Source of the DNA: a virus
Taxonomy: Duplodnaviria > Caudoviricetes
Length of the DNA stretch: 57,545 nucleotides
Virus record (IMG/VR): IMGVR_UViG_3300024243_000020
Location: 1-57,545 of that record
Reading direction: 5' to 3' (one strand)
Under the pieces are notes generated by a model. That model worked only from the letters and a program-made list of their open reading frames with translations, had not been told where the DNA came from and did not search any database. Below, piece after piece: positions 1 through 57,545 of the stretch. The position numbers were made by a program, and so were the translations under genes. Each line of letters opens with the position of its first letter. Position 1 is the first letter of the stretch.

Positions 1-1718
1 CCACCACTTGTAACACCTAATAATATTCCATCACCAGCGGCCTGTCCTGTAACGTCATTTGATATTTTTAAATTAACAGCTGTTGTTGCAGTTGCTTCAT
101 GTAGATGTAATAACGTGTCTGGACTTGTTGTTCCAATTCCAACTCTTCCAGTATCTCTCATTATAGATATTCTTTCTGTTAAAGAATCAACACCACCTGT
201 TCCAGACTTTATAGCACCCCTATTTCCAGAAGCATTATATTCAAATGAAGCACCAGCACCCCCATCTTCTGTTAAAAAGATTTTTGAATCCTTTTCATTT
301 CCAATTCCTTGAATTTGTAAAACAGCATCAGTAGTACTTGATTGTATATGAAGAAGTTCTTGTGGTGTTGTCGTTCCAATTCCTACATTCCCATTTTCTT
401 GAATTGTTAACTCTTTAGTATTACTATCAGCATCCATACTAAAATGTAACTTTCCTGTTGCGGCCCCTGCATATGTATACGCTATTCCAGCTTTACCTTC
501 TCCACCACCAACCCGACGATTATGAAATGCTAATACTGCAGCACTCTCATCAGCCGCTTCAATTGGATTATCTAATAATAGATGTGAATTAGTCCACCAA
601 TCAGCACTATTATCTATTGAATTCTCTACTTCTAATTTAGCATTTGGTGTTGTTGTTCCAATTCCAAGATTACCATCTGAAATCCAATGATCACCTGATC
701 CTGATATTCTTATGCTACCAGAAAATTGATGAATATCATCACTTGTGTCACCAAACTTAGTTGATCCACTTGAGAACACAATTGATGCAGAAACATATTC
801 AGAATGAAACTCTTGAGCTGTTACAGTTCCTCCTACTGTTAGATCATCTACAATAGTTAAAGAATTAAATGAAGCTGAATTTGCTATATCTAAATTTGAA
901 GCTGATATTGTTCCATTTACATGAAGTTTTTCTGATGGAGTTGCTGTTCCAATTCCAACGTTTCCACCACCCATACCCAAATATACCTCATCACTTACAT
1001 AGTGATTTATGCTAGTGAATTGTGCATTTGAATCCATTATTAAATATGCACCGTAACTACTACCGCCTTTAATACTAGCATTTCCAGAAGCTCTACCAAC
1101 AGTTATAGTGTCACCAGACGCTGGATTTGCCACTTCTAATATAGTACCTGGTGTGGTTGTACCAATTCCTACATTACCACCACTATTAAAATAACTATCA
1201 GCATTAGTTCTTGAATCAATTCTAATATTTCCAAGAGAAAAATCAACACCTGTGGAAGTTGGATTAATATAAGCTTTTTCAGTCCCCGAAATTAACCACC
1301 CTTGAACTCCTTCTATACTTAAAGGTCTAGTAGGTGTTGTTGTTCCAATTCCTACATTTCCAATAAAATGACCTGAATCAAATGATCCTGTATAACCTAA
1401 TGTTCCAGATACATTTCCAGCAACGTGCAATAATGAACTTCCTGGTGCTTCACCAATTCCAACTCTACCACTTTGATTAAATGTGACATCTCCAGTTGTT
1501 CCAATTGTGCCTCTACCAAATACTAACGTTGGTGTATTTGTACCAATATTTCGCATCCACCATTGACTATTATTATTTGAATTATCAAACGATAATGTGT
1601 TATTGGATGGAAAATCAACTATACTGCTTGATACTGCAAATACAGGTGATGTGCCATGTGATATTGCATAATTTGCGCTACTACTTATTATTCCATTTTG
1701 AATTATTATTTTTGACAT
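1..1718 (-). CDS. Tail fibre protein, partial (runs off left edge)
   Basis: Not in ORF track; ATG at 1718 (MSKIIIQNGIISSSANY...), frame open to the window edge; repeated GNVGIGTTTP motifs; shares a ~95-aa block with the 2137-aa fibre. Confidence 0.85.
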   Translation of the reverse strand, partial: MSKIIIQNGIISSSANYAISHGTSPVFAVSSSIVDFPSNNTLSFDNSNNNSQWWMRNIGTNTPTLVFGRGTIGTTGDVTFNQSGRVGIGEAPGSSLLHVAGNVSGTLGYTGSFDSGHFIGNVGIGTTTPTRPLSIEGVQGWLISGTEKAYINPTSTGVDFSLGNIRIDSRTNADSYFNSGGNVGIGTTTPGTILEVANPASGDTITVGRASGNASIKGGSSYGAYLIMDSNAQFTSINHYVSDEVYLGMGGGNVGIGTATPSEKLHVNGTISASNLDIANSASFNSLTIVDDLTVGGTVTAQEFHSEYVSASIVFSSGSTKFGDTSDDIHQFSGSIRISGSGDHWISDGNLGIGTTTPNAKLEVENSIDNSADWWTNSHLLLDNPIEAADESAAVLAFHNRRVGGGEGKAGIAYTYAGAATGKLHFSMDADSNTKELTIQENGNVGIGTTTPQELLHIQSSTTDAVLQIQGIGNEKDSKIFLTEDGGAGASFEYNASGNRGAIKSGTGGVDSLTERISIMRDTGRVGIGTTSPDTLLHLHEATATTAVNLKISNDVTGQAAGDGILLGVTSG

Positions 1719-1720
1719 TC

Positions 1721-2692
1721 TTACATTCTCTCGGTTTTCTTAAATTTACAATTATCAAAGTGAAATCTATACATCACGGGTTTACCTCCACTTTTGTCAC
1801 AATGTGGACACGTAACTACTTCTTTAACTTCACCCATTTTAGAATTAGACATTTTAGCTCTAATCATATCAGCCTTTTCTTTACCAAATTTACATTCAAA
1901 AGATTTCCCTTTAAGTGATTTTGATATATTTTTTCTATGTTCATCACTAAAAATAATACCCTTTCTAGATTGACTCAATTTCTTTCTAATGATATTAGAT
2001 TTTTCTTCACCATATATGTCATTCCATGTTTGACCTTTAATATGTGATATTCGTCCTTTATGGCGTACACTTATCTTATCTTTAGATTCTTGTGATAATT
2101 TCGTTCCCAATTTAGCGATTCTAGAATTATTTTTCATTGTTTTAGCCTTTTTTTCACCATATAACTCTTCCCAATTTTTTCCCTTTTTACCATCGCTCAT
2201 TTTTTGCTTAGTTTCTTTAGTGTGTTTTCGACCCAACATACCAGAAACTTGTTTGCTTCTACCAATTCTTATTTTTTCCAAGGTTTCATCTGAATATATA
2301 TTTCTCTTACCTTTATTCCACGGTATATTACCTTTATGTGCATCACTCATTTTTTTACGTAACTCGTCTGAATATTCTATATACACACCATCACTTTTCA
2401 TATTACATAGTTTATCTAATCCAATATCTTTAATTGTCATACTTTCTAATCGTAACGCTTCACGTTCTTCTATATTTTCATGTAATTTAATATGCTTAAT
2501 ATCAATATCATTTTTTAACAATTTATTTATTTTATTAAACAAATGTCTATTATTATTAGATATTTTGCCAGATTTAGTGTGCTTAACATGATCATACATT
2601 CTATTATTTTTACCCTTACCAATATAAAACGATGTATTTGTAGATGAATCAATTAATGCATAAACATAATATATATTATTTACATTTTCCAT
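1721..2692 (-). CDS. Free-standing GIY-YIG (LEM-3-like) homing endonuclease with NUMOD3 repeats
   Basis: N-terminal YYVYALID...FYIGKG...RMYDH; repeated NUMOD3-like units (HTKETKQKMS, SDEHRKNISKS); C-terminal CPHC. Confidence 0.85.
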   Translation of the reverse strand: MENVNNIYYVYALIDSSTNTSFYIGKGKNNRMYDHVKHTKSGKISNNNRHLFNKINKLLKNDIDIKHIKLHENIEEREALRLESMTIKDIGLDKLCNMKSDGVYIEYSDELRKKMSDAHKGNIPWNKGKRNIYSDETLEKIRIGRSKQVSGMLGRKHTKETKQKMSDGKKGKNWEELYGEKKAKTMKNNSRIAKLGTKLSQESKDKISVRHKGRISHIKGQTWNDIYGEEKSNIIRKKLSQSRKGIIFSDEHRKNISKSLKGKSFECKFGKEKADMIRAKMSNSKMGEVKEVVTCPHCDKSGGKPVMYRFHFDNCKFKKTERM

Positions 2693-5600
2693 ATCATAGC
2701 CTTCAATAAATATTTATCACCATTACCATCTTCTAATGCTTGACCAATTATCTTTCCATGTAAATTTCTATTAAAAAGTCCAAATCGCTTTCCAGCTTTC
2801 ATACCACATCCAATTTTATCTGATGAAACTATATAGTCGCCCTCAGATATTTTACCAGTAATTAATATTTTTTCTGCTCCTTGAATCATCGGCTCATCTT
2901 TCCCATGCTTGACAATACCCATTACTCTATTGTCATATTCTTTATCACATGGTTGTAATTTATTATCTCTCCATATCACAACTGTTCCTGTTGGATTTGT
3001 TCCTATTTCTTTTGTTCTTAATCCTACTTCAAATACACCACCAGTTGTTGTTTGTACTGAATGAACATCTTTCCATCTATATGTTGTTGAACCTAAATTA
3101 TATGTATCATCTGCTGATGGTAATATATCTCCTGAGAATGATGCTGATGATGCTATCTCAATACTTGATGCTGATATATTTCCATTCACATGTAATTTAG
3201 TTTGTGGTGTTGTTGTGTTTATTCCAACATCACCAGCTGATGTCATTCTAACGATTTCACCATTAACATTGAACTCCATATAATCACCAGATTGTGTATT
3301 TAATACTATTTGTGATCTATTTGCTAATCCAATATATCTTTGATTATATCCAGAGCCACCAATATATAAATCATTTTGATTATCAAATTTCATCATATCA
3401 AAAACAGTACCTAGTGAGTTTACACCTTTGATACTTTGATTATTATCTAATAGAATGTCACCTGCAACATGTAATGATGCTGATGGTGTTGTTGTTCCAA
3501 TTCCAACATTTCCATCTTGTTGTATTATTACTCGATTAGCTAAAGTTGTACCAACATCATTTAATGTAGAAAAATAAAATTTACCACCAGATGTTGACAA
3601 TCTCCAATTCTCATCGGCACTACCATCAGTTTCCATAAACTGAACGTTTGGTTGTGTACTACTCAATTCAAACATACCTGTTGGATTTGTTGTTCCTACT
3701 CCCACATTTCCATTGAAATATCCCATTCCAAATGATCCTGTTGATGAATATGATTGGGATATATTTCCAGCCACTGTCAATGTTTCGACTGGTGTTGTTG
3801 TTCCGATTCCTACATTTCCACCACTCGTTGGAACTAAAGATACGTGGCTTGTTCCTTGAGGACTTGCTAATAAAATATTTCCCCCAGATTCAGCTAAAGC
3901 TAATTCATATGTTCCACCAACAACACCTGTTAACACAGTTCCTAAAGTACTATCAGTGTAAAGTTGACCAATATTTGAAGCAAAAGAATCTGTTCCAAAT
4001 CGTATTCCACCATTTACTTCTAATGATGCTGATGGTGTTGTTGTACCAATTCCAACATTTCCAGATGTATCTACAACGAAATCAGCATTATTATTTGTTC
4101 TTCCAATTTTAAATATGTCTGCTGGTGTTGAATCAACGCCTATTTCAAAATTAAGTGATCCAGCCGTTTTAAATTGAATCTTTGCATCTGCTCCTGATAT
4201 ACCTTTATCTAATATTAAGTTTGTGCTACTTGCACTTGAACTTATTTGTGTTGTTACACCACCAACTGAAGTTGAAAATGATGAATGTCCACCAGCTCCA
4301 CTTGACAATTCAAATAAGGCTGATGGTGTTGTTGTTCCAATTCCAACATATCCAGTTGTGGCTTTTACGGTCAATCTATCACTATTATCAGTTCTTAAAC
4401 TCATATCATGAGCTGTCATTGCTCCAGCGAATGCTTCACCTAAAGTACTTGTACCCATAACAAATTCAATATTATTTGTTACATCTCTACCCATGAAATA
4501 TGCACCACCATCACCTTGAACTGATACCATTCTTTTATTGGCTGATGTCCCTGTTGTTGATTCTTCATAAGTCACACCATTTTCTACAAATAATCCTGCA
4601 AATATGCCAGAGGTAGATGATCCTACAACATGTAATGATCCAGTTGGTGATGATGTACCAATTCCAACTCTACTTTGAACCACTAAACTATTTGATGAGC
4701 TTGGTTGTAATGGTGTATATGAACCACCAATAGCAACACTACTATTTGAATGTATTCCCATTGCATATGCACCAGCATAAAATCTCATAAAGTTATTGCC
4801 ACCAGTATATACATTTTGTATAAATGATTGTACACCACCAGTTGTTGAATTTGATAATCTTATTATTGGATTTGATGAGCTTATATGTAAATCATCTGAT
4901 GGTGATGTTGTTCCAATTCCTACATTTCCTGATGAATCAATTCTAACCCGTTCTGTTCCAGCTGTTGCAAATCTTAATGCTTGTGATTCTCTTAACCATA
5001 ATCCACCTGTACCAGACGCATCTACAAATACTGTCATACCATCTGTTGAACCACTACCCTGTCCATTTGATGTAATATGTAAATCAGTTTGTCCTGCTGA
5101 ATCTAAATGTAATAATCTAGCTGGATTATCTGTACCAATTCCTACAAGTCCTGATGAATCAATTCTCATTCGTTCTGTGCCTGATGTTGAAAAACCAATA
5201 TTTACAGCACTTGGGAAATACATTCCAATATTTCCATTTCCTGAATATGAGTATGAATTACCAGCAACGGTTCCAACTCCTGCTTTAAATTGATTTCCAA
5301 AAATAGTGCTAGTAGCACGTATAGTTCCAGTGATGTCTAAATTAAAAGCTGGACTTACTGTACCAATTCCCACGTTTCCACCACCTACAATCCAATGATC
5401 TCCTGATCCACTTACTCTTAATGAACCACTTATGCTTGTTATGTCTGTTGATGCATTTCCTAAATATGAATTACCATTTACTGTTAAATCATTTGTTATT
5501 GATATTGAATCATATGATGCTGAACCAGCAATGTCTAAATTTGAAGCAGATATTGTACCATTTACATGAAGTTTAGCTTGTGGTGATGTTGTGTTTATTC

Positions 5601-8600
5601 CAATGTCACCATCAGATTCAATAAATAATCTTGTATTTGCACCATCTGTTTGAAGTGCTATTCTTTTTCCTGATGATCCTTGCATATATGCATTACTTGA
5701 TCCATCATAACCAAATATTGCTCTTTGTCCAGTAAAAGATATTGTATTTGTTTCACTAGCTCCACCACCATTATTAACCCAAATATCATCACCTGCATAA
5801 ACATCATCTGTTGCTCTTAAATCATCACTTGCTTGTATAGTACCACTTACATCTAATTCATATGCTGGTGTTGCTGTTCCAATTCCTACATAACCAGATG
5901 CTGAAACTGTCATTCTTGTATCATCACCAACTCTAAATTTCATAAAATCATCATGTCTGTGATAAATCTGACCACTATTTAAATCACCAGTTGTTCCAAA
6001 ATTAATATATGAATCAAATGTTCCACCTGTACCTGTTAATTGAATTACACCACTAGTTCCTTCAATATCTAATAATTCGGCTGGTGTTGCTGTGCCAATT
6101 CCAACATTTCCATTACCTTGAACCGTCATTTTTATATTATCATCATCTTGTGAAACTTTTGTTGCAAAATGTATATCACCCGCATCATTATTATATTCAT
6201 TTCCTATGAATACTTCACCAGTTCCTGCATTTTCCCATATTGCCAATCCTTGTATAGAGCCAGCTGATACTCTAAAATAATCAGTTTCACTATTTAACCA
6301 ATTTGATCGAATATCACTTCTTACATGTAATGATGAAGATGGTGATACAGTTCCAATTCCTACATATCCATTTACATCTAATACTACTCTATGTAAAACA
6401 TCATCTGATCCAAAAGATAAAGCCCTATCTGTTTCACCACGAAATGTCAATGCTCGCTGACCATTACCCATGTTACCAGTCCAGCTTAATTTACCTTCAC
6501 TACCATTTCCAAATGATAATGTATCACCAAAGTCTCCTGTACCATCTACTTCTAATTTATATGATGGTGTTGTTGTGCCAATTCCTACATTTCCTGAAGA
6601 TAATATTGTTAAATTAGTTGCAGATATTGTATTTGCAAAACCTACATTTGCAGTTGATCCATTAGTAGCAACATATAAACTATCACTATTATCTTTTATT
6701 TCAAGTCCACAATAACCATCAGATGATTCTATTCTAACTGGGAAATCACTTGCATTATATACGTGAAGTGGAGCACTTGGTTCTACACCAATTCCAACTT
6801 GTTGTGATGAATTAATTATCACTGCCTCAGTTGCACCACTCGTATAGAATTTTAAATTACTACTACCATTTGTTGATAATATTCTTGATGATAATATTCC
6901 ATCAGCATAAAAATCTAAATTTGGATTTGCTGATGAATCTAATATTAATTCACTATCACCAGTACCACCAGAGATATGTAATAATCCACTAGGTAATGTT
7001 GTTCCAATTCCTACATTTCCTGAATTTAAATAAGTATATGTCGTTCCTGATTTTTCAGATGAGATTTGATTGACAATTGCACCATCACTATCTAACAATC
7101 TCCAAGTTGCACCGTCATCATCATCATTCCAAACTCGTAAAATATTGTTTCCAGCTGAATTCTTTAAAGTAAATAGTTGTTCATCACCTGAAGATTTCAC
7201 ATCTAATACTGAATCTGGACTTGTTGTTCCAATTCCTACATTTCCATCACTCCCTTGAACAAACAATGCACCATCTCCACCAGCCGTATCGACTTGAAAA
7301 TCAACATCAGCATTATCCCAATTAAAATGAATTATATTCTGTGTAGTTTCATCCAACTTTAAAAAATTAACAGCACCCGCTCTAAATTGCATTTCATCAG
7401 CAAGATAACGTAAATACGTATCTGTATCACCATTATGATATAAATATTGATCTAATCCAATATCTCCTGCAACATCTAAAGCATATGTAGGTGTTGTCGT
7501 ACCAATTCCTACATTACCATTTGAAATCCAATGATCACCTGATCCAGTTACTCTTAATGATCCACTAAACTGATGAATATCATCACTTGTATCTCCAAAT
7601 TTAGTACTACCACTTGAAAAGATTATTGATGAGGATACAAACTCTGTATGGAATTCTTGAGCAGTTACAGTTCCACCTACATCTAAATCATTTGTTATTG
7701 ATAAAGATGAATATGAAGCTGAACCTGCAATATCTAAATTGGATGCTGAAATTGTACCATTTACATGCAATCTTGCTTGTGGTATTTTTGTATTTATTCC
7801 AATTGAATTATCTGTACTAATCCATATTCCTGTTGGATTATTAGCTACTGGTAAATAACTCTGCATATGCCAACCATATTGACCATCAGTATTCAATCCA
7901 ATATCCAACTCACCAATATATTTGCCACCATCCAAGAACATTGAAAATTTATCAGGATATAATATCGACTTATTTACACCAGTAACGGTTTTATAATATG
8001 TAGTTGATGCTACCGATCCAGATAATATAATAAATGAGTTGTTTCCAAATTGATTCATTTCAATCAAATCTGTTGATTTATTATCTTGAGTGAAACTTAA
8101 TACATTTTTATCATTTTCGTATTTTATTTCAATTCTTTTTCCACCAGCAGATGTATTATGACCTACAAACAATGATCCAGTTAATAAATTATCTTCTTTT
8201 TCAATTACTAATGGTGCTCCTGCAAATGCTACATTTGAAGATGTTATTTGAACATCAATATCATTTAATTTTGTATAATCTTGAGCATATTCATTTAATT
8301 TATTTAAGAATCTTAATTTGAATACAACATCACCAGTTCTTCTTAATAATTGTGGCATTGGTATTGCCTGATTGTCTGATATTGGATTTAATCCCGATTG
8401 TGTGCTTGCTGATACTTCATATACTGAGCTTGATAATGGATATGTAGTAATAACAGTATATTCATTATTTATTGCTCTACCTTCATTATATGATAATTCA
8501 ATAAACTCTACTTTACCACCATATGTTTCTAAATGACTCGCACTTACATGAACATAACTTCTTTTATAATTATCATTATCTGTATCTAAATCGATACTTT

Positions 8601-9093
8601 CTGAAAAGCTCGCACTTAATTGAATTGCTGGTACATCTTTGAATACAATTTCTGATGTATTTGGTAATGATTTTCTAACTTCAATTGGAGCTGTTAATCT
8701 TACATTATAATTACCAACCCATTTATTTGGTACATTTTCTAATTCACCTACAACTGATAATGTTCCTAATCCATTTACTATTTGGTTGTGCGTTGATAAT
8801 GGATTTTCTTTAACCCACACATAACACATAACAACACCATCTATTTCATTATATGATGTTATATCAGAGAATATTACAGTGCCATTCGCATCTTTAAATT
8901 CGAATATTACCGTGCTACTGTCTTTTAGTATAAATTCAGTATCTGGATTGTTTATTGATATTTTAAAATGATGTTTACCGTATGTTAAGAAATTAGGTAA
9001 TTCTTCAATGATAAAATATTGAGGATTGCTAGCATCTTCTTCATGAAGTACTTGTATTGCATCTAAATTTAATATTTGTGGATATTCTGGCAT
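2680..9093 (-). CDS. Long tail fibre / receptor-binding protein with probable C-terminal chaperone (autocleavage) domain
   Basis: About 20 G(N/Y/D)VGI(G/N)TxxP repeats; C-terminal YNLGSTTYRWKDV, VMGIV...EGDYIVSS...GKIIGQALED. Confidence 0.8.
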   Translation of the reverse strand: MPEYPQILNLDAIQVLHEEDASNPQYFIIEELPNFLTYGKHHFKISINNPDTEFILKDSSTVIFEFKDANGTVIFSDITSYNEIDGVVMCYVWVKENPLSTHNQIVNGLGTLSVVGELENVPNKWVGNYNVRLTAPIEVRKSLPNTSEIVFKDVPAIQLSASFSESIDLDTDNDNYKRSYVHVSASHLETYGGKVEFIELSYNEGRAINNEYTVITTYPLSSSVYEVSASTQSGLNPISDNQAIPMPQLLRRTGDVVFKLRFLNKLNEYAQDYTKLNDIDVQITSSNVAFAGAPLVIEKEDNLLTGSLFVGHNTSAGGKRIEIKYENDKNVLSFTQDNKSTDLIEMNQFGNNSFIILSGSVASTTYYKTVTGVNKSILYPDKFSMFLDGGKYIGELDIGLNTDGQYGWHMQSYLPVANNPTGIWISTDNSIGINTKIPQARLHVNGTISASNLDIAGSASYSSLSITNDLDVGGTVTAQEFHTEFVSSSIIFSSGSTKFGDTSDDIHQFSGSLRVTGSGDHWISNGNVGIGTTTPTYALDVAGDIGLDQYLYHNGDTDTYLRYLADEMQFRAGAVNFLKLDETTQNIIHFNWDNADVDFQVDTAGGDGALFVQGSDGNVGIGTTSPDSVLDVKSSGDEQLFTLKNSAGNNILRVWNDDDDGATWRLLDSDGAIVNQISSEKSGTTYTYLNSGNVGIGTTLPSGLLHISGGTGDSELILDSSANPNLDFYADGILSSRILSTNGSSNLKFYTSGATEAVIINSSQQVGIGVEPSAPLHVYNASDFPVRIESSDGYCGLEIKDNSDSLYVATNGSTANVGFANTISATNLTILSSGNVGIGTTTPSYKLEVDGTGDFGDTLSFGNGSEGKLSWTGNMGNGQRALTFRGETDRALSFGSDDVLHRVVLDVNGYVGIGTVSPSSSLHVRSDIRSNWLNSETDYFRVSAGSIQGLAIWENAGTGEVFIGNEYNNDAGDIHFATKVSQDDDNIKMTVQGNGNVGIGTATPAELLDIEGTSGVIQLTGTGGTFDSYINFGTTGDLNSGQIYHRHDDFMKFRVGDDTRMTVSASGYVGIGTATPAYELDVSGTIQASDDLRATDDVYAGDDIWVNNGGGASETNTISFTGQRAIFGYDGSSNAYMQGSSGKRIALQTDGANTRLFIESDGDIGINTTSPQAKLHVNGTISASNLDIAGSASYDSISITNDLTVNGNSYLGNASTDITSISGSLRVSGSGDHWIVGGGNVGIGTVSPAFNLDITGTIRATSTIFGNQFKAGVGTVAGNSYSYSGNGNIGMYFPSAVNIGFSTSGTERMRIDSSGLVGIGTDNPARLLHLDSAGQTDLHITSNGQGSGSTDGMTVFVDASGTGGLWLRESQALRFATAGTERVRIDSSGNVGIGTTSPSDDLHISSSNPIIRLSNSTTGGVQSFIQNVYTGGNNFMRFYAGAYAMGIHSNSSVAIGGSYTPLQPSSSNSLVVQSRVGIGTSSPTGSLHVVGSSTSGIFAGLFVENGVTYEESTTGTSANKRMVSVQGDGGAYFMGRDVTNNIEFVMGTSTLGEAFAGAMTAHDMSLRTDNSDRLTVKATTGYVGIGTTTPSALFELSSGAGGHSSFSTSVGGVTTQISSSASSTNLILDKGISGADAKIQFKTAGSLNFEIGVDSTPADIFKIGRTNNNADFVVDTSGNVGIGTTTPSASLEVNGGIRFGTDSFASNIGQLYTDSTLGTVLTGVVGGTYELALAESGGNILLASPQGTSHVSLVPTSGGNVGIGTTTPVETLTVAGNISQSYSSTGSFGMGYFNGNVGVGTTNPTGMFELSSTQPNVQFMETDGSADENWRLSTSGGKFYFSTLNDVGTTLANRVIIQQDGNVGIGTTTPSASLHVAGDILLDNNQSIKGVNSLGTVFDMMKFDNQNDLYIGGSGYNQRYIGLANRSQIVLNTQSGDYMEFNVNGEIVRMTSAGDVGINTTTPQTKLHVNGNISASSIEIASSASFSGDILPSADDTYNLGSTTYRWKDVHSVQTTTGGVFEVGLRTKEIGTNPTGTVVIWRDNKLQPCDKEYDNRVMGIVKHGKDEPMIQGAEKILITGKISEGDYIVSSDKIGCGMKAGKRFGLFNRNLHGKIIGQALEDGNGDKYLLKAMIWKM

Positions 9094-9213
9094 TTAATTT
9101 CTTTCTTCTCTGGTTATATAAAGAAAAATCTTTATATATATAAATATTTGTAATAAAGAATTTAAAGTGAAATAAGTGTTTTATCATGTATATATTATGT
9201 ATTATATTATCAC

Positions 9214-9495
9214 ATGAAATATTATGCAACATCAACGCCAAAAGATGAGAAGTTTGTTCTTACGAAGGATACATGTGTATTGGTTTCTAGTGATTCATTT
9301 AATGGTATATATGAAATGAGTTGGGAGCCAATTGAGCATCTTATTGAAAACCTTACAATAATTGAAGATTATATAGCATTTGATTCTATATATGATGCTA
9401 AAATGTGTGTTAAATACATATCCACTATACATTCACTTAAAAACTTTACGACCAATATTATTTCTGAAGCTGAAATATTGGCGGTTATATTATGA
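9214..9495 (+). CDS. Small paralog, MKYY...ExExxAxxL family
   Basis: MKYY start, FDSIYDA core, ISEAEILAVIL end; ATGA overlap with next gene. Confidence 0.75.
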   Translation: MKYYATSTPKDEKFVLTKDTCVLVSSDSFNGIYEMSWEPIEHLIENLTIIEDYIAFDSIYDAKMCVKYISTIHSLKNFTTNIISEAEILAVIL

Positions 9496-9773
9496 AACAA
9501 TATTTTATTATAGATGATACTTACGATTATATATTGGGAAGTTTAGATGGTGATGAAGCAAGAGAGTTTTATTATATGTATTTTGACGATATAGATATTG
9601 ACGCTATCGATATAAAACAATCCGATAGATTAGAGGGTGATATTGCATCTTTCGGGTCTATGATTGCATGTGAGAATATTATTCAATATGTAATAAAACC
9701 AAAGACTTCAATTAATTGGATAATAATATCTGGTGAAGATTTAAAAGCATATATAATAGCATTGAAATTATGA
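9492..9773 (+). CDS. Small paralog, same family
   Basis: MKQYFIID start, FGSMIAC core, ISGEDLKAYIIALKL end. Confidence 0.75.
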   Translation: MKQYFIIDDTYDYILGSLDGDEAREFYYMYFDDIDIDAIDIKQSDRLEGDIASFGSMIACENIIQYVIKPKTSINWIIISGEDLKAYIIALKL

Positions 9774-9994
9774 GTCGTTATTATATAGTATTTAAATCAT
9801 ATTTATACCTAAAAGATATTATATATATATCTACTAGTACAGAAACAGGAATAACAAGAGATATATCATTAGCACGAAGTTTTGATACCAAAGATGATGC
9901 AATTGAATATATTGATGATAGTACTAATAATATGGCATTACCATCAGCATGGCTTGTACTAACAGAACTAGAATTGGTGGTATATGCATTATGA
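9770..9994 (+). CDS. Small paralog, same family
   Basis: MSRYYIV start, FDTKDDA core, LTELELVVYAL end. Confidence 0.75.
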   Translation: MSRYYIVFKSYLYLKDIIYISTSTETGITRDISLARSFDTKDDAIEYIDDSTNNMALPSAWLVLTELELVVYAL

Positions 9995-10218
9995 AATTTT
10001 ATATTAAATATATACATCACGTTGAATTACGCTCATATCTCAAACGTACAGAAAGTGATGCCTCAGATTTAACACAAAATGTCAATGAAGCAATTAGTTT
10101 TAAATCAATACTTGATGCTGAGAATTATTTAATCAAGCATAATTATCGATCTAAGCATTTTAAGCATGATGATTTTAAAATTATGTCTGAGATTGAAGTT
10201 GTCATTGATCAATTATGA
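9991..10218 (+). CDS. Small paralog, same family (start moved to ATG 9991)
   Basis: MKFYIK start via ATGA overlap; close duplicate of 10215..10451. Confidence 0.75.
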   Translation: MKFYIKYIHHVELRSYLKRTESDASDLTQNVNEAISFKSILDAENYLIKHNYRSKHFKHDDFKIMSEIEVVIDQL

Positions 10219-10451
10219 AATTTTATATTAAATTTTACCCCCCTCGTAGTAACAATTCAAATGCATATCTTATGTTCAGAGTTAATAGATACAATTCAGA
10301 TTTAACACGAAATGTTAATAAAGCACTCAATTTTAAATCAACACTCGAAGCTGAAAATTATCTTGTTAAACATAATTACCGTTCTAAGATATTTAAATCG
10401 AGTACTTTTAAAATCATGTCTGAAGTTGAAGTTGTTATTGATCAATTATAG
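10215..10451 (+). CDS. Small paralog, same family
   Basis: MKFYIK...FKSTLEAENYL...IMSEVEVVIDQL. Confidence 0.75.
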   Translation: MKFYIKFYPPRSNNSNAYLMFRVNRYNSDLTRNVNKALNFKSTLEAENYLVKHNYRSKIFKSSTFKIMSEVEVVIDQL

Positions 10452-13400
10452 GATATTTTACTAAAATCTCCATCTTCTTTATCAATTACTAGAAAATCAT
10501 CCATAAAATCACGTATTCCATCAATATGTGATATCACCAACACGAAATCAAATCTATTTCTTAGATATTGAAATAATCCACTCATATTAACAAGATTTTC
10601 AGGGTCTAACGTGCCCCATCCTTCATCAATAATGAAAAATGTTGGTTTTGGTAGATTGCATACATTGATTAGACCAACTCGTATCGCAATTGATGATACA
10701 AAACGTTCCATCCCACTTGATAATTCAAGAGGCCATTGTAAATCACCCCTACAGATGAATATATCAATATTTTTGGTATCCATTGCCAATTTAACAGTAA
10801 ATTCAACTGACATGCTATCAAGAATCTTATTTATCTCATATTCGATCAATGATATTGTGTCTTTTATCAATAAAAATTGAATTCCATCTTTTGATACTGA
10901 TTTTATATATAAATCATAGTCATTTACTCGCTGTTCTAATTTTATTAGATCATTAAGCTCTTTTTTTATTGATTTTATGCGTTCTTGCAATATGATAACA
11001 TCAGTGTCAGCTTTTTCTTTTTCAAGTGTCTTGATTGATGTGTCTTTTTTTGTATCTTCTATATTTTTCTTTATTGTTCCTAATCTAGAAGTTATCTTCT
11101 CATTAAATTTAATATTATCTTTATTTATTTTATATAAATCGATTTTATTAGATACAACATCAATTAAATTCGTGATTCTCTCTATATTATTTTTACTACT
11201 CTCCATCACATTCTTGGTATTTGTAGCATCTTGAGTTATTTTATCAAATTCAAGCTTTAATACCAAATATGATTCATATTCATCTACTACACCAATTAAT
11301 GAGGTATTTATTATATTCACCAAATTAATTATTTTGTTATTTTTTAATATATTAGCATCTAATAAATCTGAAATTTGTTTTGATGTGCTATCAATGCCTA
11401 ATATTTGAGTTTGACCATTCTCTACACAATATGCACAATCTGAATCATATTCATATGTTTCTAATTCTGATATATGTTTGTTCATTATTTCAATTTGTAA
11501 TTCATTTTTATGTTTTTCACTCTCAAGAGTCTCTATATCTTTAGTTATTTCACCAACTATGTTATATTTTTTCACTAATTCAGCTTCATTTACAGCTTTG
11601 ACTGTAGCATACGATTTCATATACTTATCTTTTAATTTAGCCATAGTATCTTGATGTGTTTTCAATGATGTTTCGTGTAATATTAAATCATTCTTATATT
11701 TTAATATTAATCTTTCTTCATCTTCTAATATTAACGTAGAAACAGCTTTATCAACTGGTTTAATATCTCTCAATAATAATTCTTTATCTTCATCAGCTCG
11801 AATTAACGCAGTTTCATTATCAAATAGTTGCAATCTTAATAATAATAGTACATTCTTTTCAATATGTGTTATTTCATCAGTTGCAGTATTTATTCTATCA
11901 TGATGATCTAATGTATTGAATCTTTTCAACAACACTTTATCATCTTTTATGTCCTGTTTTGCCAAATCGAACAGTTGTTCAAATATATCTATACCAATAA
12001 ACTGTGATAATATTCGTTTTCTATCACCTTGTTTCTTATCCAATAGATTTATTCCATTATTTTGTGATGATAGTGCTGTTAATACAAAGTCTGAAAATGT
12101 TCCTATTCGTTTTCTAATTTCTTCATTCGTTCCAGTACCATATGTTGTGTTTCTTCTTGATGCTCCAGCTAAATTCTCACCTACTTTTTCAAATCCAACT
12201 TTAACAGCACATGTTTTCTTCTTAACACCCTTTACTTTTCTTGTTCCTAATGTTCCATTTCTGGTTATAGTGTGATCTTCACCAGAAATGTTCAATACCA
12301 TCTTAGTTGAAAATTCTTCAGATTGAGTATTCAACACATCTATTGCAGACGATGTTCTTGAACACATATCATATCCAGTATAGGCTATAATATCTGGGAT
12401 GCTTGATTTTCCAGATGCATTTGGACCAATCAATCCAACAATGCCCTTTAATTTGTCAAAATCTATAGCATTACCTTTACCATATGAGAACATATTATCA
12501 AATTCTAAATGTTTCAATTTCCATTTAATATTTCGTTCCAATACTTCGTTCATATTTAATGAATTATTTAACGATTTGTTTATACTATATAATCGTTGCA
12601 TTGTATCTTCATCACTACATAGTAAGGCACTTGAGGCATAATCTTTTATTAATTCATTTTGATAATTTACATCATTTACATCTCCAATAGTTATAACCTC
12701 AACACCATCTTTTGTTATTGATGTTGAATTTTTATCATCTATTTCAAGATTTTTTAAATGTGGTCGTTTCTCTTTTATTTCTTTGATTATTTGATCTAAT
12801 TGTTGTAGTGATGTCTTTTCATATTTAATTTTCAATTTACCAAATATAGGTATGTTATCTAAATTAGCAACTGTTGCACCATTTATCACTTTAATATCAT
12901 GATATGCATAATCATTTGTTATTTCATGAAATGTTGAAGTTCTACTTTCTAAATCCCACATCAAAAATCCATGTTTTTCACCCTCACCATAATTTTGACG
13001 AATTAAACTACCAGGATATTTTATAGCGGCCGTATTCTTTTGTTTATCATACTTTCCAATAGTTTGTGGTAAATGAATATCACCAGCACAGACAATATCA
13101 TAACCATCAAAACTACTTGGCTTTATATTTTCATTTGTTAGTGTAATTCCACTATCTACAAAATATGATCCAATACCACCATGAAACAAACAAATCTTGT
13201 ATTCTGAATCCATATCATTTGGGTCGGGAATTAGACTCTCTGATTCCCCATCCATGACTGATAACACGCCGAATGAGACGTTATTTAGTGTCTTAACACC
13301 GCTTTCTTTCCAATATCGTATGTTGGGTGTAATTTCTTTTAAAAGGTCGTATATGGGTGATATTACGTCTTCTCTCTGAAGATTACCTAATAAACAATCA

Positions 13401-13654
13401 TGATTCCCAGGTATGATTATAGTTGTAGTTATGTTAGATAATTGTTCTAATACTTCAGCAACTAATCTCATTTCTTCTGGTGATGTCTCAATCTTACCAT
13501 GAACAACATCTCCTGTAACAGTTATTACATCAGGAGCTAATTCTTTTAATTTAGTATATGTTCTTTCAAAAACGTGTCGATATTCTCTATGTCTTTGCAA
13601 TCGGCGAATGTGTAAATCGCTCAAATGTGCTATTGTTGTTATTCTCTTATCCAT
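10442..13654 (-). CDS. Fused SbcD/Mre11 nuclease - SbcC/Rad50 ATPase
   Basis: Phosphoesterase motifs SDLH, TGD, GNHD, FHG, GDIH; Walker A GPNASGKS; coiled coil with CAYC zinc hook; LSSGME signature; IIDEGWG Walker B; ISH. Confidence 0.92.
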   Translation of the reverse strand: MDKRITTIAHLSDLHIRRLQRHREYRHVFERTYTKLKELAPDVITVTGDVVHGKIETSPEEMRLVAEVLEQLSNITTTIIIPGNHDCLLGNLQREDVISPIYDLLKEITPNIRYWKESGVKTLNNVSFGVLSVMDGESESLIPDPNDMDSEYKICLFHGGIGSYFVDSGITLTNENIKPSSFDGYDIVCAGDIHLPQTIGKYDKQKNTAAIKYPGSLIRQNYGEGEKHGFLMWDLESRTSTFHEITNDYAYHDIKVINGATVANLDNIPIFGKLKIKYEKTSLQQLDQIIKEIKEKRPHLKNLEIDDKNSTSITKDGVEVITIGDVNDVNYQNELIKDYASSALLCSDEDTMQRLYSINKSLNNSLNMNEVLERNIKWKLKHLEFDNMFSYGKGNAIDFDKLKGIVGLIGPNASGKSSIPDIIAYTGYDMCSRTSSAIDVLNTQSEEFSTKMVLNISGEDHTITRNGTLGTRKVKGVKKKTCAVKVGFEKVGENLAGASRRNTTYGTGTNEEIRKRIGTFSDFVLTALSSQNNGINLLDKKQGDRKRILSQFIGIDIFEQLFDLAKQDIKDDKVLLKRFNTLDHHDRINTATDEITHIEKNVLLLLRLQLFDNETALIRADEDKELLLRDIKPVDKAVSTLILEDEERLILKYKNDLILHETSLKTHQDTMAKLKDKYMKSYATVKAVNEAELVKKYNIVGEITKDIETLESEKHKNELQIEIMNKHISELETYEYDSDCAYCVENGQTQILGIDSTSKQISDLLDANILKNNKIINLVNIINTSLIGVVDEYESYLVLKLEFDKITQDATNTKNVMESSKNNIERITNLIDVVSNKIDLYKINKDNIKFNEKITSRLGTIKKNIEDTKKDTSIKTLEKEKADTDVIILQERIKSIKKELNDLIKLEQRVNDYDLYIKSVSKDGIQFLLIKDTISLIEYEINKILDSMSVEFTVKLAMDTKNIDIFICRGDLQWPLELSSGMERFVSSIAIRVGLINVCNLPKPTFFIIDEGWGTLDPENLVNMSGLFQYLRNRFDFVLVISHIDGIRDFMDDFLVIDKEDGDFSKISYN

Positions 13655-14576
13655 AAATCCGCCATTTCATTATATCACTAAATGTGCATTGTTTAGTGGT
13701 GTTTCTTATTAATTCATTTATTTTTATATGTCCCAAATCACTTGGGTCTTTATCTTCAGGTAAATCAACCAAATATACATTTTTACCATTATCCATCAAT
13801 TCTGATGCAATTATTGATGCTACTTTTTTAGCATCAGAATCTAAGCACACATATATATCTTTATTTTTACTTGTTATTAACTTATTCATCAACATTGGTT
13901 GTATCATCTTTCCTAATATTGGTATTGCATTAATACCAACAGAGATAGCATCAAAAACTCCTTCAACCAATACAATTGGATCATCCCAATACAAAGTATT
14001 ATCAAACATAACAATATCTTTTGATACTTTTGGGTTTTTATATTTAAAACTTGAATTTGGGAAAATATCTCTTGCAATAAAATAATTTAAATTACAGTCT
14101 GAATCAAAACTTGGTACAATAACTCGATTTGCATATGGACCAGTTTCACAATATCCAATACTATATCGCATCATATGATTTGTAGTGATGCCTCTATCTG
14201 ATAGATATTTCTTCACATGTCTATATATAATATCTGTTTGTTTTATGTGTGCTGGTTTGCATTCATACGGTAAATGAATTGCAACTTCTTCATTATTTTG
14301 ATTACCATATTTTATTTTATTATTAGAGGTTGAATTAAATTCATCTACTAAAGTTCTTATGTATTCAGTATCAGTACTTAGTGCTTTCGCTAAATATAAC
14401 ACCGATCCGAATTTCTTATTACAAACCCAACAATGTGACTTTCCACTAAAAATATTTAATGTGAATTTCCTCTTATGATGATGACAAAATGGACAAAAGA
14501 ATGAACATTCACCATCTTCACTTACAATTCCATCATTTAATATTCGTTCTAATAATGTAACTATTTTATATTGCAT
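13647..14576 (-). CDS. DNA primase (zinc finger + TOPRIM)
   Basis: CPFC...HCWVC zinc finger; VEGVFDA and LDSD TOPRIM motifs; KDP. Confidence 0.9.
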   Translation of the reverse strand: MQYKIVTLLERILNDGIVSEDGECSFFCPFCHHHKRKFTLNIFSGKSHCWVCNKKFGSVLYLAKALSTDTEYIRTLVDEFNSTSNNKIKYGNQNNEEVAIHLPYECKPAHIKQTDIIYRHVKKYLSDRGITTNHMMRYSIGYCETGPYANRVIVPSFDSDCNLNYFIARDIFPNSSFKYKNPKVSKDIVMFDNTLYWDDPIVLVEGVFDAISVGINAIPILGKMIQPMLMNKLITSKNKDIYVCLDSDAKKVASIIASELMDNGKNVYLVDLPEDKDPSDLGHIKINELIRNTTKQCTFSDIMKWRIYG

Positions 14577-14592
14577 ATAACCTCATATATAT

Positions 14593-14632
14593 ATATAAAT
14601 ATAGGCTAAAATCCCCAAAACAACAACTTTTT
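14593..14632 (-). promoter_or_regulatory. Repeated putative phage promoter upstream of primase
   Basis: AAAAAAGTTGTTG...TTTTAGCCTATATTTATAT on minus strand. Confidence 0.6.
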
Positions 14633-14642
14633 TACATAAATG

Positions 14643-15167
14643 TTAAATTATTTGCTTTGTGCTCCATAATGCACACACAATTGCGTCATACATATCTGCA
14701 TTTCTGCGGTCCCAATTCTTTCTTTTATTCATTAAAGTGAATTTTGATGTATCATATAATCTTTCGATATTTTCCTTCACGAAATCTTTTGGCTTCACAC
14801 CCTTTATAAATGCTCTACCAAATGCATTTTTTCTAGCACTTCTTGGATTTACGTGTACAATATCAAGTTTTAACGCCTCTTCTAATATATATGTGAATAG
14901 TACATTGAACTTTATTAATTTTATAACGGTTTGTGCTCTTGTTCTACCAAATGCAAATCCAGATAGTGTATCCTCCAATACTATCGTATCAACTTTATCA
15001 TCTATAATATAAGACATATCTTCCAATATATCTAATACATAATATGATTTTTCTTTGATTGTTTTTTGTTTTGATATATCTATAAAACCACCTGTTAATA
15101 TCTTCTTATCTTCTAAAAATGCATATCCAACTACGTTTGTTGATGCATCTAATCCTAATGTTATCAT
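14643..15167 (-). CDS. RuvC-like Holliday junction resolvase
   Basis: LGLDASTNVVGYA, IVLED, DMYDAI acidic residues of RNase H fold. Confidence 0.8.
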   Translation of the reverse strand: MITLGLDASTNVVGYAFLEDKKILTGGFIDISKQKTIKEKSYYVLDILEDMSYIIDDKVDTIVLEDTLSGFAFGRTRAQTVIKLIKFNVLFTYILEEALKLDIVHVNPRSARKNAFGRAFIKGVKPKDFVKENIERLYDTSKFTLMNKRKNWDRRNADMYDAIVCALWSTKQII

Positions 15168-15179
15168 TTAACCTCTTAT

Positions 15180-15515
15180 TTAATTTTCATCATTTCTATC
15201 TTTATTATTTATTCCGTTTGGTAATAACTTTTCCAATACTTGATATTTTAGTCTACCATTTGGCATAATTATCTTTGAATTTGTTTTATACATAAAAAAT
15301 ACTGTATTTCTAAATCCTATTTTTGTTATTCTTGCTTTTCTACCATTAATATATACAATCTCATCTTCATTAAACTCTCTACTCATCCAAAATGACAATC
15401 CACTTACAGCAGATTCTATTGTAGTCTTAAACATTGACATACCCACTACGATTATAAGCAAGTACATATTATTACCTAAAAACTGAATTATTTCATATTT
15501 TGTTGTTGGGTCCAT
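15180..15515 (-). CDS. Minimal MscS-like membrane protein
   Basis: Hydrophobic N-terminus then FNEDEIVYINGRKARITKIGFRNT...IIMPNGRL resembling the MscS middle beta-domain. Confidence 0.55.
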   Translation of the reverse strand: MDPTTKYEIIQFLGNNMYLLIIVVGMSMFKTTIESAVSGLSFWMSREFNEDEIVYINGRKARITKIGFRNTVFFMYKTNSKIIMPNGRLKYQVLEKLLPNGINNKDRNDEN

Positions 15516-15524
15516 TTTATCATA

Positions 15525-16382
15525 TTACCAATCTTGTTTAATTTTAAAGGTAATATCAATATCTTTAGTCGTTTTAATCGGTTGTGAGTATCGAGTTACC
15601 ATTATTAATTTATTCTCATCGTCATATAACCCAATTGTACTAATATACGGTGACCATCCACTACCTGTTAAATTATTACTCAATAATGGTGATTGTGTTT
15701 TATCAGTACTTCCTAAAAAACCACTACTACTTATATATGCTCTGGATGTAACATTATTTGAAACGTTAAATTCATTACTTTTTATAAGCAATTTATATTC
15801 AGTTGAATATATTGTATGAGTCGAATCAAATTTTACATTAAACGAATTATCTACTAAATTCATATATGATAATGAAGATGAGAACGACCCAGTTTCAGTG
15901 ATATTTACAATACCTGTATTATAAAAAATGTTACCAACATAATTATTTGATGATGATGGTGAATTTATACTTTGTGATATTGAATTTCCAACTGGATATA
16001 AGTTACCAAACCCATCATCTTTAATTATGACTGAGCTTGATGTGAATGTAAAACTATTACGCTTAATCTCATCACCAAAATATTGTTGTGGTATTGAAAT
16101 CAATGATCCTGATGTAAAGAATTTATTCTTATGTTGTGGATTCTTACTATTCTCGATACCAAACACAAATGCTGGATTATTAAATTTAGTTTCTACATCA
16201 GAGCCACTTAAATAATAATTAACACGCAATGATGTCCAATAACTACCCGAGTTAATAGATGATCCTGATCTATAGTTAATAGCAACAAGACCATCATTAT
16301 TATTTGTTAAATTAACTGTTCTATTTACAGTTGATTCAGTTAATAGAATATCCTTTTTATTGATAGTTTTAAAAATTGACAT
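15525..16382 (-). CDS. Tail/baseplate structural protein
   Basis: C-terminal ISTIGLYDDENKLIMVTRYSQPIK tail-collar-like motif; paralogous to 16407..17399. Confidence 0.6.
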   Translation of the reverse strand: MSIFKTINKKDILLTESTVNRTVNLTNNNDGLVAINYRSGSSINSGSYWTSLRVNYYLSGSDVETKFNNPAFVFGIENSKNPQHKNKFFTSGSLISIPQQYFGDEIKRNSFTFTSSSVIIKDDGFGNLYPVGNSISQSINSPSSSNNYVGNIFYNTGIVNITETGSFSSSLSYMNLVDNSFNVKFDSTHTIYSTEYKLLIKSNEFNVSNNVTSRAYISSSGFLGSTDKTQSPLLSNNLTGSGWSPYISTIGLYDDENKLIMVTRYSQPIKTTKDIDITFKIKQDW

Positions 16383-16406
16383 AACATATCATTTATTTTA
16401 ATTTAT

Positions 16407-17399
16407 TTAATATGTTAAATTAACTTTTACTACAGTTTCAGATGAATAATTCTTCTGCACTGGTGTACTTAATCTAGCAACTGCCACAAGTTCATTTGTT
16501 GATGTATATAAACCAACAGTCGTTATGAATGTCTGTGGATTACCTTCAAATGATAAATTTCTAAATTCATTTGTCGATCCACTTGTGAATGTTGGATTAT
16601 TACTAAAGTTAAAATCTCTAGCTTTTAATCTACAAAAATATGATGTAGTTGCTTGATCTTCTTCGCTTCTAAATGTTTGTGATCCAGATTGTATTCCTGA
16701 AAAGAATGAAAAGGCATTGTCAGCTGTACCATCTGTAGCAGGATCGGGTGCAAATCCACTTGTTGAAGCAGCCACCGTTCCTGGAATACTTGCAGATAAT
16801 CTTGTAGCACTCAATAACATTATACCAACATTTGGATATAGCCATCCATATTTTGTCGTAGACGCGGCAACTGCAACTGCACCACCTGATCCACTCACAA
16901 CATTATATCTCGGTCCTACTGGTGTAGATACCGATGCAATTGTTGAACTATCATCAGTTAAATGTAATAATGAACCACCACCTGTTGTAGTTGAACCACT
17001 CAGTTGTAATGTCCAATTTTTCTTATTGATTCGATCAGTCATTCTAGCTCGTTCAAATGATATTGCATATACATCATTTTCAGCAGATGATCCAGTTAAT
17101 ATAAAATCATTATCAATTGTTGTTGGATCAAGTAATATTGTTTTTAATTGCCCATATATAGCTTGTGTTTGTCCAATTGTATCATTTGATCCTGATCCCG
17201 CCTTATGTCCATACGTTACTGATAATTGATCAGCAGAACTATATTGTAAATTGTAATAATATTCTTTTTGTCCTGCCGCTAACGATGCTGTTACTAAATT
17301 CGTACCAGCCAATGTGCCAACACCACCAGTAAAATAACCAGTAGTTACTTTAGACGTTTCGACAATTTTATCATCTTGTGTGAAATTTATATATTTCAT
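16407..17399 (-). CDS. Tail/baseplate structural protein
   Basis: C-terminal ITTVGLYTSTNELVAVARLSTPVQK; Ser/Thr/Gly-rich. Confidence 0.6.
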   Translation of the reverse strand: MKYINFTQDDKIVETSKVTTGYFTGGVGTLAGTNLVTASLAAGQKEYYYNLQYSSADQLSVTYGHKAGSGSNDTIGQTQAIYGQLKTILLDPTTIDNDFILTGSSAENDVYAISFERARMTDRINKKNWTLQLSGSTTTGGGSLLHLTDDSSTIASVSTPVGPRYNVVSGSGGAVAVAASTTKYGWLYPNVGIMLLSATRLSASIPGTVAASTSGFAPDPATDGTADNAFSFFSGIQSGSQTFRSEEDQATTSYFCRLKARDFNFSNNPTFTSGSTNEFRNLSFEGNPQTFITTVGLYTSTNELVAVARLSTPVQKNYSSETVVKVNLTY

Positions 17400-17413
17400 T
17401 TTTTATATCTCCG

Positions 17414-18034
17414 TTAAACAGTTTTTACGTTCTTTTTAACCGTTAGGTCAACATATGCAACTGCACCTGTTTTTGTGCCAGTTACAATACATGAAACTGT
17501 TCTGTTAACACTCGTTGGTTTTGCTGTTATTGTTATTTCTTTACCAGTATATGCAGCCGCTTGTGGTATTTCTTGTCTCGCTAAGAAATTAACAGCACTT
17601 CCACCAATATCGATTTTCTTACCACCTATTACATTAATAAATGAAACATCCGTGAACATGAATTCATAACCATCATCCGTACCATTTTCAGTAGTAGGTG
17701 AAATTTTCTTTGAATCATCTTGTGTTTCTAATGATATTGGTGAGGTAATTCTAACTAATGGCATATAAACAGTATTTCTATCTAATGTTGTTAATTTATA
17801 TCTCATTATTGCAGAATCATCCGTCACTGCTTCTAACATTGGTAGATTGGTAATGGCTTCACCATAATATGCTGATCCCGACGCATGTGCCGTATTCCAT
17901 AATCCATAATCTACACCTTCATCGCTACATGCAAATTTGGTAATTCCTAAACCTTTACCTTCTGCAAGTCTTTTTCGTCCGTGCTTTGTTAGTATTGCAT
18001 CAACAATTACTGTTGCACCATTTAAATATCCCAT
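17414..18034 (-). CDS. Virion structural protein (tail-collar-like N-terminus)
   Basis: DAILTKHGRKRLA...ITKFACSD motif; AGGAG ribosome-binding site upstream. Confidence 0.6.
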   Translation of the reverse strand: MGYLNGATVIVDAILTKHGRKRLAEGKGLGITKFACSDEGVDYGLWNTAHASGSAYYGEAITNLPMLEAVTDDSAIMRYKLTTLDRNTVYMPLVRITSPISLETQDDSKKISPTTENGTDDGYEFMFTDVSFINVIGGKKIDIGGSAVNFLARQEIPQAAAYTGKEITITAKPTSVNRTVSCIVTGTKTGAVAYVDLTVKKNVKTV

Positions 18035-18113
18035 TTAAAATTCTCCTGTATTATAACATATATCTGTATAATAATAAATATACATCATTTCACTTTATTT
18101 AATTAATTTCTTT

Positions 18114-21100
18114 TTATTTTTTTCTAATTACTTTCAATATTGCATCTGAATCCGAACCACCAACAGTTTTCGTGTATGCTGGGCTGTTTGGTAATGAATC
18201 TTGATGTAATGGGTCTTGTACTAATGTACCACTGACCAAATTTTGTGTACCATCATATGTTAGTTTACCTAACATTGTTTTAGATGTACCAGCAACAATA
18301 TAATGATTTGCTGGATATACGATATCACCAACACTTGATGTTGAAAAATATGCAGTTCTACCAATTTCAACCCCATTTGCATTATTCAAACTATTTAATA
18401 AATATCGTCTTTCAGTAAACTCCATATTTGGATTACCAACACCATTAAGTGATGATGATATTATTTCTAGATCACCAATCATATTAAATATGAATGTTCG
18501 TTCAACATATCCAGAACTATATTCACCATTAGCTCCTGCATATAATTCAGTTACAATATTATAATCATTACCATCAGAATCTTCCCAACTAACCTTCGAT
18601 GTTAAGTTGACATCCCTCACTTCAGTATCAGTTCCACTTCGAATTGGGAATATAGCATTTGTTGGTAATGTATATACACTTGTATAATCTATATCTGGAC
18701 TTATATATGTTTTATTATCATTTTGTGATACTATTGATACTGATGATGTGTACGATATATTAGATGGATATCCTACTTTATATTCAGATGCTGATCCCGT
18801 CATAAACCCAATCGCATTATATGTAGCAATATAATCCTTCTCATTATTAGTACCAACCACTGAATATACCGTTGTCATATCACTATTACCAATATGATCA
18901 GTATTAGCTGATGAATTTGTTATTGTAATCATATCTGGTATACTATATGATTCAGCATCACCAAGTAATGTTTGAATGGCTGTTGTAGTCATTCCATATA
19001 ATTGATCAATAACATCATAACTTCCAGCATAATTACCAGCATCAGCACCCGTTTTTCTAGTCATGCGCTTATGTTCATACTTATTTCTACTCAATAAATC
19101 TTGTTGTATTACTACACCTACAGTATCAAGCATTGATTTCGCTGGTATTAGTTTTTCAATTGAATTAACAATATCATTATTAAACACATTGCCTTGTTTT
19201 GATATAAATTTATTAATATCAACCGATACACCTTGTAAAATATTACTTCTGAATTTTTCAAGTTTATCATACGTCACAGAATAAACATTACTAGGCTCAC
19301 CAATCAATTCTGTGATACTTATATTAGATATATTATTTAATATATAACTATCTATTGCTGATGTTGGTGATGTGGTAATACTCAATTTTCTATTCACCAC
19401 TCTGTTGTTCAAAACACTACCATATATAGTATTATAACTACCCTGTAAGTGATTTAAATCATTGATTAACACATTTTGTGGATTAATTATAATCTTATTA
19501 CTATTAATTGAATACCCATCTGATATTAGAGAAAATATAATACGTATTATCGTATCTTGAATATATAATGCTCTATCAGCAACTAATGGTAATGGTTGTG
19601 TATAATTTTTACCAGTATTTGATGAATCTATAATTGTCATCCCAGTTGATCCAGATGCATAATTTTCATTTAATCTATATCTATATATTAAATCATCCAG
19701 TGATCCAGATATACCATTACCAACAATACTTTTTTTATCCAATACATGTTGTCTAAATGTAGATGCACTTAACGCAGTATCCCATGTTCGTATTTCAGCT
19801 ATTGATCCTGTTGAATCTTCCATAACAACTAAATTACCAGATACCGCAGTACTTAAACTACCACTAGAAATAAAGTTTTCATTTGTTGTGTCATCTAACA
19901 CATTCATATAAGATGTAGATGCTGATACCGCATTTACAAAACTAGGTATAGCATCTCCATCTTGGTCTGCAACGTAAAGTTTATAAGTCGTTTCATCAAC
20001 ACTTGAAGTCGTTCGTTGTAATAATACATTCCAATATTTATTGTTTTTTAGTGATAAATATGGAGTTTCCATAGTTATATTATTTGAATCAATACTTAGT
20101 GATCCTGTTTTTGATGTATTTAATCTAAACACCATTGAACCACTGATATTAGCACTTCCACTCGGTGATATTCTCAAATCCCACATTCGTTCATTACCAC
20201 TACCACTATTAATTAATAAAGATGATGTATATGAAGTCTCAACGTGTTTAAATACAAATTCAATTCCTTCAGCATCAGAGCTATTGGTACGCCAATCTAT
20301 GTTTAATTTTCTTGTACCATCCAATAGCAATGAATATAATGTATCTTCTTTTTGAACAAATGACACACTGCTTGTTAAATGTGATACTCCTCTTGTAATC
20401 GGCAACTCATCAACTGGTAATACAGAAGGATCGACGTTACCACCATATTCTGTTACATTCAACAAATCTGGTGGATAATTATATAAATTCAATAATGATC
20501 TAATACTATTTAATGTGCCTTTTGATTTATAAATGTGAATTAAGTTATTTAACACATTTCTATGCACTTCATCTTCTATATCTTTTAATGGAGCTCCATC
20601 ATTAAACGTTGAATAGTATTCTGCAAGACTCCCTGAATATATGTTTATGAAATCCCACCCTATCGAATTACCAATCATTGTAGTTAAATTCTTAGGTGGT
20701 GATTTATATGTAGAATATTCTCTGTTATGGAATGTAGTATACGTATCAATATAAGTTCGCAATAAATCAAAGTGTTCACCTAACATATTTAAAAATTTAC
20801 CAATTGTTGCATAATCAGTAGTAGTATCCATATATTCGGGTAAATTATTAGATAAGCTATGAATATTATTTGTATCATATGTTATTGATTGACTCAATTG
20901 ACCATTATACCATGAATTCCAATTGGTTGAAGCTGTACTATATAATTGAGCAAATGGTAGTGCATTTAATGGATTTTGAAGTGTCACTTTAACATCTGTT
21001 ACATATGATGAAGTTGTAGCCAACACATCAGAATAATATATAATGTCAAATGCACTTCCTCCTGGCACAATTGAACCAACAAATGGCGCTAGACTGTTTT

Positions 21101-22811
21101 CAACAACTGGAAATGTTGGATATACTCCAGTATTTGCAATAGAATATGATCCCGTTATATTAGCTCCATGTAATACTTCATATTGACTACTACCAGCAGA
21201 CCAATCTGATATATTTGATACATACCCAATGTCATTTACAACAGCACTTCCAGTTGGTCGCCAATGTGATTGTGATACTTGATAAATAAATCTTCTATAT
21301 GCACTTCCAGTTATTGATGGAGCTAATATCGTATTTTGATATTTAGCATCAGCTGGTATATTACCATATCCACTATACATTGAATTACCATATACTGAAT
21401 TTACATTTTGAACACCCAATCCAGTTGAAGAGTACGCACCATTACTCGCAATTGTTTCATCACCTTTAATTAAAAATGATAGATATATCGATCCACTATA
21501 ATTAGTAAATGGCATTTTATCAACATTATATTTATTTGATATTATTTTAATAAATGTTGAAGTTGTATTTTCATTTGTATGTTTATGAACAACATTAAAT
21601 CCTTCATATCTTTTTAATTTTGTATATACAGTTGGATTATCTATTATGTATAGATCACTATCATCACTTGTGACTGGAGCACTCTTAGCATAATTGATTC
21701 CAATTCCTGGAGCTGATCCTGTTGTTGTTAATTGATTATCATAATATAAATATTTTTCATATGGTGTAAATTTCTGAGTAATTTCATTAATTTTATTAAA
21801 AACAGTTTCACGTCGATTAGTAATATGAACACCATTTAAATATAATGATGCTGACAACTCAGTATAATAATTTTCAATATTTTTTGCTTTATCTCTAAAA
21901 TTTTCTAATTTAGATTGAGCTGATCCAAACACCACATGATTTGTAAATTCAGAATAATCAACATTTAAATTAATATCATTATTATTAATTGCATCAATAA
22001 TATTTAGACTATCATTTTCAGTCATTGATGCTGATGAATATAGATCATCATATGATTCTAATACATCCACTCCATCATATTCACCTTCATGTGAATTAAA
22101 ATCAACTTCTAACCCATCACCTGATAATATACCACCACTCGATCCAACATAATATATTTTATATAGTTGAGTAATTAAAACTTCTTGATTTATATGGGTT
22201 GAGCTTAATGTTTGAATATCTGAAAATAATGGTTCAGATAGTTTAACAATCATTGTTGTTAAGCCATCACCATTAGTATCAAATGTATAATTAACAATTG
22301 CTAAACTTCTACCATTTGAAAATGATAAAATATAATCAAACTTATATTCTAAATATGCATCGTCTTCAACTGTACCAATAGTGTTTTGAAGATTATTTTG
22401 CAATGTTGTATTCATAACAACACTATTATCATCATTTCTAATTAATAATCGTACTTCTTTCCTTGATGGTGATATCTCTTGTATTATAAATCTTGGATTG
22501 TTTGGTATTGATATTGCATCACTCAATAATGGATTTTTCCAATAATCTAATTTTAAATTATATATCCCTTGATTGAAATCATTTGCATCTAATATTTCAT
22601 TTGGCTTAACATAAGCATCATTGGATATATTATAATATATTGGAAGTTCATTTAATGATGATCGATATGATCCAATAAAAGTATTAACATCATTGTATAT
22701 AGACAATTGAATATAATCACCAGCTTCTTCATTAAATTCATAATTTGCTGAATCTGGATGTAAAATTAAATCTAGTTGAGTTTCGTTAAAGTTTTGTTCT
22801 AATATTGGCAT
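18114..22811 (-). CDS. Large baseplate wedge-like protein with LamG-like domain
   Basis: NNLIHIYKSKGTLNSIRSLL (gp7/gpI-type KGT motif); GSIAEIRTWDTALS LamG-like; position in baseplate module. Confidence 0.6.
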   Translation of the reverse strand: MPILEQNFNETQLDLILHPDSANYEFNEEAGDYIQLSIYNDVNTFIGSYRSSLNELPIYYNISNDAYVKPNEILDANDFNQGIYNLKLDYWKNPLLSDAISIPNNPRFIIQEISPSRKEVRLLIRNDDNSVVMNTTLQNNLQNTIGTVEDDAYLEYKFDYILSFSNGRSLAIVNYTFDTNGDGLTTMIVKLSEPLFSDIQTLSSTHINQEVLITQLYKIYYVGSSGGILSGDGLEVDFNSHEGEYDGVDVLESYDDLYSSASMTENDSLNIIDAINNNDINLNVDYSEFTNHVVFGSAQSKLENFRDKAKNIENYYTELSASLYLNGVHITNRRETVFNKINEITQKFTPYEKYLYYDNQLTTTGSAPGIGINYAKSAPVTSDDSDLYIIDNPTVYTKLKRYEGFNVVHKHTNENTTSTFIKIISNKYNVDKMPFTNYSGSIYLSFLIKGDETIASNGAYSSTGLGVQNVNSVYGNSMYSGYGNIPADAKYQNTILAPSITGSAYRRFIYQVSQSHWRPTGSAVVNDIGYVSNISDWSAGSSQYEVLHGANITGSYSIANTGVYPTFPVVENSLAPFVGSIVPGGSAFDIIYYSDVLATTSSYVTDVKVTLQNPLNALPFAQLYSTASTNWNSWYNGQLSQSITYDTNNIHSLSNNLPEYMDTTTDYATIGKFLNMLGEHFDLLRTYIDTYTTFHNREYSTYKSPPKNLTTMIGNSIGWDFINIYSGSLAEYYSTFNDGAPLKDIEDEVHRNVLNNLIHIYKSKGTLNSIRSLLNLYNYPPDLLNVTEYGGNVDPSVLPVDELPITRGVSHLTSSVSFVQKEDTLYSLLLDGTRKLNIDWRTNSSDAEGIEFVFKHVETSYTSSLLINSGSGNERMWDLRISPSGSANISGSMVFRLNTSKTGSLSIDSNNITMETPYLSLKNNKYWNVLLQRTTSSVDETTYKLYVADQDGDAIPSFVNAVSASTSYMNVLDDTTNENFISSGSLSTAVSGNLVVMEDSTGSIAEIRTWDTALSASTFRQHVLDKKSIVGNGISGSLDDLIYRYRLNENYASGSTGMTIIDSSNTGKNYTQPLPLVADRALYIQDTIIRIIFSLISDGYSINSNKIIINPQNVLINDLNHLQGSYNTIYGSVLNNRVVNRKLSITTSPTSAIDSYILNNISNISITELIGEPSNVYSVTYDKLEKFRSNILQGVSVDINKFISKQGNVFNNDIVNSIEKLIPAKSMLDTVGVVIQQDLLSRNKYEHKRMTRKTGADAGNYAGSYDVIDQLYGMTTTAIQTLLGDAESYSIPDMITITNSSANTDHIGNSDMTTVYSVVGTNNEKDYIATYNAIGFMTGSASEYKVGYPSNISYTSSVSIVSQNDNKTYISPDIDYTSVYTLPTNAIFPIRSGTDTEVRDVNLTSKVSWEDSDGNDYNIVTELYAGANGEYSSGYVERTFIFNMIGDLEIISSSLNGVGNPNMEFTERRYLLNSLNNANGVEIGRTAYFSTSSVGDIVYPANHYIVAGTSKTMLGKLTYDGTQNLVSGTLVQDPLHQDSLPNSPAYTKTVGGSDSDAILKVIRKK

Positions 22812-22813
22812 AT

Positions 22814-24583
22814 TTAAAATGCTCCGTCATCTGATGCTTTTTTTGGATAGTTGATTGATGAGTTTAATGTTAAATCATCTTCTACCGTTTCTTTAGATAG
22901 TGAATAATCACCTACGAATAATCCAAAATTATTATTACCACTTGTATCATTCGTCTTATTAATAAATATCTCACCACCGAAGAAATTCAATTCAATTATG
23001 CAGTTATTTTGTTCATTTACCATAATATTATCAATATTTGTTTCTAATACTGCACTATTACCTGGGATTGTTGTTATATCAGAATTTCCAGTCCAATAAT
23101 CTGAATTATATAATATATTAGTATTATTATTTTGAAATAATATTGATTGCATAGTAAACGATCCAGTGTTAAACATTCGTATTTGAGATAGATCAATATC
23201 ACCAACACTAACACCCATTTCATCAACATCGGTCGTTAATGCACTTTCAACTGAATCTTTTCTTTGAATATCAGATAACTCATCAAATGGATTTGACTTA
23301 TAAATATCATTTAATGAATTATAATATACACTATTATCATCAAATCCATTTATAATTAACGATGGATTATTCCACGGTATTGTTGTTTGATTGATACCAC
23401 CAAGATCAGAGAAATCTTCTTCAATAATTGTACTATCATATGTGTTGAATTTAATCGTAACATATTTTGAACGCCCAACTAAAGCATAAGATGGATCATA
23501 TTCATTTATACGCTCTATTCCATATGAGAACACTATCGCTTTTATAATCTTAATGCCATGTGTTTCATAAAAATGTGACATTGTATTATTATATATATCA
23601 TATGATGCATCTCCAATATTCACAACATTAAATACATCTTCAACTTTAAACAATCCTTGTAATTGTAATTCTGATAAATCACTATTAGTTTGGGGAAATG
23701 AGTACCCAAGACTACTAAAATCACCAGCATCTTCATCACCTTCTTCCCAATCCCAATTTAAAACAAAATATTTATATCCAACTCTACCAGTAGCACTAGG
23801 GTAATTTGCTATAGAATGCATAAAAATATCAAAATCACCAATACTTGATTCGTGATGCACTACCGCCCAATGTGAATCATCATAGTCTAATAACATATCA
23901 CCATCATTATGTGGACATCCAAGACCGTGAGCTATTTGATTATTTACATCTACATCAGAATCTTGTATTTCAGTATATACATCAATTAGAGCACTACATT
24001 GACCACCATCATCAATCAAATCAAGACATGCTGGATCAAAATTATTACTTGCACAACCCAACGCATTATTAATTAAATGTGAACAAAGTGCAACAGGTGT
24101 TGATGTATAATCAATACAAAAAGTAATATCGAAATTCAAATTAACAATAATTGGTGCTGATATATTTAATAAGTTTATATTATGCTCACCATAAAACTGT
24201 TGAATAAATGAATTATCAAAATTAGGTTCTTGAGTATATACATTTGATATTGGTATAAACGGTTGAACTATTTCACCATGCATCATAATCTCTCTAACAT
24301 CATTAGCTGAATGTGGTAAATTATCAATATGATCATATAACTCTGGAGCTATTCTAATAAAATCATCGTCTGGTATATGGTTATTGATATTGAACGGCAT
24401 ATCATTTATATTATTCATATCACCAAGCCATATTCTAGTATATGGTGATAAATAATGATAAGTATAATCTAAATATTCCGAATATAATCTATCATCAATA
24501 TCGCTACCACTAATAAACTGCTGTTTGTTATTTATTCTATATATTGGTTTTTCATCATTAATTAATAAATGTGATTGTGTCAT
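22814..24583 (-). CDS. Putative virion protein, paralog of the C-terminal part of 24583..31641
   Basis: Shared motifs DTSGNNNFGLFVGDYSLS / DSSGNENVGVIIGDYSLS and FSDLGG / FTEFGG. Confidence 0.55.
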   Translation of the reverse strand: MTQSHLLINDEKPIYRINNKQQFISGSDIDDRLYSEYLDYTYHYLSPYTRIWLGDMNNINDMPFNINNHIPDDDFIRIAPELYDHIDNLPHSANDVREIMMHGEIVQPFIPISNVYTQEPNFDNSFIQQFYGEHNINLLNISAPIIVNLNFDITFCIDYTSTPVALCSHLINNALGCASNNFDPACLDLIDDGGQCSALIDVYTEIQDSDVDVNNQIAHGLGCPHNDGDMLLDYDDSHWAVVHHESSIGDFDIFMHSIANYPSATGRVGYKYFVLNWDWEEGDEDAGDFSSLGYSFPQTNSDLSELQLQGLFKVEDVFNVVNIGDASYDIYNNTMSHFYETHGIKIIKAIVFSYGIERINEYDPSYALVGRSKYVTIKFNTYDSTIIEEDFSDLGGINQTTIPWNNPSLIINGFDDNSVYYNSLNDIYKSNPFDELSDIQRKDSVESALTTDVDEMGVSVGDIDLSQIRMFNTGSFTMQSILFQNNNTNILYNSDYWTGNSDITTIPGNSAVLETNIDNIMVNEQNNCIIELNFFGGEIFINKTNDTSGNNNFGLFVGDYSLSKETVEDDLTLNSSINYPKKASDDGAF

Positions 24584-27500
24584 TATAATACTTTCTCATC
24601 CTTTCCAATGATTGGTTCTTTCATATCACCATTTTTATCTACAATACCATCTGATATAGATAATGAATAATCACCGATTATTACACCTACATTTTCATTT
24701 CCACTACTATCTTCAACAAAATTATTTTCAAACTCATCAAAGTATAAATTAAAAATAAAATGTGTAGAATCAATTTTGTTTGTTATTATAGAATCTAAAT
24801 CTTCACCATCCCATTGTCTATTTGCACTACCAAACGGTATATTTTCTACATCGTTTATTTGTTGTAATCCTAATGTTTCATCAAAATTACCAAATTGATT
24901 AATCTTAGGTAATACTGGATAGTAGTATTCACCATGCCAATTCTGATTTGATTCTATATCTATATCATTATTAATTATACCATTTCTATTCACAACAGTA
25001 TAAGTATCTGGTATTATATTTTTCCAATATCTAATGTTATTTGGATTATCAAGTTCTTCATCTGTAAAGCCTAATAGTTCCCACATATTATATATTTTAT
25101 CAACATATAATGATGACTGATGAACATCAAACTGACCGAATGATTCACCAAGCTCACCCAATTCATTATACTCACCCGTATGTATCAAATATACTGGTTG
25201 AGTTATATCTAAATCACCAGAGGGTAGAAGTTCACCAACAAAATATCCAATAGCTGTTTCTGGGTCTAATTGATTGTTGTTTTCAAAATCATATAATTGT
25301 ACCGTAGATATATTACCATTATTAATATTATTAAATCGTTGAGATAATAATTCACCTTTATAATTTAAAAGAGTCTTACTTTTTTTATTATAATTCATAT
25401 TACTCAATGCTTCTAATGATTTAATTAATTTTGTATTATCATATATATCTTCAAATTTAGATAAATTTTCACCATATTTAGCAACATCTTCAACAGATTT
25501 ATAATATGTGCTTTGTTGTGAAATTCCACCCAATATCACATTTGTAATATTATTATGTGGGGTGCCATATGGTATAAATAAATAATCCAATCCACCAAAC
25601 TCTGTAAACTCATTATTTAATTTTAAATCATTATCATTAATATTAATCTTAACTTTAAAATTCTTAGCAAATGTTATTCTATATTGACTACCCTGTGTAA
25701 TAAATCTATGCACACCCATAATTAATCCACTAACAGTATAAATACCTGAATTTTCATATTTATGTGTTATCTCAGCAGTTGGATTACTTAATCCCATTTC
25801 AATATAATTGCTTGGATCGTTATATTCGCCTACTATATCTGAACCGTCACCAAAATCTAAATTAACCATGAATAATTTAAAATCAGTTAATTCTATATGA
25901 TTATTAATTAAATATGCATATATACTATCTAATGCTGTAATTTCATCAAAAATTGGAATCAATGGAAATAATGCACCTACTAAAAATGTTATTTCAACTG
26001 GTGCGCTAGTTATATCATATTCAACTAAAGATATTTTATTGTCATAATATCTATCCACAGACGTTGCAGATTGTATATTAGAAATAGTCATATCATCAAA
26101 TTCATTTAAAATTGTAGATGGTATTGGTTTCATTAATATTGTAAAATCATATAGATCCTCTGGATGTATATTTACATAATTAATGCTATTTTGAATTAAT
26201 TCATCTGATATGAATGTATATTCTTCTAATATATTTTTAAATACAGTTTGTGCATAAATTGCTTGATAATTATCTTGTTGGTCATCAAATGAGAATGTTC
26301 CTAATGCAACTCTTGTATCTCTATTACATTGTTCAAATACAACACTATTAGTTGATAATAGCTGAATGTTACAGCAATCATCTATATCGAAATTATAAAC
26401 GCACGTACCAATATCGACAGTAGAATATATATCATAATTTGTAGCTCTTGGATCAGTACAACCTAATGTTGGTTCTTGTGAATATGTGCAACTTCCATCA
26501 TCCCATGTAGCATCTGGATTGTAGTTTATCGCAGTTGGATTTGTACATCCACCAACACAAGTTGATCCATCACCACCACATATATCACATTCATCCAAAA
26601 CACTCCCTTCACAGTCACAATCACCATCTGGTATATCATTACAACCACATTCGTAAATGGCTCCGTCTCCGTCACATACACCACACTCATCAATTATCGC
26701 TCCACCATAACATTCATCATTACAATCAGGATATTCACATGATTCATCATCGATAGTAAATATAACATCATAATTACAAGCCGTTTCATCAGTACAGCCA
26801 TAACAAAAATCTTCATCTAATCCTGTTGTTCCACTTACACATCCACAATCACTTAAATAAGCATCACCATGACAAGTTCCTGAACAATCAACATCAAGAA
26901 AATTATTACCATTACAATCTCCACAATCATCAAGCCAATGTCCATCACAATCACAATATCCTGGTAAAATATCTGTACATCCACATTCATAAATATCTCC
27001 AGGACCATCACAAATACCACACACATCAATCTCAGCATCTCCACCCCAAACATCTAAACAATCTTGAACACACGGTTCATTATTTCCAGTATTCCCACCA
27101 ATACATATTCCACAATTATCTAAGTATGCTTGTCCAAAGCAATCATTATTACAATCTAATGCATAATTTTCTAATTGTCCAGTTAACCCTTCAACACAAT
27201 TACCACATGAATCAATAAAAGCATCACCAGCACATGTACCAAAACAATCTGGATCATTTGTAATGCATTCTGGAAATTCATCTCCAGTTATTAATACCCA
27301 ATTAACTGGCTCAGTTCCTGGGCAGAATAATACTCCAAAATCTCCACCGATCCCATCACCATCTAAGTCTAAATAATACATTTGTTCTGGTGGCTGATTA
27401 CATCCACAACCTACATCTAAATAATTCTCTACTAATCCAGTATTTCCACTAACACAAGCATCACAATCATCAATGAAGGCTGTACCAAAACAATCACCAT

Positions 27501-30500
27501 TACAATCTTTATTTGCATTACCACCATCACATATACCACAATCATCTATGATATTTGATTGACAGTTACAATTTGTTTCAAAATTATCATATGAAGTTAT
27601 ATCTTCAACGTATACATAATTTATTGGAATTGTATCTGGTGATGCGTTACATATTATTAATGGATTTTCAATACTAGAATCAACTAATAATGGATCACAT
27701 GGAATACCATCTCCATCTCCGTCATAATAAAAATAAACAGGATATTCACATAAATCATTGTTTACATGTTCTGGATTTAATACAAAATTACATGCTAATG
27801 GATCGTCACAATATTCATATTCACAACTACCATTATCTGTGTCACATGCTTGACAATAATTAATAGCGTCTGGATCAGTACATCCATAATGTAAACATTG
27901 ATCATGATTTAATACTTCATGTCCTTCATACGTATATACAATAGATATATCTGGTAAATGTAGACAATATGATTGATTTAATTCTAACGTTTGTAATGAA
28001 CCAACCCAACCATTTACTGTATACATTGTGGCTAATCCAAGTGTTGAAATTTGTGTACCAAGTGTTAATAATTGAGGACTAACAAAATATTCTGGATTCA
28101 TTACATCTGCTGTTGCATTTGAACCTGGAAAATAATTAAATGAAATAGTTATAATGTGAGGTTCACCAAATACACACATTCCATTATCTATTGTAGCATT
28201 TGGATCATAATTATTTGCCAATTCGTTTGTACAACCATAACACCAATTTTCAGTCAATCCTGTGTTTCCTCCTATACATCCACACTCACTTATAATGGCT
28301 TCACCGTCACAAATACCAGCGCAATCAAATTCATTTGAAATACAAGAATCATCAACATCATCACAGTTTTGTATATAATTATCTGGTTGTTCACCAGGAC
28401 ATACAAACATTTCAGTTGATGCATCTCCAAAACCATCACCATCAACATCTGCACAATAACGAGTAGTATATACGCAACTATCATTATCATATATTGCAGT
28501 ATCACTATAATTACATGCTCCTACATCAGTACAACCAAAACCATCTTCATTTGAAATGAATTCACAACAACCGTCATCGTTACAAAATTCAAATCCAATT
28601 GGCTCACCATCTCGTTCATTAAATTCAAACAACCCACTACATTCGGCATTATTTATACATGATATGCTATTTGGACATTGATCAAAATATTCACAATTAC
28701 CATCATCGTGTGTTGCATTTTCATTATAGTTCAATGCAAGTGGATCAGTGCAACCAAAAATCACACAACTACCATCATCAACATCAGCATCTGGATTATA
28801 ATTATTAGCTTCAGGATTAGTGCATCCATAAATAGTATATGTACATGAGCCATCATTATCAGTTGCAATTGGATCATAATTATTTGCATTTGGATCAGTA
28901 CATCCATAATATATACAACCAGTGTTAATAGTATAAATATCATCAAACGCTGGATCATAATTATCAGCATCAACTTCCATACAACCATAACAAAAATTCA
29001 CAACCAATCCTGTTGTTCCACCAACACATCCACATTCAGTTTCAAATGCAGAACCATTACATTCACCAGCACAATCTACAACAAATCCATCAAAACAAGT
29101 ATCATCTGGATCGTCACAATTCGATACAAAACCAATAGGTACATCACTTGGACAAAACATTTGTGGATCACCTGCACCATATCCATCACCATCTTCATCA
29201 TAACAATATTCAGCTTGATATGTACAGTTACCACCATCTTGAGTAGCTTCAGGATTATAATTACACGCTGTTTCATCCATACAGCCATATACTAAATATG
29301 TACATGAATCATCATCTATTTCTGCGTATTGATTATAATTCATAGCTAATGGATCAGTACAACCATAACAGAAAGTTTCTGGTAGTGTTGTTAATCCACC
29401 AACACAACCACACTCATTTACAAACGCTTCACCATCACAAATGCCAGCACAATCGTAAGTATTTGATGTGCAAGAGTCATCAACATCACCATTATTCAAT
29501 ATGTAATTCTCTGGTTGTGTGCCAGGGCAATATTCTTGAAAAATATCAGGATTTCCTAATCCATCTCCATCTAAATCTTCATAGTATGTTATTGGATATG
29601 TGCAACAATTATCGCATGGAGATGTATTATCATTATCATAGTTACATGCTGTTTCATCTTGACATCCAACATGCGCACATGTATTAGGTGATAATATATT
29701 TAAATCTGGATATGAATATTGTATCGATGTATCGGGTAATAATAAACAATATGATTTATTTAAATCTAATGTTTGAATATCTCCAGACCACTCACCATTT
29801 GAATAAGCAGATGATTCATTTGTTGTAAATAGGTGTGCATATGTCATTATATCCGAATTTGAAAAATATTGAATATCCAATACATCATTAATTAAATCTG
29901 TACTAACAAATGAATTAAACATAATAGTTTGTATATAAAACATTGCATATTCACAAGTACCATTATTAATAATAGCGGTAGGATCATAATTAATAGCCCC
30001 TGAGTCAGTACATCCATAACACCAAGTCTCAGAAAGTCCAGTTGATCCACCAACACATCCACATTCATTTATAGTAGCATCACCGTTACATGTACCAGTA
30101 CAATCAAATATATTGGAGAAACATTCATCATCTAAATCAACACAATTTAGCACATAGTTATCAGGAACATCATTTGGACAAAATGCTTGAGAATTATTAG
30201 AATCACCTAACCCATCTCCATCATTATCATAACAATATTCAACTTGCATAATACAACCTTGATTTATATTAGCATTAAAATTATAATTACAAGCAAGTGG
30301 ATTCATACATCCATATACTTCTATAATTTCTTCATTTTCATATATACAACTACCATCATCAATAGTCGCACTTGGATTATAATTTAATGCTGATTCATCC
30401 ATACACCCATATATCACAACATTATTATATAACGATGAAACTCCAGCATAAAAATTGGCTTTTGGTGGTAACATATCTGGAGTTATTTCATCTTGACTAT

Positions 30501-31641
30501 TAAAAAATGTTAAATTACTAATTTGATTGTCAATATTATCACCAGTGTTTACAATTATATTAATTAAATCTTCTGATGATAATGTATTATCATGTGACAA
30601 TAACAATCCAGCATACCCAGATATTAATGGAGTTGAATAACTAGTACCCACCCCAGTTTTCCATGAATCTTGATCGTCATCACACGTTTGAGTTGCATCA
30701 TCACATATATTTATACCTGAACTATTAAATAATTTCCCATGATGTCCAGCCCCACCACTCCAAGTATCACCATATGATTCATGTGGTTTTTTTGTATATG
30801 GATATAGTAATCCTGGGTCTTTACCGTGTGTTACTATATCAACATTTAAACCATAATTGAAATAATTAAGTGTACCAAATCCAAATCTGTCTATAATGTC
30901 AATTCCACTTACAGTGAATGTTATTCCCCAATGTGGAGGATTTACAAAATTACCTAATGGAGTCGGCTCATCAACATCTATGCCAGAATTACCTGCTGAA
31001 TTTACATATAATATACCAGAATCAATTGCATTTGTAACAGCCTCGTGTAATGATATATAAGAAGGGCTTGTCTCACTAATCGTAACCGTATCACTAACCG
31101 ATATTATATCAACGCCATTATCTATTGCATATTGAATAGCTAAATATGTACCTCTATATGAATTTGGAACTTTTAAAAACATAATTTTACAATTTGGACA
31201 TACACCATGTGTACCTTCTTCTGCATTACCAGATGATATTATACCAGCAACAGCAGTTCCATGAAAAAATGTTGGCTCCAAATTATCATTATTCTCACCT
31301 TCTGTAAAGTTCCAACCGTGCGTTCCATTGACACATGGGGCATCACCATTCATGAACTCACTAACAGTCCCACCATCTTCACATATCCATCTATTATTTT
31401 GAAAGCTAGGATGCTCTAAATCAAATCCAGTATCAATAACTGCAATAACAGGTGAATATTCACCAGCACCAAATTCATCTATTGATTGTTTCCATCCAGT
31501 AAGATTAGCATGATTCCTAAGCGAATCAAAATCTTCGTGTGAACATCCACCGTGTCTACACAGACCAGCATCTTCTATGTTATTTAAATACCATTCGTAC
31601 ATAAATAATGAACTACTTATTGTATAATTGTTAATTGGCAT
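24583..31641 (-). CDS. S8 subtilisin-like protease + Cys-rich GCTD repeats + PKD-like C-terminal region
   Basis: Triad VIAVIDTG (D), HGTAVAGII (H), GTSYSTP (S), oxyanion SAGN; many GCTDxxAxNY...DDGSC and DxDGDG repeats; LDFGDGS...HKYENSGIYTV. Confidence 0.85.
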   Translation of the reverse strand: MPINNYTISSSLFMYEWYLNNIEDAGLCRHGGCSHEDFDSLRNHANLTGWKQSIDEFGAGEYSPVIAVIDTGFDLEHPSFQNNRWICEDGGTVSEFMNGDAPCVNGTHGWNFTEGENNDNLEPTFFHGTAVAGIISSGNAEEGTHGVCPNCKIMFLKVPNSYRGTYLAIQYAIDNGVDIISVSDTVTISETSPSYISLHEAVTNAIDSGILYVNSAGNSGIDVDEPTPLGNFVNPPHWGITFTVSGIDIIDRFGFGTLNYFNYGLNVDIVTHGKDPGLLYPYTKKPHESYGDTWSGGAGHHGKLFNSSGINICDDATQTCDDDQDSWKTGVGTSYSTPLISGYAGLLLSHDNTLSSEDLINIIVNTGDNIDNQISNLTFFNSQDEITPDMLPPKANFYAGVSSLYNNVVIYGCMDESALNYNPSATIDDGSCIYENEEIIEVYGCMNPLACNYNFNANINQGCIMQVEYCYDNDGDGLGDSNNSQAFCPNDVPDNYVLNCVDLDDECFSNIFDCTGTCNGDATINECGCVGGSTGLSETWCYGCTDSGAINYDPTAIINNGTCEYAMFYIQTIMFNSFVSTDLINDVLDIQYFSNSDIMTYAHLFTTNESSAYSNGEWSGDIQTLDLNKSYCLLLPDTSIQYSYPDLNILSPNTCAHVGCQDETACNYDNDNTSPCDNCCTYPITYYEDLDGDGLGNPDIFQEYCPGTQPENYILNNGDVDDSCTSNTYDCAGICDGEAFVNECGCVGGLTTLPETFCYGCTDPLAMNYNQYAEIDDDSCTYLVYGCMDETACNYNPEATQDGGNCTYQAEYCYDEDGDGYGAGDPQMFCPSDVPIGFVSNCDDPDDTCFDGFVVDCAGECNGSAFETECGCVGGTTGLVVNFCYGCMEVDADNYDPAFDDIYTINTGCIYYGCTDPNANNYDPIATDNDGSCTYTIYGCTNPEANNYNPDADVDDGSCVIFGCTDPLALNYNENATHDDGNCEYFDQCPNSISCINNAECSGLFEFNERDGEPIGFEFCNDDGCCEFISNEDGFGCTDVGACNYSDTAIYDNDSCVYTTRYCADVDGDGFGDASTEMFVCPGEQPDNYIQNCDDVDDSCISNEFDCAGICDGEAIISECGCIGGNTGLTENWCYGCTNELANNYDPNATIDNGMCVFGEPHIITISFNYFPGSNATADVMNPEYFVSPQLLTLGTQISTLGLATMYTVNGWVGSLQTLELNQSYCLHLPDISIVYTYEGHEVLNHDQCLHYGCTDPDAINYCQACDTDNGSCEYEYCDDPLACNFVLNPEHVNNDLCEYPVYFYYDGDGDGIPCDPLLVDSSIENPLIICNASPDTIPINYVYVEDITSYDNFETNCNCQSNIIDDCGICDGGNANKDCNGDCFGTAFIDDCDACVSGNTGLVENYLDVGCGCNQPPEQMYYLDLDGDGIGGDFGVLFCPGTEPVNWVLITGDEFPECITNDPDCFGTCAGDAFIDSCGNCVEGLTGQLENYALDCNNDCFGQAYLDNCGICIGGNTGNNEPCVQDCLDVWGGDAEIDVCGICDGPGDIYECGCTDILPGYCDCDGHWLDDCGDCNGNNFLDVDCSGTCHGDAYLSDCGCVSGTTGLDEDFCYGCTDETACNYDVIFTIDDESCEYPDCNDECYGGAIIDECGVCDGDGAIYECGCNDIPDGDCDCEGSVLDECDICGGDGSTCVGGCTNPTAINYNPDATWDDGSCTYSQEPTLGCTDPRATNYDIYSTVDIGTCVYNFDIDDCCNIQLLSTNSVVFEQCNRDTRVALGTFSFDDQQDNYQAIYAQTVFKNILEEYTFISDELIQNSINYVNIHPEDLYDFTILMKPIPSTILNEFDDMTISNIQSATSVDRYYDNKISLVEYDITSAPVEITFLVGALFPLIPIFDEITALDSIYAYLINNHIELTDFKLFMVNLDFGDGSDIVGEYNDPSNYIEMGLSNPTAEITHKYENSGIYTVSGLIMGVHRFITQGSQYRITFAKNFKVKININDNDLKLNNEFTEFGGLDYLFIPYGTPHNNITNVILGGISQQSTYYKSVEDVAKYGENLSKFEDIYDNTKLIKSLEALSNMNYNKKSKTLLNYKGELLSQRFNNINNGNISTVQLYDFENNNQLDPETAIGYFVGELLPSGDLDITQPVYLIHTGEYNELGELGESFGQFDVHQSSLYVDKIYNMWELLGFTDEELDNPNNIRYWKNIIPDTYTVVNRNGIINNDIDIESNQNWHGEYYYPVLPKINQFGNFDETLGLQQINDVENIPFGSANRQWDGEDLDSIITNKIDSTHFIFNLYFDEFENNFVEDSSGNENVGVIIGDYSLSISDGIVDKNGDMKEPIIGKDEKVL

Positions 31642-31643
31642 AA

Positions 31644-31964
31644 TTAAATTCTAAAGTCCCATGCTTTCCAAGCATCATAATATAAAAAACACGATGTTTC
31701 TGCATATTCACAACTACTATCATCCTCTGTTGCTGTTGGATCATAGTTTTCCGCTTCAGGATCAGTACATCCAAATATTTCATAAATACAGCAATCATTA
31801 CATAATATATTAGCATCTTCATTATAATTTAACGCCTCAGGATCAGTACACCCTACAGTATCATATTCACAACTACCATTATCTAATGTTGCGTCTGGAT
31901 TATAATTATTAGCTTCAGGATCAGTACATCCTGGTATTTCTTGATCTCTATTATTAACTGGCAT
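31644..31964 (-). CDS. Small protein composed of three GCTDPEAxNY repeats
   Basis: Three tandem repeats visible in translation. Confidence 0.7.
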   Translation of the reverse strand: MPVNNRDQEIPGCTDPEANNYNPDATLDNGSCEYDTVGCTDPEALNYNEDANILCNDCCIYEIFGCTDPEAENYDPTATEDDSSCEYAETSCFLYYDAWKAWDFRI

Positions 31965-31969
31965 TTTAT

Positions 31970-34111
31970 TTAAATTTTATATCCTCTTGCTCTTAATAAG
32001 TTTGTTCTTGAAATAAATTCAACTTTACATTTTGATCCATATCCTGAATTAGCAACTACGTTACCATTTTCATCGATATGCCCCATCCAAAATTCTGGTG
32101 AAGTTTCGTATCCTTCGAAAAGATTACCACCCTCAATCACACCAAATGGATTGAACGTTGCTACAACATAATACCATTCTGATAAATCAACTGGTATTCT
32201 TGTGTAATTAAACATATAGTCTGGATTTTGTTCTAATGCTGGTAAACTTCCAGCTGTAGTCAATCTTGGCATATCAGGTAATCCAAAATGTGAATCTAAT
32301 AAATTGCCATCAATATCTCGAACCACTAATCTAATAAATCTTTCATTATTTTTATTTTGAAATAAATCATCAATTGGTAATTCTAACTCAGATTCATCTC
32401 TACATGTTCCATCTTCAACATTAAGTAATAAATCATCTTTATTCACAGTATATGTTTCCAACATAAAGCCTTTTGGATTTAAATCACGTAGTGGATTTCC
32501 AAAATTCAATATTGTTCCTCGACCTGTTTTATCTTTAAATCTTATCCACGTTGTAAATGTAAATCCATTCACTAAATATGACGGTCCTACCAATCCATCA
32601 GTATTACACACTTCTTCTTCAAATTTATTGATATCAATATCTCTATTTCTAACAATAACAAATTGATTTAAGTCTCTAATCTTTAAATATCCATCAGTCT
32701 TATTTACGTATTCTGGGCGTGAATCATCAATGTTGACAATAGAGTCACCTATATCAGTTAAGTGTCCGTCTAGGGTACTCCTCAGCGATTCTAGGGTCAA
32801 TCCTGACTGATCTGTACCATCAGCATGTCTATCTAATCGAGTTATATTACCATCCAACTCATTTGCAACAACATCACTATCATCAGAAAACTCATCTTGG
32901 TTTTCTTGTATGTCACTTTCCCACGTATCATTTATTGAATCATCATTTGAATCAAATGTATAATCTGGTATGTCACCTTTCAATGCTGATATCTCAGCAA
33001 ACAAATTTATAATTCTTTGCTTTCTTGTTATCTGATTAGATGTTAATTCGTGAATATTAATATCTAATATGTTTCTAGCTTTGAATGGATCAATCACCGT
33101 TTTAGTTTTATCTACTTGTAGAAACTGACTAACATTTAACGGATTCACTATGCTATCATCAAATACACCATCCTGCCCAATAAATACACCTCGTGATTCA
33201 CCACCATCTATAGCTTGTAATCCCGTAATAATGTAATATGAATAATCTAATTTTCTAACTGCAAAGTGAACGTTTATATGATCTTTTATATCGTTTAAAC
33301 TGGTCCATCCTGAAAATGGCTCACCTGTTTCAATATCGATAAAGCCTTCTGTAATCATAGTTATTATATTCATATCTTCTGAACTAGCATCTATGTCTTT
33401 TTTATATAACACTAACGTATCAGTATTTTCAACTCCAGATTGTACTTTACCACCTTTAATTGTTTTTTGACTTGCTTTTAAATCTATCTCATAATTAATA
33501 CTATTATTATCAGCATCTATTCCAGTTCCACTAATTAATAATTCAGATATTTTATCAGCTATATATTCTTTTATTATATTTACTTTTGTTTTAGTTTCAT
33601 ATTCACATGTATTGTCATCAGCAGTGGCATTTAAATTATAATTCAACGCTTCAGAATCGGTACATCCAAACACATTATATACACACGCTCCACTATCTTG
33701 AGTAGCCCCTGGATTATAGTTCAACGCAGCTGAGTCTGTACATCCAATCTGCAAATCACACTCTAAGCCAACTATTTCTTCAGTATATAATCCAGTATAT
33801 GAAAATACAGCATCATTTAATGTTTTTAAACAATATGTTGTATTTAATTCAAGCTCTGTTAATGTACCAAACCACTGACCAAATAATGGTCCAGGATATT
33901 CCGAAAATAAAACAGCATCTTTTAGAATTGAATTTTCTATGAGACCTGGAATAGTATTGTTATTAAATACATCACCAATTCCACTGTTACCAATAAATGA
34001 TTGAAATCGAATCTCTCTCCAATTAATACAACTACCATCATCGTTCGTAGCTTCTGGATTATAATTTGTTGAATTTTCATTTGTACATCCTAATATTGTA
34101 AAATCACCCAT
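31970..34111 (-). CDS. Putative virion protein with GCTD repeats and LamG-like C-terminus
   Basis: Three GCT repeats; GFTFTTWIRF and WYYVVATFN strands; AGGAG upstream. Confidence 0.6.
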   Translation of the reverse strand: MGDFTILGCTNENSTNYNPEATNDDGSCINWREIRFQSFIGNSGIGDVFNNNTIPGLIENSILKDAVLFSEYPGPLFGQWFGTLTELELNTTYCLKTLNDAVFSYTGLYTEEIVGLECDLQIGCTDSAALNYNPGATQDSGACVYNVFGCTDSEALNYNLNATADDNTCEYETKTKVNIIKEYIADKISELLISGTGIDADNNSINYEIDLKASQKTIKGGKVQSGVENTDTLVLYKKDIDASSEDMNIITMITEGFIDIETGEPFSGWTSLNDIKDHINVHFAVRKLDYSYYIITGLQAIDGGESRGVFIGQDGVFDDSIVNPLNVSQFLQVDKTKTVIDPFKARNILDINIHELTSNQITRKQRIINLFAEISALKGDIPDYTFDSNDDSINDTWESDIQENQDEFSDDSDVVANELDGNITRLDRHADGTDQSGLTLESLRSTLDGHLTDIGDSIVNIDDSRPEYVNKTDGYLKIRDLNQFVIVRNRDIDINKFEEEVCNTDGLVGPSYLVNGFTFTTWIRFKDKTGRGTILNFGNPLRDLNPKGFMLETYTVNKDDLLLNVEDGTCRDESELELPIDDLFQNKNNERFIRLVVRDIDGNLLDSHFGLPDMPRLTTAGSLPALEQNPDYMFNYTRIPVDLSEWYYVVATFNPFGVIEGGNLFEGYETSPEFWMGHIDENGNVVANSGYGSKCKVEFISRTNLLRARGYKI

Positions 34112-34121
34112 TTAAAACTCC

Positions 34122-35246
34122 TTATTCCACAACATCAAATTCAAAATTCGAATCAAATATTTGCTGTTGCCCATTATCATATTTCAATTTATATAATATT
34201 TTATATTTTCTATTTGGGTATAATCCATTCATCCATTGAATGAAATAATTACTAGTTGAATCACAACTCAATTTAGTATAGCTATCTGAAAATGGTACAA
34301 CATTCTCACCCGTTGCAACATCTACGATTGAATATGATCCACTACCCTCTGGAATATATGAACCACTTATTGTATATATACTTCTAGAAAATGTTTTATT
34401 TACATATCTTTCACGAGTACCAATTCTAAATTTAACTTTATCAGTAGTTCTATATTTTGGTTGTAAATTCTTTGCATATATAATATTATCAGCTGATCCA
34501 GTAACATCAATTTGTAACAATGATCCAGTATTATCACCAGTACAAGCAACATGATCATCCCATCTCATTTCAAGTCTAGGTGAATATATTGTGTGTGTAT
34601 TTTTTGAAAAGAAATTCAATTTACCAAATGTTACATCATCTGTTTCTTGACTACCACTATACTTTAATAGTAATCCATAATTAGAAAATGTGCTATTTCG
34701 CCACCCATTAACCATACTAGTAATATCCATTTCAATGTCTGGAGACTCATATGAAAATGATTGAGATGATTCATAGCTTTGAGTTAAATTTAACGCTCCA
34801 CCTGGAGTATCCCACGCCGTATCCAATGTATATACATTATCACTGCTTGTTCTGTTTATCCAACTTACCTTTCGTTTTAAATTTGGTTCTTGCCCAAACT
34901 TTCCAATACCTTCATCCCATGATTGTGTAACTGGATTAGCTGTTAGTGTATATGCACTTGACATATCAGAATTTCCACTTGCTTCATATAATCGCAAAAA
35001 ATAACGTTGATTAGTTACAGCACTACCTGATAATGTGGTAGCATCTGTGACAGCATTATCTATTTCAGTTTTATCAAACTGAAGCAAAACTCGTGTTGGA
35101 TAATCAAATGCTTTATTCCAAAATACTTTTTTTAATTCTAATATTTCATCACCACCAAAGTTTTTTTCTTTTTCTGATTCACCAGTTATATGATTTGATC
35201 CACTTGAAATCCATGAATCTTTAGTTGGATACATTGCATATATCAT
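34122..35246 (-). CDS. DNRLRE-like domain virion protein
   Basis: KDSWI...NFGGDEIL...RVLLQFD...VTQSWDEG...DITSMV...NYGLLLK...PRLE pattern. Confidence 0.55.
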   Translation of the reverse strand: MIYAMYPTKDSWISSGSNHITGESEKEKNFGGDEILELKKVFWNKAFDYPTRVLLQFDKTEIDNAVTDATTLSGSAVTNQRYFLRLYEASGNSDMSSAYTLTANPVTQSWDEGIGKFGQEPNLKRKVSWINRTSSDNVYTLDTAWDTPGGALNLTQSYESSQSFSYESPDIEMDITSMVNGWRNSTFSNYGLLLKYSGSQETDDVTFGKLNFFSKNTHTIYSPRLEMRWDDHVACTGDNTGSLLQIDVTGSADNIIYAKNLQPKYRTTDKVKFRIGTRERYVNKTFSRSIYTISGSYIPEGSGSYSIVDVATGENVVPFSDSYTKLSCDSTSNYFIQWMNGLYPNRKYKILYKLKYDNGQQQIFDSNFEFDVVE

Positions 35247-37156
35247 TATCTAACCACCCCCTTTACATTTTCATTTGATTTTTTAAGTTCAAATGTTGAT
35301 GGTGTTATTGATGGTAAAATCACACCATTAATAGTTGCAGAATTAAAATCATATTGCCATCCATATCCAGCAGTTCCAGCACCACCACTTTGATTATTGA
35401 CATTATAATCAAATAAGCCATTACCAAATATTGGTGTGCCATCTGTGCTATTATAATCTACTTGTTGTGTGACTGTAACATAATTAACTGATCGAACACC
35501 ATCTATTCCAGCTAATTCATATTCTAAATCTTTTATATAAATTGGTTGATGGAATTGCATTTTACTAATATCAAAGAATTCTTTTATTTTATTAATACAT
35601 CTGATTTTAACATCTTTTTTATTTGCTGATCTATGTGAAGTTACATCAAACACCACACCAAAATTAACAACCTTACCATTTGTGATTGATATTTCATCAG
35701 TCAATATTCTAAACTCATTTAAATAATTAGATAAGTTATTAAATATCAAATCTGGAGTATTTGTTAATGCTTTATCTTTATCATATGATAAAGTATATAT
35801 TGCAATTATATGTGAATTATCCGTATCTCGATCTACTATTGTTTTCGCAATATTTCCAAATTTAGCAGGCATTCCCATTATCCGTGCTTCATAATCTTCT
35901 TTAGTCACACATCTATTTTGAGATGCAAAAAATGCTAATGAATTATGTCTTATACTTTCAATATCTTCAGAACCAGCTCCACCAACTGCTGGTGACACAT
36001 TTGTAACTGATATTGAATTATTACCAGAATCATTTGTTATTAAATCACCACTTGGAACATTACTTAAAATACCACCACCGATTCTATATGTCACAGTTAG
36101 TGTAGTAGATGATGGTGCTTCACCCAACGTCATTGATTTCTCATTTAATAATGGATCAATCGTATCATCATAAGAATCTGATTCACCAGGAATGACAATA
36201 CCAACTTGCTCCAATTGTATAAATCCATCATCGATTGATGTATCTGATGGTCTTAGTACACCATTACCAAATATTAAAGATGTATTATCATCATTGTCAA
36301 CCAATACAACAAATCGTTTTTTAGTTTTAACATATTCTAATGTATATGGGATTGGAACATTCACAACATTACCATCAGCATCTATATATGCATTTGCTCT
36401 ACTATAATCAACTGAATAGTGTTTTTCAACTGGTAATTTATCTTGTGCTAAATATTTAGTTTCTCTCCATGTATTATTTTGTGAATCAACTACTGATATA
36501 ATATCAATGACATTCGTATCAGCTAAAGTTATTTTATAAAATTTACTTGGTTGTCCAACTATAAATGTAGCCGTTTTAGTTTCACCAGAAATAGCTTTTA
36601 CCTTTCTCTCAAATGTAAATTGAGATACCACATTAGTATTTGCATCCCACGCAGATTGAACAGGAGCTACATCATTTGATGAACTCATTGTAAAATCCAC
36701 AACCTCAAGTGTTTCAAAAATAATTGAAGAATCTACTGTTGACGTTATTTTCATTCCTTTATCGATTGTTGTTGCTTGAGAATATGTTGGTACAATATTA
36801 TTCATATCCGTTGTATTAGAATCAATAGTTTGTTTAACAGTTAAATCAACATATGCTGGTGTTATTGGCTTATGTCTATAACCCAGCATAGTTGCAATAT
36901 TAATAACATTCTTCTTTTCTCTTGCAAGTGGTGCTAACATTTCTTTATATTGTTGATCTATATAAAATGATAATACGTCACCAACATATGCTGACATTTC
37001 CATTAGCATCATACCTGGTGATGAGTCATTAAAATCTTTATATGAATTTGGGAAATAGGATTTAGCATAATCAATTAATTTAGCTTTTAATCCAATAAAA
37101 TCCTTATTTATATAATCAACATTTGATTGTTTATATTCTCGTTCTGGACTTGGCAT
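35246..37156 (-). CDS. Baseplate wedge protein (T4 gp6 / baseplate J-like)
   Basis: DYINKDF...DFNDSSPGMMLMEMSAYVGDVLSFYID; YRIGGG; QNRCVTKEDYE. Confidence 0.88.
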   Translation of the reverse strand: MPSPEREYKQSNVDYINKDFIGLKAKLIDYAKSYFPNSYKDFNDSSPGMMLMEMSAYVGDVLSFYIDQQYKEMLAPLAREKKNVINIATMLGYRHKPITPAYVDLTVKQTIDSNTTDMNNIVPTYSQATTIDKGMKITSTVDSSIIFETLEVVDFTMSSSNDVAPVQSAWDANTNVVSQFTFERKVKAISGETKTATFIVGQPSKFYKITLADTNVIDIISVVDSQNNTWRETKYLAQDKLPVEKHYSVDYSRANAYIDADGNVVNVPIPYTLEYVKTKKRFVVLVDNDDNTSLIFGNGVLRPSDTSIDDGFIQLEQVGIVIPGESDSYDDTIDPLLNEKSMTLGEAPSSTTLTVTYRIGGGILSNVPSGDLITNDSGNNSISVTNVSPAVGGAGSEDIESIRHNSLAFFASQNRCVTKEDYEARIMGMPAKFGNIAKTIVDRDTDNSHIIAIYTLSYDKDKALTNTPDLIFNNLSNYLNEFRILTDEISITNGKVVNFGVVFDVTSHRSANKKDVKIRCINKIKEFFDISKMQFHQPIYIKDLEYELAGIDGVRSVNYVTVTQQVDYNSTDGTPIFGNGLFDYNVNNQSGGAGTAGYGWQYDFNSATINGVILPSITPSTFELKKSNENVKGVVR

Positions 37157-37168
37157 CTATGTTCTCCG

Positions 37169-37600
37169 TTACACAGTTACGTTAATTGAATTTAACGTAT
37201 TTGGGTCTTTATTTATTTTAAATTGCATTTCAATATTGAATACATTAGCATCATTATTCTTACCAACTACAATATTCAGTGATAATATGCTAACGAATGG
37301 TAGCCAAAACTTAATTGTGCTAGTCAATTCATCTCTAATGATCAATTGTAATTCATCTGTTATTTGTTCAAACAAGAAGCTATGTAAATTTGTACCAAAT
37401 GTTGGTCTATATAAACGTTCACCTTGATTTGTTCTCAATAAATTAGATATGTTATTTTTAACTGCATCAATTGTATTATCAGTAGATGCAAAATATCCTT
37501 CAACTCCAGTTGATTTTCTAAATGGTAAATCAATACCAATGAATACGTTGTCATCTCTATCATTTATATATGGTTTTTTTGTTAAATCAATTATAGCCAA
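37169..37600 (-). CDS. gp25/GPW-like baseplate protein
   Basis: NNISNLLRTNQGERLYRPTFGTNL; TTG start. Confidence 0.9.
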   Translation of the reverse strand: MAIIDLTKKPYINDRDDNVFIGIDLPFRKSTGVEGYFASTDNTIDAVKNNISNLLRTNQGERLYRPTFGTNLHSFLFEQITDELQLIIRDELTSTIKFWLPFVSILSLNIVVGKNNDANVFNIEMQFKINKDPNTLNSINVTV

Positions 37601-37602
37601 TT

Positions 37603-38067
37603 TTATTCTCCAACTACATTTTCTTTTAATAATTTCACTTTTGTATTACTTTCATTTGTCTCATTTGAGACTGAATTTCTTCCTATATAAGCATGTCCAG
37701 TTGATTTCAATGCACCACCCTGTCCACCTTTTTTATTTAATTTTAACTTATCAAGTTTAGCACCCTTTTTTCCAGTAGCTGGTATAATCGGACCACCACC
37801 AGCAGCCGTTGCTACCGTTGGTTGCACATCAGCAAACAATGGCGCTGTAGTTTTTATCTCTTCTACTTCCAATATGGCTTTCATTTCAGTAATTGTAAAC
37901 GTTTGTTTTGTTAAAAATTCAATAAATGCTTTCGACATATCTGATGATAGTGATTTAAAAACTTTACGTTGATCATCTGTCAACTCTCCTACTGCATTAT
38001 TAACAAATGCAGAATATATGTCATTACCTAGACCCAACTTTAAACTTTCGTTTTTGCTTAACAGCAT
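37603..38067 (-). CDS. Hypothetical virion protein (true start possibly TTG at 38037)
   Basis: ORF in baseplate module. Confidence 0.55.
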   Translation of the reverse strand: MLLSKNESLKLGLGNDIYSAFVNNAVGELTDDQRKVFKSLSSDMSKAFIEFLTKQTFTITEMKAILEVEEIKTTAPLFADVQPTVATAAGGGPIIPATGKKGAKLDKLKLNKKGGQGGALKSTGHAYIGRNSVSNETNESNTKVKLLKENVVGE

Positions 38068-38476
38068 CTAATACTGGTTTATGGTTTTTATAAATATTTT
38101 TCATTACCGCCTGAACCTCTGGTGATGCTTTTTGGAACTCAGCCACCTCATCAATAACTTGAACCTCACCATCTTTAAGTAGTGGCTCACCTATTGCCGA
38201 TTCGGCTGTTTCATTTAAAATTTTATTTAATACTGAATTTTTAGAAAACTCTTGTTGAATATATTTCACATCATCTTGTCGTGCTTGTGACGGTATATAT
38301 GGAACTTTGGGTTTTATTTTTTCTTGTATTATTGTAGGTTTTGTTTGTTCAAATAATGGAGTCTTTGTTGATGCCAATTCAATCTCTTCTCTAATTATTT
38401 TTCTCATTGTTGTTTCTGTAAGAGCTGATTGTTGCATTGCCTCTTTAATCAATTCTAATAATCTACGTACTTTCAT
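38024..38476 (-). CDS. Hypothetical protein
   Basis: ORF with AAAGGA upstream; IIREEI, LNKILNETA. Confidence 0.6.
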   Translation of the reverse strand: MKVRRLLELIKEAMQQSALTETTMRKIIREEIELASTKTPLFEQTKPTIIQEKIKPKVPYIPSQARQDDVKYIQQEFSKNSVLNKILNETAESAIGEPLLKDGEVQVIDEVAEFQKASPEVQAVMKNIYKNHKPVLDAVKQKRKFKVGSR

Positions 38477-38491
38477 ATTATGTCCTTTGTT

Positions 38492-39715
38492 TTAATTATT
38501 ACTTTCAATAAAATGTGATTTACTTAAAAATGGTGCTGTATCTTTTTTTATTTTATTCGATAATGTTTGTATTTTTGATAATGTGTTTGGATCAGGAGGT
38601 CCTGATAATCCAGCTACACATGCAGTCATCTTAACTGACTTTAAAATATCCAATATATCAATTAATACATCTGATAATGTATTTCCTAATACTATTGGTT
38701 CAGTTTGTTCAAGTGCCATCTCACCCAAATATATATTTTTAGAAGTTATATGAGCATTTCTATTTGATACTATTTTAACAGAATCACCAGCACCAATATA
38801 TACATTTGAAAATGCTGATACAAATAAATCACCTTTTGAATTTATCGTAATCTTATTTGAAGTCGCTAATATCTGGTTATCTGAATATTTATAATCATAT
38901 GCTTCACTTCCTATTAATCGATCTGAATCTTGTATAGTATCTGATGATATAATGAAGCTCTGCTTTACTATTGAACCATCTACAAGTTGACCATCAAATG
39001 GAAAATGATCAGCCAATGTGCCTTGATTAGTAATAGAGATTATACTACCATCAGTTGTACTCTCTATTATCGATCCAACACGCCTACCATTGGATATTAT
39101 AACATATGGTGAATTACTTCTACTTCCAACTCTAATACTGTTACCATGTCTACCTTCCAATAACATATCACCATGTATATCTCTATATGTAGCACTAACT
39201 GAATTAGGATCATCTAATTTATCATTATATATTTTTTGTATTCGTGCATAATCTTCAGCTTGAAAATTTTCAGAATGTTGTGTTGATGTTTGCTCTCCTA
39301 CTAATTCAGCAACGTTTGTTAATCCAATATCAGCTCTCATATAATCAACATTGAAATTGGGACTATTATCAGTATTTAATGGTCCTAAATAATAATTAAC
39401 ACCACCGAATGAACATAATAATACTTGATCACCTTTCATTGGAGTATCAACAATACCACGTAATAATGGATAATATTTAACATTACCACTTTGTAAATTT
39501 AAATCATTACCAATATATGGCTTTGCAACTATAGAATTAATATCACCTTTGTGTGAATAAATAGCTGATTGCATACTTGTTGCAACATCAACAACTCTAC
39601 CAGGAATGAACTGAATTAATTGAGTATTTTCATTGCTCGTATTAAATATAGATTTATTATCTAAATACTTACGTGCTGAAACTTCAGTAATGTGAAATGT
39701 TTTTTTCTTACTCAC
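38492..39715 (-). CDS. Baseplate hub / spike-like protein
   Basis: OB-fold-like N-terminus (YPLLRG..DTPMKGDQV), GDMLLEGRHGNSIRVGS, beta-repeat region, EPIVLGNTL. Confidence 0.6.
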   Translation of the reverse strand: MSKKKTFHITEVSARKYLDNKSIFNTSNENTQLIQFIPGRVVDVATSMQSAIYSHKGDINSIVAKPYIGNDLNLQSGNVKYYPLLRGIVDTPMKGDQVLLCSFGGVNYYLGPLNTDNSPNFNVDYMRADIGLTNVAELVGEQTSTQHSENFQAEDYARIQKIYNDKLDDPNSVSATYRDIHGDMLLEGRHGNSIRVGSRSNSPYVIISNGRRVGSIIESTTDGSIISITNQGTLADHFPFDGQLVDGSIVKQSFIISSDTIQDSDRLIGSEAYDYKYSDNQILATSNKITINSKGDLFVSAFSNVYIGAGDSVKIVSNRNAHITSKNIYLGEMALEQTEPIVLGNTLSDVLIDILDILKSVKMTACVAGLSGPPDPNTLSKIQTLSNKIKKDTAPFLSKSHFIESNN

Positions 39716-40131
39716 TAATTAGTTACCCTATCTGATTCAACAACTATTGTTGATAGTTTCTTTTCAACAACGCTTTCCACATTTCCATTCGTACCTGCAT
39801 CAATTTCTTCCATCAAATCCTCAATTTCACGCTGTGTTAGTGGACCATCATCTTCAGTTTTAGTTTTACTATTTAATCTCTGAATAACACTTGCCATTTT
39901 AACCAGCTGGTCATCATTTTTTATGGATGAATCATAAAATTCACGAATTATAGGACCCAACATTAATGCAGTATTTATACTATTATCACTATCAGTAATT
40001 ATCTTATTGAATGTATCTATAATTACAGTAATTTTTTTATTCTTACTTTTCGAATTGGTATAAATATCCTTAAACAAATCTTCTAATGTTTTTCCATCAT
40101 ATATTTTTATATCTTTATAATCATCTGACAT
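39715..40131 (-). CDS. Hypothetical protein
   Basis: LEDLFKDIY...IKNDDQLVKMASVIQR; AGGAG upstream. Confidence 0.65.
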   Translation of the reverse strand: MSDDYKDIKIYDGKTLEDLFKDIYTNSKSKNKKITVIIDTFNKIITDSDNSINTALMLGPIIREFYDSSIKNDDQLVKMASVIQRLNSKTKTEDDGPLTQREIEDLMEEIDAGTNGNVESVVEKKLSTIVVESDRVTN

Positions 40132-40184
40132 CTTTACTTACTCCTTGTATAATAATAAATATGTCGGTACTAACATTTATAGAT

Positions 40185-40216
40185 AAAAAAAAAGGACTGA
40201 AATCAGTCCTTTTTTT
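40185..40216. terminator. Intrinsic terminator (potentially bidirectional)
   Basis: A-tract-GGACTGA-AA-TCAGTCC-T-tract downstream of the sigma-like gene. Confidence 0.75.
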
Positions 40217-40243
40217 AGTTTTTTTAGTTTTTTTTAGTTTATA

Positions 40244-40900
40244 TTATGACATTCTCTTAGCCAATGATAAATATTTGTCCCTAAATATGTTTAGCACTGA
40301 TGCTATTCTATATGATTGGAATCCAGTCATTTCCCTAACCAATAAAAACATAGTCTTTTTATTATAATTTTCTATAGAGGTATTATCTCTCAACAAATAT
40401 ATAATAGAATGTGCTATTTCACGATCACTCTCCTTACTAAATATAATATGAATATTATCATCAAAATATTTAGTTAATTCGGTTATAATATCAATCGCCA
40501 ACTCATCTTCATCAGTGGCATATAATATTTCCATCATACTTTTATCTATATTAATATTCCGTTGCTTTATTCGATAATTTTTATTATTCTCAGCAATTAA
40601 ATAATATTTTGTAGCAACTGAAAAATAACTAAATGCTTTAAATCCACGAGTCCCATCAAACTTATGCAAATGTAACACCAAATGAGATATCGTTTCATTC
40701 TTCACACTTGTAAATGAATAATCAAAATACATAAATTTATACGTATTGAGAATATTTTCAACCATTTTATCAAATGCTGGATGTATTTTATTAGAGTATA
40801 TTCTACTTCTTTGATTGAAACACGTACACTTATTATATTCAACTATAGCATCTTCAACAGTTTGATCAAAATAATATGATTTATTTCTCTTTTTTGCCAC
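40244..40900 (-). CDS. Phage sigma factor (T4 gp55-like)
   Basis: LHKFDGTRGFKAFSYFS matches sigma region 2 of gp55-like factors. Confidence 0.65.
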   Translation of the reverse strand: MAKKRNKSYYFDQTVEDAIVEYNKCTCFNQRSRIYSNKIHPAFDKMVENILNTYKFMYFDYSFTSVKNETISHLVLHLHKFDGTRGFKAFSYFSVATKYYLIAENNKNYRIKQRNINIDKSMMEILYATDEDELAIDIITELTKYFDDNIHIIFSKESDREIAHSIIYLLRDNTSIENYNKKTMFLLVREMTGFQSYRIASVLNIFRDKYLSLAKRMS

Positions 40901-41198
40901 TCATATCTCCCATTAAATCGTATTCTCCATCTTCACCCTCGATTGATATAACAAACGACGAATCTAGCGTATTCTGAACCGTTTTAAGTGTATTAAAAAA
41001 GTATCCAACTTCATCATCAGCTTCAAATGATCCAGTGTCATCTAATTCCTTCAATGCTGAATGTGAAGTTTTAACGACATGATATAATTTTGAATAAATA
41101 TCATTATACACTTCAATTCTACTGGTAGCTCTATTTACACCAACCAATAATATGATATTAAAACTTACAGATAATATTAAAATTATTTCAATAATCAT
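40881..41198 (-). CDS. Membrane-anchored hypothetical protein
   Basis: N-terminal hydrophobic helix; GSFEADDEVGYFF. Confidence 0.6.
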   Translation of the reverse strand: MIIEIILILSVSFNIILLVGVNRATSRIEVYNDIYSKLYHVVKTSHSALKELDDTGSFEADDEVGYFFNTLKTVQNTLDSSFVISIEGEDGEYDLMGDMSGKKEK

Positions 41199-41809
41199 TT
41201 AGAATTCCTCTTGGATATGAAAATCGATATTATGTTACTAACAAACGATACCACTGCTAATGAGTTTTTATCCATACACTTATATATTTTATTAACATCA
41301 GTTGAATTACACAATGATATAGCTTCCCACGCATCTTCAGATAATTTAATATTAAATAAATTATTTAAGATAAACAATGAACGATCTGTTATTTCATATC
41401 CAAATGATACATCCTCATTAATTTTATACCCCTTACCATATTTTTGTTTAACCCAAACATCATCTTCAACTTGATAGTATTCATTATTCAAATCACCGAT
41501 TTTTCCAATATTATGAAATAAACACACCAACATCAAATCTGAGTTACTATATGTTACTTTCACATTAAAGAATTTTAAAATAGATGTTAATTTCATTGCA
41601 ACTTTAGCAGTCAACATCATATGACTTAACAATCCACCTGGTCTACTATTATAAAACTCTGTTTTAATAGAGGCTGGTGCTTCAACTAATCGTTGATCAA
41701 AATGTGCTATCATTGCTTTTATACTAATTAATTGATCACCCTCAAACATACTATCAATTGCGTTGATTAATGATTTATATTCTTCGATAATTTCCTCTGG
41801 CTTTACCAT
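41195..41809 (-). CDS. HD-domain protein, degenerate
   Basis: APAS...GGLLSH...LFHNIGKIG (HD replaced by HN). Confidence 0.65.
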   Translation of the reverse strand: MVKPEEIIEEYKSLINAIDSMFEGDQLISIKAMIAHFDQRLVEAPASIKTEFYNSRPGGLLSHMMLTAKVAMKLTSILKFFNVKVTYSNSDLMLVCLFHNIGKIGDLNNEYYQVEDDVWVKQKYGKGYKINEDVSFGYEITDRSLFILNNLFNIKLSEDAWEAISLCNSTDVNKIYKCMDKNSLAVVSFVSNIISIFISKRNSK

Positions 41810-41856
41810 AACTTATTCCTTTTTTTTTGATTAAAACTGTTGATTAAATTTATATA

Positions 41857-42099
41857 TTATAACTCTTTTAATTGTTCGATATGCGAATCTGAGTTTTTCT
41901 TTTCTTGTAGGGTTATACCATCATATTTTCGATTGGAGCTACACATAGAACAAGAACATGAACATAATCTATCGCTAAAATAACTAGCAAAAGATGCCAT
42001 ACCCTCTTCGAATGTTTCATCATCGACATGTTGCCAGTTGTTCCAATTACCTCGATTATTCCAAACATCTTTAAAAAGATGTTTAGCTTTGGCTTTCAT
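41857..42099 (-). CDS. Hypothetical protein with CSCSMC motif (may start at ATA 42144)
   Basis: ORF; frame extends upstream to ATA preceded by AGGA. Confidence 0.55.
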   Translation of the reverse strand: MKAKAKHLFKDVWNNRGNWNNWQHVDDETFEEGMASFASYFSDRLCSCSCSMCSSNRKYDGITLQEKKNSDSHIEQLKEL

Positions 42100-42202
42100 C
42101 CGTCTACTATGAAATCTACGTAATGCACGTTTAGGTTTGCTTATAATTATATCCTACTTTTTTATACTAATATTGTGATGATTTTTTATCATCACGTTTA
42201 AT

Positions 42203-42572
42203 TGGTGGAGGTGGGGGTATCGAAACCCCGTCCTGAATACTCTACATATATAGTCGTTCACAAGTTTTGATTATTTTTTTTTGCAACCTATGCGAAAAAA
42301 TTTAACTAAAAAAACGCATTTTTTTTAATGTTGTTGTACATCCAAAATAATAAAACAAACAATCCATTATATTTCGCCAAATGAACATGGCTATCAGATT
42401 AATGTCCCTTAATGCATATCTGAGTCAAACATTAAGAGTGCTGTTTATACGTATTACTACGCTACAGCGTGATAGTTATAATCGTTTCCAATTACTTTTG
42501 TTGTGATTGTTAAGTCAATCAATCTACTTGCACTACATATTTCAAAAATCCAGTCGAAACCAAGTCACCCCC
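42203..42572 (-). ncRNA. ssrA: tmRNA, tag peptide (A)GNDYNYHAVA
   Basis: 5' GGGGGTGA...TTCGAC; 3' GGACGGGGTTTCGATACCCCCACCTCCACCA; G3-U70 pair; tag ORF 42457..42489 followed by tandem stops. Confidence 0.93.
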
Positions 42573-42582
42573 AATTATTTTT

Positions 42583-42828
42583 TTACCAGCTTCTTATCAT
42601 ATCCAATGTTTCTTTGTCAATCAGTTCACTGGTATCAGATATGTCTATCCGATCATCTAATTCTTCCTCGTTAATATTTTGTTGAATATTAATTTTAGCT
42701 TCTGATACTAATCGTAATATACCCAACACATCTTCTAATGTAGTATAATCATCATCAGCCAACATATCTTCAATCAATGTTATTGATGTATTAATATTAT
42801 CAAAAATATTTTCCATATCATATCGCAT
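42583..42828 (-). CDS. Hypothetical acidic protein
   Basis: ORF abutting neighbours. Confidence 0.6.
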   Translation of the reverse strand: MRYDMENIFDNINTSITLIEDMLADDDYTTLEDVLGILRLVSEAKINIQQNINEEELDDRIDISDTSELIDKETLDMIRSW

Positions 42829-43119
42829 TTATGAATCTCCAATTGTTGTAGATTTTAAATCAATATTATTTTCTTTTAAAAATTCATTCATTTCATCAAA
42901 TGATTCTGATTCATTCATATCATCATGTAATGGTATATCCAACTCTGATTCTATCATTTCATTTAATTCATCCAATTGTGCATCAAATTCAACTTTCAAA
43001 TTATCCTTACCATTTATGATTAATGTATCAACCAAAGCTTCAACTACAATTGTCATGTTCTTAACATGATTAAATAATATTCGTTGTCTATTTTCTAGTT
43101 CTTTAATTTTCTTTTTCAT
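42829..43119 (-). CDS. Hypothetical protein
   Basis: ORF directly after a promoter-like motif. Confidence 0.6.
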   Translation of the reverse strand: MKKKIKELENRQRILFNHVKNMTIVVEALVDTLIINGKDNLKVEFDAQLDELNEMIESELDIPLHDDMNESESFDEMNEFLKENNIDLKSTTIGDS

Positions 43120-43123
43120 ATAC

Positions 43124-43163
43124 TAATAAATATAGTCTAAAATCACTAAAACAACAACTTTTT
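43124..43163 (-). promoter_or_regulatory. Repeated putative phage promoter
   Basis: AAAAAGTTGTTG...TTTTAGACTATATTTAT on minus strand; close copies near 14593..14632 and 47236..47275. Confidence 0.6.
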
Positions 43164-43167
43164 CATT

Positions 43168-43737
43168 TTAATCAGCAATTATTATCCAATCGTTCAATAA
43201 ATATTGAGATGCCTTTTTATATTTTATTACTTTTGTCTGCACACCATCTGATATTGTTATCTTTTCATTTGGTTTATATTTCGTCTTCACTGTTCTCATA
43301 ATTGTCTTAATTCGTCGATCATACATGGTTTTACCATCCAAGTGATCTATCTCATGTTGAATTGCAATACATTCTAAAGTCTTGTGGTGATTGTTTGGCA
43401 TTACTTCAAATACCATATCATCATAATTATCTGATGATACTGTTACTTTTGAAAATCTTTCAGTTTTAATTTTTTTATTTTTAAATGATAAACATGATTC
43501 TAAATATATATATTTTCCAGATGATTCAATAATTTCTGGATTTATAAAATATAATGGTTCATCGATATTTAAAACACATACTCGTTTATTTATTCCAATT
43601 TGATTTGCCGCTAATGCCACTCCAGTTTTATGTAATTTTAATTCATTTAATAATTTAGCCGATATTTCTTCACCTTCAATTATATCATTGACTTTTTCAC
43701 ATTCTTTTGATAATCTATATTTGTCTGTTACTATCAT
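43168..43737 (-). CDS. def: Peptide deformylase
   Basis: GVALAANQIG, ESCLS, QHEIDHLDG motifs. Confidence 0.93.
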   Translation of the reverse strand: MIVTDKYRLSKECEKVNDIIEGEEISAKLLNELKLHKTGVALAANQIGINKRVCVLNIDEPLYFINPEIIESSGKYIYLESCLSFKNKKIKTERFSKVTVSSDNYDDMVFEVMPNNHHKTLECIAIQHEIDHLDGKTMYDRRIKTIMRTVKTKYKPNEKITISDGVQTKVIKYKKASQYLLNDWIIIAD

Positions 43738-44183
43738 TTTAATTTACCATTTAGTTTTTCAATTTTTTTAAAGAGTCTTGTTTTATAAGACTTTCTGTGT
43801 TCTTTCGCTAATTCTTTTTTTAGCTTTGAAATTTCAACCAATATCACATCATCATCAGTTTTAGATTTTTTCTTTTTCCGTTTTATTTTAGTTGGTTTCA
43901 ATGTGCCTTTTAATTCTGGCTGTTCAACTCCTTTATGAAATACCTTTCCAGTTTTATCAACATACTCTGCCATAAAATGCCATCCAACTGGTCGTTTAAA
44001 ATTTACTTTTTTCAAATACAATCGTTCTAAAAGTTCAGTAGGCCAAGTTTCTCTACAAACACATCTCCAACATATCACTGCATGTGTATCTCCAGCACAC
44101 TTCTCATTGTGACAATCACATAGTTTACAATAAAGATATTTATCAGCCAAGTCTCGTAATTTAGCTGTTATTTTTGTTTTCAT
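43734..44183 (-). CDS. Hypothetical zinc-finger basic protein
   Basis: CKLC...CWRC; Lys-rich C-terminus. Confidence 0.65.
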   Translation of the reverse strand: MKTKITAKLRDLADKYLYCKLCDCHNEKCAGDTHAVICWRCVCRETWPTELLERLYLKKVNFKRPVGWHFMAEYVDKTGKVFHKGVEQPELKGTLKPTKIKRKKKKSKTDDDVILVEISKLKKELAKEHRKSYKTRLFKKIEKLNGKLK

Positions 44184-44187
44184 TTAA

Positions 44188-44727
44188 TCACTTTACCAAT
44201 TTAAATTCATTCCCACCAAATCTAACTGTTTTGATTGATGATAATTTCACATCTCTAATAATAACTTCACGGTCAACATCTTGTCTTGAATCATATCTTT
44301 TTGGTAAAAATGTTTTCAATTCTGATAAGTTATTCTTAACAACCGTTTTACCAGCTACAGTACATGTTTCATCAATAACTTCTTCACCATTTAAAACATA
44401 TTTAATGTCTTTGGTGCCTTCAACTTTTAATTGGAGATAGTAATTTCCTTTATGTTCAACAAATTTTCTACCTTCCATTAATGTTCCCCATTTACGAGGT
44501 TTTGCATCAAATACTTCAGCAATCTCTTCACGATTTCTTTGACTGTTTACTGAATTCTCATAATCAAAACCAATACAGCCATTTAATGTCTGAGTTTTCA
44601 TTGCACCCAAATATGGATTATTTGTTTTTAGCATACGTGGATCAGTCTCAGTGGAACATGACACAAATGTAGTGCCTTTATAATTATTTATTTGTTCAAC
44701 AAATTCTTTATGTGTCATTTCATTCAT
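44188..44727 (-). CDS. Hypothetical phage protein
   Basis: ORF with GAGG upstream and its own promoter-like TTG...TATATTTA. Confidence 0.65.
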   Translation of the reverse strand: MNEMTHKEFVEQINNYKGTTFVSCSTETDPRMLKTNNPYLGAMKTQTLNGCIGFDYENSVNSQRNREEIAEVFDAKPRKWGTLMEGRKFVEHKGNYYLQLKVEGTKDIKYVLNGEEVIDETCTVAGKTVVKNNLSELKTFLPKRYDSRQDVDREVIIRDVKLSSIKTVRFGGNEFKLVK

Positions 44728-44811
44728 TTTGTTGCCTCATCAATTGTTAAATTCTTGTCTCTCATAACTACTTAAATATACGAAGAAGTAAGTAGGTAAT
44801 ACAAGAAACAT

Positions 44812-45384
44812 TTAAATTATTTTTCTAATCTCTTTTAATCTGTTGATTTCATATTTCATATGCCGATAATTTTCATGCATATTATATGCAGTCACAAATC
44901 TGATAGCTTTTTTACCTGAGTCTTCAACACTATATAATACCTGATTATTATCATCGATCATCCAATCAATATCAAAATCCTTTTTAGTATCATGTCCACT
45001 TGACCAATATACATCATCAAATCTTAAATTGTGTTTATCTATCCAATATTTAGAATATTCCATAACTTCTTCAGTTGGCTGATATGAAACTAAACATAAT
45101 TCATGTCCATTATCATGTAGATATTTTCGTATTTTATTAAAATCTACAATTGAAGTAGCTATTGGTGGAGCTTGAGTATAAATGTATTCCGTAATGTCTC
45201 CACTACGGAATACATAATCATCACTTTCTTTTTCAGTCCAAAATGGCAACCACTGTGTGAAACTATATCCCAACATTGGTAATTCTACTTTGTGTATTAA
45301 TGATGGATTGTGTATCGCTATTGCTTGTACAACACCAGAAACAAAATCTCTCAATACACCATCTAAATCTATACCAATTCTCAT
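44812..45384 (-). CDS. HAD-family 5'(3')-deoxyribonucleotidase-like protein
   Basis: IGIDLDGVLRDF motif I; MIDD motif IV. Confidence 0.85.
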   Translation of the reverse strand: MRIGIDLDGVLRDFVSGVVQAIAIHNPSLIHKVELPMLGYSFTQWLPFWTEKESDDYVFRSGDITEYIYTQAPPIATSIVDFNKIRKYLHDNGHELCLVSYQPTEEVMEYSKYWIDKHNLRFDDVYWSSGHDTKKDFDIDWMIDDNNQVLYSVEDSGKKAIRFVTAYNMHENYRHMKYEINRLKEIRKII

Positions 45385-45400
45385 GAAAAATATACTTTAT

Positions 45401-46183
45401 TTAAAATAAAGTTTTAGTGAATCGAATTGTCCAAACATCACTGTCTGAGCAATCTACAATGAAAAACAAATCTTTTTCTAATTTGTATCCAACACCATAT
45501 TCAAAATCTTCATCTGAATTATATCCACCTGTGAAAATGAAATTATTTGGTGTATTCAATGTAGCTCTTGTCCAATATGAATCCTCATCTGAATCCAAAT
45601 CGTATTCACCCATCACATTAAGTGACAATGAATCACCAAAGACAATATCAGTTTTCCAATCAAATGTTTTATTATTTTGATTGTCAAATGAAACTCCAAA
45701 CATACCAGAGCTTACTCTATATGCTAGATATTCTTCATAAGGATTGATGTCATTAGAATAAAACACATCCAATGTTGCCAACCACAAATCAGTGCTTAAT
45801 CCAATACCATTTGCAGTACCATCAGTCACTGTTGAACTAATAGTTCCTGGTACAGTACTAAACATATTGACTGTTGGTTTTCTCAAGTCCCATGTAATAC
45901 CATATGGTGTTGGTTGTAGTCCAAATATAATATCAGTATTTAACATACCCATATTATATGTGAAATTCATCTCTTCAACTTTAAATGTTAAATCAGATGA
46001 TACATTAATACCTAATTTCCAATCATTTACACCAACGTCGATACCAACATATGGCATCGTAACATCAGTTTGATTGTCTTGATTGATGATTGCTGTACTC
46101 ATCTCACCATTAAATTGAGTTTGAGCGGTTACAATCGATGTAAACATGATTAGCGTTACAAGCAATGCTGTAAGTTTTTTCAT
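45401..46183 (-). CDS. Secreted outer-membrane beta-barrel (porin-like) protein
   Basis: Signal peptide MKKLTALLVTLIMFTSIVTA; alternating amphipathic strands; FGLQPTPYG; terminal Phe. Confidence 0.6.
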   Translation of the reverse strand: MKKLTALLVTLIMFTSIVTAQTQFNGEMSTAIINQDNQTDVTMPYVGIDVGVNDWKLGINVSSDLTFKVEEMNFTYNMGMLNTDIIFGLQPTPYGITWDLRKPTVNMFSTVPGTISSTVTDGTANGIGLSTDLWLATLDVFYSNDINPYEEYLAYRVSSGMFGVSFDNQNNKTFDWKTDIVFGDSLSLNVMGEYDLDSDEDSYWTRATLNTPNNFIFTGGYNSDEDFEYGVGYKLEKDLFFIVDCSDSDVWTIRFTKTLF

Positions 46184-46263
46184 ATTCTTCCCTTTCTTTT
46201 GTTTTAATTTATCTTGTTGATCTTCAACAAGAACTTTCTTTCAGTTTTTTGTTTTATATACTT

Positions 46264-47127
46264 TTATACCTTAGTGCCACATCCAGAACAATATGTCCAT
46301 TTTGGGTGTATTTTGCGACTACAGCTAGTACAATATCGTCTTAATCTACTGTCATTTACAGTTAATAACTTTTCAGATTCTGGTAATAATTTATATCTTA
46401 TTGTTTCAAATGAATAAGAATTAAATTTATTATATGCATTAGTGAACTCTTGTTTTGAAGTTCCACCCATCTCAACTCTACCAGTTTCAATTAAATCATC
46501 ACCACTATCATCATCAGCAACTTTATCACCAATAGATATAGAATCATTTAATACGGTAGCTTTAACTCTTGCACCCCTCGCCTGTGATAAAGATGATGCT
46601 GAAAATGATGTATTAGTAGTTAATGTGCCACCTGTGCCACAATCTCGTTCAAATAATAAGCCACGTTTATTCGTAGTACCATGATTATTGAACCAATCAG
46701 ATTCAAACGTGTGTGTACCACCTATCCAAGTTATTGGAAAGTCTGGTACTTGTTCCTTATAATAGATAATTTCAACATTTCCATTATTCTTTATTGCTTC
46801 TTTTGATTGTTCATTTTTTGCTTCTATATTATACGTATTGAAAATAAACTTTCGTTGATCTTCTAAATATCTATCTAGAAATACATGCTCACCAGGTTTC
46901 AATACAATACCAGATGCTGATATTAAATTATCATCTAACTTGATTCGTGCTAATACAGTACCTCTTGTGTTATTTGATAATTCAATTTCAAATTCAGTTC
47001 CATCTTTTAAATAAATTATATTCTTATCGTATTTTGGTCTTCTATTTTTATTAACTGTTATCTCTGCTAAAACGTGTTCTTTGAAATCATAAGTCGTATT
47101 AACGCTTATGCGTCTTGTTGTTTTCAT
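46264..47127 (-). CDS. Hypothetical protein with C-terminal double zinc ribbon
   Basis: YCTSC...YCSGCGTK; IETGRVEMG; AGGAG upstream. Confidence 0.7.
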   Translation of the reverse strand: MKTTRRISVNTTYDFKEHVLAEITVNKNRRPKYDKNIIYLKDGTEFEIELSNNTRGTVLARIKLDDNLISASGIVLKPGEHVFLDRYLEDQRKFIFNTYNIEAKNEQSKEAIKNNGNVEIIYYKEQVPDFPITWIGGTHTFESDWFNNHGTTNKRGLLFERDCGTGGTLTTNTSFSASSLSQARGARVKATVLNDSISIGDKVADDDSGDDLIETGRVEMGGTSKQEFTNAYNKFNSYSFETIRYKLLPESEKLLTVNDSRLRRYCTSCSRKIHPKWTYCSGCGTKV

Positions 47128-47157
47128 AATAATAAACTCCTATTTATATTAATATAC

Positions 47158-47221
47158 GTGCAGTCTCAATTCATATAATCGAAGTTATATTCAAATGTTA
47201 CCATAACACTTGAGATAGCAC
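47158..47221 (-). promoter_or_regulatory. Structured leader RNA (three-way junction)
   Basis: GTGC/GCAC and TCTCAA/TTGAGA closing stems enclosing GTGTTA/TAACAT and ATATAA/TTATAT hairpins. Confidence 0.5.
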
Positions 47222-47471
47222 AATTAGTCTATACATATATAAATATAGTCTAAAATCGGTAAGTCAACAAGTTTTTTTATTTTTTTTTATATTAGTCACT
47301 TAATCGTTCTGCTAATCCAAAAATCCAACTTGCAAAAAATCCAACTCCTGCAATTATAATTGGTGTTGATTCTAATTCAATTCCACCTGAAATTACAAAT
47401 ACAGATGTAATGAAATTTAGAAATAATCTTAATACTCCATATTTATTTAATGTTGACATGATTCTCCTTTC

Positions 47472-48509
47472 TTATCTTTTTCGTTTAATTTTAAAACCAA
47501 TCACATTATCAGCACCATCCTCAGTCGTATCAAATCCAATTCGATTTTGATCATCGGATGATCCACCCACATCATGTAATTTAGCTTGATATGATTTTGC
47601 TGATAATCCTTTTCCACTTCGCATTTTATTTATGCGAGCTTTTACTGCATCATAACCCTTTTCATAAATTTTAAATGCAACTAACAACTCACGCATGTGA
47701 GCAAATGTCCAATCTTTTGTATCCTTTACAATATTGTCCAAATCTCGTTTTTTAATTTTTGGTATTTTACTTCTTACAAAAATACGTCTGTCTGCATCTG
47801 ATGGGAAATCTATATTTAATATCACATCAAATCTACCTGGTCTGTTTATTATTTTATCAGGCAACAATTCAGGATTATTCGTGGTTGCTATGAAAATCAT
47901 ATTACTTGATGCACTATTACTATCTAAAAAGTCCATCAATGCATCTTCCCAACCATCATGAAATACTTTCTCAATATCTTCAGCAGTCACTATGAATGGC
48001 CTATTTGGTTCAATTTCTCTAAAAGCAGCTATTGCAATCTTTGCTTGCTCACCCCATTTAAATACAACTCCACCTTCTGCTATGAATGCATTTACTATTT
48101 CTAATATGGCAACTGTTTTTCCAGTTCCAGGTGGACCCCATAATAAAAATCCACGATTGTGATCTTCATTCATTTCTAAATATTTGTCACGAAGATTAAA
48201 AAATTCAAAGCATTCTGATTTTAAAATGTTTATCTTTGAATCTTTTAGTTGTAAAATGTTTTTAGTCTTACTGGATATTTTAGAAAAATAAGCATTACCA
48301 GTTTGATGATTAAATATACTTTCATAATATCCAGGACTTAATCTATCTACTGAATCTTCTATTGGATAATATTTACCATATCCATCTACTTGATATTTAC
48401 GTAATTTTTTATCATTATTAGTTTTCTCTTCAGTGTTCGATGGATATGCTACCTCTGGCTCGTCTAGGTTAAACAACTCCTCAAGTAATCTCACTCTATG
48501 TGCTTTCAT
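47472..48509 (-). CDS. AAA+ ATPase
   Basis: WGPPGTGKT, AEDIE, ATTNNPE, NRPGRFD. Confidence 0.9.
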   Translation of the reverse strand: MKAHRVRLLEELFNLDEPEVAYPSNTEEKTNNDKKLRKYQVDGYGKYYPIEDSVDRLSPGYYESIFNHQTGNAYFSKISSKTKNILQLKDSKINILKSECFEFFNLRDKYLEMNEDHNRGFLLWGPPGTGKTVAILEIVNAFIAEGGVVFKWGEQAKIAIAAFREIEPNRPFIVTAEDIEKVFHDGWEDALMDFLDSNSASSNMIFIATTNNPELLPDKIINRPGRFDVILNIDFPSDADRRIFVRSKIPKIKKRDLDNIVKDTKDWTFAHMRELLVAFKIYEKGYDAVKARINKMRSGKGLSAKSYQAKLHDVGGSSDDQNRIGFDTTEDGADNVIGFKIKRKR

Positions 48510-48532
48510 ATAATCATATTTCCGTATTTAAT

Positions 48533-48988
48533 TTATTTTTTATTTTTTTTCCAAAACTCTTGATGAAACCTGTAATCAATTATCTTTACACTTTTTATCT
48601 CTTTCATTTTATATGTTCGATATACACTATTTGTTATTTTTGATTTTAAAACCTTCTTTAAACGTGAATAATAAAACTTCTGTGAATTTGATATATCAAC
48701 CTTAAAAAAAGGTAGTCTTAGCTTATCTAAAAATTTACTTCTCTTGGTTAATGTCTCACCCGTTATTTTTATTATCGTCTGTAATTGATCTTCACTGACA
48801 TAATTTATATTTAAGCCATGTAATAAATTCTTTTTATCTTTTCCTAAATATAATACATATGGATTTTTATCATGTACGTTTTTTCCAGAATATGAAAAAC
48901 GAATGATATGTCCAGGTTTAAATTTACCTTTGACTTTTGATCTTTTTTCTGATATAATGTTCTTTTTATGTTCTCTTAAATATTTCAT
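48533..48988 (-). CDS. Possible DNA end-protector (T4 gp2-like) protein
   Basis: GHIIRFSY...DKNPYVL...HGLNINY pattern; basic. Confidence 0.4.
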   Translation of the reverse strand: MKYLREHKKNIISEKRSKVKGKFKPGHIIRFSYSGKNVHDKNPYVLYLGKDKKNLLHGLNINYVSEDQLQTIIKITGETLTKRSKFLDKLRLPFFKVDISNSQKFYYSRLKKVLKSKITNSVYRTYKMKEIKSVKIIDYRFHQEFWKKNKK

Positions 48989-48995
48989 ATTTTTG

Positions 48996-49070
48996 TACTC
49001 CCGAAAGGATTTGAACCTTCATGTGTCGTTAGCCTTTCAACGGGATCGAACTCCGAGGGCATACGGGAGC
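48996..49070 (-). ncRNA. Atypical tRNA-Arg(TCG)-like RNA lacking a canonical D arm
   Basis: GCTCCCG/CGGGAGT acceptor, GAAGG-TTCAAAT-CCTTT T arm, loop GT-TCG-AT; only ~6 nt before the anticodon arm, ~20 nt after it. Confidence 0.6.
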
Positions 49071-49072
49071 AT

Positions 49073-49165
49073 TGGCGGAGGATAAGAGATTCGAACTCTT
49101 GCAACGTATTTCTACGTGTTAGTCGGTTAGCAACCGAGCCTCTTAGACCACTTGAGTAATCCTCC
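49073..49165 (-). tRNA. tRNA-Ser(GCT)
   Basis: Cloverleaf, loop TT-GCT-AA, long variable arm, encoded CCA. Confidence 0.93.
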
Positions 49166-49317
49166 ATTTATTTTTTTATATTAATCAATAATCGAGTTGA
49201 GCTTTGATTTTAAGTCTTAATAATGCAATTTCAACCTGTTGTATTAAATCTTCATGACTATCTTCAACCAAACCATTTTTAACAAGTTCAATTATGTCGA
49301 TTGCGTCAGTTCTCATA

Positions 49318-49581
49318 CTACCCATTAGTTGTTCCTTTTATTTTAATTACTTTTATGTCTTTGATATCTTCATTATTTTTTATTGTACTATTTTCAATGC
49401 GTTTTATTTTATTCACAATTAATTCTTGACCACAATCACATATGAATCTGGTAATGTTTTTACCAATACCACTTCCAATAAACGTTGTACGACATGATGG
49501 ACAAACATATTCTGATCTTTCAGCTGTCACGGTTTTATATGTGATATCAACTTTTTTTGCTCGTTTTGTTATTCGTTTCAC
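49318..49581 (-). CDS. Zinc-ribbon hypothetical protein
   Basis: CPSC...CDCG. Confidence 0.6.
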   Translation of the reverse strand: MKRITKRAKKVDITYKTVTAERSEYVCPSCRTTFIGSGIGKNITRFICDCGQELIVNKIKRIENSTIKNNEDIKDIKVIKIKGTTNG

Positions 49582-49585
49582 AATA

Positions 49586-49792
49586 TTACCATTTTATTGT
49601 TAAATCTTCTACACTCTCAATATCTATTTCATACTGACCTTCAATGTGTTTTCGTTGAATGAGGGTGCTTCTAGCATTATTAAACGAAGCATCATCTGGA
49701 ATTTTTATTAAAGCATAACCCTGTCCTTCATCAGCTGTACCTTGACAATATGTTACATATGTATATGACAATAATCTATATTCCCAATTCAT
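49586..49792 (-). CDS. Hypothetical protein
   Basis: ORF with ATGA overlap. Confidence 0.55.
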   Translation of the reverse strand: MNWEYRLLSYTYVTYCQGTADEGQGYALIKIPDDASFNNARSTLIQRKHIEGQYEIDIESVEDLTIKW

Positions 49793-50022
49793 AAATTGTT
49801 TAATCCTCTATCTTCAAATTCATCGTCCATCAATTGAAAATAATTTGTTTTTTTAATGCGCTCACAACATGACTTTTCTGACTCCATAAAATCAAATATA
49901 TTTAATGTTCTTAAATCTACAAGTTCATTAAAGCATTCGTAACAGATATATCCATGTATATAACTATATCTATCACACATAATGTTATCACATCCATATC
50001 TGGCACATGCTAATACACTCAT
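49789..50022 (-). CDS. Cys-rich hypothetical protein (start moved to ATG 50022)
   Basis: MSVLACARYGCDNIMCDRYS...CYEC; starts just after the stop of the YkuK-like gene. Confidence 0.6.
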   Translation of the reverse strand: MSVLACARYGCDNIMCDRYSYIHGYICYECFNELVDLRTLNIFDFMESEKSCCERIKKTNYFQLMDDEFEDRGLNNL

Positions 50023-50023
50023 A

Positions 50024-50518
50024 CTATCTAACTCTCGCATCTGCAACACAACTTGAAGCCCATGCTTCTGGTTTTGCTTTTCCAACAAATCCCATACCAA
50101 CAATATAACCAAGACATAGTTGTACAACTTCTGATGAAGCGTATTTTGAATTTGGATTTACATCAGCATGAATTTCATTAACTTCCAATCCTACTTTTTC
50201 AAGTATTGGATTAATCTTAACAGCAACATCAACCGCTTGATATGTTTCCATAAATAATCGTTGTCTTCGGCTTACATGTTTATCAATTTTATTATCACTG
50301 AAATAGATTCTTCCACCTTTACCTTCATTGATAACGATAATCACGGCAACATATTTAATGAATTTTCTATGCACTTGTGAATCAGCACCAACAATGACTT
50401 TTAATTTAGTATCATTTCGTTCTGCATTTGCGATATCAGTTAACAACGTTTCTTCGATATTTTCAATCTTTTCATTTGTTCCGAATCGCTTCCACTTATG
50501 TTCTATGTAATTTGACAT
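50024..50518 (-). CDS. RNase H-like YkuK (DUF458) family protein
   Basis: VGADSQ, GKGG, EIHADVN, KPEAWASSCVAD. Confidence 0.85.
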   Translation of the reverse strand: MSNYIEHKWKRFGTNEKIENIEETLLTDIANAERNDTKLKVIVGADSQVHRKFIKYVAVIIVINEGKGGRIYFSDNKIDKHVSRRQRLFMETYQAVDVAVKINPILEKVGLEVNEIHADVNPNSKYASSEVVQLCLGYIVGMGFVGKAKPEAWASSCVADARVR

Positions 50519-50522
50519 TTTC

Positions 50523-50672
50523 TTAACCTTTTCTTCCTGCTAAACTTTGATATTTAGGTTTAATTTTTTTAAAACTATTACATCCACAGCAATGACATTT
50601 AGTTGGTTTGTTACCATATTCAGTATCACACTCTAAACATTTATAGTTTAAATAATAATGTGGAGTATTCAT
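50523..50672 (-). CDS. Small zinc-ribbon protein (start moved to ATG 50672)
   Basis: CLEC...CHCC; the longer call overlaps tRNA-Val. Confidence 0.5.
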   Translation of the reverse strand: MNTPHYYLNYKCLECDTEYGNKPTKCHCCGCNSFKKIKPKYQSLAGRKG

Positions 50673-50696
50673 TTTTCTTAACCTTTTCTTTTTGTG

Positions 50697-50769
50697 TGAG
50701 AGCAGAGGGACTTGAACCCACATCATGCTGAATGTAAATCAGTTGCTCAGCCAATTGAGCTATACTCCC
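50697..50769 (-). tRNA. tRNA-Val(TAC)
   Basis: Cloverleaf, loop TT-TAC-AT. Confidence 0.88.
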
Positions 50770-50779
50770 ATTATTGTTG

Positions 50780-50850
50780 TAGCCCCACCCAGAATCGAAC
50801 TGGAATCACATGCATATCAGGCACATATTCTACCGTTGAACTATAAGGCT
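50780..50850 (-). tRNA. tRNA-Ile(GAT)
   Basis: Cloverleaf, loop CT-GAT-AT. Confidence 0.88.
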
Positions 50851-51028
50851 ATATTCTTTATATAATATAAATATTGAGATGCTATTATTTATATATCATA
50901 TTTATCTTTTAAAAATTTTCTGTATTCAGGATTATGCTTTTCTATTTCTTTTAAATCATGTTGAAAACATAATCCAAAAAGTAAATGCATTATTATCACT
51001 ATTGCTATTAATAATAATAATCCCCACA

Positions 51029-51244
51029 TTATCTATTTTTCCAGCGTATTTTAAGTTTCTTGTAATGTATACCAACTCCAACAATTAACACGACTAAAGT
51101 AAATAAAGCTACCCTAACAGCAAGTTCGATATAAGTTAATGGTGTCGTTCCTATGAGTGCTATTATATACAGTACAATAAATGCTTGTATATAAACCCAT
51201 TTTAAATCTGAGACGATCTCCATTATAAATTTTAAATGTTTCAT
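51029..51244 (-). CDS. Small membrane protein
   Basis: Two hydrophobic helices, basic tail. Confidence 0.6.
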   Translation of the reverse strand: MKHLKFIMEIVSDLKWVYIQAFIVLYIIALIGTTPLTYIELAVRVALFTLVVLIVGVGIHYKKLKIRWKNR

Positions 51245-51257
51245 AATCTTTATATAA

Positions 51258-51446
51258 TTAAGAAACCAACTTAATCACAGATGATCTAACATCAGCTGGT
51301 TGTATTTCATACTGAATGGCGTGATATATCAATATCACAGATACATTTTCAGACATTGCAAGTATTATCGCTTCATCAATACACTCCGCTTTAGTCGTGC
51401 CTACATTTGCCGTTACAATTATTTGATCTTTTTCAATATGTTTCAT
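51258..51446 (-). CDS. Hypothetical protein
   Basis: ORF with AAGGAAG upstream. Confidence 0.55.
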   Translation of the reverse strand: MKHIEKDQIIVTANVGTTKAECIDEAIILAMSENVSVILIYHAIQYEIQPADVRSSVIKLVS

Positions 51447-51534
51447 TTATCTTCTTCCTTTTATTTTAACATGTCATAACTTAATACATTTTTATCATAT
51501 AAAAAAACATTTATTTTTTTTTATTTATTTCATG

Positions 51535-51619
51535 AGGAGGGGACAGGACTCGAACCTGCACGTCCTTGCGGACAACGGTGTTCAAAACCGTGGCGATACC
51601 AATTACGCTTTACCCCTCC
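51535..51619 (-). tRNA. tRNA-Ser(TGA)
   Basis: Cloverleaf, loop TT-TGA-AC, GTCC-GCAA-GGAC variable arm. Confidence 0.9.
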
Positions 51620-51635
51620 ATTTTTTTATTTTTTG

Positions 51636-51708
51636 TACTCTGGCCCAGAATCGAACTGGAATCTGAAATTTATAAGATTTCGGTTCTTGACCATTGAACT
51701 ACCAGAGT
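51636..51708 (-). tRNA. tRNA-Ile(TAT)
   Basis: Cloverleaf, GAAAT-CTTATAA-ATTTC anticodon arm, A73. Confidence 0.88.
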
Positions 51709-51853
51709 GTTGTTTAAAACTTATTTCTTCTCACTTGTTTTAATATCTGTTTTAATTCTTTTTTATTTAACTTAGAAAATCTATAAGAAAATAATGGTGT
51801 ATCAGTATACCAAAATGGTACTGTCCAACCTTTTACTTTTTTTTGCCACCACT

Positions 51854-52108
51854 TCATAATATATACGCTATATATTCATTTTCATTTATAATTTTAAATG
51901 CACTAGTATCATATGTAAAATGTTCCCAAGCTTTCTTTTCATTCTTTAACGCAAGTTGAGCATCTTTGTATGATTCAAACGGTATTATATCACCATCTTC
52001 ACTATAGTTAATATCATACCAATAATAACGAGGATTTCTATCATTAGGATTATGCATATCATTACTTAATATTTCATTATGATTAGTATCTATAATATAA
52101 TATTTCAT
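51854..52108 (-). CDS. Small paralog, MKYY...ExExxAxxL family
   Basis: MKYYIID, PFESYKDA, INENEYIAYIL. Confidence 0.8.
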   Translation of the reverse strand: MKYYIIDTNHNEILSNDMHNPNDRNPRYYWYDINYSEDGDIIPFESYKDAQLALKNEKKAWEHFTYDTSAFKIINENEYIAYIL

Positions 52109-52371
52109 AATATATACGCTATTAATTCATTTTCATCTACTACCTTTAACTCATATAGCATATCATCGTTACCCTCATTAAGGTACTCCAGTTCTATTTT
52201 CATTGCGGTTTCTGCTTCTTCATATGAGTCAAATGGCTCTACTGGATTATCTTCAGATAGATCACCCCAAAGGTATCCTATATCTGCATTTATTCCATTA
52301 TACAACACACTACTCATTATAGTATTTTCATATGGCACGGCGCCAGTATCTACTACATAATAACGTTTCAT
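52105..52371 (-). CDS. Small paralog, same family
   Basis: MKRYYVVD, PFDSYEEA, VDENELIAYIL. Confidence 0.8.
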   Translation of the reverse strand: MKRYYVVDTGAVPYENTIMSSVLYNGINADIGYLWGDLSEDNPVEPFDSYEEAETAMKIELEYLNEGNDDMLYELKVVDENELIAYIL

Positions 52372-52622
52372 AATAAAAAAGCCACCAATTCAGTTTCTGA
52401 TAATACTTTCAAGTTATTTGAACTAGAAATTGTTTTTAATCTAATATCAATTTCATATTGTGCGTCTTGTCTTGACTCATATTGTTTAGCATATTTCGTA
52501 TTCTCTGTCCAATATTCGTTCCAACCATTTTTAGACTTTCCAATCAAATCACGCTTATACCAAATCGGTACTTTATTACGATCACCTATATATTGAAAAT
52601 ATGTTATAATATAATATTTCAT
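52368..52622 (-). CDS. Small paralog, same family
   Basis: MKYYII, QYESRQDA, LSETELVAFLL. Confidence 0.8.
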   Translation of the reverse strand: MKYYIITYFQYIGDRNKVPIWYKRDLIGKSKNGWNEYWTENTKYAKQYESRQDAQYEIDIRLKTISSSNNLKVLSETELVAFLL

Positions 52623-52861
52623 AATATATACGGTATTAATTCATTCTCTGTTAATATCATAAATGATCTTGGTACACTATTTTTCCAATATTCATTTTCA
52701 ATCTTTAATGCTGATTGTGCGTCACTATACGATTGAAATGGTGTAACATCATCAATTCGCTCAATATCATACCACGTATATCCGTCGTTAATATAGCCGT
52801 TATTAAATATTTCATTGCTTACTATTTGTAAATCATTTAAATCTATAATATAATATTTCAT
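52619..52861 (-). CDS. Small paralog, same family
   Basis: MKYYIID, PFQSYSDA, LTENELIPYIL. Confidence 0.8.
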   Translation of the reverse strand: MKYYIIDLNDLQIVSNEIFNNGYINDGYTWYDIERIDDVTPFQSYSDAQSALKIENEYWKNSVPRSFMILTENELIPYIL

Positions 52862-52863
52862 TG

Positions 52864-52936
52864 TGGTGCGAGTTGGGATCGAACCAACATATCTTGGGCT
52901 TCACTCAAGTACCTTAACCACATCGGACTCCGCACC
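52864..52936 (-). tRNA. tRNA-Phe(GAA), atypical
   Basis: GGTGCGG/TCGCACC acceptor, canonical T arm, loop GT-GAA-GC; A8, weak D stem, A31-C39 mismatch. Confidence 0.7.
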
Positions 52937-52946
52937 TTATTTTTTT

Positions 52947-53171
52947 TCATAATAACATTGCAATTAATTCTAATTCAGATACCACTATATCACAATTATC
53001 AGTATACTCATCATCATGGTTGAATTCATTTGCATCTTCTCTCGTTTCAAATATCATAGCTCTTGATATATGTGTTGTTAAATTATTAGTAGCATCAAGT
53101 TCACTACCACGTCTAATGTATCGAACATATCTACCATCTGAATGATCTTTGCATATAATATAATATTTCAT
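52947..53171 (-). CDS. Small paralog, same family
   Basis: MKYYII, IFETREDA, VSELELIAMLL. Confidence 0.8.
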   Translation of the reverse strand: MKYYIICKDHSDGRYVRYIRRGSELDATNNLTTHISRAMIFETREDANEFNHDDEYTDNCDIVVSELELIAMLL

Positions 53172-53434
53172 AATTCTGTAATAACTTTTAGTGCTTCATA
53201 TTCTTGTTCTGTCATTTTAATAATCGTACACATATATTGACGCTCAAGATCATAAAATTTTTCTTTAGTATTAAATATCTTTCTATAATATTTAACGCCA
53301 GATATACCCGAATCACAATATACAACAGCATCTTTAACTCGTGTTGTTAATCTTGCTGTACGATCATCATCATCGATTGATATATACACTGCTGAACTAT
53401 CATATGGTCTATCGAATAATGCTAAATAAATCAT
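53168..53434 (-). CDS. Small paralog, divergent member
   Basis: LTTRVKDAVVY, MTEQEYEALKVITEL. Confidence 0.7.
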   Translation of the reverse strand: MIYLALFDRPYDSSAVYISIDDDDRTARLTTRVKDAVVYCDSGISGVKYYRKIFNTKEKFYDLERQYMCTIIKMTEQEYEALKVITEL

Positions 53435-53643
53435 AACATTAACGCCACTAATTCTTCTTCTTTTAATTTAACAACAATCTCTTCACTAGCCATTATTGCA
53501 TATGCAACGTCTTCGGTATCACATATAAACGCATTATTAATATTTTTTGTATATCCCATTTCATCTTTATGTACATATTCACCAACACAACCATTTACTG
53601 TATCAGTACTTACAATTACATATTTTACAATTCGTTCTGACAT
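53431..53643 (-). CDS. Small paralog, same family
   Basis: KYVIV, YTKNINNAFICDT, LKEEELVALML. Confidence 0.75.
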   Translation of the reverse strand: MSERIVKYVIVSTDTVNGCVGEYVHKDEMGYTKNINNAFICDTEDVAYAIMASEEIVVKLKEEELVALML

Positions 53644-53647
53644 GATA

Positions 53648-53884
53648 TTATAACATTTTTATAATATACTCAGCTTCAGTTAATATAAAAATCTTCTCAT
53701 CATCACCAATACCATGATTATCAATATTTTTCTCAGCATCAATTACTGAATCAAATACTTTAGCGTTATCAATGTCTGGTGTATAATCATCATAACAATC
53801 CACATATTCGCTAAAACTTTCATCACTTTTACATATATTTTGAATTACAATATATGATTTCTTTTTATTTTTTTTGCTTTGCAT
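53648..53884 (-). CDS. Small paralog, same family
   Basis: SYIVI, YTPDIDNAKVFDSVIDA, LTEAEYIIKML. Confidence 0.75.
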   Translation of the reverse strand: MQSKKNKKKSYIVIQNICKSDESFSEYVDCYDDYTPDIDNAKVFDSVIDAEKNIDNHGIGDDEKIFILTEAEYIIKML

Positions 53885-54095
53885 TCTTCTTTTTTGAAGA
53901 TGTATTATTTTTCTTCTTGTTCACCTGCTCGATAATTAACGCAGTTAATTTGGCTCGTTCTTTTTTTGCACCTTTATCTTTTCCAAACATCCCGTCTAGT
54001 CGTTTCAACTGCTGAAGTGGACTTCGTTTCGATCTTGTGCTTTCTCGCATAATAGCCTCATCTTGCTTTCTTTTTTTATTTGCGTTCATTTCCAA
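53865..54095 (-). CDS. Basic hypothetical protein
   Basis: RSPLQQLKRLD...GAKKERAKL. Confidence 0.6.
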   Translation of the reverse strand: MEMNANKKRKQDEAIMRESTRSKRSPLQQLKRLDGMFGKDKGAKKERAKLTALIIEQVNKKKNNTSSKKKNAKQKK

Positions 54096-54480
54096 ACCTT
54101 TTATTTAATCGTTTCCATGTTTTGTGATCTCGATCATCTTTCTTTAATAATCTTTCTGCATTTATTTTTTCTGTTCGCTCACGTTGTTTTTTATTTCTTT
54201 CCATTCTATTTTCAAATTCTTCATCAGTTTCTTCTCGATTACCATACACCATCAGTGATCTAGTATCTTCATACCTATGCCATTCAGTTGTAACTTCAAT
54301 ATTAGTATAGCCAAGTTTTTTACCAGCAACATCTATTTCATCTAAATAAGATTTTATTTTATCAACTGATCCATCGATAAGTTCAACAGATACATATATG
54401 AAATTATCATTTTCATTTTTAAGTATGCCACTTAAATTTTCTCGTAACATTTTTTTCTTATCTACTTTATTTTTTTTCAT
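54076..54480 (-). CDS. Hypothetical protein, paralog of 56606..56944
   Basis: Shared GxRxETDEEFExR motif. Confidence 0.65.
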   Translation of the reverse strand: MKKNKVDKKKMLRENLSGILKNENDNFIYVSVELIDGSVDKIKSYLDEIDVAGKKLGYTNIEVTTEWHRYEDTRSLMVYGNREETDEEFENRMERNKKQRERTEKINAERLLKKDDRDHKTWKRLNKRFGNERK

Positions 54481-54496
54481 TTTTTCTTCTATTTTG

Positions 54497-54581
54497 AGGG
54501 ATGAGTCAGATTCGAACTGACGTGAGAATTTCTTCTAATGGCTTTGCAAACCACCCTATTCAACCACTCTAGCACCATCCC
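54497..54581 (-). tRNA. tRNA-Cys(GCA) with long variable arm
   Basis: Loop TT-GCA-AA, U73, AGAA-GAAA-TTCT extra arm. Confidence 0.82.
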
Positions 54582-54591
54582 ATTGTTTATT

Positions 54592-54846
54592 TCATAACTT
54601 TAATATAACAGCTTTTTCATCTGATATTGATCTTATTTCTAATACATATCTACCAGCCACATCATATAACCAATCTGCATCAGTTGATATCGGCCATAAC
54701 ATTTTTATACATTTCATTGCAAAATATCTTGATTTAAATAGTTTTATATTACGATCTAATACATCTATCCAATAGTCACAATGTCCATCGTTTCCTGTAT
54801 AATAAGCTTCGTCGTGATTGCACTTATCATAAATATAATATTTCAA
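54592..54846 (-). CDS. Small paralog, same family (TTG start)
   Basis: MKYYIYD, LFKSRYFA, ISDEKAVILKL. Confidence 0.7.
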   Translation of the reverse strand: MKYYIYDKCNHDEAYYTGNDGHCDYWIDVLDRNIKLFKSRYFAMKCIKMLWPISTDADWLYDVAGRYVLEIRSISDEKAVILKL

Positions 54847-54853
54847 ATTGTAG

Positions 54854-55105
54854 TCATTTCAATTTTTTCCAAGGATATGACCAACCTCTAGCTGGATTTT
54901 CATTCCAACCGACTGCGTATCCATTTTCTAATTTACACCAATTATATACATATTTTTCTTTAAATATATTGTGCTTAATTTCACCAGTTTCAAATCCATG
55001 TGTAGATACAACATTAACATTCAACCACGTTTCAAGCTTTTCATCTGATTTTGTGATTGGATTAAACTCTTCACCTGTTGACTTGAGCCAATCTTTTAAT
55101 ATCAT
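54854..55105 (-). CDS. Hypothetical protein
   Basis: WCKLENGYAVGWNENPARGWSYP. Confidence 0.65.
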   Translation of the reverse strand: MILKDWLKSTGEEFNPITKSDEKLETWLNVNVVSTHGFETGEIKHNIFKEKYVYNWCKLENGYAVGWNENPARGWSYPWKKLK

Positions 55106-55413
55106 ATTATAATTTTACCGTTTACGATCTTTGCTAATTGTCCAGAATATTTCAACATCTTCTTTCTTGCAATCATCATCTGTTTAAGTGTGATGAATCC
55201 ACGCTTATGATAAAACTTAACAAAACTCGACATGATCATTGCATCAGCACCTGTAAATCCTACACCATTATCATGATTTGTACTATCAGACTGTTGTTCA
55301 TCAAAAGTCTGCAACTCAAAAATCTTACACATTCCACGTAGAACTGCTTCATCTCGTGTTTCTAACAGTTTACGAATTTCTTCTTTTTTCCAAATTCTTT
55401 TTGTGTTCGTCAT
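55102..55413 (-). CDS. Hypothetical phage protein (start moved to ATG 55413)
   Basis: QTFDEQ...NGVGFTGADA; TAAGGA upstream of MTNTKR. Confidence 0.65.
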   Translation of the reverse strand: MTNTKRIWKKEEIRKLLETRDEAVLRGMCKIFELQTFDEQQSDSTNHDNGVGFTGADAMIMSSFVKFYHKRGFITLKQMMIARKKMLKYSGQLAKIVNGKIII

Positions 55414-55501
55414 GTGTGTTTCCTTATGTATTGTTGTCAATTAACTATGTAAATTTAAGAATAAATACACATATAAAAAAACACTTATTTTCATTCATTT
55501 G

Positions 55502-55577
55502 CGGAGCATAAGGGTTTCGAACCCTCCTGATATTCTACGTGACAGGCAGATGACCACACCAAGCAGTCCCATACTCC
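55502..55577 (-). tRNA. tRNA-Asp(GTC)
   Basis: Cloverleaf, loop CT-GTC-AC, G73. Confidence 0.85.
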
Positions 55578-55586
55578 AAATAATAC

Positions 55587-55693
55587 AGTAGATGTTCTTA
55601 ACCGATATTCAACTATGCCGAAGATATACGAATTATATCCCAAGCTGAGATTCGAACTCATTAAAGCCAGTGAGCTCCCACATGGCATCTACT
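55587..55693 (-). ncRNA. Circularly permuted tRNA-like RNA (Y RNA / YrlA-like)
   Basis: Terminal stem AGTAGAT/ATCTACT; internal order: extra hairpin, T arm TGAG-TTCGAAT-CTCA, loop-closed acceptor-like stem, D-like arm with GG. Confidence 0.6.
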
Positions 55694-55696
55694 TTG

Positions 55697-55768
55697 CGCG
55701 TACTGAAAGTTTCGAACTCTCCCATCGGGGTTTGGAATCCCAATCGCCACCAAGGAACATTAGCACGC
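55697..55768 (-). tRNA. tRNA-Trp(CCA), atypical D arm
   Basis: GCGTGCT/AGTACGC acceptor, loop TT-CCA-AA, G73, canonical T arm. Confidence 0.75.
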
Positions 55769-56000
55769 AAATTATGATTGATATATTATTTTGTTTCTTA
55801 TGGTGTTTGCTGGTTGTTTCCAGAAATAATATATTATATGATTTCACATACAATGTATCGTCATTGTATGTCCAATATATAATCCACAGTTCTCTACTAC
55901 ATATACAATGAATAACCAGTTCGATATCCAACTATTCGTTACTATATATTTCAATGAAACCTACCCTCCACGGATAGTGTGTCTATTATCAATCAATTAT

Positions 56001-56140
56001 ATGTGAATAGTGTGTTATTACACCAAAGGGATGCAGTTTCTTTCACCTGTCACTCAGTTTATAAACTCTGATCATTGAACTTTCGTTCTTTCCCCACTCA
56101 TTAAAAGATGGCTACCTCTAAGCCAACTTCCTATTCACAT
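56001..56140 (-). ncRNA. 23S rRNA H43/H44 (uL11-binding GTPase centre) mimic RNA with internal insertion
   Basis: 10-bp terminal stem ATGTGAATAG/CTATTCACAT; AGGAAGTTGGCTTAGAGGTAGCCATCTTTTAATGAG and GTGTAATAACACACT align to E. coli 23S 1054-1089 and 1091-1105. Confidence 0.85.
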
Positions 56141-56143
56141 TTG

Positions 56144-56223
56144 TTGCGGACACGGGAGTCGAACCGCGTTATTTCCGGGTTATGAGCCCAGCGTGATTTA
56201 TGTGTCCATTTCACTCGCCCGCT
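56144..56223 (-). tRNA. tRNA-fMet(CAT), initiator-type with enlarged D loop
   Basis: A1-A72 mismatch, GGG/CCC anticodon stem, loop CT-CAT-AA. Confidence 0.82.
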
Positions 56224-56238
56224 ATTTTTTTCTTCAAT

Positions 56239-56290
56239 TGGTAGCTCTCCACCAACAGCTCATGACACTGTGGTCGTATACAAGAGAGCA
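56239..56290 (-). ncRNA. Armless mini-tRNA-like RNA (CAT loop, encoded CCA)
   Basis: GCTCTC/GAGAGC stem ending T-A-CCA; second stem closing 7-nt loop GT-CAT-GA. Confidence 0.5.
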
Positions 56291-56433
56291 ATTTTAATCT
56301 TTTGTTACTTTATATTTTATACCATTTATAAATATTATACCTGACTTATTAGTACTATTTACAAATTTCATATATTGAATTTTAGCGTTTCTATCATTCA
56401 TTATATTTTGTATTAATTTATATCCTGATGGTT

Positions 56434-56625
56434 TCATTTCATCCATTCTTTCACTCTATGATAGAAATCTTCTGATGTTGCATGTTTTAAAATTTCTCGA
56501 TCTTCTTTTCTCATTTTCTTAACCAATGCACCAGGTTTCTTTCTATCTGCATCCACAAAAACAACTGACATTAGTAATCTGTGAATGACTTCTCTTATTC
56601 TTCGTTTAGATGGTTTTTTCATCAT
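56434..56625 (-). CDS. Basic hypothetical protein
   Basis: ORF overlapping upstream stop. Confidence 0.5.
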   Translation of the reverse strand: MMKKPSKRRIREVIHRLLMSVVFVDADRKKPGALVKKMRKEDREILKHATSEDFYHRVKEWMK

Positions 56626-56944
56626 CTTTCTCTAAATCTTTAAGTTTTTCATATAGCTTTTTATCTTTGTTCATTCTATTTTTCAATCTTGTCAGCTTAC
56701 CATCTGCTTTCCGTTTTCGTTTTTCAAATTCTTCATCTGTTTCAAGTCGTTCGCCCCATATTTCAACTGCACAATATTCATATTCCTCTATCCATTTAAA
56801 TTGAATATCAGTCACGCCTTCAGCTGTCAAATCTTTTTTAATGGTTTTTATTATTGCAATAGTACCATCTATCTCACAATTCAATATTATGTCTGGATCA
56901 AAATATCCCATGCCTTTGTCTGTAAAAATTCTTTTCTTTTTCAT
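56606..56944 (-). CDS. Hypothetical protein, paralog of 54076..54480
   Basis: WGERLETDEEFEKR. Confidence 0.65.
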   Translation of the reverse strand: MKKKRIFTDKGMGYFDPDIILNCEIDGTIAIIKTIKKDLTAEGVTDIQFKWIEEYEYCAVEIWGERLETDEEFEKRKRKADGKLTRLKNRMNKDKKLYEKLKDLEKDDEKTI

Positions 56945-56966
56945 TTCATTTCATCTCTTTCATTTG

Positions 56967-57037
56967 TCTGGTACATTGAGTCTGAGTCAATCAGTCCATG
57001 TTTCCAAAACACAGATGCCACCGTAGGTCAGTACCAG
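56967..57037 (-). ncRNA. Atypical tRNA-Pro(TGG)-like RNA
   Basis: Perfect CTGGTAC/GTACCAG acceptor with C1-G72 and A73; 7-bp stem around TT-TGG-AA; non-canonical T loop CTCAGAC. Confidence 0.6.
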
Positions 57038-57052
57038 TTAATTTATTTTTTG

Positions 57053-57124
57053 TGGAGGATACGGTGATCGAATCCGTGACGCTGACTTGCAAGGCCAGTG
57101 CTTTCCCATCTAAGCTAATCCCCC
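57053..57124 (-). tRNA. tRNA-Ala(TGC)
   Basis: G3-U70, loop CT-TGC-AA; A53-A61 mismatch in T stem. Confidence 0.88.
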
Positions 57125-57134
57125 ATGTTTTATT

Positions 57135-57335
57135 TCATTCTTCTACATATTTCATATACCATTCAGCGTTATTAGTTCTGATATATCCTATTACCCATAT
57201 AAAAGCTGTTACTATCAATCCTTGCACCATAACTGATGGTAATGTAAATATACACCATAATAGTAAATTGAATAATACTCCAACACAAAATACTACAACA
57301 GCAAGTGCTATTAGTTTTTCTTTTAGATCAGTCAT
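57135..57335 (-). CDS. Small membrane protein
   Basis: Two hydrophobic helices; AAGGA upstream. Confidence 0.6.
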   Translation of the reverse strand: MTDLKEKLIALAVVVFCVGVLFNLLLWCIFTLPSVMVQGLIVTAFIWVIGYIRTNNAEWYMKYVEE

Positions 57336-57353
57336 TTTTTTCCTTTTTATTTG

Positions 57354-57444
57354 AGCTGACAGTAGGATTCGAACCTACGTGGGAGAACTTATCTATCCAC
57401 CTGATTACAAGTCAGGACCTGTCGACCGCTTAGGTAATGTCAGC
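57354..57444 (-). tRNA. tRNA-Thr(TGT) with long variable region
   Basis: GCTGACA/TGTCAGC acceptor, CCTGA-CTTGTAA-TCAGG, ~21-nt variable region. Confidence 0.85.
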
Positions 57445-57545
57445 ATAATTTTTTATTTTATTCAGATAATAACACATCATCTAGCTTTCCATCCATAGGA
57501 AATATTAAAGTCATTGGAATTGACTACTAGACAATATATTATTAT

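Follow-up and report, generated by a model that had tools for sequence, protein, structure and literature searches.

Peptide deformylase, tmRNA and large tRNA sets occur in huge phages, and phage tRNAs serve as replacements or decoys against tRNA-cutting defences. The T4 tRNA cluster also yields small non-tRNA RNAs, the stable RNAs called species 1 and 2, and two Rfam families of large ornate phage non-coding RNAs, GOLLD and ROOL, are often found near tRNA genes. Imitation of rRNA is familiar from the leaders of ribosomal-protein operons, that of L10 for example, which lie upstream of the gene they regulate and act in cis. Long tRNA arrays are described as aiding survival under translational stress (PMC8421152).

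We examined a window of 57,545 nt of viral DNA (IMGVR_UViG_3300024243_000020:1-57545, the whole stretch analysed). Its translation genes are of the kinds found in huge phages and are ordinary members of those kinds. Its tRNA set is borne on a mobile element, like the clusters that PMC8421152 ties to sustaining translation; a term search of that paper gave no mention of an rRNA-like element. The window also encodes a copy of the GTPase-associated centre (GAC) of 23S rRNA (E. coli 1051-1108, the uL11/thiostrepton domain). Phage copies share with the rRNA the three-way junction with its H43 and H44 hairpins and the U1060/A1088 and 1072/1092/1099 relationships. Unlike the rRNA, the phage copy is free-standing, with a closing helix of its own that covaries freely; the copies have 0 to ~350 nt inserted between H43 and H44, vary at 1067-1070, and are encoded by phages and cyanobacterial tRNA arrays, outside rRNA genes. 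Like the L10-type leaders, the copy is an extra-ribosomal RNA imitating a protein-binding site of rRNA, but in the window it lies among tRNAs without a downstream coding sequence, and Rfam searches of the window and 20 related loci (E up to 1) matched no such leader. They matched neither GOLLD nor ROOL, which the family resembles in comprising ornate phage RNAs often beside tRNAs, although its core is an rRNA domain. The T4 RNAs are likewise non-tRNA products of a phage tRNA cluster, presumably freed by tRNA-processing enzymes; this likeness is one of location, and the GAC copy has an identifiable rRNA-derived fold.

Translation genes and tRNAs of the minus strand

Positions 42203-57444 of the window are best explained as a whole as an island that supports translation in a large marine phage, a reading that we hold about as readily as we doubt it. 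The minus strand carries a tmRNA, a deformylase and ten tRNAs above standard thresholds, nine of which are listed here.

42203..42572, minus strand: tmRNA (ARAGORN; Rfam RF00023, 105.2 bits, gathering score 47)
43168..43737, minus strand: peptide deformylase, 189 aa (PF01327, E 1.5e-26; phrog_2890, E 1.5e-24)
49073..49165, minus strand: tRNA-Ser(GCU), CCA encoded (ARAGORN and Rfam)
50696..50769, minus strand: tRNA-Val(UAC) (ARAGORN and Rfam)
50779..50850, minus strand: tRNA-Ile(GAU) (ARAGORN and Rfam)
51534..51619, minus strand: tRNA-Ser(UGA) (ARAGORN and Rfam)
51635..51708, minus strand: tRNA-Ile(UAU) (ARAGORN and Rfam)
54496..54581, minus strand: tRNA-Cys(GCA), 86 nt, long variable arm, U73 (ARAGORN; 48.7 bits)
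55501..55577, minus strand: tRNA-Asp(GUC) (ARAGORN; 31.8 bits)
57052..57124, minus strand: tRNA-Ala(UGC), G3.U70 pair (ARAGORN and Rfam)
57353..57444, minus strand: tRNA-Thr(UGU), 92 nt, long variable arm (ARAGORN and Rfam)

The tmRNA and deformylase that the initial annotation had placed on this strand are both there. In the tmRNA, the tRNA-like domain contains the G3.U70 pair, a reading frame specifies the tag GNDYNYHAVA, the CCA end is encoded, and the full Rfam model is matched. Its tag ending, AVA, is the sole oddity among the tmRNA, deformylase and large tRNA set. The deformylase combines the Pfam domain with all three metal-ligand and catalytic motifs (GVALAANQ, with A replacing the second G; ESCLS as motif 2; HEIDH), and to judge from these residues it is apparently active.

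The same annotation had spoken of a tRNA array; the tRNAs are not densely arrayed but scattered among some 40 small ORFs, and the whole island would be read out from the minus strand, with small ORFs between the RNA genes. Contigs from RNA libraries span this region, which is not proof of transcription or of RNA ends. We searched for relatives of the window phage and found none. Codon use in the phage favours A-ending codons (ACA.53, GCA.48, TCA.49, ATA.49 and, of Pro codons, CCA.79), and the anticodons of thirteen putative decoding tRNA genes would suit this bias; four of the thirteen, with Phe-GAA, Pro-UGG-like, Trp-CCA-like and Met-CAU-like identities, would be non-canonical and missed by default scanners.

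Divergent tRNA-like genes and structured spacers

Default ARAGORN finds nine tRNAs in the window, and relaxed settings add the Phe, Pro-like, Trp-like and Met-like genes and one piece with a 6-nt loop. The expectation that standard scanners would pass over most of the odd pieces was thus correct, as was the description of these pieces as paired and close to tRNAs (7-bp closing stems, 2-14 nt from neighbouring tRNAs).

48995..49070, minus strand: element A, tRNA-like cloverleaf (ARAGORN only at -ps80, as tRNA-???; fold z -0.90)
52863..52936, minus strand: tRNA-Phe(GAA), A31.C39 mismatch, weak D stem (Rfam 38.2 bits, gathering score 29; ARAGORN -ps90)
55588..55692, minus strand: element G, 105-nt structured spacer between the tRNA-Trp-like gene and tRNA-Asp (fold z -1.78)
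55696..55768, minus strand: element F, tRNA-Trp(CCA)-like, A31.C39 mismatch, weak D stem (ARAGORN -ps90; fold)
55846..55871, minus strand: hairpin of 10 bp, perfectly paired, within the AT-rich spacer 55769-56001 (z -4.00 for the fold of 55769-55880)
56143..56222, minus strand: element C, tRNA-Met(CAU)-like (Rfam 23.2 bits, E 0.61; ARAGORN only at -ps80)
56225..56293, minus strand: hairpin upstream of element C (fold z -2.15)
56966..57037, minus strand: element B, tRNA-Pro(UGG)-like (ARAGORN -ps90; fold)

Neither of the usual standards, default ARAGORN and the Rfam gathering score, picks up elements A, B, C or F; tRNA-Phe is missed by default ARAGORN and passes Rfam. Folded as single sequences, the odd pieces have energies that do not stand out (z -0.9 to -2.5). 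A 7-nt anticodon loop, a sensible anticodon and a 7-bp acceptor stem are found in B (UGG), F (CCA) and tRNA-Phe (GAA); in B the anticodon arm is normal, the D arm is tiny and the T loop lacks the TTC motif. Because their loops are of 7 nt and their anticodons fit the commonest codons, we read the Pro-, Trp-, Phe- and Met-like genes as working non-canonical tRNAs, and what had been called rearranged or armless mimics would more plausibly be divergent tRNAs that decode (Pro-UGG, Trp-CCA and Met-CAU, together with Phe-GAA). They could also be decaying genes.

Bacterial initiator tRNAs have a mismatch at 1:72 and a normal 12-bp acceptor/T stack. Element C, which had been taken for an initiator, does have the CAU anticodon typical of that class and, at 29-31:39-41, its three G-C pairs. 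The rest of the assignment did not stand: its best fold has a G1-C pair where the 1:72 mismatch was sought, its acceptor/T domain is shortened (a stack of ~10 bp instead of 12, with an acceptor stem of 5-6 bp and an 8-nt T loop), and its Rfam score falls below the gathering score of 29.

Element A begins 2 nt downstream of tRNA-Ser(GCU). Its acceptor stem is 7 bp long, and besides the T arm there is a second TTCGATC hairpin, at the D position. The "anticodon" loop has 6 nt in place of 7, owing to which this tRNA-like piece is predicted to be unable to decode. Element G is closed by a stem of 7 bp and encloses a T-arm-like hairpin, and ARAGORN found no tRNA in it even at relaxed settings. It was the sole candidate for the permuted tRNA that had been proposed, and head-to-tail doubled copies gave no gene at any of four ARAGORN settings. 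The island would thus also hold one non-decoding tRNA-like piece and two or three structured spacers.

A GAC copy in the window and its phage family

56002..56139, minus strand: element D, self-closed copy of the 23S rRNA GAC (sequence, fold, covariance model)

Element D (138 nt) comprises the end of H42, H43 and H44, with an insert of ~65 nt between H43 and H44 and a closing stem of 9 bp. In all 5426 of the 5426 E. coli genomes searched, its 5' part has a match in 23S rRNA, and identity to the rRNA is 86% over 36 nt. As a member of the phage family described below, it has a 5' module that nhmmer recognises at E 1.6e-12 and an exact 3' module. It has U1060 and A1088, with A at both 1067 and 1095. 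It begins 4-6 nt past the Met-like element C; beyond it come a spacer of 230 nt and, after that, tRNA-like genes. An Rfam search of the window matched no LSU rRNA; element D is a mimic outside any 23S rRNA gene, flanked by tRNA-like genes and spacers. A covariance model (R1) built from phage GAC copies scores true 23S rRNA GACs at 42.8-63.8 bits and element D, itself used in the building, at 111.3 bits. The rRNA-domain mimic of the initial annotation is therefore a true one.

We examined about 48 GAC copies from very different phages, including cultured jumbo phages. They share an architecture of a 5' module, a variable insert with a covarying closing stem, a 3' module and a closing helix of their own; the H43-H44 inserts, up to ~350 nt long where present, have conserved motifs of their own. 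R1 recovered copies not used to build it, in five of five cultured phages at 62.6-70.1 bits and in six copies overall at 62.6-89.7 bits. Rfam 15 has no entry for the family and our literature search found no paper on it; this large phage RNA family seems to be undescribed.

In the family copies an H42 helix closes the three-way junction that bears the H43 and H44 hairpins. In a MAFFT alignment of 20 copies, the 22-pair GAC structure has 86.2% of its cells paired, against 62.3% in shuffles (reached by 0 of 500), both sides change in 19 of the 22 pairs, and the covariation score is 0.520, against 0.155 for shuffles and at most 0.124 for slid partners. Residue counts (E. coli 23S numbering) come from 36 copies. 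All 36 keep U1060, U1066, G1071, U1072, A1073 and A1077, and 32 keep A1088; pair 1058-1080 is UA in 16, GC in 9 and AU in 8, and pair 1054-1105 is AU in 21 and GC in 10. The combination of 1072 with pair 1092-1099, a base triple in rRNA, is U/U-A in 34 of 36 and U/U.G in two; it is U/U-A in Patescibacteria rRNAs, and C/C-G in three cultured phages and in E. coli. Phages of Acinetobacter and Ralstonia have copies with the U-type triple; on this comparison with rRNA of the E. coli type, they do not derive from it. In rRNA, A1067 and A1095 are contact residues for factors and antibiotics, 1067 for thiostrepton among them. Of the 36 copies, 27 have A at 1067 and nine have G, and 1068-1070 vary, so mimicry of factor contacts appears incomplete. 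A1095 is present in 34 of 36, an invariance of H44 that is partly forced, since 24 copies were retrieved by an exact H44 pattern. Sequence, secondary structure and covariation at tertiary-contact positions are established for the GAC copy. In published work the U1060-A1088 pair contacts L11 residues 130-131 (PMC2175356), and a folded GAC, there called an autonomous element, is described as required for L11 binding (PMC6239185).

Wide membership among phages and a same-strand position beside tRNAs are also established. The same scans found tRNAs at 16 of 38 family loci and at two of 63 control loci (p 1.2e-6); 38 of 39 neighbouring tRNAs share the strand of the element, seven of them 9-24 nt upstream, and at many loci a tRNA directly follows the copy. 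No tRNA lies within 600-700 nt at the other 22 loci, so co-processing with tRNAs is not general. Some relatives add a look-alike of the sarcin-ricin loop, identical over 10-14 nt (10 matches inside elements, none in 95,755 nt of control sequence), and two cyanobacterial tRNA arrays combine this with a minimal GAC copy. The contextual hints of defence or of a stringent response are confined to an RNA ligase gene adjoining the copy at two loci and a weak Acb2/Tad1 match at one.

Alternative explanations and proposed role

The initial annotation had interpreted the whole set as a coordinated suite of decoys, processed from the array, that would absorb tRNA- and rRNA-cutting defence nucleases and block stringent shutdown. 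Its observations are partly confirmed and this interpretation is partly supported. A genuine rRNA mimic is present, element A with its 6-nt loop would not decode, element C retains an initiator-type anticodon stem despite its shortened acceptor/T domain, and the RNA ligase and Acb2/Tad1 neighbours would fit. Toxins against the mimicked site are known; Tre23 ADP-ribosylates H44, as described in PMC8661411. We nevertheless consider such a suite improbable: among ten other carriers of a GAC copy, tmRNA is above cut-off in three and deformylase is present in one, which is loose co-occurrence for a co-inherited suite; no permuted tRNA was found; and no piece is tied to any defence system. The GAC copy does imitate a part of the translation machinery, but most of the supposed mimics have 7-nt loops and anticodons for common codons, and the Pro-, Trp- and Phe-like genes fit the top codons of the phage. 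The GAC-like core might instead be a very stable folding module, reused as a scaffold, nuclease barrier or processing signal without imitating any ribosomal partner, with the larger relatives being ornate RNAs with functions of their own. The fixed residues are those expected to hold the fold while the apical 1067-1070 vary, the long insertions with their conserved motifs suggest a platform core, and many loci lack a nearby tRNA. We think this unlikely, though worth keeping in mind, given the close sequence-level similarity to rRNA, which in one copy (L029/L015) reaches into the flanks, the retention of the L11-contacting U1060-A1088 pair, and the sarcin-ricin-loop look-alike of several relatives, unexpected of a plain scaffold.

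That the locus is functionless debris, a captured host rRNA fragment among decaying tRNA pseudogenes, is in our view very unlikely. Elements A and C do fall below tRNA thresholds, folding z-scores are weak, and we found no relatives in which A, B, C, F or G could show conservation; against this, the GAC copy is conserved with compensatory changes across ~48 copies in very different phages, and the U-type triple of the Acinetobacter and Ralstonia phage copies is unlike E. coli-type rRNA, so that for element D this reading is already disfavoured. A cis-acting leader of the ribosomal-protein type, binding uL11 to control a downstream gene, would follow an established principle, rRNA mimicry by mRNA leaders. 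We give it hardly any credence, since element D is followed by its spacer and tRNA-like genes instead of coding sequence, seven copies lie just behind a tRNA and many directly before one, none of the 64 flanking ORFs was seen to encode a ribosomal protein, and no conserved downstream gene was found.

The GAC copy is most probably excised together with the tRNAs, and would then work apart from the ribosome through an interaction with uL11 or a different protein that recognises the GAC. tRNA-processing nucleases would free it from a tRNA precursor, after which it would fold alone and act in trans. The uL11/factor docking surface would thus be presented away from the ribosome, where it may bind uL11 or some other protein that recognises the site; such a protein could be a factor of the stringent response, a translation GTPase or a toxin directed at the GAC.

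A free-standing copy of the GTPase-associated centre

The initial annotation had placed an rRNA-domain mimic in the tRNA array, and this was borne out: at 56002-56139(-) a 9-bp stem closes a free-standing, conserved fold of the GTPase-associated centre (GAC) of 23S rRNA. In E. coli 23S numbering, which we use for the residues of the family, the copy runs from the end of H42 through H43 and the junction to a 65-nt insert, and then through H44 to the returning H42 strand. All 5426 of 5426 E. coli genomes have 23S rRNA matching its 5′ part, at a median of 7 places in each and with 86% identity across 36 nt.

The copy belongs to a family. Its exact H43 21-mer was found in five IMG/VR contigs, with tRNAs alongside in four of the five; a 15-mer search gave 27 loci, 14 of them in the same context, and the 3′ module occurred at 119 loci or more, 80 of which were fetched and included at least 26 members. 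Among cultured phages, blastn located the element in gaps between annotated genes of Aeromonas phage 4_4572, Serratia phage BF, Xanthomonas phage XacN1, Acinetobacter phage ME3 and Ralstonia phage RSP15, all five of which have the full architecture; phages of Erwinia, Pseudomonas, Paenibacillus and Vibrio, with Pseudomonas phage Milchi and Paenibacillus phage Pd_22F among them, gave additional matches to the 5′ part. In the cultured-phage copies (L284-L288) the long inserts have further conserved blocks in common, such as the G-rich GGGGAAGGA and also GGGCGAAGCC, so the large form is an ornate RNA of 240-330 nt, structured beyond the GAC core.

Conservation follows the fold. Six residues (U1060, U1066, G1071, U1072, A1073 and A1077) are the same in all 36 numbered copies, 32 of which also keep A1088. 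Helix pairs covary (for example 1058-1080, which is UA in 16, GC in 9 and AU in 8), and the three stem pairs of H43 change jointly in individual copies. In a MAFFT alignment of 20 short family members, a 22-pair GAC-like structure had 86.2% of its cells paired versus 62.3% in shuffles (none of 500 as high); the covariation score was 0.520, against 0.155 for shuffles and at most 0.124 for slid partners, and 19 of the 22 pairs had changed on both sides. Position 1072 forms a base triple with the pair 1092-1099, and it tracks that pair: U accompanies U-A in 34 of the 36 copies, while C accompanies C-G in E. coli and in three cultured phages that had been found without use of their 3′ modules. A covariance model of the family, R1, built on these 20 short members, recovers all five cultured-phage copies at 62.6-70.1 bits; true GACs score 42.8 bits (E. 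coli), 63.8 (a Patescibacteria genome) and 60.0 (an archaeon).

The 15-mer was also found at 80 genome loci, which resolve into 40 true 23S genes (almost all from Patescibacteria), 37 unrelated loci and three GAC-like loci outside rRNA. The true 23S genes of Patescibacteria (40 loci, within L047-L124) have the G1070/U1072 plus U1092-A1099 variant, as most phage copies do.

Rfam 15 has no family that covers the window element. Its sole match on any copy was a partial LSU rRNA (50.6 bits) at locus L015, in the tRNA cluster of a 527-kb contig, and a scan of 20 related loci (E up to 1) brought up no other family for the element. No account of a phage copy of the GAC rRNA domain was found in the literature outside subscription journals, and term searches in PMC10690425 and PMC8421152 turned up no mention of such an element.

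Genomic setting and sarcin-ricin-loop look-alikes

The family keeps company with tRNA genes. Within the fetched flanks of 600-700 nt, tRNAs occurred at 16 of 38 family loci versus 2 of 63 chance-hit loci in the same scans (Fisher p 1.2e-6); the flanking tRNAs share the strand of the element in 38 of 39 cases, often at a distance of 9-24 nt. On a 124.6-kb viral contig (L014), some 15 nt separate the GAC copy from a suppressor-type tRNA upstream of it (anticodon UUA, 1904-1984(+)), a hint that this phage recodes a stop codon. An RNA ligase gene (PF09414) directly adjoins the copy in two unrelated phages, Xanthomonas phage XacN1 (L286, 838-1488) and L034 (1-351(-)). The 64 flanking ORFs are mostly without a family, with a weak Acb2/Tad1 match at one locus.

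A second part of 23S rRNA recurs in the family. Comparison with the full E. coli 23S showed that the imitated regions are the GAC and the sarcin-ricin loop (SRL, positions 2652-2665) only; the remaining short matches resemble the reverse-strand control. A 12-mer at most two changes from the SRL was present in 9 of 39 elements; the 8,826 nt of element sequence held 10 matches, and the 95,755 nt of control sequence held none. SRL-like stretches of 10-14 nt, identical or nearly so, lie inside the inserts of larger members (L036, L183, L197, L207, L224, L021 and L033). In two cyanobacterial genomes (L069 and L105) a minimal GAC copy follows a tRNA array, and a perfect 13-14-nt SRL match lies about 70 nt upstream of the copy. 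No SRL-like piece was found in the window array or in the window GAC copy.

The translation genes and odd tRNAs of the island

The window has a G+C content of about 30% and carries all its genes on the minus strand. Near-identical DNA is present in seawater and marine metagenome runs; megablast of the window region against 50,697 phage records gave no match. Default ARAGORN called nine tRNAs and one tmRNA in 42.2-57.5 kb, and Rfam supports the tmRNA at 105.2 bits and detects one further tRNA, at 52864-52936 (38.2 bits). These genes are interspersed with about 40 small ORFs; 3 of the 37 ORFs scanned passed the Pfam cut-off, as a deformylase, an AAA ATPase and an RNaseH-like protein. The minus-strand gaps further hold several pieces closed by 7-bp stems, with standard tRNAs 2-14 nt away.

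Translation genes and unusual tRNA-like pieces of the island
42203-42572, minus strand: tmRNA, with a G3·U70 pair and an encoded CCA end
43168-43737, minus strand: deformylase, Pfam E 1.5e-26, three motifs kept
49070-48995, minus strand: cloverleaf with a 6-nt loop, called by ARAGORN at its loosest setting only
52936-52863, minus strand: tRNA-Phe(GAA), relaxed ARAGORN; A31·C39 mismatch, weak D stem
55768-55696, minus strand: tRNA-Trp(CCA), relaxed ARAGORN; A31·C39 mismatch, weak D stem
56219-56143, minus strand: tRNA-Met(CAU), called by ARAGORN at its loosest setting only
57037-56966, minus strand: tRNA-Pro(UGG), relaxed ARAGORN; tiny D arm, T loop without the TTC motif

The tag peptide of the tmRNA terminates in AVA, where the usual ending is of the LAA type. 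The Phe- and Trp-like tRNAs have in common both the weak D stem and the mismatch, which sits at the end of the anticodon stem. Long variable arms, which in bacteria are normally confined to Ser, Leu and Tyr tRNAs, are found in tRNA-Cys(GCA) (54496-54581(-), 86 nt, U73) and tRNA-Thr(UGU) (57353-57444(-), 92 nt); the GAC-copy arrays at L013 and L012 hold similar long-arm tRNAs for Lys-UUU (90 nt), Asn-GUU (96 nt) and Glu-UUC (89 nt).

The odd pieces had been read as mimics, and the simpler reading is that most are working tRNAs of unusual shape. Over 27 long ORFs (13,869 codons) the phage strongly prefers A-ending codons (ACA.53, GCA.48, CCA.79, TCA.49, ATA.49, GTA.39), and the U34 tRNAs of the island, the Pro-UGG-like one included, read just these codons; it is this fit between anticodons and codon bias that argues for working tRNAs. 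About a third of the tRNA genes here (4 of 13) are overlooked by default scanners. Folding z-scores of the odd pieces are modest (-0.9 to -2.5) and not decisive. The Met-like piece, put forward as an initiator tRNA, does have three initiator-typical G-C pairs, but its acceptor/T stack reaches only some 10 bp, and its 23.2 bits fall short of the gathering score of 29. The supposed permuted tRNA, the 105 nt at 55588-55692 between the Trp-like and Asp tRNAs, contains a T-arm-like hairpin; ARAGORN found no tRNA in it, even in head-to-tail doubled copies. The intron option of ARAGORN gave no additional genes. One structure is set apart by its folding score: a perfect 10-bp hairpin at 55846-55871(-), for which the 112 nt around it reach z -4.0. 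It lies in the AT-rich stretch that separates the GAC copy from the Trp-like tRNA and may serve as a processing site or an operator.

Nor do the proposed decoys travel as a fixed suite. Among ten other carriers of the GAC copy (five IMG/VR contigs and five cultured phages), a tmRNA above cut-off was found in three and a deformylase in one, counts that are lower bounds because some carrier records are fragmentary; even so, the tmRNA, deformylase, GAC copy and the rest are not one fixed unit. Three protein-anchored searches returned no relative carrying the tRNA array: the protein at 55102-55440 found 11 viral loci (46-63% identity), nearly without tRNAs and without a blastn match to the window RNAs, and those at 56606-56944 and 47472-48509 found no relative among metagenome or viral collections. 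With blastn-short, the island elements gave nothing meaningful against loci fetched in the earlier searches, the one match being 16 nt in tRNA-Cys.

Contigs from four metatranscriptome runs span the island, and tmRNA contigs are present in all four; being contigs alone, they are silent on transcription, RNA ends and expression level. Very high depth at 56013-56531 (X16-X18) was traced to true rRNA contigs of other organisms, which continue into real H44 at 56101 and 56132. The promoter and terminator scan gave a signal no higher than in shuffles.

A possible ribosome-free docking site

We tentatively propose, with less than even confidence, that phages make a ribosome-free replica of the docking site of translational GTPases. 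Freed beside tRNAs, it would serve as decoy or sponge towards host proteins recognising this site, and would so sustain translation in infection. The replica would be the GAC alone in the window, and GAC plus SRL copy in relatives and in the two cyanobacterial tRNA arrays. The GAC copy is probably cut free by tRNA-processing enzymes and probably acts in trans by binding a GAC-recognising protein.

According to PMC2175356 and PMC6239185, the U1060-A1088 pair contacts L11, L11 binding requires the GAC fold, and 1061, 1067 and 1069 vary naturally. As the contact pair and the fold are conserved in the phage copies and the apical residues 1067-1070 are not, uL11 is the first candidate partner, with the stringent factor, a translation GTPase or a GAC-aimed toxin as other options. 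As a decoy the replica might target uL11 and the uL11-dependent stringent factor, or else defence toxins by which the GAC or SRL is modified or cut. Toxins against the GAC do exist, H44 being ADP-ribosylated by Tre23 (PMC8661411). The SRL copies in relatives favour imitation of the entire factor-docking site; the variability of the 1067 loop and the number of loci without tRNAs call for caution.

A virus-encoded copy of an rRNA functional centre is undescribed in Rfam 15 and in the literature searched; the GAC copy is nonetheless present in uncultured phages by the dozen, and it also occupies unannotated gaps of cultured jumbo phages. Binding to uL11 or to a GAC-directed factor would make it a new phage route to manipulate or protect host translation, and also a natural "ribosome-in-pieces" tool.

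Follow-up and report, generated by a model that had tools for sequence, protein, structure and literature searches.

Bacterial YrlA RNAs are bound by Ro60, and their T and D loops are modified by TruB and DusA. The two-piece tmRNA is a bacterial RNA with a permuted tRNA-like domain, and in its precursor the acceptor is closed by an intervening segment; pseudoknots and the reading frame of a tag are also part of tmRNA. YrlA RNAs are built, in order, from a variable region, a T arm, a closed acceptor-like stem-loop and a D arm within an enclosing anticodon-type stem; in the account of Wang et al. (2018, bioRxiv 10.1101/312249) many members have a long variable loop, and an origin from a dimeric tRNA is proposed. 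The part of a Y RNA that binds Ro60 is a long stem made by its two ends. Chen et al. (2014, PMC4201824) place a Ro60 motif, GNCGAAN0-1G, close to the 5' terminus and describe YrlA RNAs in phages, including a mycobacteriophage. The YrlA of Mycobacterium smegmatis, as given by the same authors, is encoded beside rsr, binds Rsr, and has a full-length, 7-bp closed acceptor; RNase P cuts this RNA, and CCA is added to it. Permuted tRNA genes are described from unicellular algae and Thermofilum pendens. Their 3' half lies upstream, the acceptor is sealed and the break is in the anticodon loop, with 37/38 among the known junction positions; leader and trailer form a bulge-helix-bulge (BHB) motif, a splicing endonuclease and a ligase circularise the RNA, and RNase P and tRNase Z then open it (Soma 2014, PMC3978253). 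That source also names the two-piece tmRNA (permuted ssrA).

The locus described here is a 107-nt element at 55587-55693, on the minus strand of the tRNA array of a large marine phage, in which tRNA modules follow each other in circularly permuted order. The window is the whole stretch of DNA analysed, a record of 57,545 nt representing about 26% of the phage genome, whose full size CheckV puts at about 220 kb. A sequence-only reading had listed the segments of the element, and direct reading of the sequence recovers all of them, in the order given and on the minus strand. From 5' to 3' on that strand the features are as follows.

About 55696-55768, minus strand: tRNA-Trp(CCA), the upstream neighbour, called by ARAGORN only at the 90% threshold.
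55694-55696, minus strand: 3-nt spacer CAA after the tRNA-Trp discriminator base (sequence reading and ARAGORN).
55687-55693, minus strand: 5' strand of the terminal stem, AGTAGAT, equal to the 3' strand of an anticodon stem plus loop positions 37-38.
55666-55686, minus strand: variable-arm hairpin of class-II tRNA type, GCCA-T-GTG / CAC-TGGC (sequence reading).
55661-55665, minus strand: linker TTTAA from the variable hairpin to the T arm, absent from the earlier list.
55646-55660, minus strand: T arm TGAG-TTCGAAT-CTCA, with a 4-bp stem and a G-C-closed loop; an independent T-arm scan agrees.
55617-55645, minus strand: closed acceptor-equivalent hairpin GCTTGGGATATA-ATTCG-TATATCTTCGGC, with the loop ATTCG at 55629-55633.
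55614-55616, minus strand: linker ATA, with a U8/A9-like UA ahead of the D stem (sequence reading).
55594-55613, minus strand: D-like arm, GTT-14 nt with GG-AAC, with a 3-bp stem (sequence reading).
55587-55593, minus strand: 3' strand of the terminal stem, ATCTACT, equal to the 5' strand of an anticodon stem plus loop positions 32-33.
55578-55586, minus strand: 9-nt spacer GTATTATTT to tRNA-Asp, with GTA first (55586-55584).
55501-55577, minus strand: tRNA-Asp(GTC), the downstream neighbour (ARAGORN; Rfam 31.8 bits).

All seven positions of the terminal stem (55687-55693 with 55587-55593) are Watson-Crick pairs; the stem is as short as had been remarked. The variable hairpin consists of 4 bp, a 1-nt bulge, 3 bp and a 6-nt loop; it is kept in both the minimum free energy (MFE) and the proposed folds, and ARAGORN draws it as a variable arm. 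In the acceptor-equivalent hairpin 11 of the 12 positions are paired, three of them as G-U. The seven positions equivalent to a tRNA acceptor comprise three Watson-Crick pairs, three G-U pairs and a C-T mismatch, and five A-T pairs and the pentaloop follow; an A stands directly after the 7-bp acceptor equivalent. The D-like arm is drawn by ARAGORN in another register with two of four positions paired. At three of the four helix ends the junction is 0 nt long. The T loop TTCGAAT with its G-C closing pair, the GG of the D loop and the UA before the D stem are all present, and make up the elbow set of tRNAs and YrlA RNAs as described by Wang et al. (2018). The TTTAA linker ends in a purine, A, at the Levitt-pair position (position 48), where the same authors give a pyrimidine as usual just before the T stem in tRNAs and YrlA RNAs. 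G-C-closed TTCGA/TTCAA T arms number 11 on the minus strand of the array, and two lie outside called tRNAs, that of the element and one at 49004-49020. The permuted order, the loop-closed acceptor and the location of the ends in the anticodon stem are all borne out by the sequence, and when read as a circle by ARAGORN the element is a cloverleaf.

Of 20000 dinucleotide shuffles of the 119-nt spacer, 98 had a 7-bp Watson-Crick stem between the two ends, and 16 had both such a stem and a 12-bp hairpin in which at least 11 positions paired. The MFE z-score was just -1.11, with 26 of 200 shuffles folding at least as well. The proposed fold, at -26.1 kcal/mol, lies 2.3 kcal/mol above the MFE, in which the T-arm region is paired otherwise. 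No tRNA-clan Rfam match was obtained on 55587-55693 at E<=10, and ARAGORN in linear mode made no call on the element, even at -ps90; the element is thus not recognised as a canonical tRNA (RF00005).

Several other accounts of the sequence were rejected. An assembly chimera is contradicted by the presence of all sampled 31-mers of 55300-56000 in 14 DNA runs and by identical RNA contigs. Coding sequence was discarded, the ORFs at 55491-55688 (minus) and 55615-55911 (plus) overlapping tRNA-Asp or tRNA-Trp, and a plus-strand RNA was discarded because the T loop is correct solely on the minus strand, the strand of all the tRNAs. A tandem-tRNA false positive was dismissed, as ARAGORN finds no complete tRNA overlapping the element. 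A two-piece tmRNA was rejected because ARAGORN and Rfam place tmRNA solely at 42203-42572, where the phage has an ordinary one-piece gene. The element, at 107 nt between two tRNAs, also differs from tmRNA in having no room for a tag frame or pseudoknots.

The topology is that of YrlA. Both RNAs have the module order V-T-AS-D inside an anticodon-type stem, the same elbow bases and UA before the D stem, and neither a free CCA end nor an anticodon; the long variable loop common in YrlA (Wang et al. 2018) is found here also. The M. smegmatis RNA shares the permuted tRNA-like form and full-length closed acceptor described by Chen et al. (2014, PMC4201824), the acceptor helix of the element being five pairs longer. 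The locus differs from YrlA in lying within a tRNA array, where neighbouring tRNAs define its ends, in its 12-bp acceptor hairpin (longer than a tRNA acceptor stem) and in a variable region that ends in a purine. The YrlA model, RF02553, gave no match at E<=10 either in 55400-55900 or over the whole record, where three candidates were scored and none reported; its gathering score is 69 bits, and the sequences of the T and D stems are strongly conserved in the family. Neither the 5' end of the element nor the sequence upstream of it contains the motif GNCGAAN0-1G. With a 7-bp stem and tRNAs 3 and 9 nt away there is no room for a Ro60-binding helix. The description as Y RNA-like, proposed from the letters, therefore holds as an analogy of topology, and fails as family membership, with no RF02553 match and no Ro60 motif. 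No Ro60 gene had been seen in the window, and the profile search agrees: at E<=1, PF05731 (TROVE) had 0 matches in the roughly 26% of the genome that the record covers, with the D. radiodurans and B. thetaiotaomicron controls both matched. A genuine Y RNA bound by Ro60 or Rsr, supplied by the host or by a part of the phage genome beyond the record, would agree with the topology and with the YrlA RNAs that Chen et al. (2014, PMC4201824) describe in phages. Given the silent model, the missing motif and the cramped position, we regard it as highly improbable.

A spacer of 3 nt separates the element from tRNA-Trp upstream and one of 9 nt from tRNA-Asp downstream, with Cys next in the array. The tRNA-Trp scored just 18.6 bits in Rfam, against the tRNA-Sec model. 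Over the whole window, ARAGORN in linear mode at -ps90 made 13 tRNA calls, all inside the array, and neither Tyr nor Leu was among them. All 13 have 5-7 Watson-Crick acceptor pairs, and the acceptor equivalent of the element, with 3, is the weakest. By script, 12 of the 13 have no acceptor mismatch and tRNA-Ser(gct) has two, which are attributed to an encoded CCA that shifts the register. The other array tRNAs have no encoded CCA (sequence reading), so CCA addition is required in any case. A promoter and terminator scan found neither next to the element on the minus strand; overall there were 5 promoter-like sites, against 5.7 expected.

When the unchanged sub-sequence was given to ARAGORN as a circle, a 98-nt class-II tRNA-Tyr(GTA) was called. 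The call appears from -ps97 to -ps90, and not at -ps99 or by default. At -ps90 calls were also made on 2 of 6970 circular 110-nt tiles outside the array and on 4 of 3000 shuffles. The circular test gave false 'permuted' calls on tandem tRNAs (Ile-Val), and of 39 orphan T arms from other phage loci, each tried in about 2400 circles, 6 were called weakly. Three further junction choices were called, one as Tyr, one as Phe (gaa) and one as Leu (caa), the last using exactly the 3-nt CAA spacer. It had been suggested that the continuing 3' flank could complete a GTA (Tyr) loop; as a reading of the sequence this stands, tRNA-Tyr(gta) being what ARAGORN calls, but other junctions are called as well. 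The completed anticodon loop, CTGTA|AG, nearly matches the CTGTAAA of a canonical class-II tRNA-Tyr(GTA) of 88 nt at 6191-6278 of a related phage contig, L223, whose peptide deformylase (PDF) is 46% identical.

In both, the variable arm is long, the loop reads CTGTAA-, the acceptor is followed by an A, the D stem is preceded by a linker of 3 nt and nucleotide 26 is absent. Their gene surroundings are also alike, the L223 gene lying beside Cys, Asp and Trp, and the element between Trp and Asp with Cys next. The L223 tRNA-Tyr differs in its normal order and strong acceptor (six Watson-Crick pairs and one G-U). The halves of the element have no specific sequence likeness to it beyond generic tRNA features. 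This is uninformative, since tRNAs that share an anticodon between the two arrays (58-73% identity) resemble each other no more than different ones do. Derivation of the element from a class-II tRNA-Tyr appears the most likely origin on these features.

A true permuted tRNA-Tyr (or tRNA-Leu) gene would have its ends trimmed after processing of the neighbours and ligated into an anticodon loop. As this account continues, RNase P and 3' trimming would open the acceptor, CCA would be added, and a decoding class-II tRNA would result. The circle calls, at two junctions for tRNA-Tyr(gta) and at the CAA-spacer junction for tRNA-Leu(caa), speak for such a gene, as do the loop CTGTAAG, the A after the acceptor equivalent and the lack of Tyr and Leu among the 13 tRNAs of the window; CCA addition is needed by other array tRNAs anyway, and the RNase P cut and CCA of the M. 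smegmatis YrlA (Chen et al. 2014, PMC4201824) give a precedent. Like the permuted genes of algae and T. pendens, the element has its 3' half first, a sealed acceptor and a break in the anticodon loop, and would form a cloverleaf on joining, with a D stem and an acceptor that are sub-standard. It is unlike them in its bacterial host and in its weak, over-extended acceptor. The best leader-trailer duplex is -5.1 kcal/mol, a value equalled or bettered by 964 of 1000 shuffled leaders; with leader and trailer unpaired, and both flanks being acceptor strands of neighbouring tRNAs, there is no BHB motif. No RNA ligase, polynucleotide kinase (PNK) or RtcB was found among the 58 ORFs (Pfam) or by a dedicated RtcB search, one that had been proposed from the sequence, in a record which is a fragment, about 26%, of the genome. 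The splicing endonuclease is not known from bacteria, and none of the titles and abstracts returned by a literature search concerned a permuted tRNA gene of phages or bacteria. Three G-U pairs and a mismatch in seven acceptor positions also count against this account, and the five further pairs should hinder RNase P. We consider it quite unlikely.

Relatives of the element were sought by several routes. An exact 22-mer (T arm plus acceptor) was found at 0 loci in viral contigs; an exact 17-mer was found at four, all ordinary tRNAs or fragments, the best match to R1, the covariance model used in these searches, being 19.8 bits and confined to the T arm. A two-block pattern (T loop ... D loop) located five loci in viral contigs, all with tRNA arrays; the R1 matches that scored highest in them, at 20.0 and 18.1 bits, were rejected because they span junctions of neighbouring tRNAs. 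The same pattern located more than 120 loci in metagenome contigs. Eighty of these were examined, with a best R1 score of 16 bits (E 0.08). In the 85 pattern loci combined, 23 matches lie inside two called tRNAs, and at the 20 loci where both blocks fall outside called tRNAs there was no Rfam match at the pattern. A blastn search of 50,697 phage records with the element alone returned seven records, in which the matches are short and lie in protein-coding or unannotated sequence, and with a 701-nt query the tRNA-Asp part alone was matched.

The neighbouring proteins were also followed. No relatives were found for P0001 (viral and metagenome contigs), the AAA ATPase or the RNaseH-like protein. 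The baseplate protein has 286 relatives, with 34-58% identity among the 80 matches listed; 0 of 50 of their records contained a tRNA, which makes the 0 of 30 R1 matches in such records uninformative. The sole record long enough upstream, G004, had no tRNA. R1 gave 0 matches at E<=1 in 80 PDF-syntenic loci (1.29 Mb), and the 39 orphan T arms in PDF-relative loci produced weak or artefactual 'permuted' calls only. As no homologue was obtained by any route, there is no evidence from covariation or conservation, and function rests on one sequence.

The element could be a decaying relic, left behind when a tRNA-Tyr gene was duplicated in tandem or rearranged within a phage tRNA array that evolves fast; it would then be functionless and transcribed only through its location in the array. 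Its status as a singleton in the homologue searches is consistent with decay. The degenerate acceptor helix, the weak D stem, the non-canonical position 48 and the unremarkable z-score are as well, and the related array of L223 holds an ordinary tRNA-Tyr in its place. A relic needs two separate trimmings, one on each side, ending exactly at the anticodon stem to leave a perfect 7-bp stem of the kind rarely seen in the shuffles. Furthermore, the spacer between the halves happens to provide five extra perfect A-T pairs, the helices abut, and the T loop and D-loop GG are intact. Decay is unlikely in our estimate, though it is to be taken seriously.

The whole element is present in RNA libraries, among them metatranscriptomes of seawater. 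Contigs from RNA runs of two studies, X15 (55511-55692) and X16 (55549-55699), cover it at a depth of about 4 with no sequence difference. Both end within 7 nt of its 5' end, a weak hint that the 5' end of the RNA is there. The RNA contigs are shallow and extend into tRNA-Asp, so that precursor RNA or library DNA may be their source, and the tRNA-Trp region 55704-55791 is without cover. Joined ends were found in none of the contigs from four RNA runs; contigs are blind to ends, strand and rare joints, and they neither favour nor exclude circularisation.

The best explanation, to which we would give about an even chance, is that the element is a tRNA-Tyr-derived, anticodon-less and sealed tRNA mimic released by the processing of its neighbours. 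It would be a tRNA-derived gene with the 3' half ahead of the 5' half, the acceptor sealed as a 12-bp hairpin and the anticodon loop missing, transcribed together with the tRNA array and, as far as the scan goes, from no promoter or terminator of its own. Its 5' end would be made by 3' maturation of tRNA-Trp, 3 nt upstream, and its 3' end by RNase P at the 5' end of tRNA-Asp, 9 nt downstream. Released in this way, the RNA would measure about 107-119 nt and be brought into a tRNA-like L shape by its T and D loops. Such an RNA could be neither charged nor used to read codons, and would act as a mimic, for example as a decoy or a binding platform for proteins which recognise the elbow or body of tRNA. 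The weak acceptor, with five A-T pairs and a pentaloop added, fits a helix meant to remain shut instead of opening for charging.

Standard tRNA and Rfam annotation overlooks the element whether it is a mimic or a permuted gene. That it is a working permuted tRNA gene of a bacterial virus, in which neighbour processing frees the halves of a tRNA-Tyr or tRNA-Leu and a phage or host ligase, RNase P and CCA addition do the rest, seems to us decidedly improbable. If true, it would be the first outside algae and archaea, and one matured with neither a BHB motif nor a splicing endonuclease. Were the ends re-joined, the range of permuted tRNA genes would come to include bacteria and their viruses, and a new maturation route would be implied. 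With the sealed mimic the consequence concerns the arrays themselves. The tRNA arrays of phages are usually read as decoding sets, which tune translation or make good the loss of tRNAs to host defences. Ro60 is the protein partner described so far for the permuted tRNA-like architecture. An array member with a tRNA body, no anticodon and no chargeable end would mean that these arrays also deliver tRNA-shaped RNAs for other roles, possibly as decoys or platforms for tRNA-binding proteins of the host or the phage, independent of Ro60.

The element was read along the minus strand from 55693 to 55587, and its parts are given in that order.

Parts of the element (55587-55693, minus strand), by direct reading of the strand
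Terminal stem, 5' strand: AGTAGAT, 7 nt
Hairpin after AGTAGAT: 21 nt
Linker: TTTAA, 5 nt, absent from the list of the sequence-only reading
T arm: loop TTCGAAT, G-C closing pair, 4-bp stem
Closed hairpin: 29 nt, 11 of 12 positions paired
Linker: ATA
D-like arm: 3 bp, 14-nt loop with GG
Terminal stem, 3' strand: ATCTACT, pairing with AGTAGAT at 7 of 7 positions

The pieces, coordinates and neighbours proposed in the sequence-only reading were each confirmed on this strand. Three of the four helix junctions are without an unpaired base. Between the discriminator of tRNA-Trp(CCA) and the start of the element lie 3 nt (CAA), and 9 nt separate its end from tRNA-Asp(GTC).

A 7-bp Watson-Crick stem joining both ends of the 119-nt spacer was seen in 98 of 20000 dinucleotide shuffles, and that stem together with the 12-bp hairpin (at least 11 pairs) in 16 of 20000. 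ARAGORN, run with its circular-topology option on the unchanged sub-sequence of the element, provided an independent test. When the flank bases kept total three, which gives a 7-nt loop, the program calls a tRNA of 98 nt whose variable arm is long. Calls were made at 4 of the 50 end combinations, twice as Tyr (gta) and once each as Phe (gaa) and Leu (caa). The call is obtained from 97% down to 90% of the default threshold and is lost at 99% and at the default itself. In controls at 90%, circular tiles taken from the sequence outside the array were called in 2 of 6970 cases and shuffles in 4 of 3000. False permuted calls were obtained on a tandem Ile-Val tRNA pair, and orphan T arms at other phage loci gave weak circular calls at 6 of 39, with about 2400 circles tried per arm. 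Among the calls listed for the array as a whole, those that span a junction away from annotated tRNA genes are the four variants at the element and a few with odd anticodons at 57271-57378. No complete tRNA overlaps the element. The proposed fold has an energy of -26.1 kcal/mol, compared to -28.4 for the MFE structure, which pairs the T-arm region otherwise. The permuted tRNA fold suggested from the sequence is upheld by the modules, their order and the circular call, but not by the MFE z-score (only -1.11) or by any call at the default threshold. We take the permuted cloverleaf as real.

In the seven positions of the acceptor-equivalent helix, three pairs are Watson-Crick, three are G-U and the remaining position is a C-T mismatch. 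By comparison, the array's 13 tRNAs each have five to seven Watson-Crick pairs here and, if the encoded CCA of tRNA-Ser(gct) is taken into account, no mismatch. Past these positions the helix of the element runs on through five perfect A-T pairs to a pentaloop, and because the weak acceptor is prolonged in this way, the helix looks built to stay closed, not for RNase P opening and charging.

Joining the 3' flank CT-GTA to the 5' end AG generates the loop CTGTAAG, ie the GTA (Tyr) loop that had been envisaged across the joined ends, and for this junction ARAGORN calls the circle Tyr (gta) below its default threshold. The element also shows class-II Tyr traits, namely the long variable arm and an A after the seven acceptor-equivalent positions. 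There is no Tyr among the 13 tRNAs of the window, whose array may continue past the contig end. A related phage contig, L223 (one of 80 loci around relatives of peptide deformylase, PDF), has a 46% identical PDF and a 26-tRNA array upstream of it, arranged as in the window. Its tRNA-Tyr is canonical, 88 nt long with the loop CTGTAAA, and lies beside Cys, Asp and Trp; the order in the window is Trp, element, Asp, then Cys. As drawn by ARAGORN, this tRNA-Tyr has a linker of three nucleotides ahead of the D stem and lacks nucleotide 26, an unusual spacing which is common to the element under the pairing of the sequence-only reading. The halves of the element are no closer to the L223 tRNA-Tyr than to other tRNAs. 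Between the two arrays, tRNAs with the same anticodon share only 58-73% identity, which is no higher than for pairs with different anticodons, so sequence likeness cannot settle the origin. The ancestor of the element was likely a class-II tRNA-Tyr. The L223 array, including the canonical class-II tRNA-Tyr, is dense and occupies 5516-8111 upstream of the PDF gene; its Tyr-Asp gap is 76 nt, without a T-loop motif.

The element is a singleton. No relatives were found by DNA patterns, blastn or a covariance model from its single sequence, nor by synteny with five neighbouring or nearby proteins, and there is therefore no covariation evidence, a lack that weakens all functional readings more than anything else. 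Decay of a duplicated tRNA-Tyr gene into a relic would account for the absent relatives as well as for the weak acceptor and short D stem, but it does not explain why trimming left exactly a perfect terminal stem, nor the extra A-T pairs, and we consider it possible but unlikely.

A linear tRNA was rejected, there being no tRNA-clan match at E<=10 and no call at the element by ARAGORN in linear mode. A two-piece tmRNA was also ruled out, as ARAGORN and Rfam place tmRNA only at 42203-42572. Permuted tRNA genes of algae and archaea require, according to Soma (2014, PMC3978253), a BHB motif formed from leader and trailer. The leader and trailer of the element are parts of the neighbouring tRNAs' acceptor stems, and their best duplex is -5.1 kcal/mol, a value that 964 of 1000 shuffled leaders equal or better; with no BHB, the element falls outside that class. 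The anticodon-loop remnants, which are complete, and the lack of Tyr and Leu genes would nevertheless fit a working permuted tRNA; that would take two precise cuts, a ligase and opening of the 12-bp helix, yet no ligase was seen among the 58 ORFs scanned and no RtcB was found in the record, making such a function improbable. Among the titles and abstract openings listed on permuted tRNA and phage, none describes such a gene in a phage or bacterium.

The sequence-only reading called the element Y RNA-like; a search with RF02553, the Rfam YrlA model (114 positions, gathering score 69 bits), matched nothing at E<=10 in the element region or the whole record, and membership of the YrlA family as defined was rejected. 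The 5' motif GNCGAAN0-1G, tied to Rsr binding by Chen et al. (PMC4201824), is not found in the element. The Ro60 site of all characterised Y RNAs lies, according to Wang et al. (2018), in a long stem made by the ends of the RNA, whereas the end stem of the element is only 7 bp, with tRNA genes following at 3 and 9 nt, and is as short as first judged. The TROVE search of the record was empty, in agreement with the earlier statement that the window has no Ro60 gene; neither TROVE nor RtcB genes occur in the record, three quarters of the genome lying outside it. A Y RNA bound by Ro60 is very unlikely, as three of the four family features that could be tested are absent; for the fourth, a neighbouring Ro60 gene, the empty search covers the record, about a quarter of the genome. 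Chen et al. saw cleavage by RNase P only in the one YrlA that has exactly seven pairs. The product would resemble YrlA's effector module stripped of its Ro60 handle, and the element differs from the YrlA-type design in its lack of a Ro60 module, its location in a tRNA array, its class II form and its probable Tyr origin. It is a variant of that design outside the YrlA family: a genuine tRNA-derived, circularly permuted, sealed tRNA look-alike.

The window, an entire IMG/VR virus record (57,545 bases, G+C 30%, completeness estimate about 26%), has all its long ORFs on the minus strand, and its proteins include a baseplate wedge protein, an SbcC-like protein, a primase, a GIY-YIG homing endonuclease, a peptide deformylase and an RNaseH-like protein. 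From this gene content and the one-piece tmRNA also encoded, we take the window to be part of the genome of a large tailed phage that infects a bacterium. All sampled words of 55300-56000 were present in 14 seawater/marine DNA runs. The GIY-YIG/NUMOD3 homing endonuclease gene (1724-2692, minus strand) is flanked by a tail-fibre-like gene and a 2137-aa ORF, and a 2352-aa protein (24586-31641, minus strand) has a subtilase domain at its N-terminus (E 1e-29). The tmRNA (42203-42572, minus strand; tag GNDYNYHAVA, 105 bits) adjoins the peptide deformylase gene (43168-43737, minus strand), upstream of which the tRNA array starts; together they are a translation-related module. The array occupies the minus strand from about 48.99 kb up to the contig end, with small ORFs interspersed. 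ARAGORN calls nine tRNAs at default and 13 at the 90% threshold, all 13 inside the array and none in the rest of the window.

tRNAs called by ARAGORN at the 90% threshold only
52863-52936, minus strand: tRNA-Phe, Rfam 38 bits
55696-55768, minus strand: tRNA-Trp, weakly matched by Rfam
56145-56222, minus strand: tRNA-Met with a very large D loop, Rfam 23 bits
56966-57037, minus strand: tRNA-Pro

As a rule, the tRNAs of this phage depart from the typical form. Cys and Thr tRNAs are normally class I, and long variable arms are unusual there; both tRNA-Cys(GCA) (54496-54581, minus strand, 86 nt, with a T retained after the acceptor stem) and tRNA-Thr(TGT) (57353-57444, minus strand, 92 nt) have them. 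A second odd tRNA-like element (48993-49072, minus strand) directly follows tRNA-Ser(GCT), in which CCA is encoded, and lies just before an ATG at 48988. Its acceptor-type stem is 8 bp long and its T arm, with the loop TTCAAAT, is good; an anticodon arm cannot be recognised, and another T-loop-like motif, GTTCGATC, takes the place of the D arm. ARAGORN made no call there even at the 90% threshold, Rfam gave no match, and the MFE z-score is -0.94.

RNA-run contigs from two studies cover the whole permuted element without a difference. Both end within 7 nt of its 5' end (at 55692 and 55699), have a depth of about 4 and extend into tRNA-Asp; they could be precursor RNA or DNA carry-over. RNA-run contigs of four studies also cover the non-coding stretch 55793-56087 (minus strand), which separates the tRNA-Met-like gene from tRNA-Trp; their depth there is far above that of the neighbouring ORF (600 vs 15 in X15, one of the contig sets). 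Rfam gave no match to this stretch at E<=1 and its fold z-score is -1.5; it may represent a small RNA that the phage makes in abundance, or a product of processing that is stable. The 32 nt at 56101-56132 are matched with two differences by short contigs in all four RNA runs, at depths in the thousands; beyond the 32 nt their sequence is unrelated, and they probably come from another organism's abundant RNA with the same stretch.

No promoter-like or terminator-like site of its own was found for the permuted element on its strand, and its ends match the processing sites of its neighbours. For these reasons we infer that it would be transcribed together with the tRNA array and set free when the 3' end of tRNA-Trp is matured and RNase P cuts at tRNA-Asp. 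This would yield an RNA of 107-119 nt with an intact T-loop/D-loop elbow, lacking both anticodon and acceptor end. A sealed mimic of this kind, derived from tRNA-Tyr and cut out by its neighbours' processing, is the reading we prefer, at about even chances. It would act as a free tRNA mimic, and its candidate partners may be proteins that bind tRNA by its elbow or its body, among them tRNA-modifying enzymes and defence nucleases of the host that target tRNA.

What the first reader, a model, noticed from the sequence alone, without database searches (positions are those of the whole stretch)
56001..56140. Phage small RNA mimicking the ribosomal GTPase-associated centre (23S rRNA H43/H44, uL11 site)
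Seen: on the minus strand a 140-nt element closed by a perfect 10-bp stem, a few nt downstream of tRNA-fMet, reads ATAGGAAGTTGGCTTAGAGGTAGCCATCTTTTAATGAG-[~70-nt insert]-GTGTAATAACACACTAT. Established: E. coli 23S 1052-1107 is CCAGGAUGUUGGCUUAGAAGCAGCCAUCAUUUAAAGAAAGCGUAAUAGCUCACUGG, the uL11/thiostrepton domain. Most differences preserve structure: U1058-A1080 becomes A-U, C1053-G1106 becomes U-A, C1092-G1099 becomes U-A together with C1072 to U (the known base-triple covariation), and A1067 and A1095 are kept; A1086 and A1070 differ. The insert at 1089/1090 is itself structured (GGGGA/TCCCT stem, GAAC-GAAA-GTTC GNRA hairpin, two more hairpins). Inference: a selected rRNA mimic rather than debris, which might titrate uL11 or the L10/L12 stalk, dampen uL11-dependent RelA activation, deregulate r-protein autoregulation, or decoy rRNA-targeting toxins or thiopeptides. 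I know of no named family for it.
Basis: partly seen in the sequence, partly recalled or inferred. Interest (0 to 1): 0.95.

Follow-up and report, generated by a model that had tools for sequence, protein, structure and literature searches.

The report
Phage RNA copying ribosome's GTPase-associated centre
Next to a tRNA-like gene, this marine phage fragment encodes a 140-base RNA that rebuilds the piece of 23S ribosomal RNA that binds protein uL11 and meets the translation GTPases; it belongs to a large phage RNA family I could not find described, and some relatives also copy the sarcin-ricin loop.

Summary
Window 56001-56140 (minus strand) is a self-closed element. Its two ends match 23S rRNA 1052-1107 at 42 of 56 bases, split by a 72-nt insert.

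It belongs to a large phage RNA family. More than 100 distinct copies of 59-416 nt were found in viral contigs and in named jumbo phages such as Serratia BF and Aeromonas 4_4572.

Covariation supports the H43, H44 and closing helices, the 1082-1086 tertiary pair and the 1072/(1092-1099) base triple (Fisher p = 5e-9). Copies sit in tRNA arrays on the tRNA strand, often directly after a tRNA. No conserved neighbouring gene was found, and Rfam gave no family hit to the elements apart from a sub-threshold partial LSU match and a group I intron enclosing one copy. Nine literature searches found no description.

New here: in several lineages the insert carries a covarying hairpin with the sarcin-ricin-loop 12-mer. 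This is the only other rRNA site that recurs in the inserts. The window's copy lacks it.

My best reading is an off-ribosome decoy of the ribosomal factor-binding centre. Its target (uL11, translation factors or ribosome-directed toxins) is untested.

This scan noted the same family on at least eight other genomes. None of the notes returned mentions the sarcin-ricin module.

The parts
56001..56140 (-). Whole GAC-like RNA element (140 nt)
   Evidence: Sequence. Model R1 scores 56003-56138 at 97.6 bits, but the window copy was 1 of the 28 seed sequences, so that score is partly by construction. The core pattern is unique in the window, with 0 of 100 shuffles matching.
56131..56140 (-). Closing stem, 5' strand (H42-tip equivalent; its last base corresponds to G1055)
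   Evidence: Perfect 10-bp complement of 56001-56010. All 8 stem pairs covary in the family. The close relative L406 has three compensatory double changes in this stem.
56105..56129 (-). H43-like hairpin (23S 1057-1081), including the loop with A1067
   Evidence: Aligns to 23S base for base. Pairs 1057-1081 and 1058-1080 covary in the family.
56096..56104 (-). 23S 1082-1090 equivalent: turn with the 1082-1086 pair (U/U here), then G1087, A1088, G1089, U1090
   Evidence: In the family, 1082-1086 covaries UA 36, CG 31, AU 9. The window's U/U is one of 2 such cases among 82.
56024..56095 (-). 72-nt insert between 1090 and 1091: own closing stem (GGGG/CCC), a GAAA-capped hairpin, two further hairpins, then the linker UUUG
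   Evidence: Fold. Fifty bases are identical in the one relative with the same insert type (L406/L423). It has no sarcin-ricin-like 12-mer.
56011..56023 (-). H44 tip and 3' strand (23S 1091-1103) with U1092/A1099 and A1101
   Evidence: The triple 1072/1092/1099 reads UUA here. Across the family, U1072 goes with U1092-A1099 in 16 of 17 elements and with C1092-G1099 in 0 of 48.
56001..56010 (-). Closing stem, 3' strand
56145..56222 (-). tRNA-like gene (anticodon CAU) ending 4 nt before the element
   Evidence: Rfam tRNA partial match at 56152-56215, 23.2 bits, below the gathering score of 29. ARAGORN does not call it. The acceptor stem was read by eye. In the family, 19 of 106 distinct elements have a tRNA ending within 50 nt upstream, 15 of them within 5 nt.

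Best explanation
Shown: the element is a gene for a structured, non-coding phage RNA. Its two ends fold into a self-closed replica of the 23S rRNA GTPase-associated centre (tip of H42, H43, H44). The secondary pairs and the known tertiary pairs of that domain are kept by covariation. A lineage-specific structured insert leaves the 5' strand of H44.

Inferred from position: it is transcribed with the phage's tRNA genes and released by the enzymes that trim the neighbouring tRNAs. A neighbouring tRNA's 3'-end trimming would give its 5' end, and RNase P cleavage of the next tRNA could give its 3' end.

Inferred mechanism: it acts in trans, away from the ribosome, as a decoy of the ribosomal factor-binding centre. 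Proteins that would otherwise act on the ribosome's own GAC bind the copy instead, probably with host uL11 on it.

The targets I think most likely are translation-shut-off effectors of host defence or of competing bacteria that attack this site. In relatives that also copy the sarcin-ricin loop, effectors that attack that loop would be covered too. This would parallel the idea that phage tRNA arrays counter tRNA-directed toxins.
For: Family and fold:
Of the first 80, 77 hold full-length matches to model R1, 1 is a true 23S end and 2 have none.
- The 3' pattern gave 119 more loci.
- My pattern-and-stem finder found 106 distinct complete elements.
- Covariation: 98.0% of cells are paired against 75.4% in shuffles, 14 of 21 pairs change on both sides, and 0 of 500 shuffles reach the observed score.
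- The tertiary pair 1082-1086 reads UA 36, CG 31, AU 9.
- Base triple: U1072 occurs in 16 of 17 elements with U1092-A1099 against 0 of 48 with C1092-G1099. On the regex-only set (8 of 9 against 0 of 48), Fisher p = 5.4e-9.

Trans-acting stable RNA:
- 55 of 106 elements have a tRNA within 700 nt, and every tRNA within 300 nt is on the same strand (33 of 33 upstream, 32 of 32 downstream). Fifteen start 0-5 nt after a tRNA end.
- One copy sits inside a group I intron as a peripheral domain.
- No neighbouring gene family is conserved, and 0 of 124 flanking ORFs is a ribosomal protein.
- There is one copy in each of 4 complete phage genomes.
- An RNA-library contig at 55860-56087 covers the element's 3' 85 nt at depth 24.6, against 3.4-5.5 for that run's other contigs. 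This is a weak hint only.

Factor-site theme:
- The 12-mer of the sarcin-ricin loop, allowing one mismatch, occurs 7 times in 1.4 Mb of fetched loci. All 7 lie inside inserts of these elements on the right strand, where about 0.1 would be expected.
- It is the only 23S 12-mer matched in inserts of different lineages (run before any targeted scan). Repeated with E. coli 16S, 23S and 5S, it was matched in 7 lineages and no other site in more than 2.
- Its flanking arms covary: 6 of 6 pairs change on both sides, 89.7% of cells are paired against 64.0%, and 0 of 500 shuffles reach the score.

Precedent: a bacterial toxin ADP-ribosylates H44 at 1095-1098, and the same paper cites VapC toxins and ricin as acting on 23S rRNA (PMC8661411, abstract and passages read).
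Against: - No binding, no transcript ends and no phenotype were measured. uL11 binding is inferred only from conservation of the fold.
- No defence toxin aimed at the GAC is known to me in a phage-host setting. Tre23 is an interbacterial toxin.
- A decoy for a catalytic enzyme must be very abundant, and abundance is unknown. No contig of the four RNA runs covers 56088-56272.
- A1067, nearly universal in rRNA by my recollection, is relaxed. It is A in 40 of 48 elements and G in most sarcin-ricin-bearing copies, so some factor or thiopeptide contacts may not be copied.
- Only a small share of an unbiased sample carries the sarcin-ricin-like module: L032, L033 and L308 among the first two viral scans and the genome scan. 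The window's copy lacks it.
- In Lak megaphages the homologous element is degenerate. The H43 tip is missing and the 12-mer has 1-2 changes.
- Minimum-energy folds of short windows did not reproduce an H95-like hairpin.
Confidence: 0.38

Rival explanations
1. uL11 or translation-factor sponge. The RNA titrates free host uL11, or a translational GTPase or release factor, to reshape host translation or blunt the uL11-dependent stringent response. No toxin is involved.
For: Every position I recall as fold-determining or uL11-contacting is invariant or covaries. No phage-encoded uL11 was found in 5 of 5 records, while 14 of 14 control genomes were positive, so the partner would be the host's. The sarcin-ricin-like module in relatives fits proteins that touch both sites, such as the translational GTPases.
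Against: Ribosome-bound uL11 already sits on the real site and the free pool is small, so the benefit to a lytic phage is unclear. The sarcin-ricin-like hairpin lies 7 to 126 nt from the 3' half, with no fixed spacing as two-point binding of one factor would suggest. A1067 is relaxed. No link to stop-codon recoding: 1 of 240 nearby tRNAs is a suppressor, and the window's coding density is normal under code 11.
Confidence: 0.28
2. Scaffold or handle. The GAC-like core is only a very stable, perhaps uL11-capped, folding chassis. It protects and displays the variable insert, which carries the real and lineage-specific function.
For: Inserts range from 0 to about 340 nt and differ between lineages. 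They are structured: compensatory changes are visible within subfamilies, and 50 nt are identical between the window and L406 while the closing stem changed. The module also serves as a peripheral domain of a group I intron. Fourteen of 102 elements have a second inserted hairpin at 1077/1078.
Against: Insert-less copies exist (L054 and L119, 59 nt), so the core alone is kept. The core is conserved far beyond what a plain stem would need, including exposed loop bases: A1095 in 54 of 57 and A1098 in 57 of 57. The one recurrent insert module related to rRNA copies the ribosomal partner site of the GAC.
Confidence: 0.15
3. Cis-regulatory leader of the kind ribosomal proteins use for autoregulation, controlling a downstream gene.
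For: rRNA mimicry to bind a ribosomal protein is the known logic of such leaders.
Against: No downstream gene family is conserved. Of 124 flanking ORFs, 0 hit a ribosomal protein family. Elements are closed by a stem and flanked by tRNAs on both sides, and one lies inside an intron. The elements hit no Rfam leader family.
Confidence: 0.02
4. Debris or artefact: a captured, decaying fragment of host rDNA, or an assembly chimera with host rRNA.
For: 42 of 56 core bases are identical to enterobacterial 23S.
Against: Compensatory changes occur throughout. Shared derived features absent from rRNA: A1101 in 81 of 82, the insert site, and the UUUG linker. More than 100 distinct copies lie in unrelated contigs and in finished phage genomes. 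No other rRNA-like sequence is in the window. The stretch is held at 0.98-1.00 of sampled words in 14 DNA runs, though these may include the source sample.
Confidence: 0.01

Closest known systems
GTPase-associated centre of bacterial 23S rRNA (tip of H42, H43, H44; E. coli 1051-1108; uL11/thiostrepton domain)
   Same: Same helices, same loop sequences, the same 1082-1086 tertiary pair and the same 1072/(1092-1099) base triple, all kept by covariation. The family consensus equals the Rfam bacterial LSU consensus over this stretch except at 1101.
   Different: It is not part of an rRNA gene. It is closed by its own variable stem and carries A1101, an insert between 1090 and 1091 and a UUUG linker. 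A1067 is relaxed. It is encoded by phages inside tRNA arrays.
Ribosomal-protein autoregulatory mRNA leaders that mimic rRNA binding sites (for example the L10 leader, Rfam RF00557; name recalled)
   Same: The same principle: an RNA that imitates an rRNA site to bind what binds the ribosome.
   Different: Those are cis-acting 5' leaders of ribosomal-protein operons and only loosely resemble rRNA. This one is a free-standing, near-exact copy with no ribosomal-protein gene nearby and no Rfam leader hit.
Sarcin-ricin loop of 23S rRNA (H95; E. coli 2654-2665 core)
   Same: In at least 7 insert lineages a covarying hairpin presents the same 12-nt core, either exact or with one change.
   Different: It is a module inside the insert of a minority of family members. 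The arms sit in a slightly different register from H95. It is absent from the window's copy and degenerate in Lak phages.
Large ornate phage-associated RNAs found near tRNAs (ROOL, GOLLD)
   Same: Phage-borne, structured, often beside tRNA genes, function unknown (PMC12286853; only passages read).
   Different: No Rfam match to those families. This family is much smaller and is defined by rRNA mimicry, which I know of no report of for ROOL or GOLLD.
Phage RNA decoys and modular mimic RNAs (pseudo-ToxI antitoxin mimic, PMC3475682; bacterial Y RNAs with a tRNA-like domain, PMC4201824; both seen only in a search listing)
   Same: A mobile-element or bacterial RNA that imitates a cellular RNA in order to be bound in its place, with a modular build.
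   Different: What is imitated here is a ribosomal RNA domain, and the partner is unknown.

Membership tests
GAC fold of 23S rRNA (as a structure, not as a gene) | H43 and H44 helices with compensatory changes | tested here: met
   98.0% of cells paired and 14 of 21 pairs changed on both sides; 1057-1081 reads AU 68, CG 12; 1058-1080 reads UA 37, GC 26, AU 15, CG 1.
GAC fold of 23S rRNA (as a structure, not as a gene) | Tertiary pair 1082-1086 and base triple 1072/(1092-1099) | tested here: met
   1082-1086 reads UA 36, CG 31, AU 9. U1072 in 16 of 17 against 0 of 48. The window has UUA for the triple but U/U at 1082/1086. That these are the tertiary contacts is recalled from the crystal-structure papers, not read here.
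GAC fold of 23S rRNA (as a structure, not as a gene) | Binds uL11 (and thiostrepton) | not testable with these tools
   No RNA-protein prediction or assay was available. This is inferred from conservation only.
Bacterial LSU rRNA gene (Rfam RF02541) | Scores at or above the gathering threshold and lies within a full-length 23S gene | tested here: not met
   No LSU match in the window at gathering, nor around the element up to E = 10. The relative L096 gives 26.7 bits against 50. The flanks are tRNAs and small ORFs.
Ribosomal-protein leader (cis-regulator) | Sits upstream of a ribosomal-protein gene | tested here: not met
   0 of 124 flanking ORFs match a ribosomal protein family, and no neighbour is conserved.
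GAC plus sarcin-ricin double mimic (subfamily defined here) | Hairpin with the 12-nt sarcin-ricin core inside the insert | tested here: not met
   The window has 0 matches with up to 1 mismatch. Relatives that have it include L032/L428, L033, L308, L374-type, L426, L430, L432, L433, L440, L441, L446 and L447.
Group I intron peripheral domain | Embedded in an intron core (RF00028) | tested here: not met
   Only L096 is embedded: 64.8 bits, with the element as a 192-nt insertion. That is 1 of 106 by the downstream core motif. The window's copy is free-standing.
ROOL / GOLLD / other Rfam phage RNAs | Match to the family's covariance model | tested here: not met
   The only matches touching the elements are the group I intron around L096 and a sub-threshold partial LSU match on it; the other matches are tRNA genes and weak hits outside the elements.

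The most novel reading that the evidence does not exclude
Phages deploy free-standing replicas of the ribosome's factor-binding centre. [quoted passage not shown] It serves as RNA decoys that absorb ribosome-directed defence or competitor toxins, or the factors that sense this site. This would be a new class of RNA-based counter-defence, parallel to phage tRNAs that counter tRNA-cleaving toxins.
Probability: 0.3. Interest if true: 0.95.

Novelty: categorically new. Interest (0 to 1): 0.88.

Why it matters
If these RNAs bind what the ribosome's factor-binding centre binds, phages have a previously unseen way of interfering with translation control or with ribosome-directed immunity. Its logic could be read from sequence alone.

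The family is large. It is present in cultured jumbo phages that can be engineered (Serratia BF, Cronobacter GAP32, Pectobacterium CBB, Pseudomonas pf16, Aeromonas 4_4572, Ralstonia RSP15), so the question is directly testable.

It also offers natural, compact, covariation-rich variants of two of the best-studied rRNA motifs. These include tolerated insertion points (1090/1091 and 1077/1078) that are useful for RNA structure work and design.

Tried and rejected
- Rfam at gathering and at E up to 10 gave no family for the window element. Fourteen relatives gave only tRNAs, one group I intron and one sub-threshold LSU piece.
- Megablast of 55000-57545 against named phages found nothing.
- I tested whether the inserts copy other parts of rRNA. 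blastn-short against Salmonella 23S gave only scattered chance-level hits. The 12-mer scans show no recurrent site except the sarcin-ricin loop.
- A general AGUA/GAA S-turn search in the inserts was not enriched: 4 elements against 2.9 in shuffles.
- Minimum-energy folds of the sarcin-ricin-like windows did not give H95-like hairpins. I rely on the covariation instead.
- No conserved partner gene was found.
- No phage-encoded uL11 was found, 0 of 5 records.
- No link to stop-codon recoding was found.
- The genome-contig scan with the 15-mer gave 120 loci, but only 4 hold a complete element. The rest look like chance matches.
- RNA runs: no contig covers 56088-56272 in any of 4 runs. This shows nothing either way.
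- The fold of the abundant downstream RNA was not significant, z = -1.3.
- Promoter-like sites were not above shuffles (10 against 10.8). One weak terminator-like hairpin lies at 55961-55977.
- A look-up of this scan's earlier notes by sequence found nothing.
- Scans for the sarcin-ricin core plus the 3' half with gaps of 0-30 and 31-60 nt gave 3 and 1 loci, of which only L426 holds an element.

Full report
**Observation**

It has a perfect 10-bp closing stem, a 5' half, a 72-nt insert and a 3' half.

I compared it with rRNA sequences supplied by tools, not from memory: Salmonella 23S (L363) and E. coli K-12 rrlH (L468). The two halves match 23S 1052-1090 at 30 of 39 bases and 1091-1107 at 12 of 17. 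The 19-nt core pattern is unique in the window and appears in none of 100 shuffles. The fold is more stable than all 200 shuffles.

Two details need correcting. By the family alignment the insert lies between 1090 and 1091. The upstream 'tRNA-fMet' (56145-56222, 4 nt away) is only tRNA-like: 23.2 bits against the gathering score of 29, and ARAGORN does not call it.

The window is an IMG/VR virus record, estimated 26% complete. It comes from sea water and carries ten ARAGORN-called RNA genes (nine tRNAs and a tmRNA).

**A large family**

- The covariance model R1 found full-length matches in 77 of the first 80 loci. One locus (L046) is a true 23S end and two have nothing.
- A second scan with a 3'-half motif that real 23S lacks also hit the limit, at 119 loci.
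- My stricter pattern-and-stem finder recovered complete elements in 82 of 118 and 72 of 119 loci. Together with the window's copy and four genome loci this gives 106 distinct sequences of 59-416 nt.
- Of the 80 contigs whose lengths are listed, 31 are 100 kb or longer.
- In one-genome-per-species prokaryote contigs, the same 15-mer mostly hit by chance. Only 4 of 120 loci hold an element.

Named phages carry one copy each in unannotated gaps. Serratia BF, Aeromonas 4_4572, Ralstonia RSP15 and Acinetobacter ME3 were confirmed with R1. By blastn the element also appears in Pseudomonas pf16, UNO-G1W1, Astolliot and Milchi, Cronobacter GAP32, Pectobacterium CBB, Erwinia Kaldavass and pEa_SNUABM phages, Xanthomonas XacN1 and XbC2, a Vibrio jumbo phage and Paenibacillus Pd_22F.

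**Structure**

On 28 diverse members, 98.0% of pair cells are standard pairs, against 75.4% in shuffles. Fourteen of 21 pairs change on both sides, all 8 closing-stem pairs covary, and no shuffle or slid register comes near.

Across 82 regular members:
- 1057-1081 reads AU 68, CG 12.
- 1058-1080 reads UA 37, GC 26, AU 15, CG 1.
- 1082-1086, a tertiary pair of the GAC by my recollection of the crystal structures, reads UA 36, CG 31, AU 9.

The base triple is the sharpest test. Among elements with C1092-G1099, 48 of 48 have C1072. A scan fixed on U1092/A1099 gave 17 distinct elements, 16 with U1072. On the regex-only subset, 8 of 9 against 0 of 48 gives p = 5.4e-9.

Positions I recall as the fold's core are invariant (G1059, U1060, G1071, A1085, G1087, A1088, G1093, U1094, A1098). 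A1067 is relaxed, at 40 of 48. These detections allowed only a few mismatches to the seed motifs, so some ascertainment bias remains.

The family shares three derived features that rRNA lacks:
- A1101 in 81 of 82 members, pairing with U1090.
- The insert site.
- A UUUG linker after the insert's own closing stem.

Fourteen of 102 members have a second inserted hairpin at 1077/1078, and two are insert-less. The window's nearest relative, L406 in a 210-kb contig, has the same insert type with 50 identical bases, yet three compensatory double changes in the closing stem.

**Context and expression**

- 55 of 106 distinct elements have a tRNA within 700 nt.
- Every tRNA within 300 nt is on the element's strand (33 of 33 upstream, 32 of 32 downstream).
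- 19 elements begin within 50 nt of a tRNA end, 15 of them within 0-5 nt. The window's tRNA-like neighbour lies 4 nt upstream.

This points to release by tRNA-processing enzymes, which is inference. One element (L096) lies inside a bona fide group I intron as a 192-nt peripheral insertion, so excision from an intron is another route to a free RNA.

Flanking ORFs share no family, and none of 124 is a ribosomal protein. Four complete carrier genomes and the window encode no uL11, while all 14 control genomes were positive.

In four metatranscriptome runs held as contigs, one contig (55860-56087, depth 24.6 against 3.4-5.5 for that run's other contigs) covers the element's 3' 85 nt and runs on downstream. 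Nothing covers 56088-56272. This is a weak hint of expression and says nothing about ends.

**The insert and a second rRNA copy**

Inserts differ between lineages and show no general similarity to 23S. Twenty-six of 106 share a CCCC-loop-GGUAAGG hairpin 10-12 nt before the linker.

- With up to one mismatch, the 12-mer occurs 7 times in 1.4 Mb of fetched loci. All 7 lie inside inserts of these elements on the right strand, where about 0.1 would be expected by chance.
- A scan of every 23S 12-mer against 115 inserts, run before any targeted search, singles out this site alone across lineages.
- With E. coli 16S, 23S and 5S the result is the same. The core at 2654-2665 is matched in 7 lineages and no other site in more than 2. 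That insert set was enriched by the targeted scans.
- Targeted scans then found 8 loci with a 61-90 nt gap and 32 loci with a 100-130 nt gap, against 3 and 1 for the two shorter gap windows. Eighteen distinct hairpins lie beside GAC-like 3' halves.
- The arms flanking the core covary. All 6 pairs change on both sides, 89.7% of cells are paired against 64.0% in shuffles, and 0 of 500 shuffles reach the score.

Results against this reading:
- Minimum-energy folding of short windows did not show the hairpin.
- A general S-turn search was not enriched.
- The module is rare in the unbiased samples (L032, L033, L308).
- The window's copy lacks it.
- Lak megaphages carry a degenerate homologue. Fifteen records match at 70-72% identity. 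The H43 tip is missing in Lak-B3, and the core has 1 change in Lak-B3 and 2 in Lak-A2.

**Mechanism**

What is shown is a phage-borne, structured, probably trans-acting RNA that keeps the GAC fold. What it binds is inferred.

Four points weigh on the choice of target:
- A pure uL11 sponge does not explain the sarcin-ricin copies.
- A single two-point factor binder does not fit the variable spacing of 7-126 nt.
- Independent decoy modules for effectors that attack the factor-binding centre fit both of these observations, and also the tRNA-array location.
- Toxins acting on H44 (1095-1098) and on the sarcin-ricin loop exist (PMC8661411, passages read).

I therefore rank a decoy for ribosome-directed effectors first (0.38). 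Titration of uL11 or translation factors is second (0.28), and a stabilising scaffold for the insert third (0.15). A cis-regulatory leader and rRNA debris are contradicted by the data.

**Novelty**

Rfam 15 has no family for the element. Nine full-text searches found no description. Subscription-only papers are not covered by that library, so absence from print is not proven.

This scan's own notes list the same family on at least eight other genomes, with the same reading. One of those copies is in an intron loop and one is a 70-nt insert-less copy, both of which match what I saw independently. None of the notes returned mentions the sarcin-ricin module, and a search of the notes for it found nothing.

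Noticed in passing
window 55804-55938: In one metatranscriptome run a 157-nt contig covers this stretch at depth 600, against 4-15 for that run's other contigs. Adapter letters sit directly before 55804, which points to a very abundant short RNA 65-200 nt downstream of the element. There is no Rfam hit and the fold is not significant.
   Followed up: partly
window 56145-56222 (minus): tRNA-like gene with anticodon CAU and three G-C pairs at the foot of the anticodon stem, which is initiator-like by eye. It has an oversized D-loop and a bulged T-stem. It falls below the Rfam threshold and ARAGORN does not call it.
   Followed up: partly
window 55698-55768 (minus): Weak tRNA-Sec-like match (18.6 bits against 47), possibly another degenerate tRNA-like gene in the array.
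   Followed up: no
window 42203-42572 (minus): Phage-encoded tmRNA (105 bits) with the unusual tag peptide GNDYNYHAVA.
   Followed up: no
window 52864-52936 (minus): Rfam tRNA match (38.2 bits) that ARAGORN does not call.
   Followed up: no
L096:157-585: A group I intron (RF00028, 64.8 bits) carries a complete GAC-like element as a 192-nt insertion in its P6 region. This is 1 of 106 distinct elements.
   Followed up: yes
L469 (Lak-B3 419455-421031), L470 (Lak-A2): Lak megaphages of Prevotella carry a homologous but degenerate element. The closing stem and the arms of the sarcin-ricin-like hairpin are kept, the H43 tip is lost (read in Lak-B3, L469), and the 12-mer core has 1-2 changes.
   Followed up: partly
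L050:1744-1862 and L407:385-722: Second, weaker R1 matches sit beside the main element (29.5 and 26.8 bits). They may be tandem or diverged extra copies, or one long element that the model split.
   Followed up: no
L056, L071, L051, L072 flanks: Homing-endonuclease-type ORFs (GIY-YIG, PD-(D/E)XK with NUMOD1, HNH), an RlaP RNA-repair-family ORF and a MazG ORF lie next to some elements. None recurs across lineages.
   Followed up: partly
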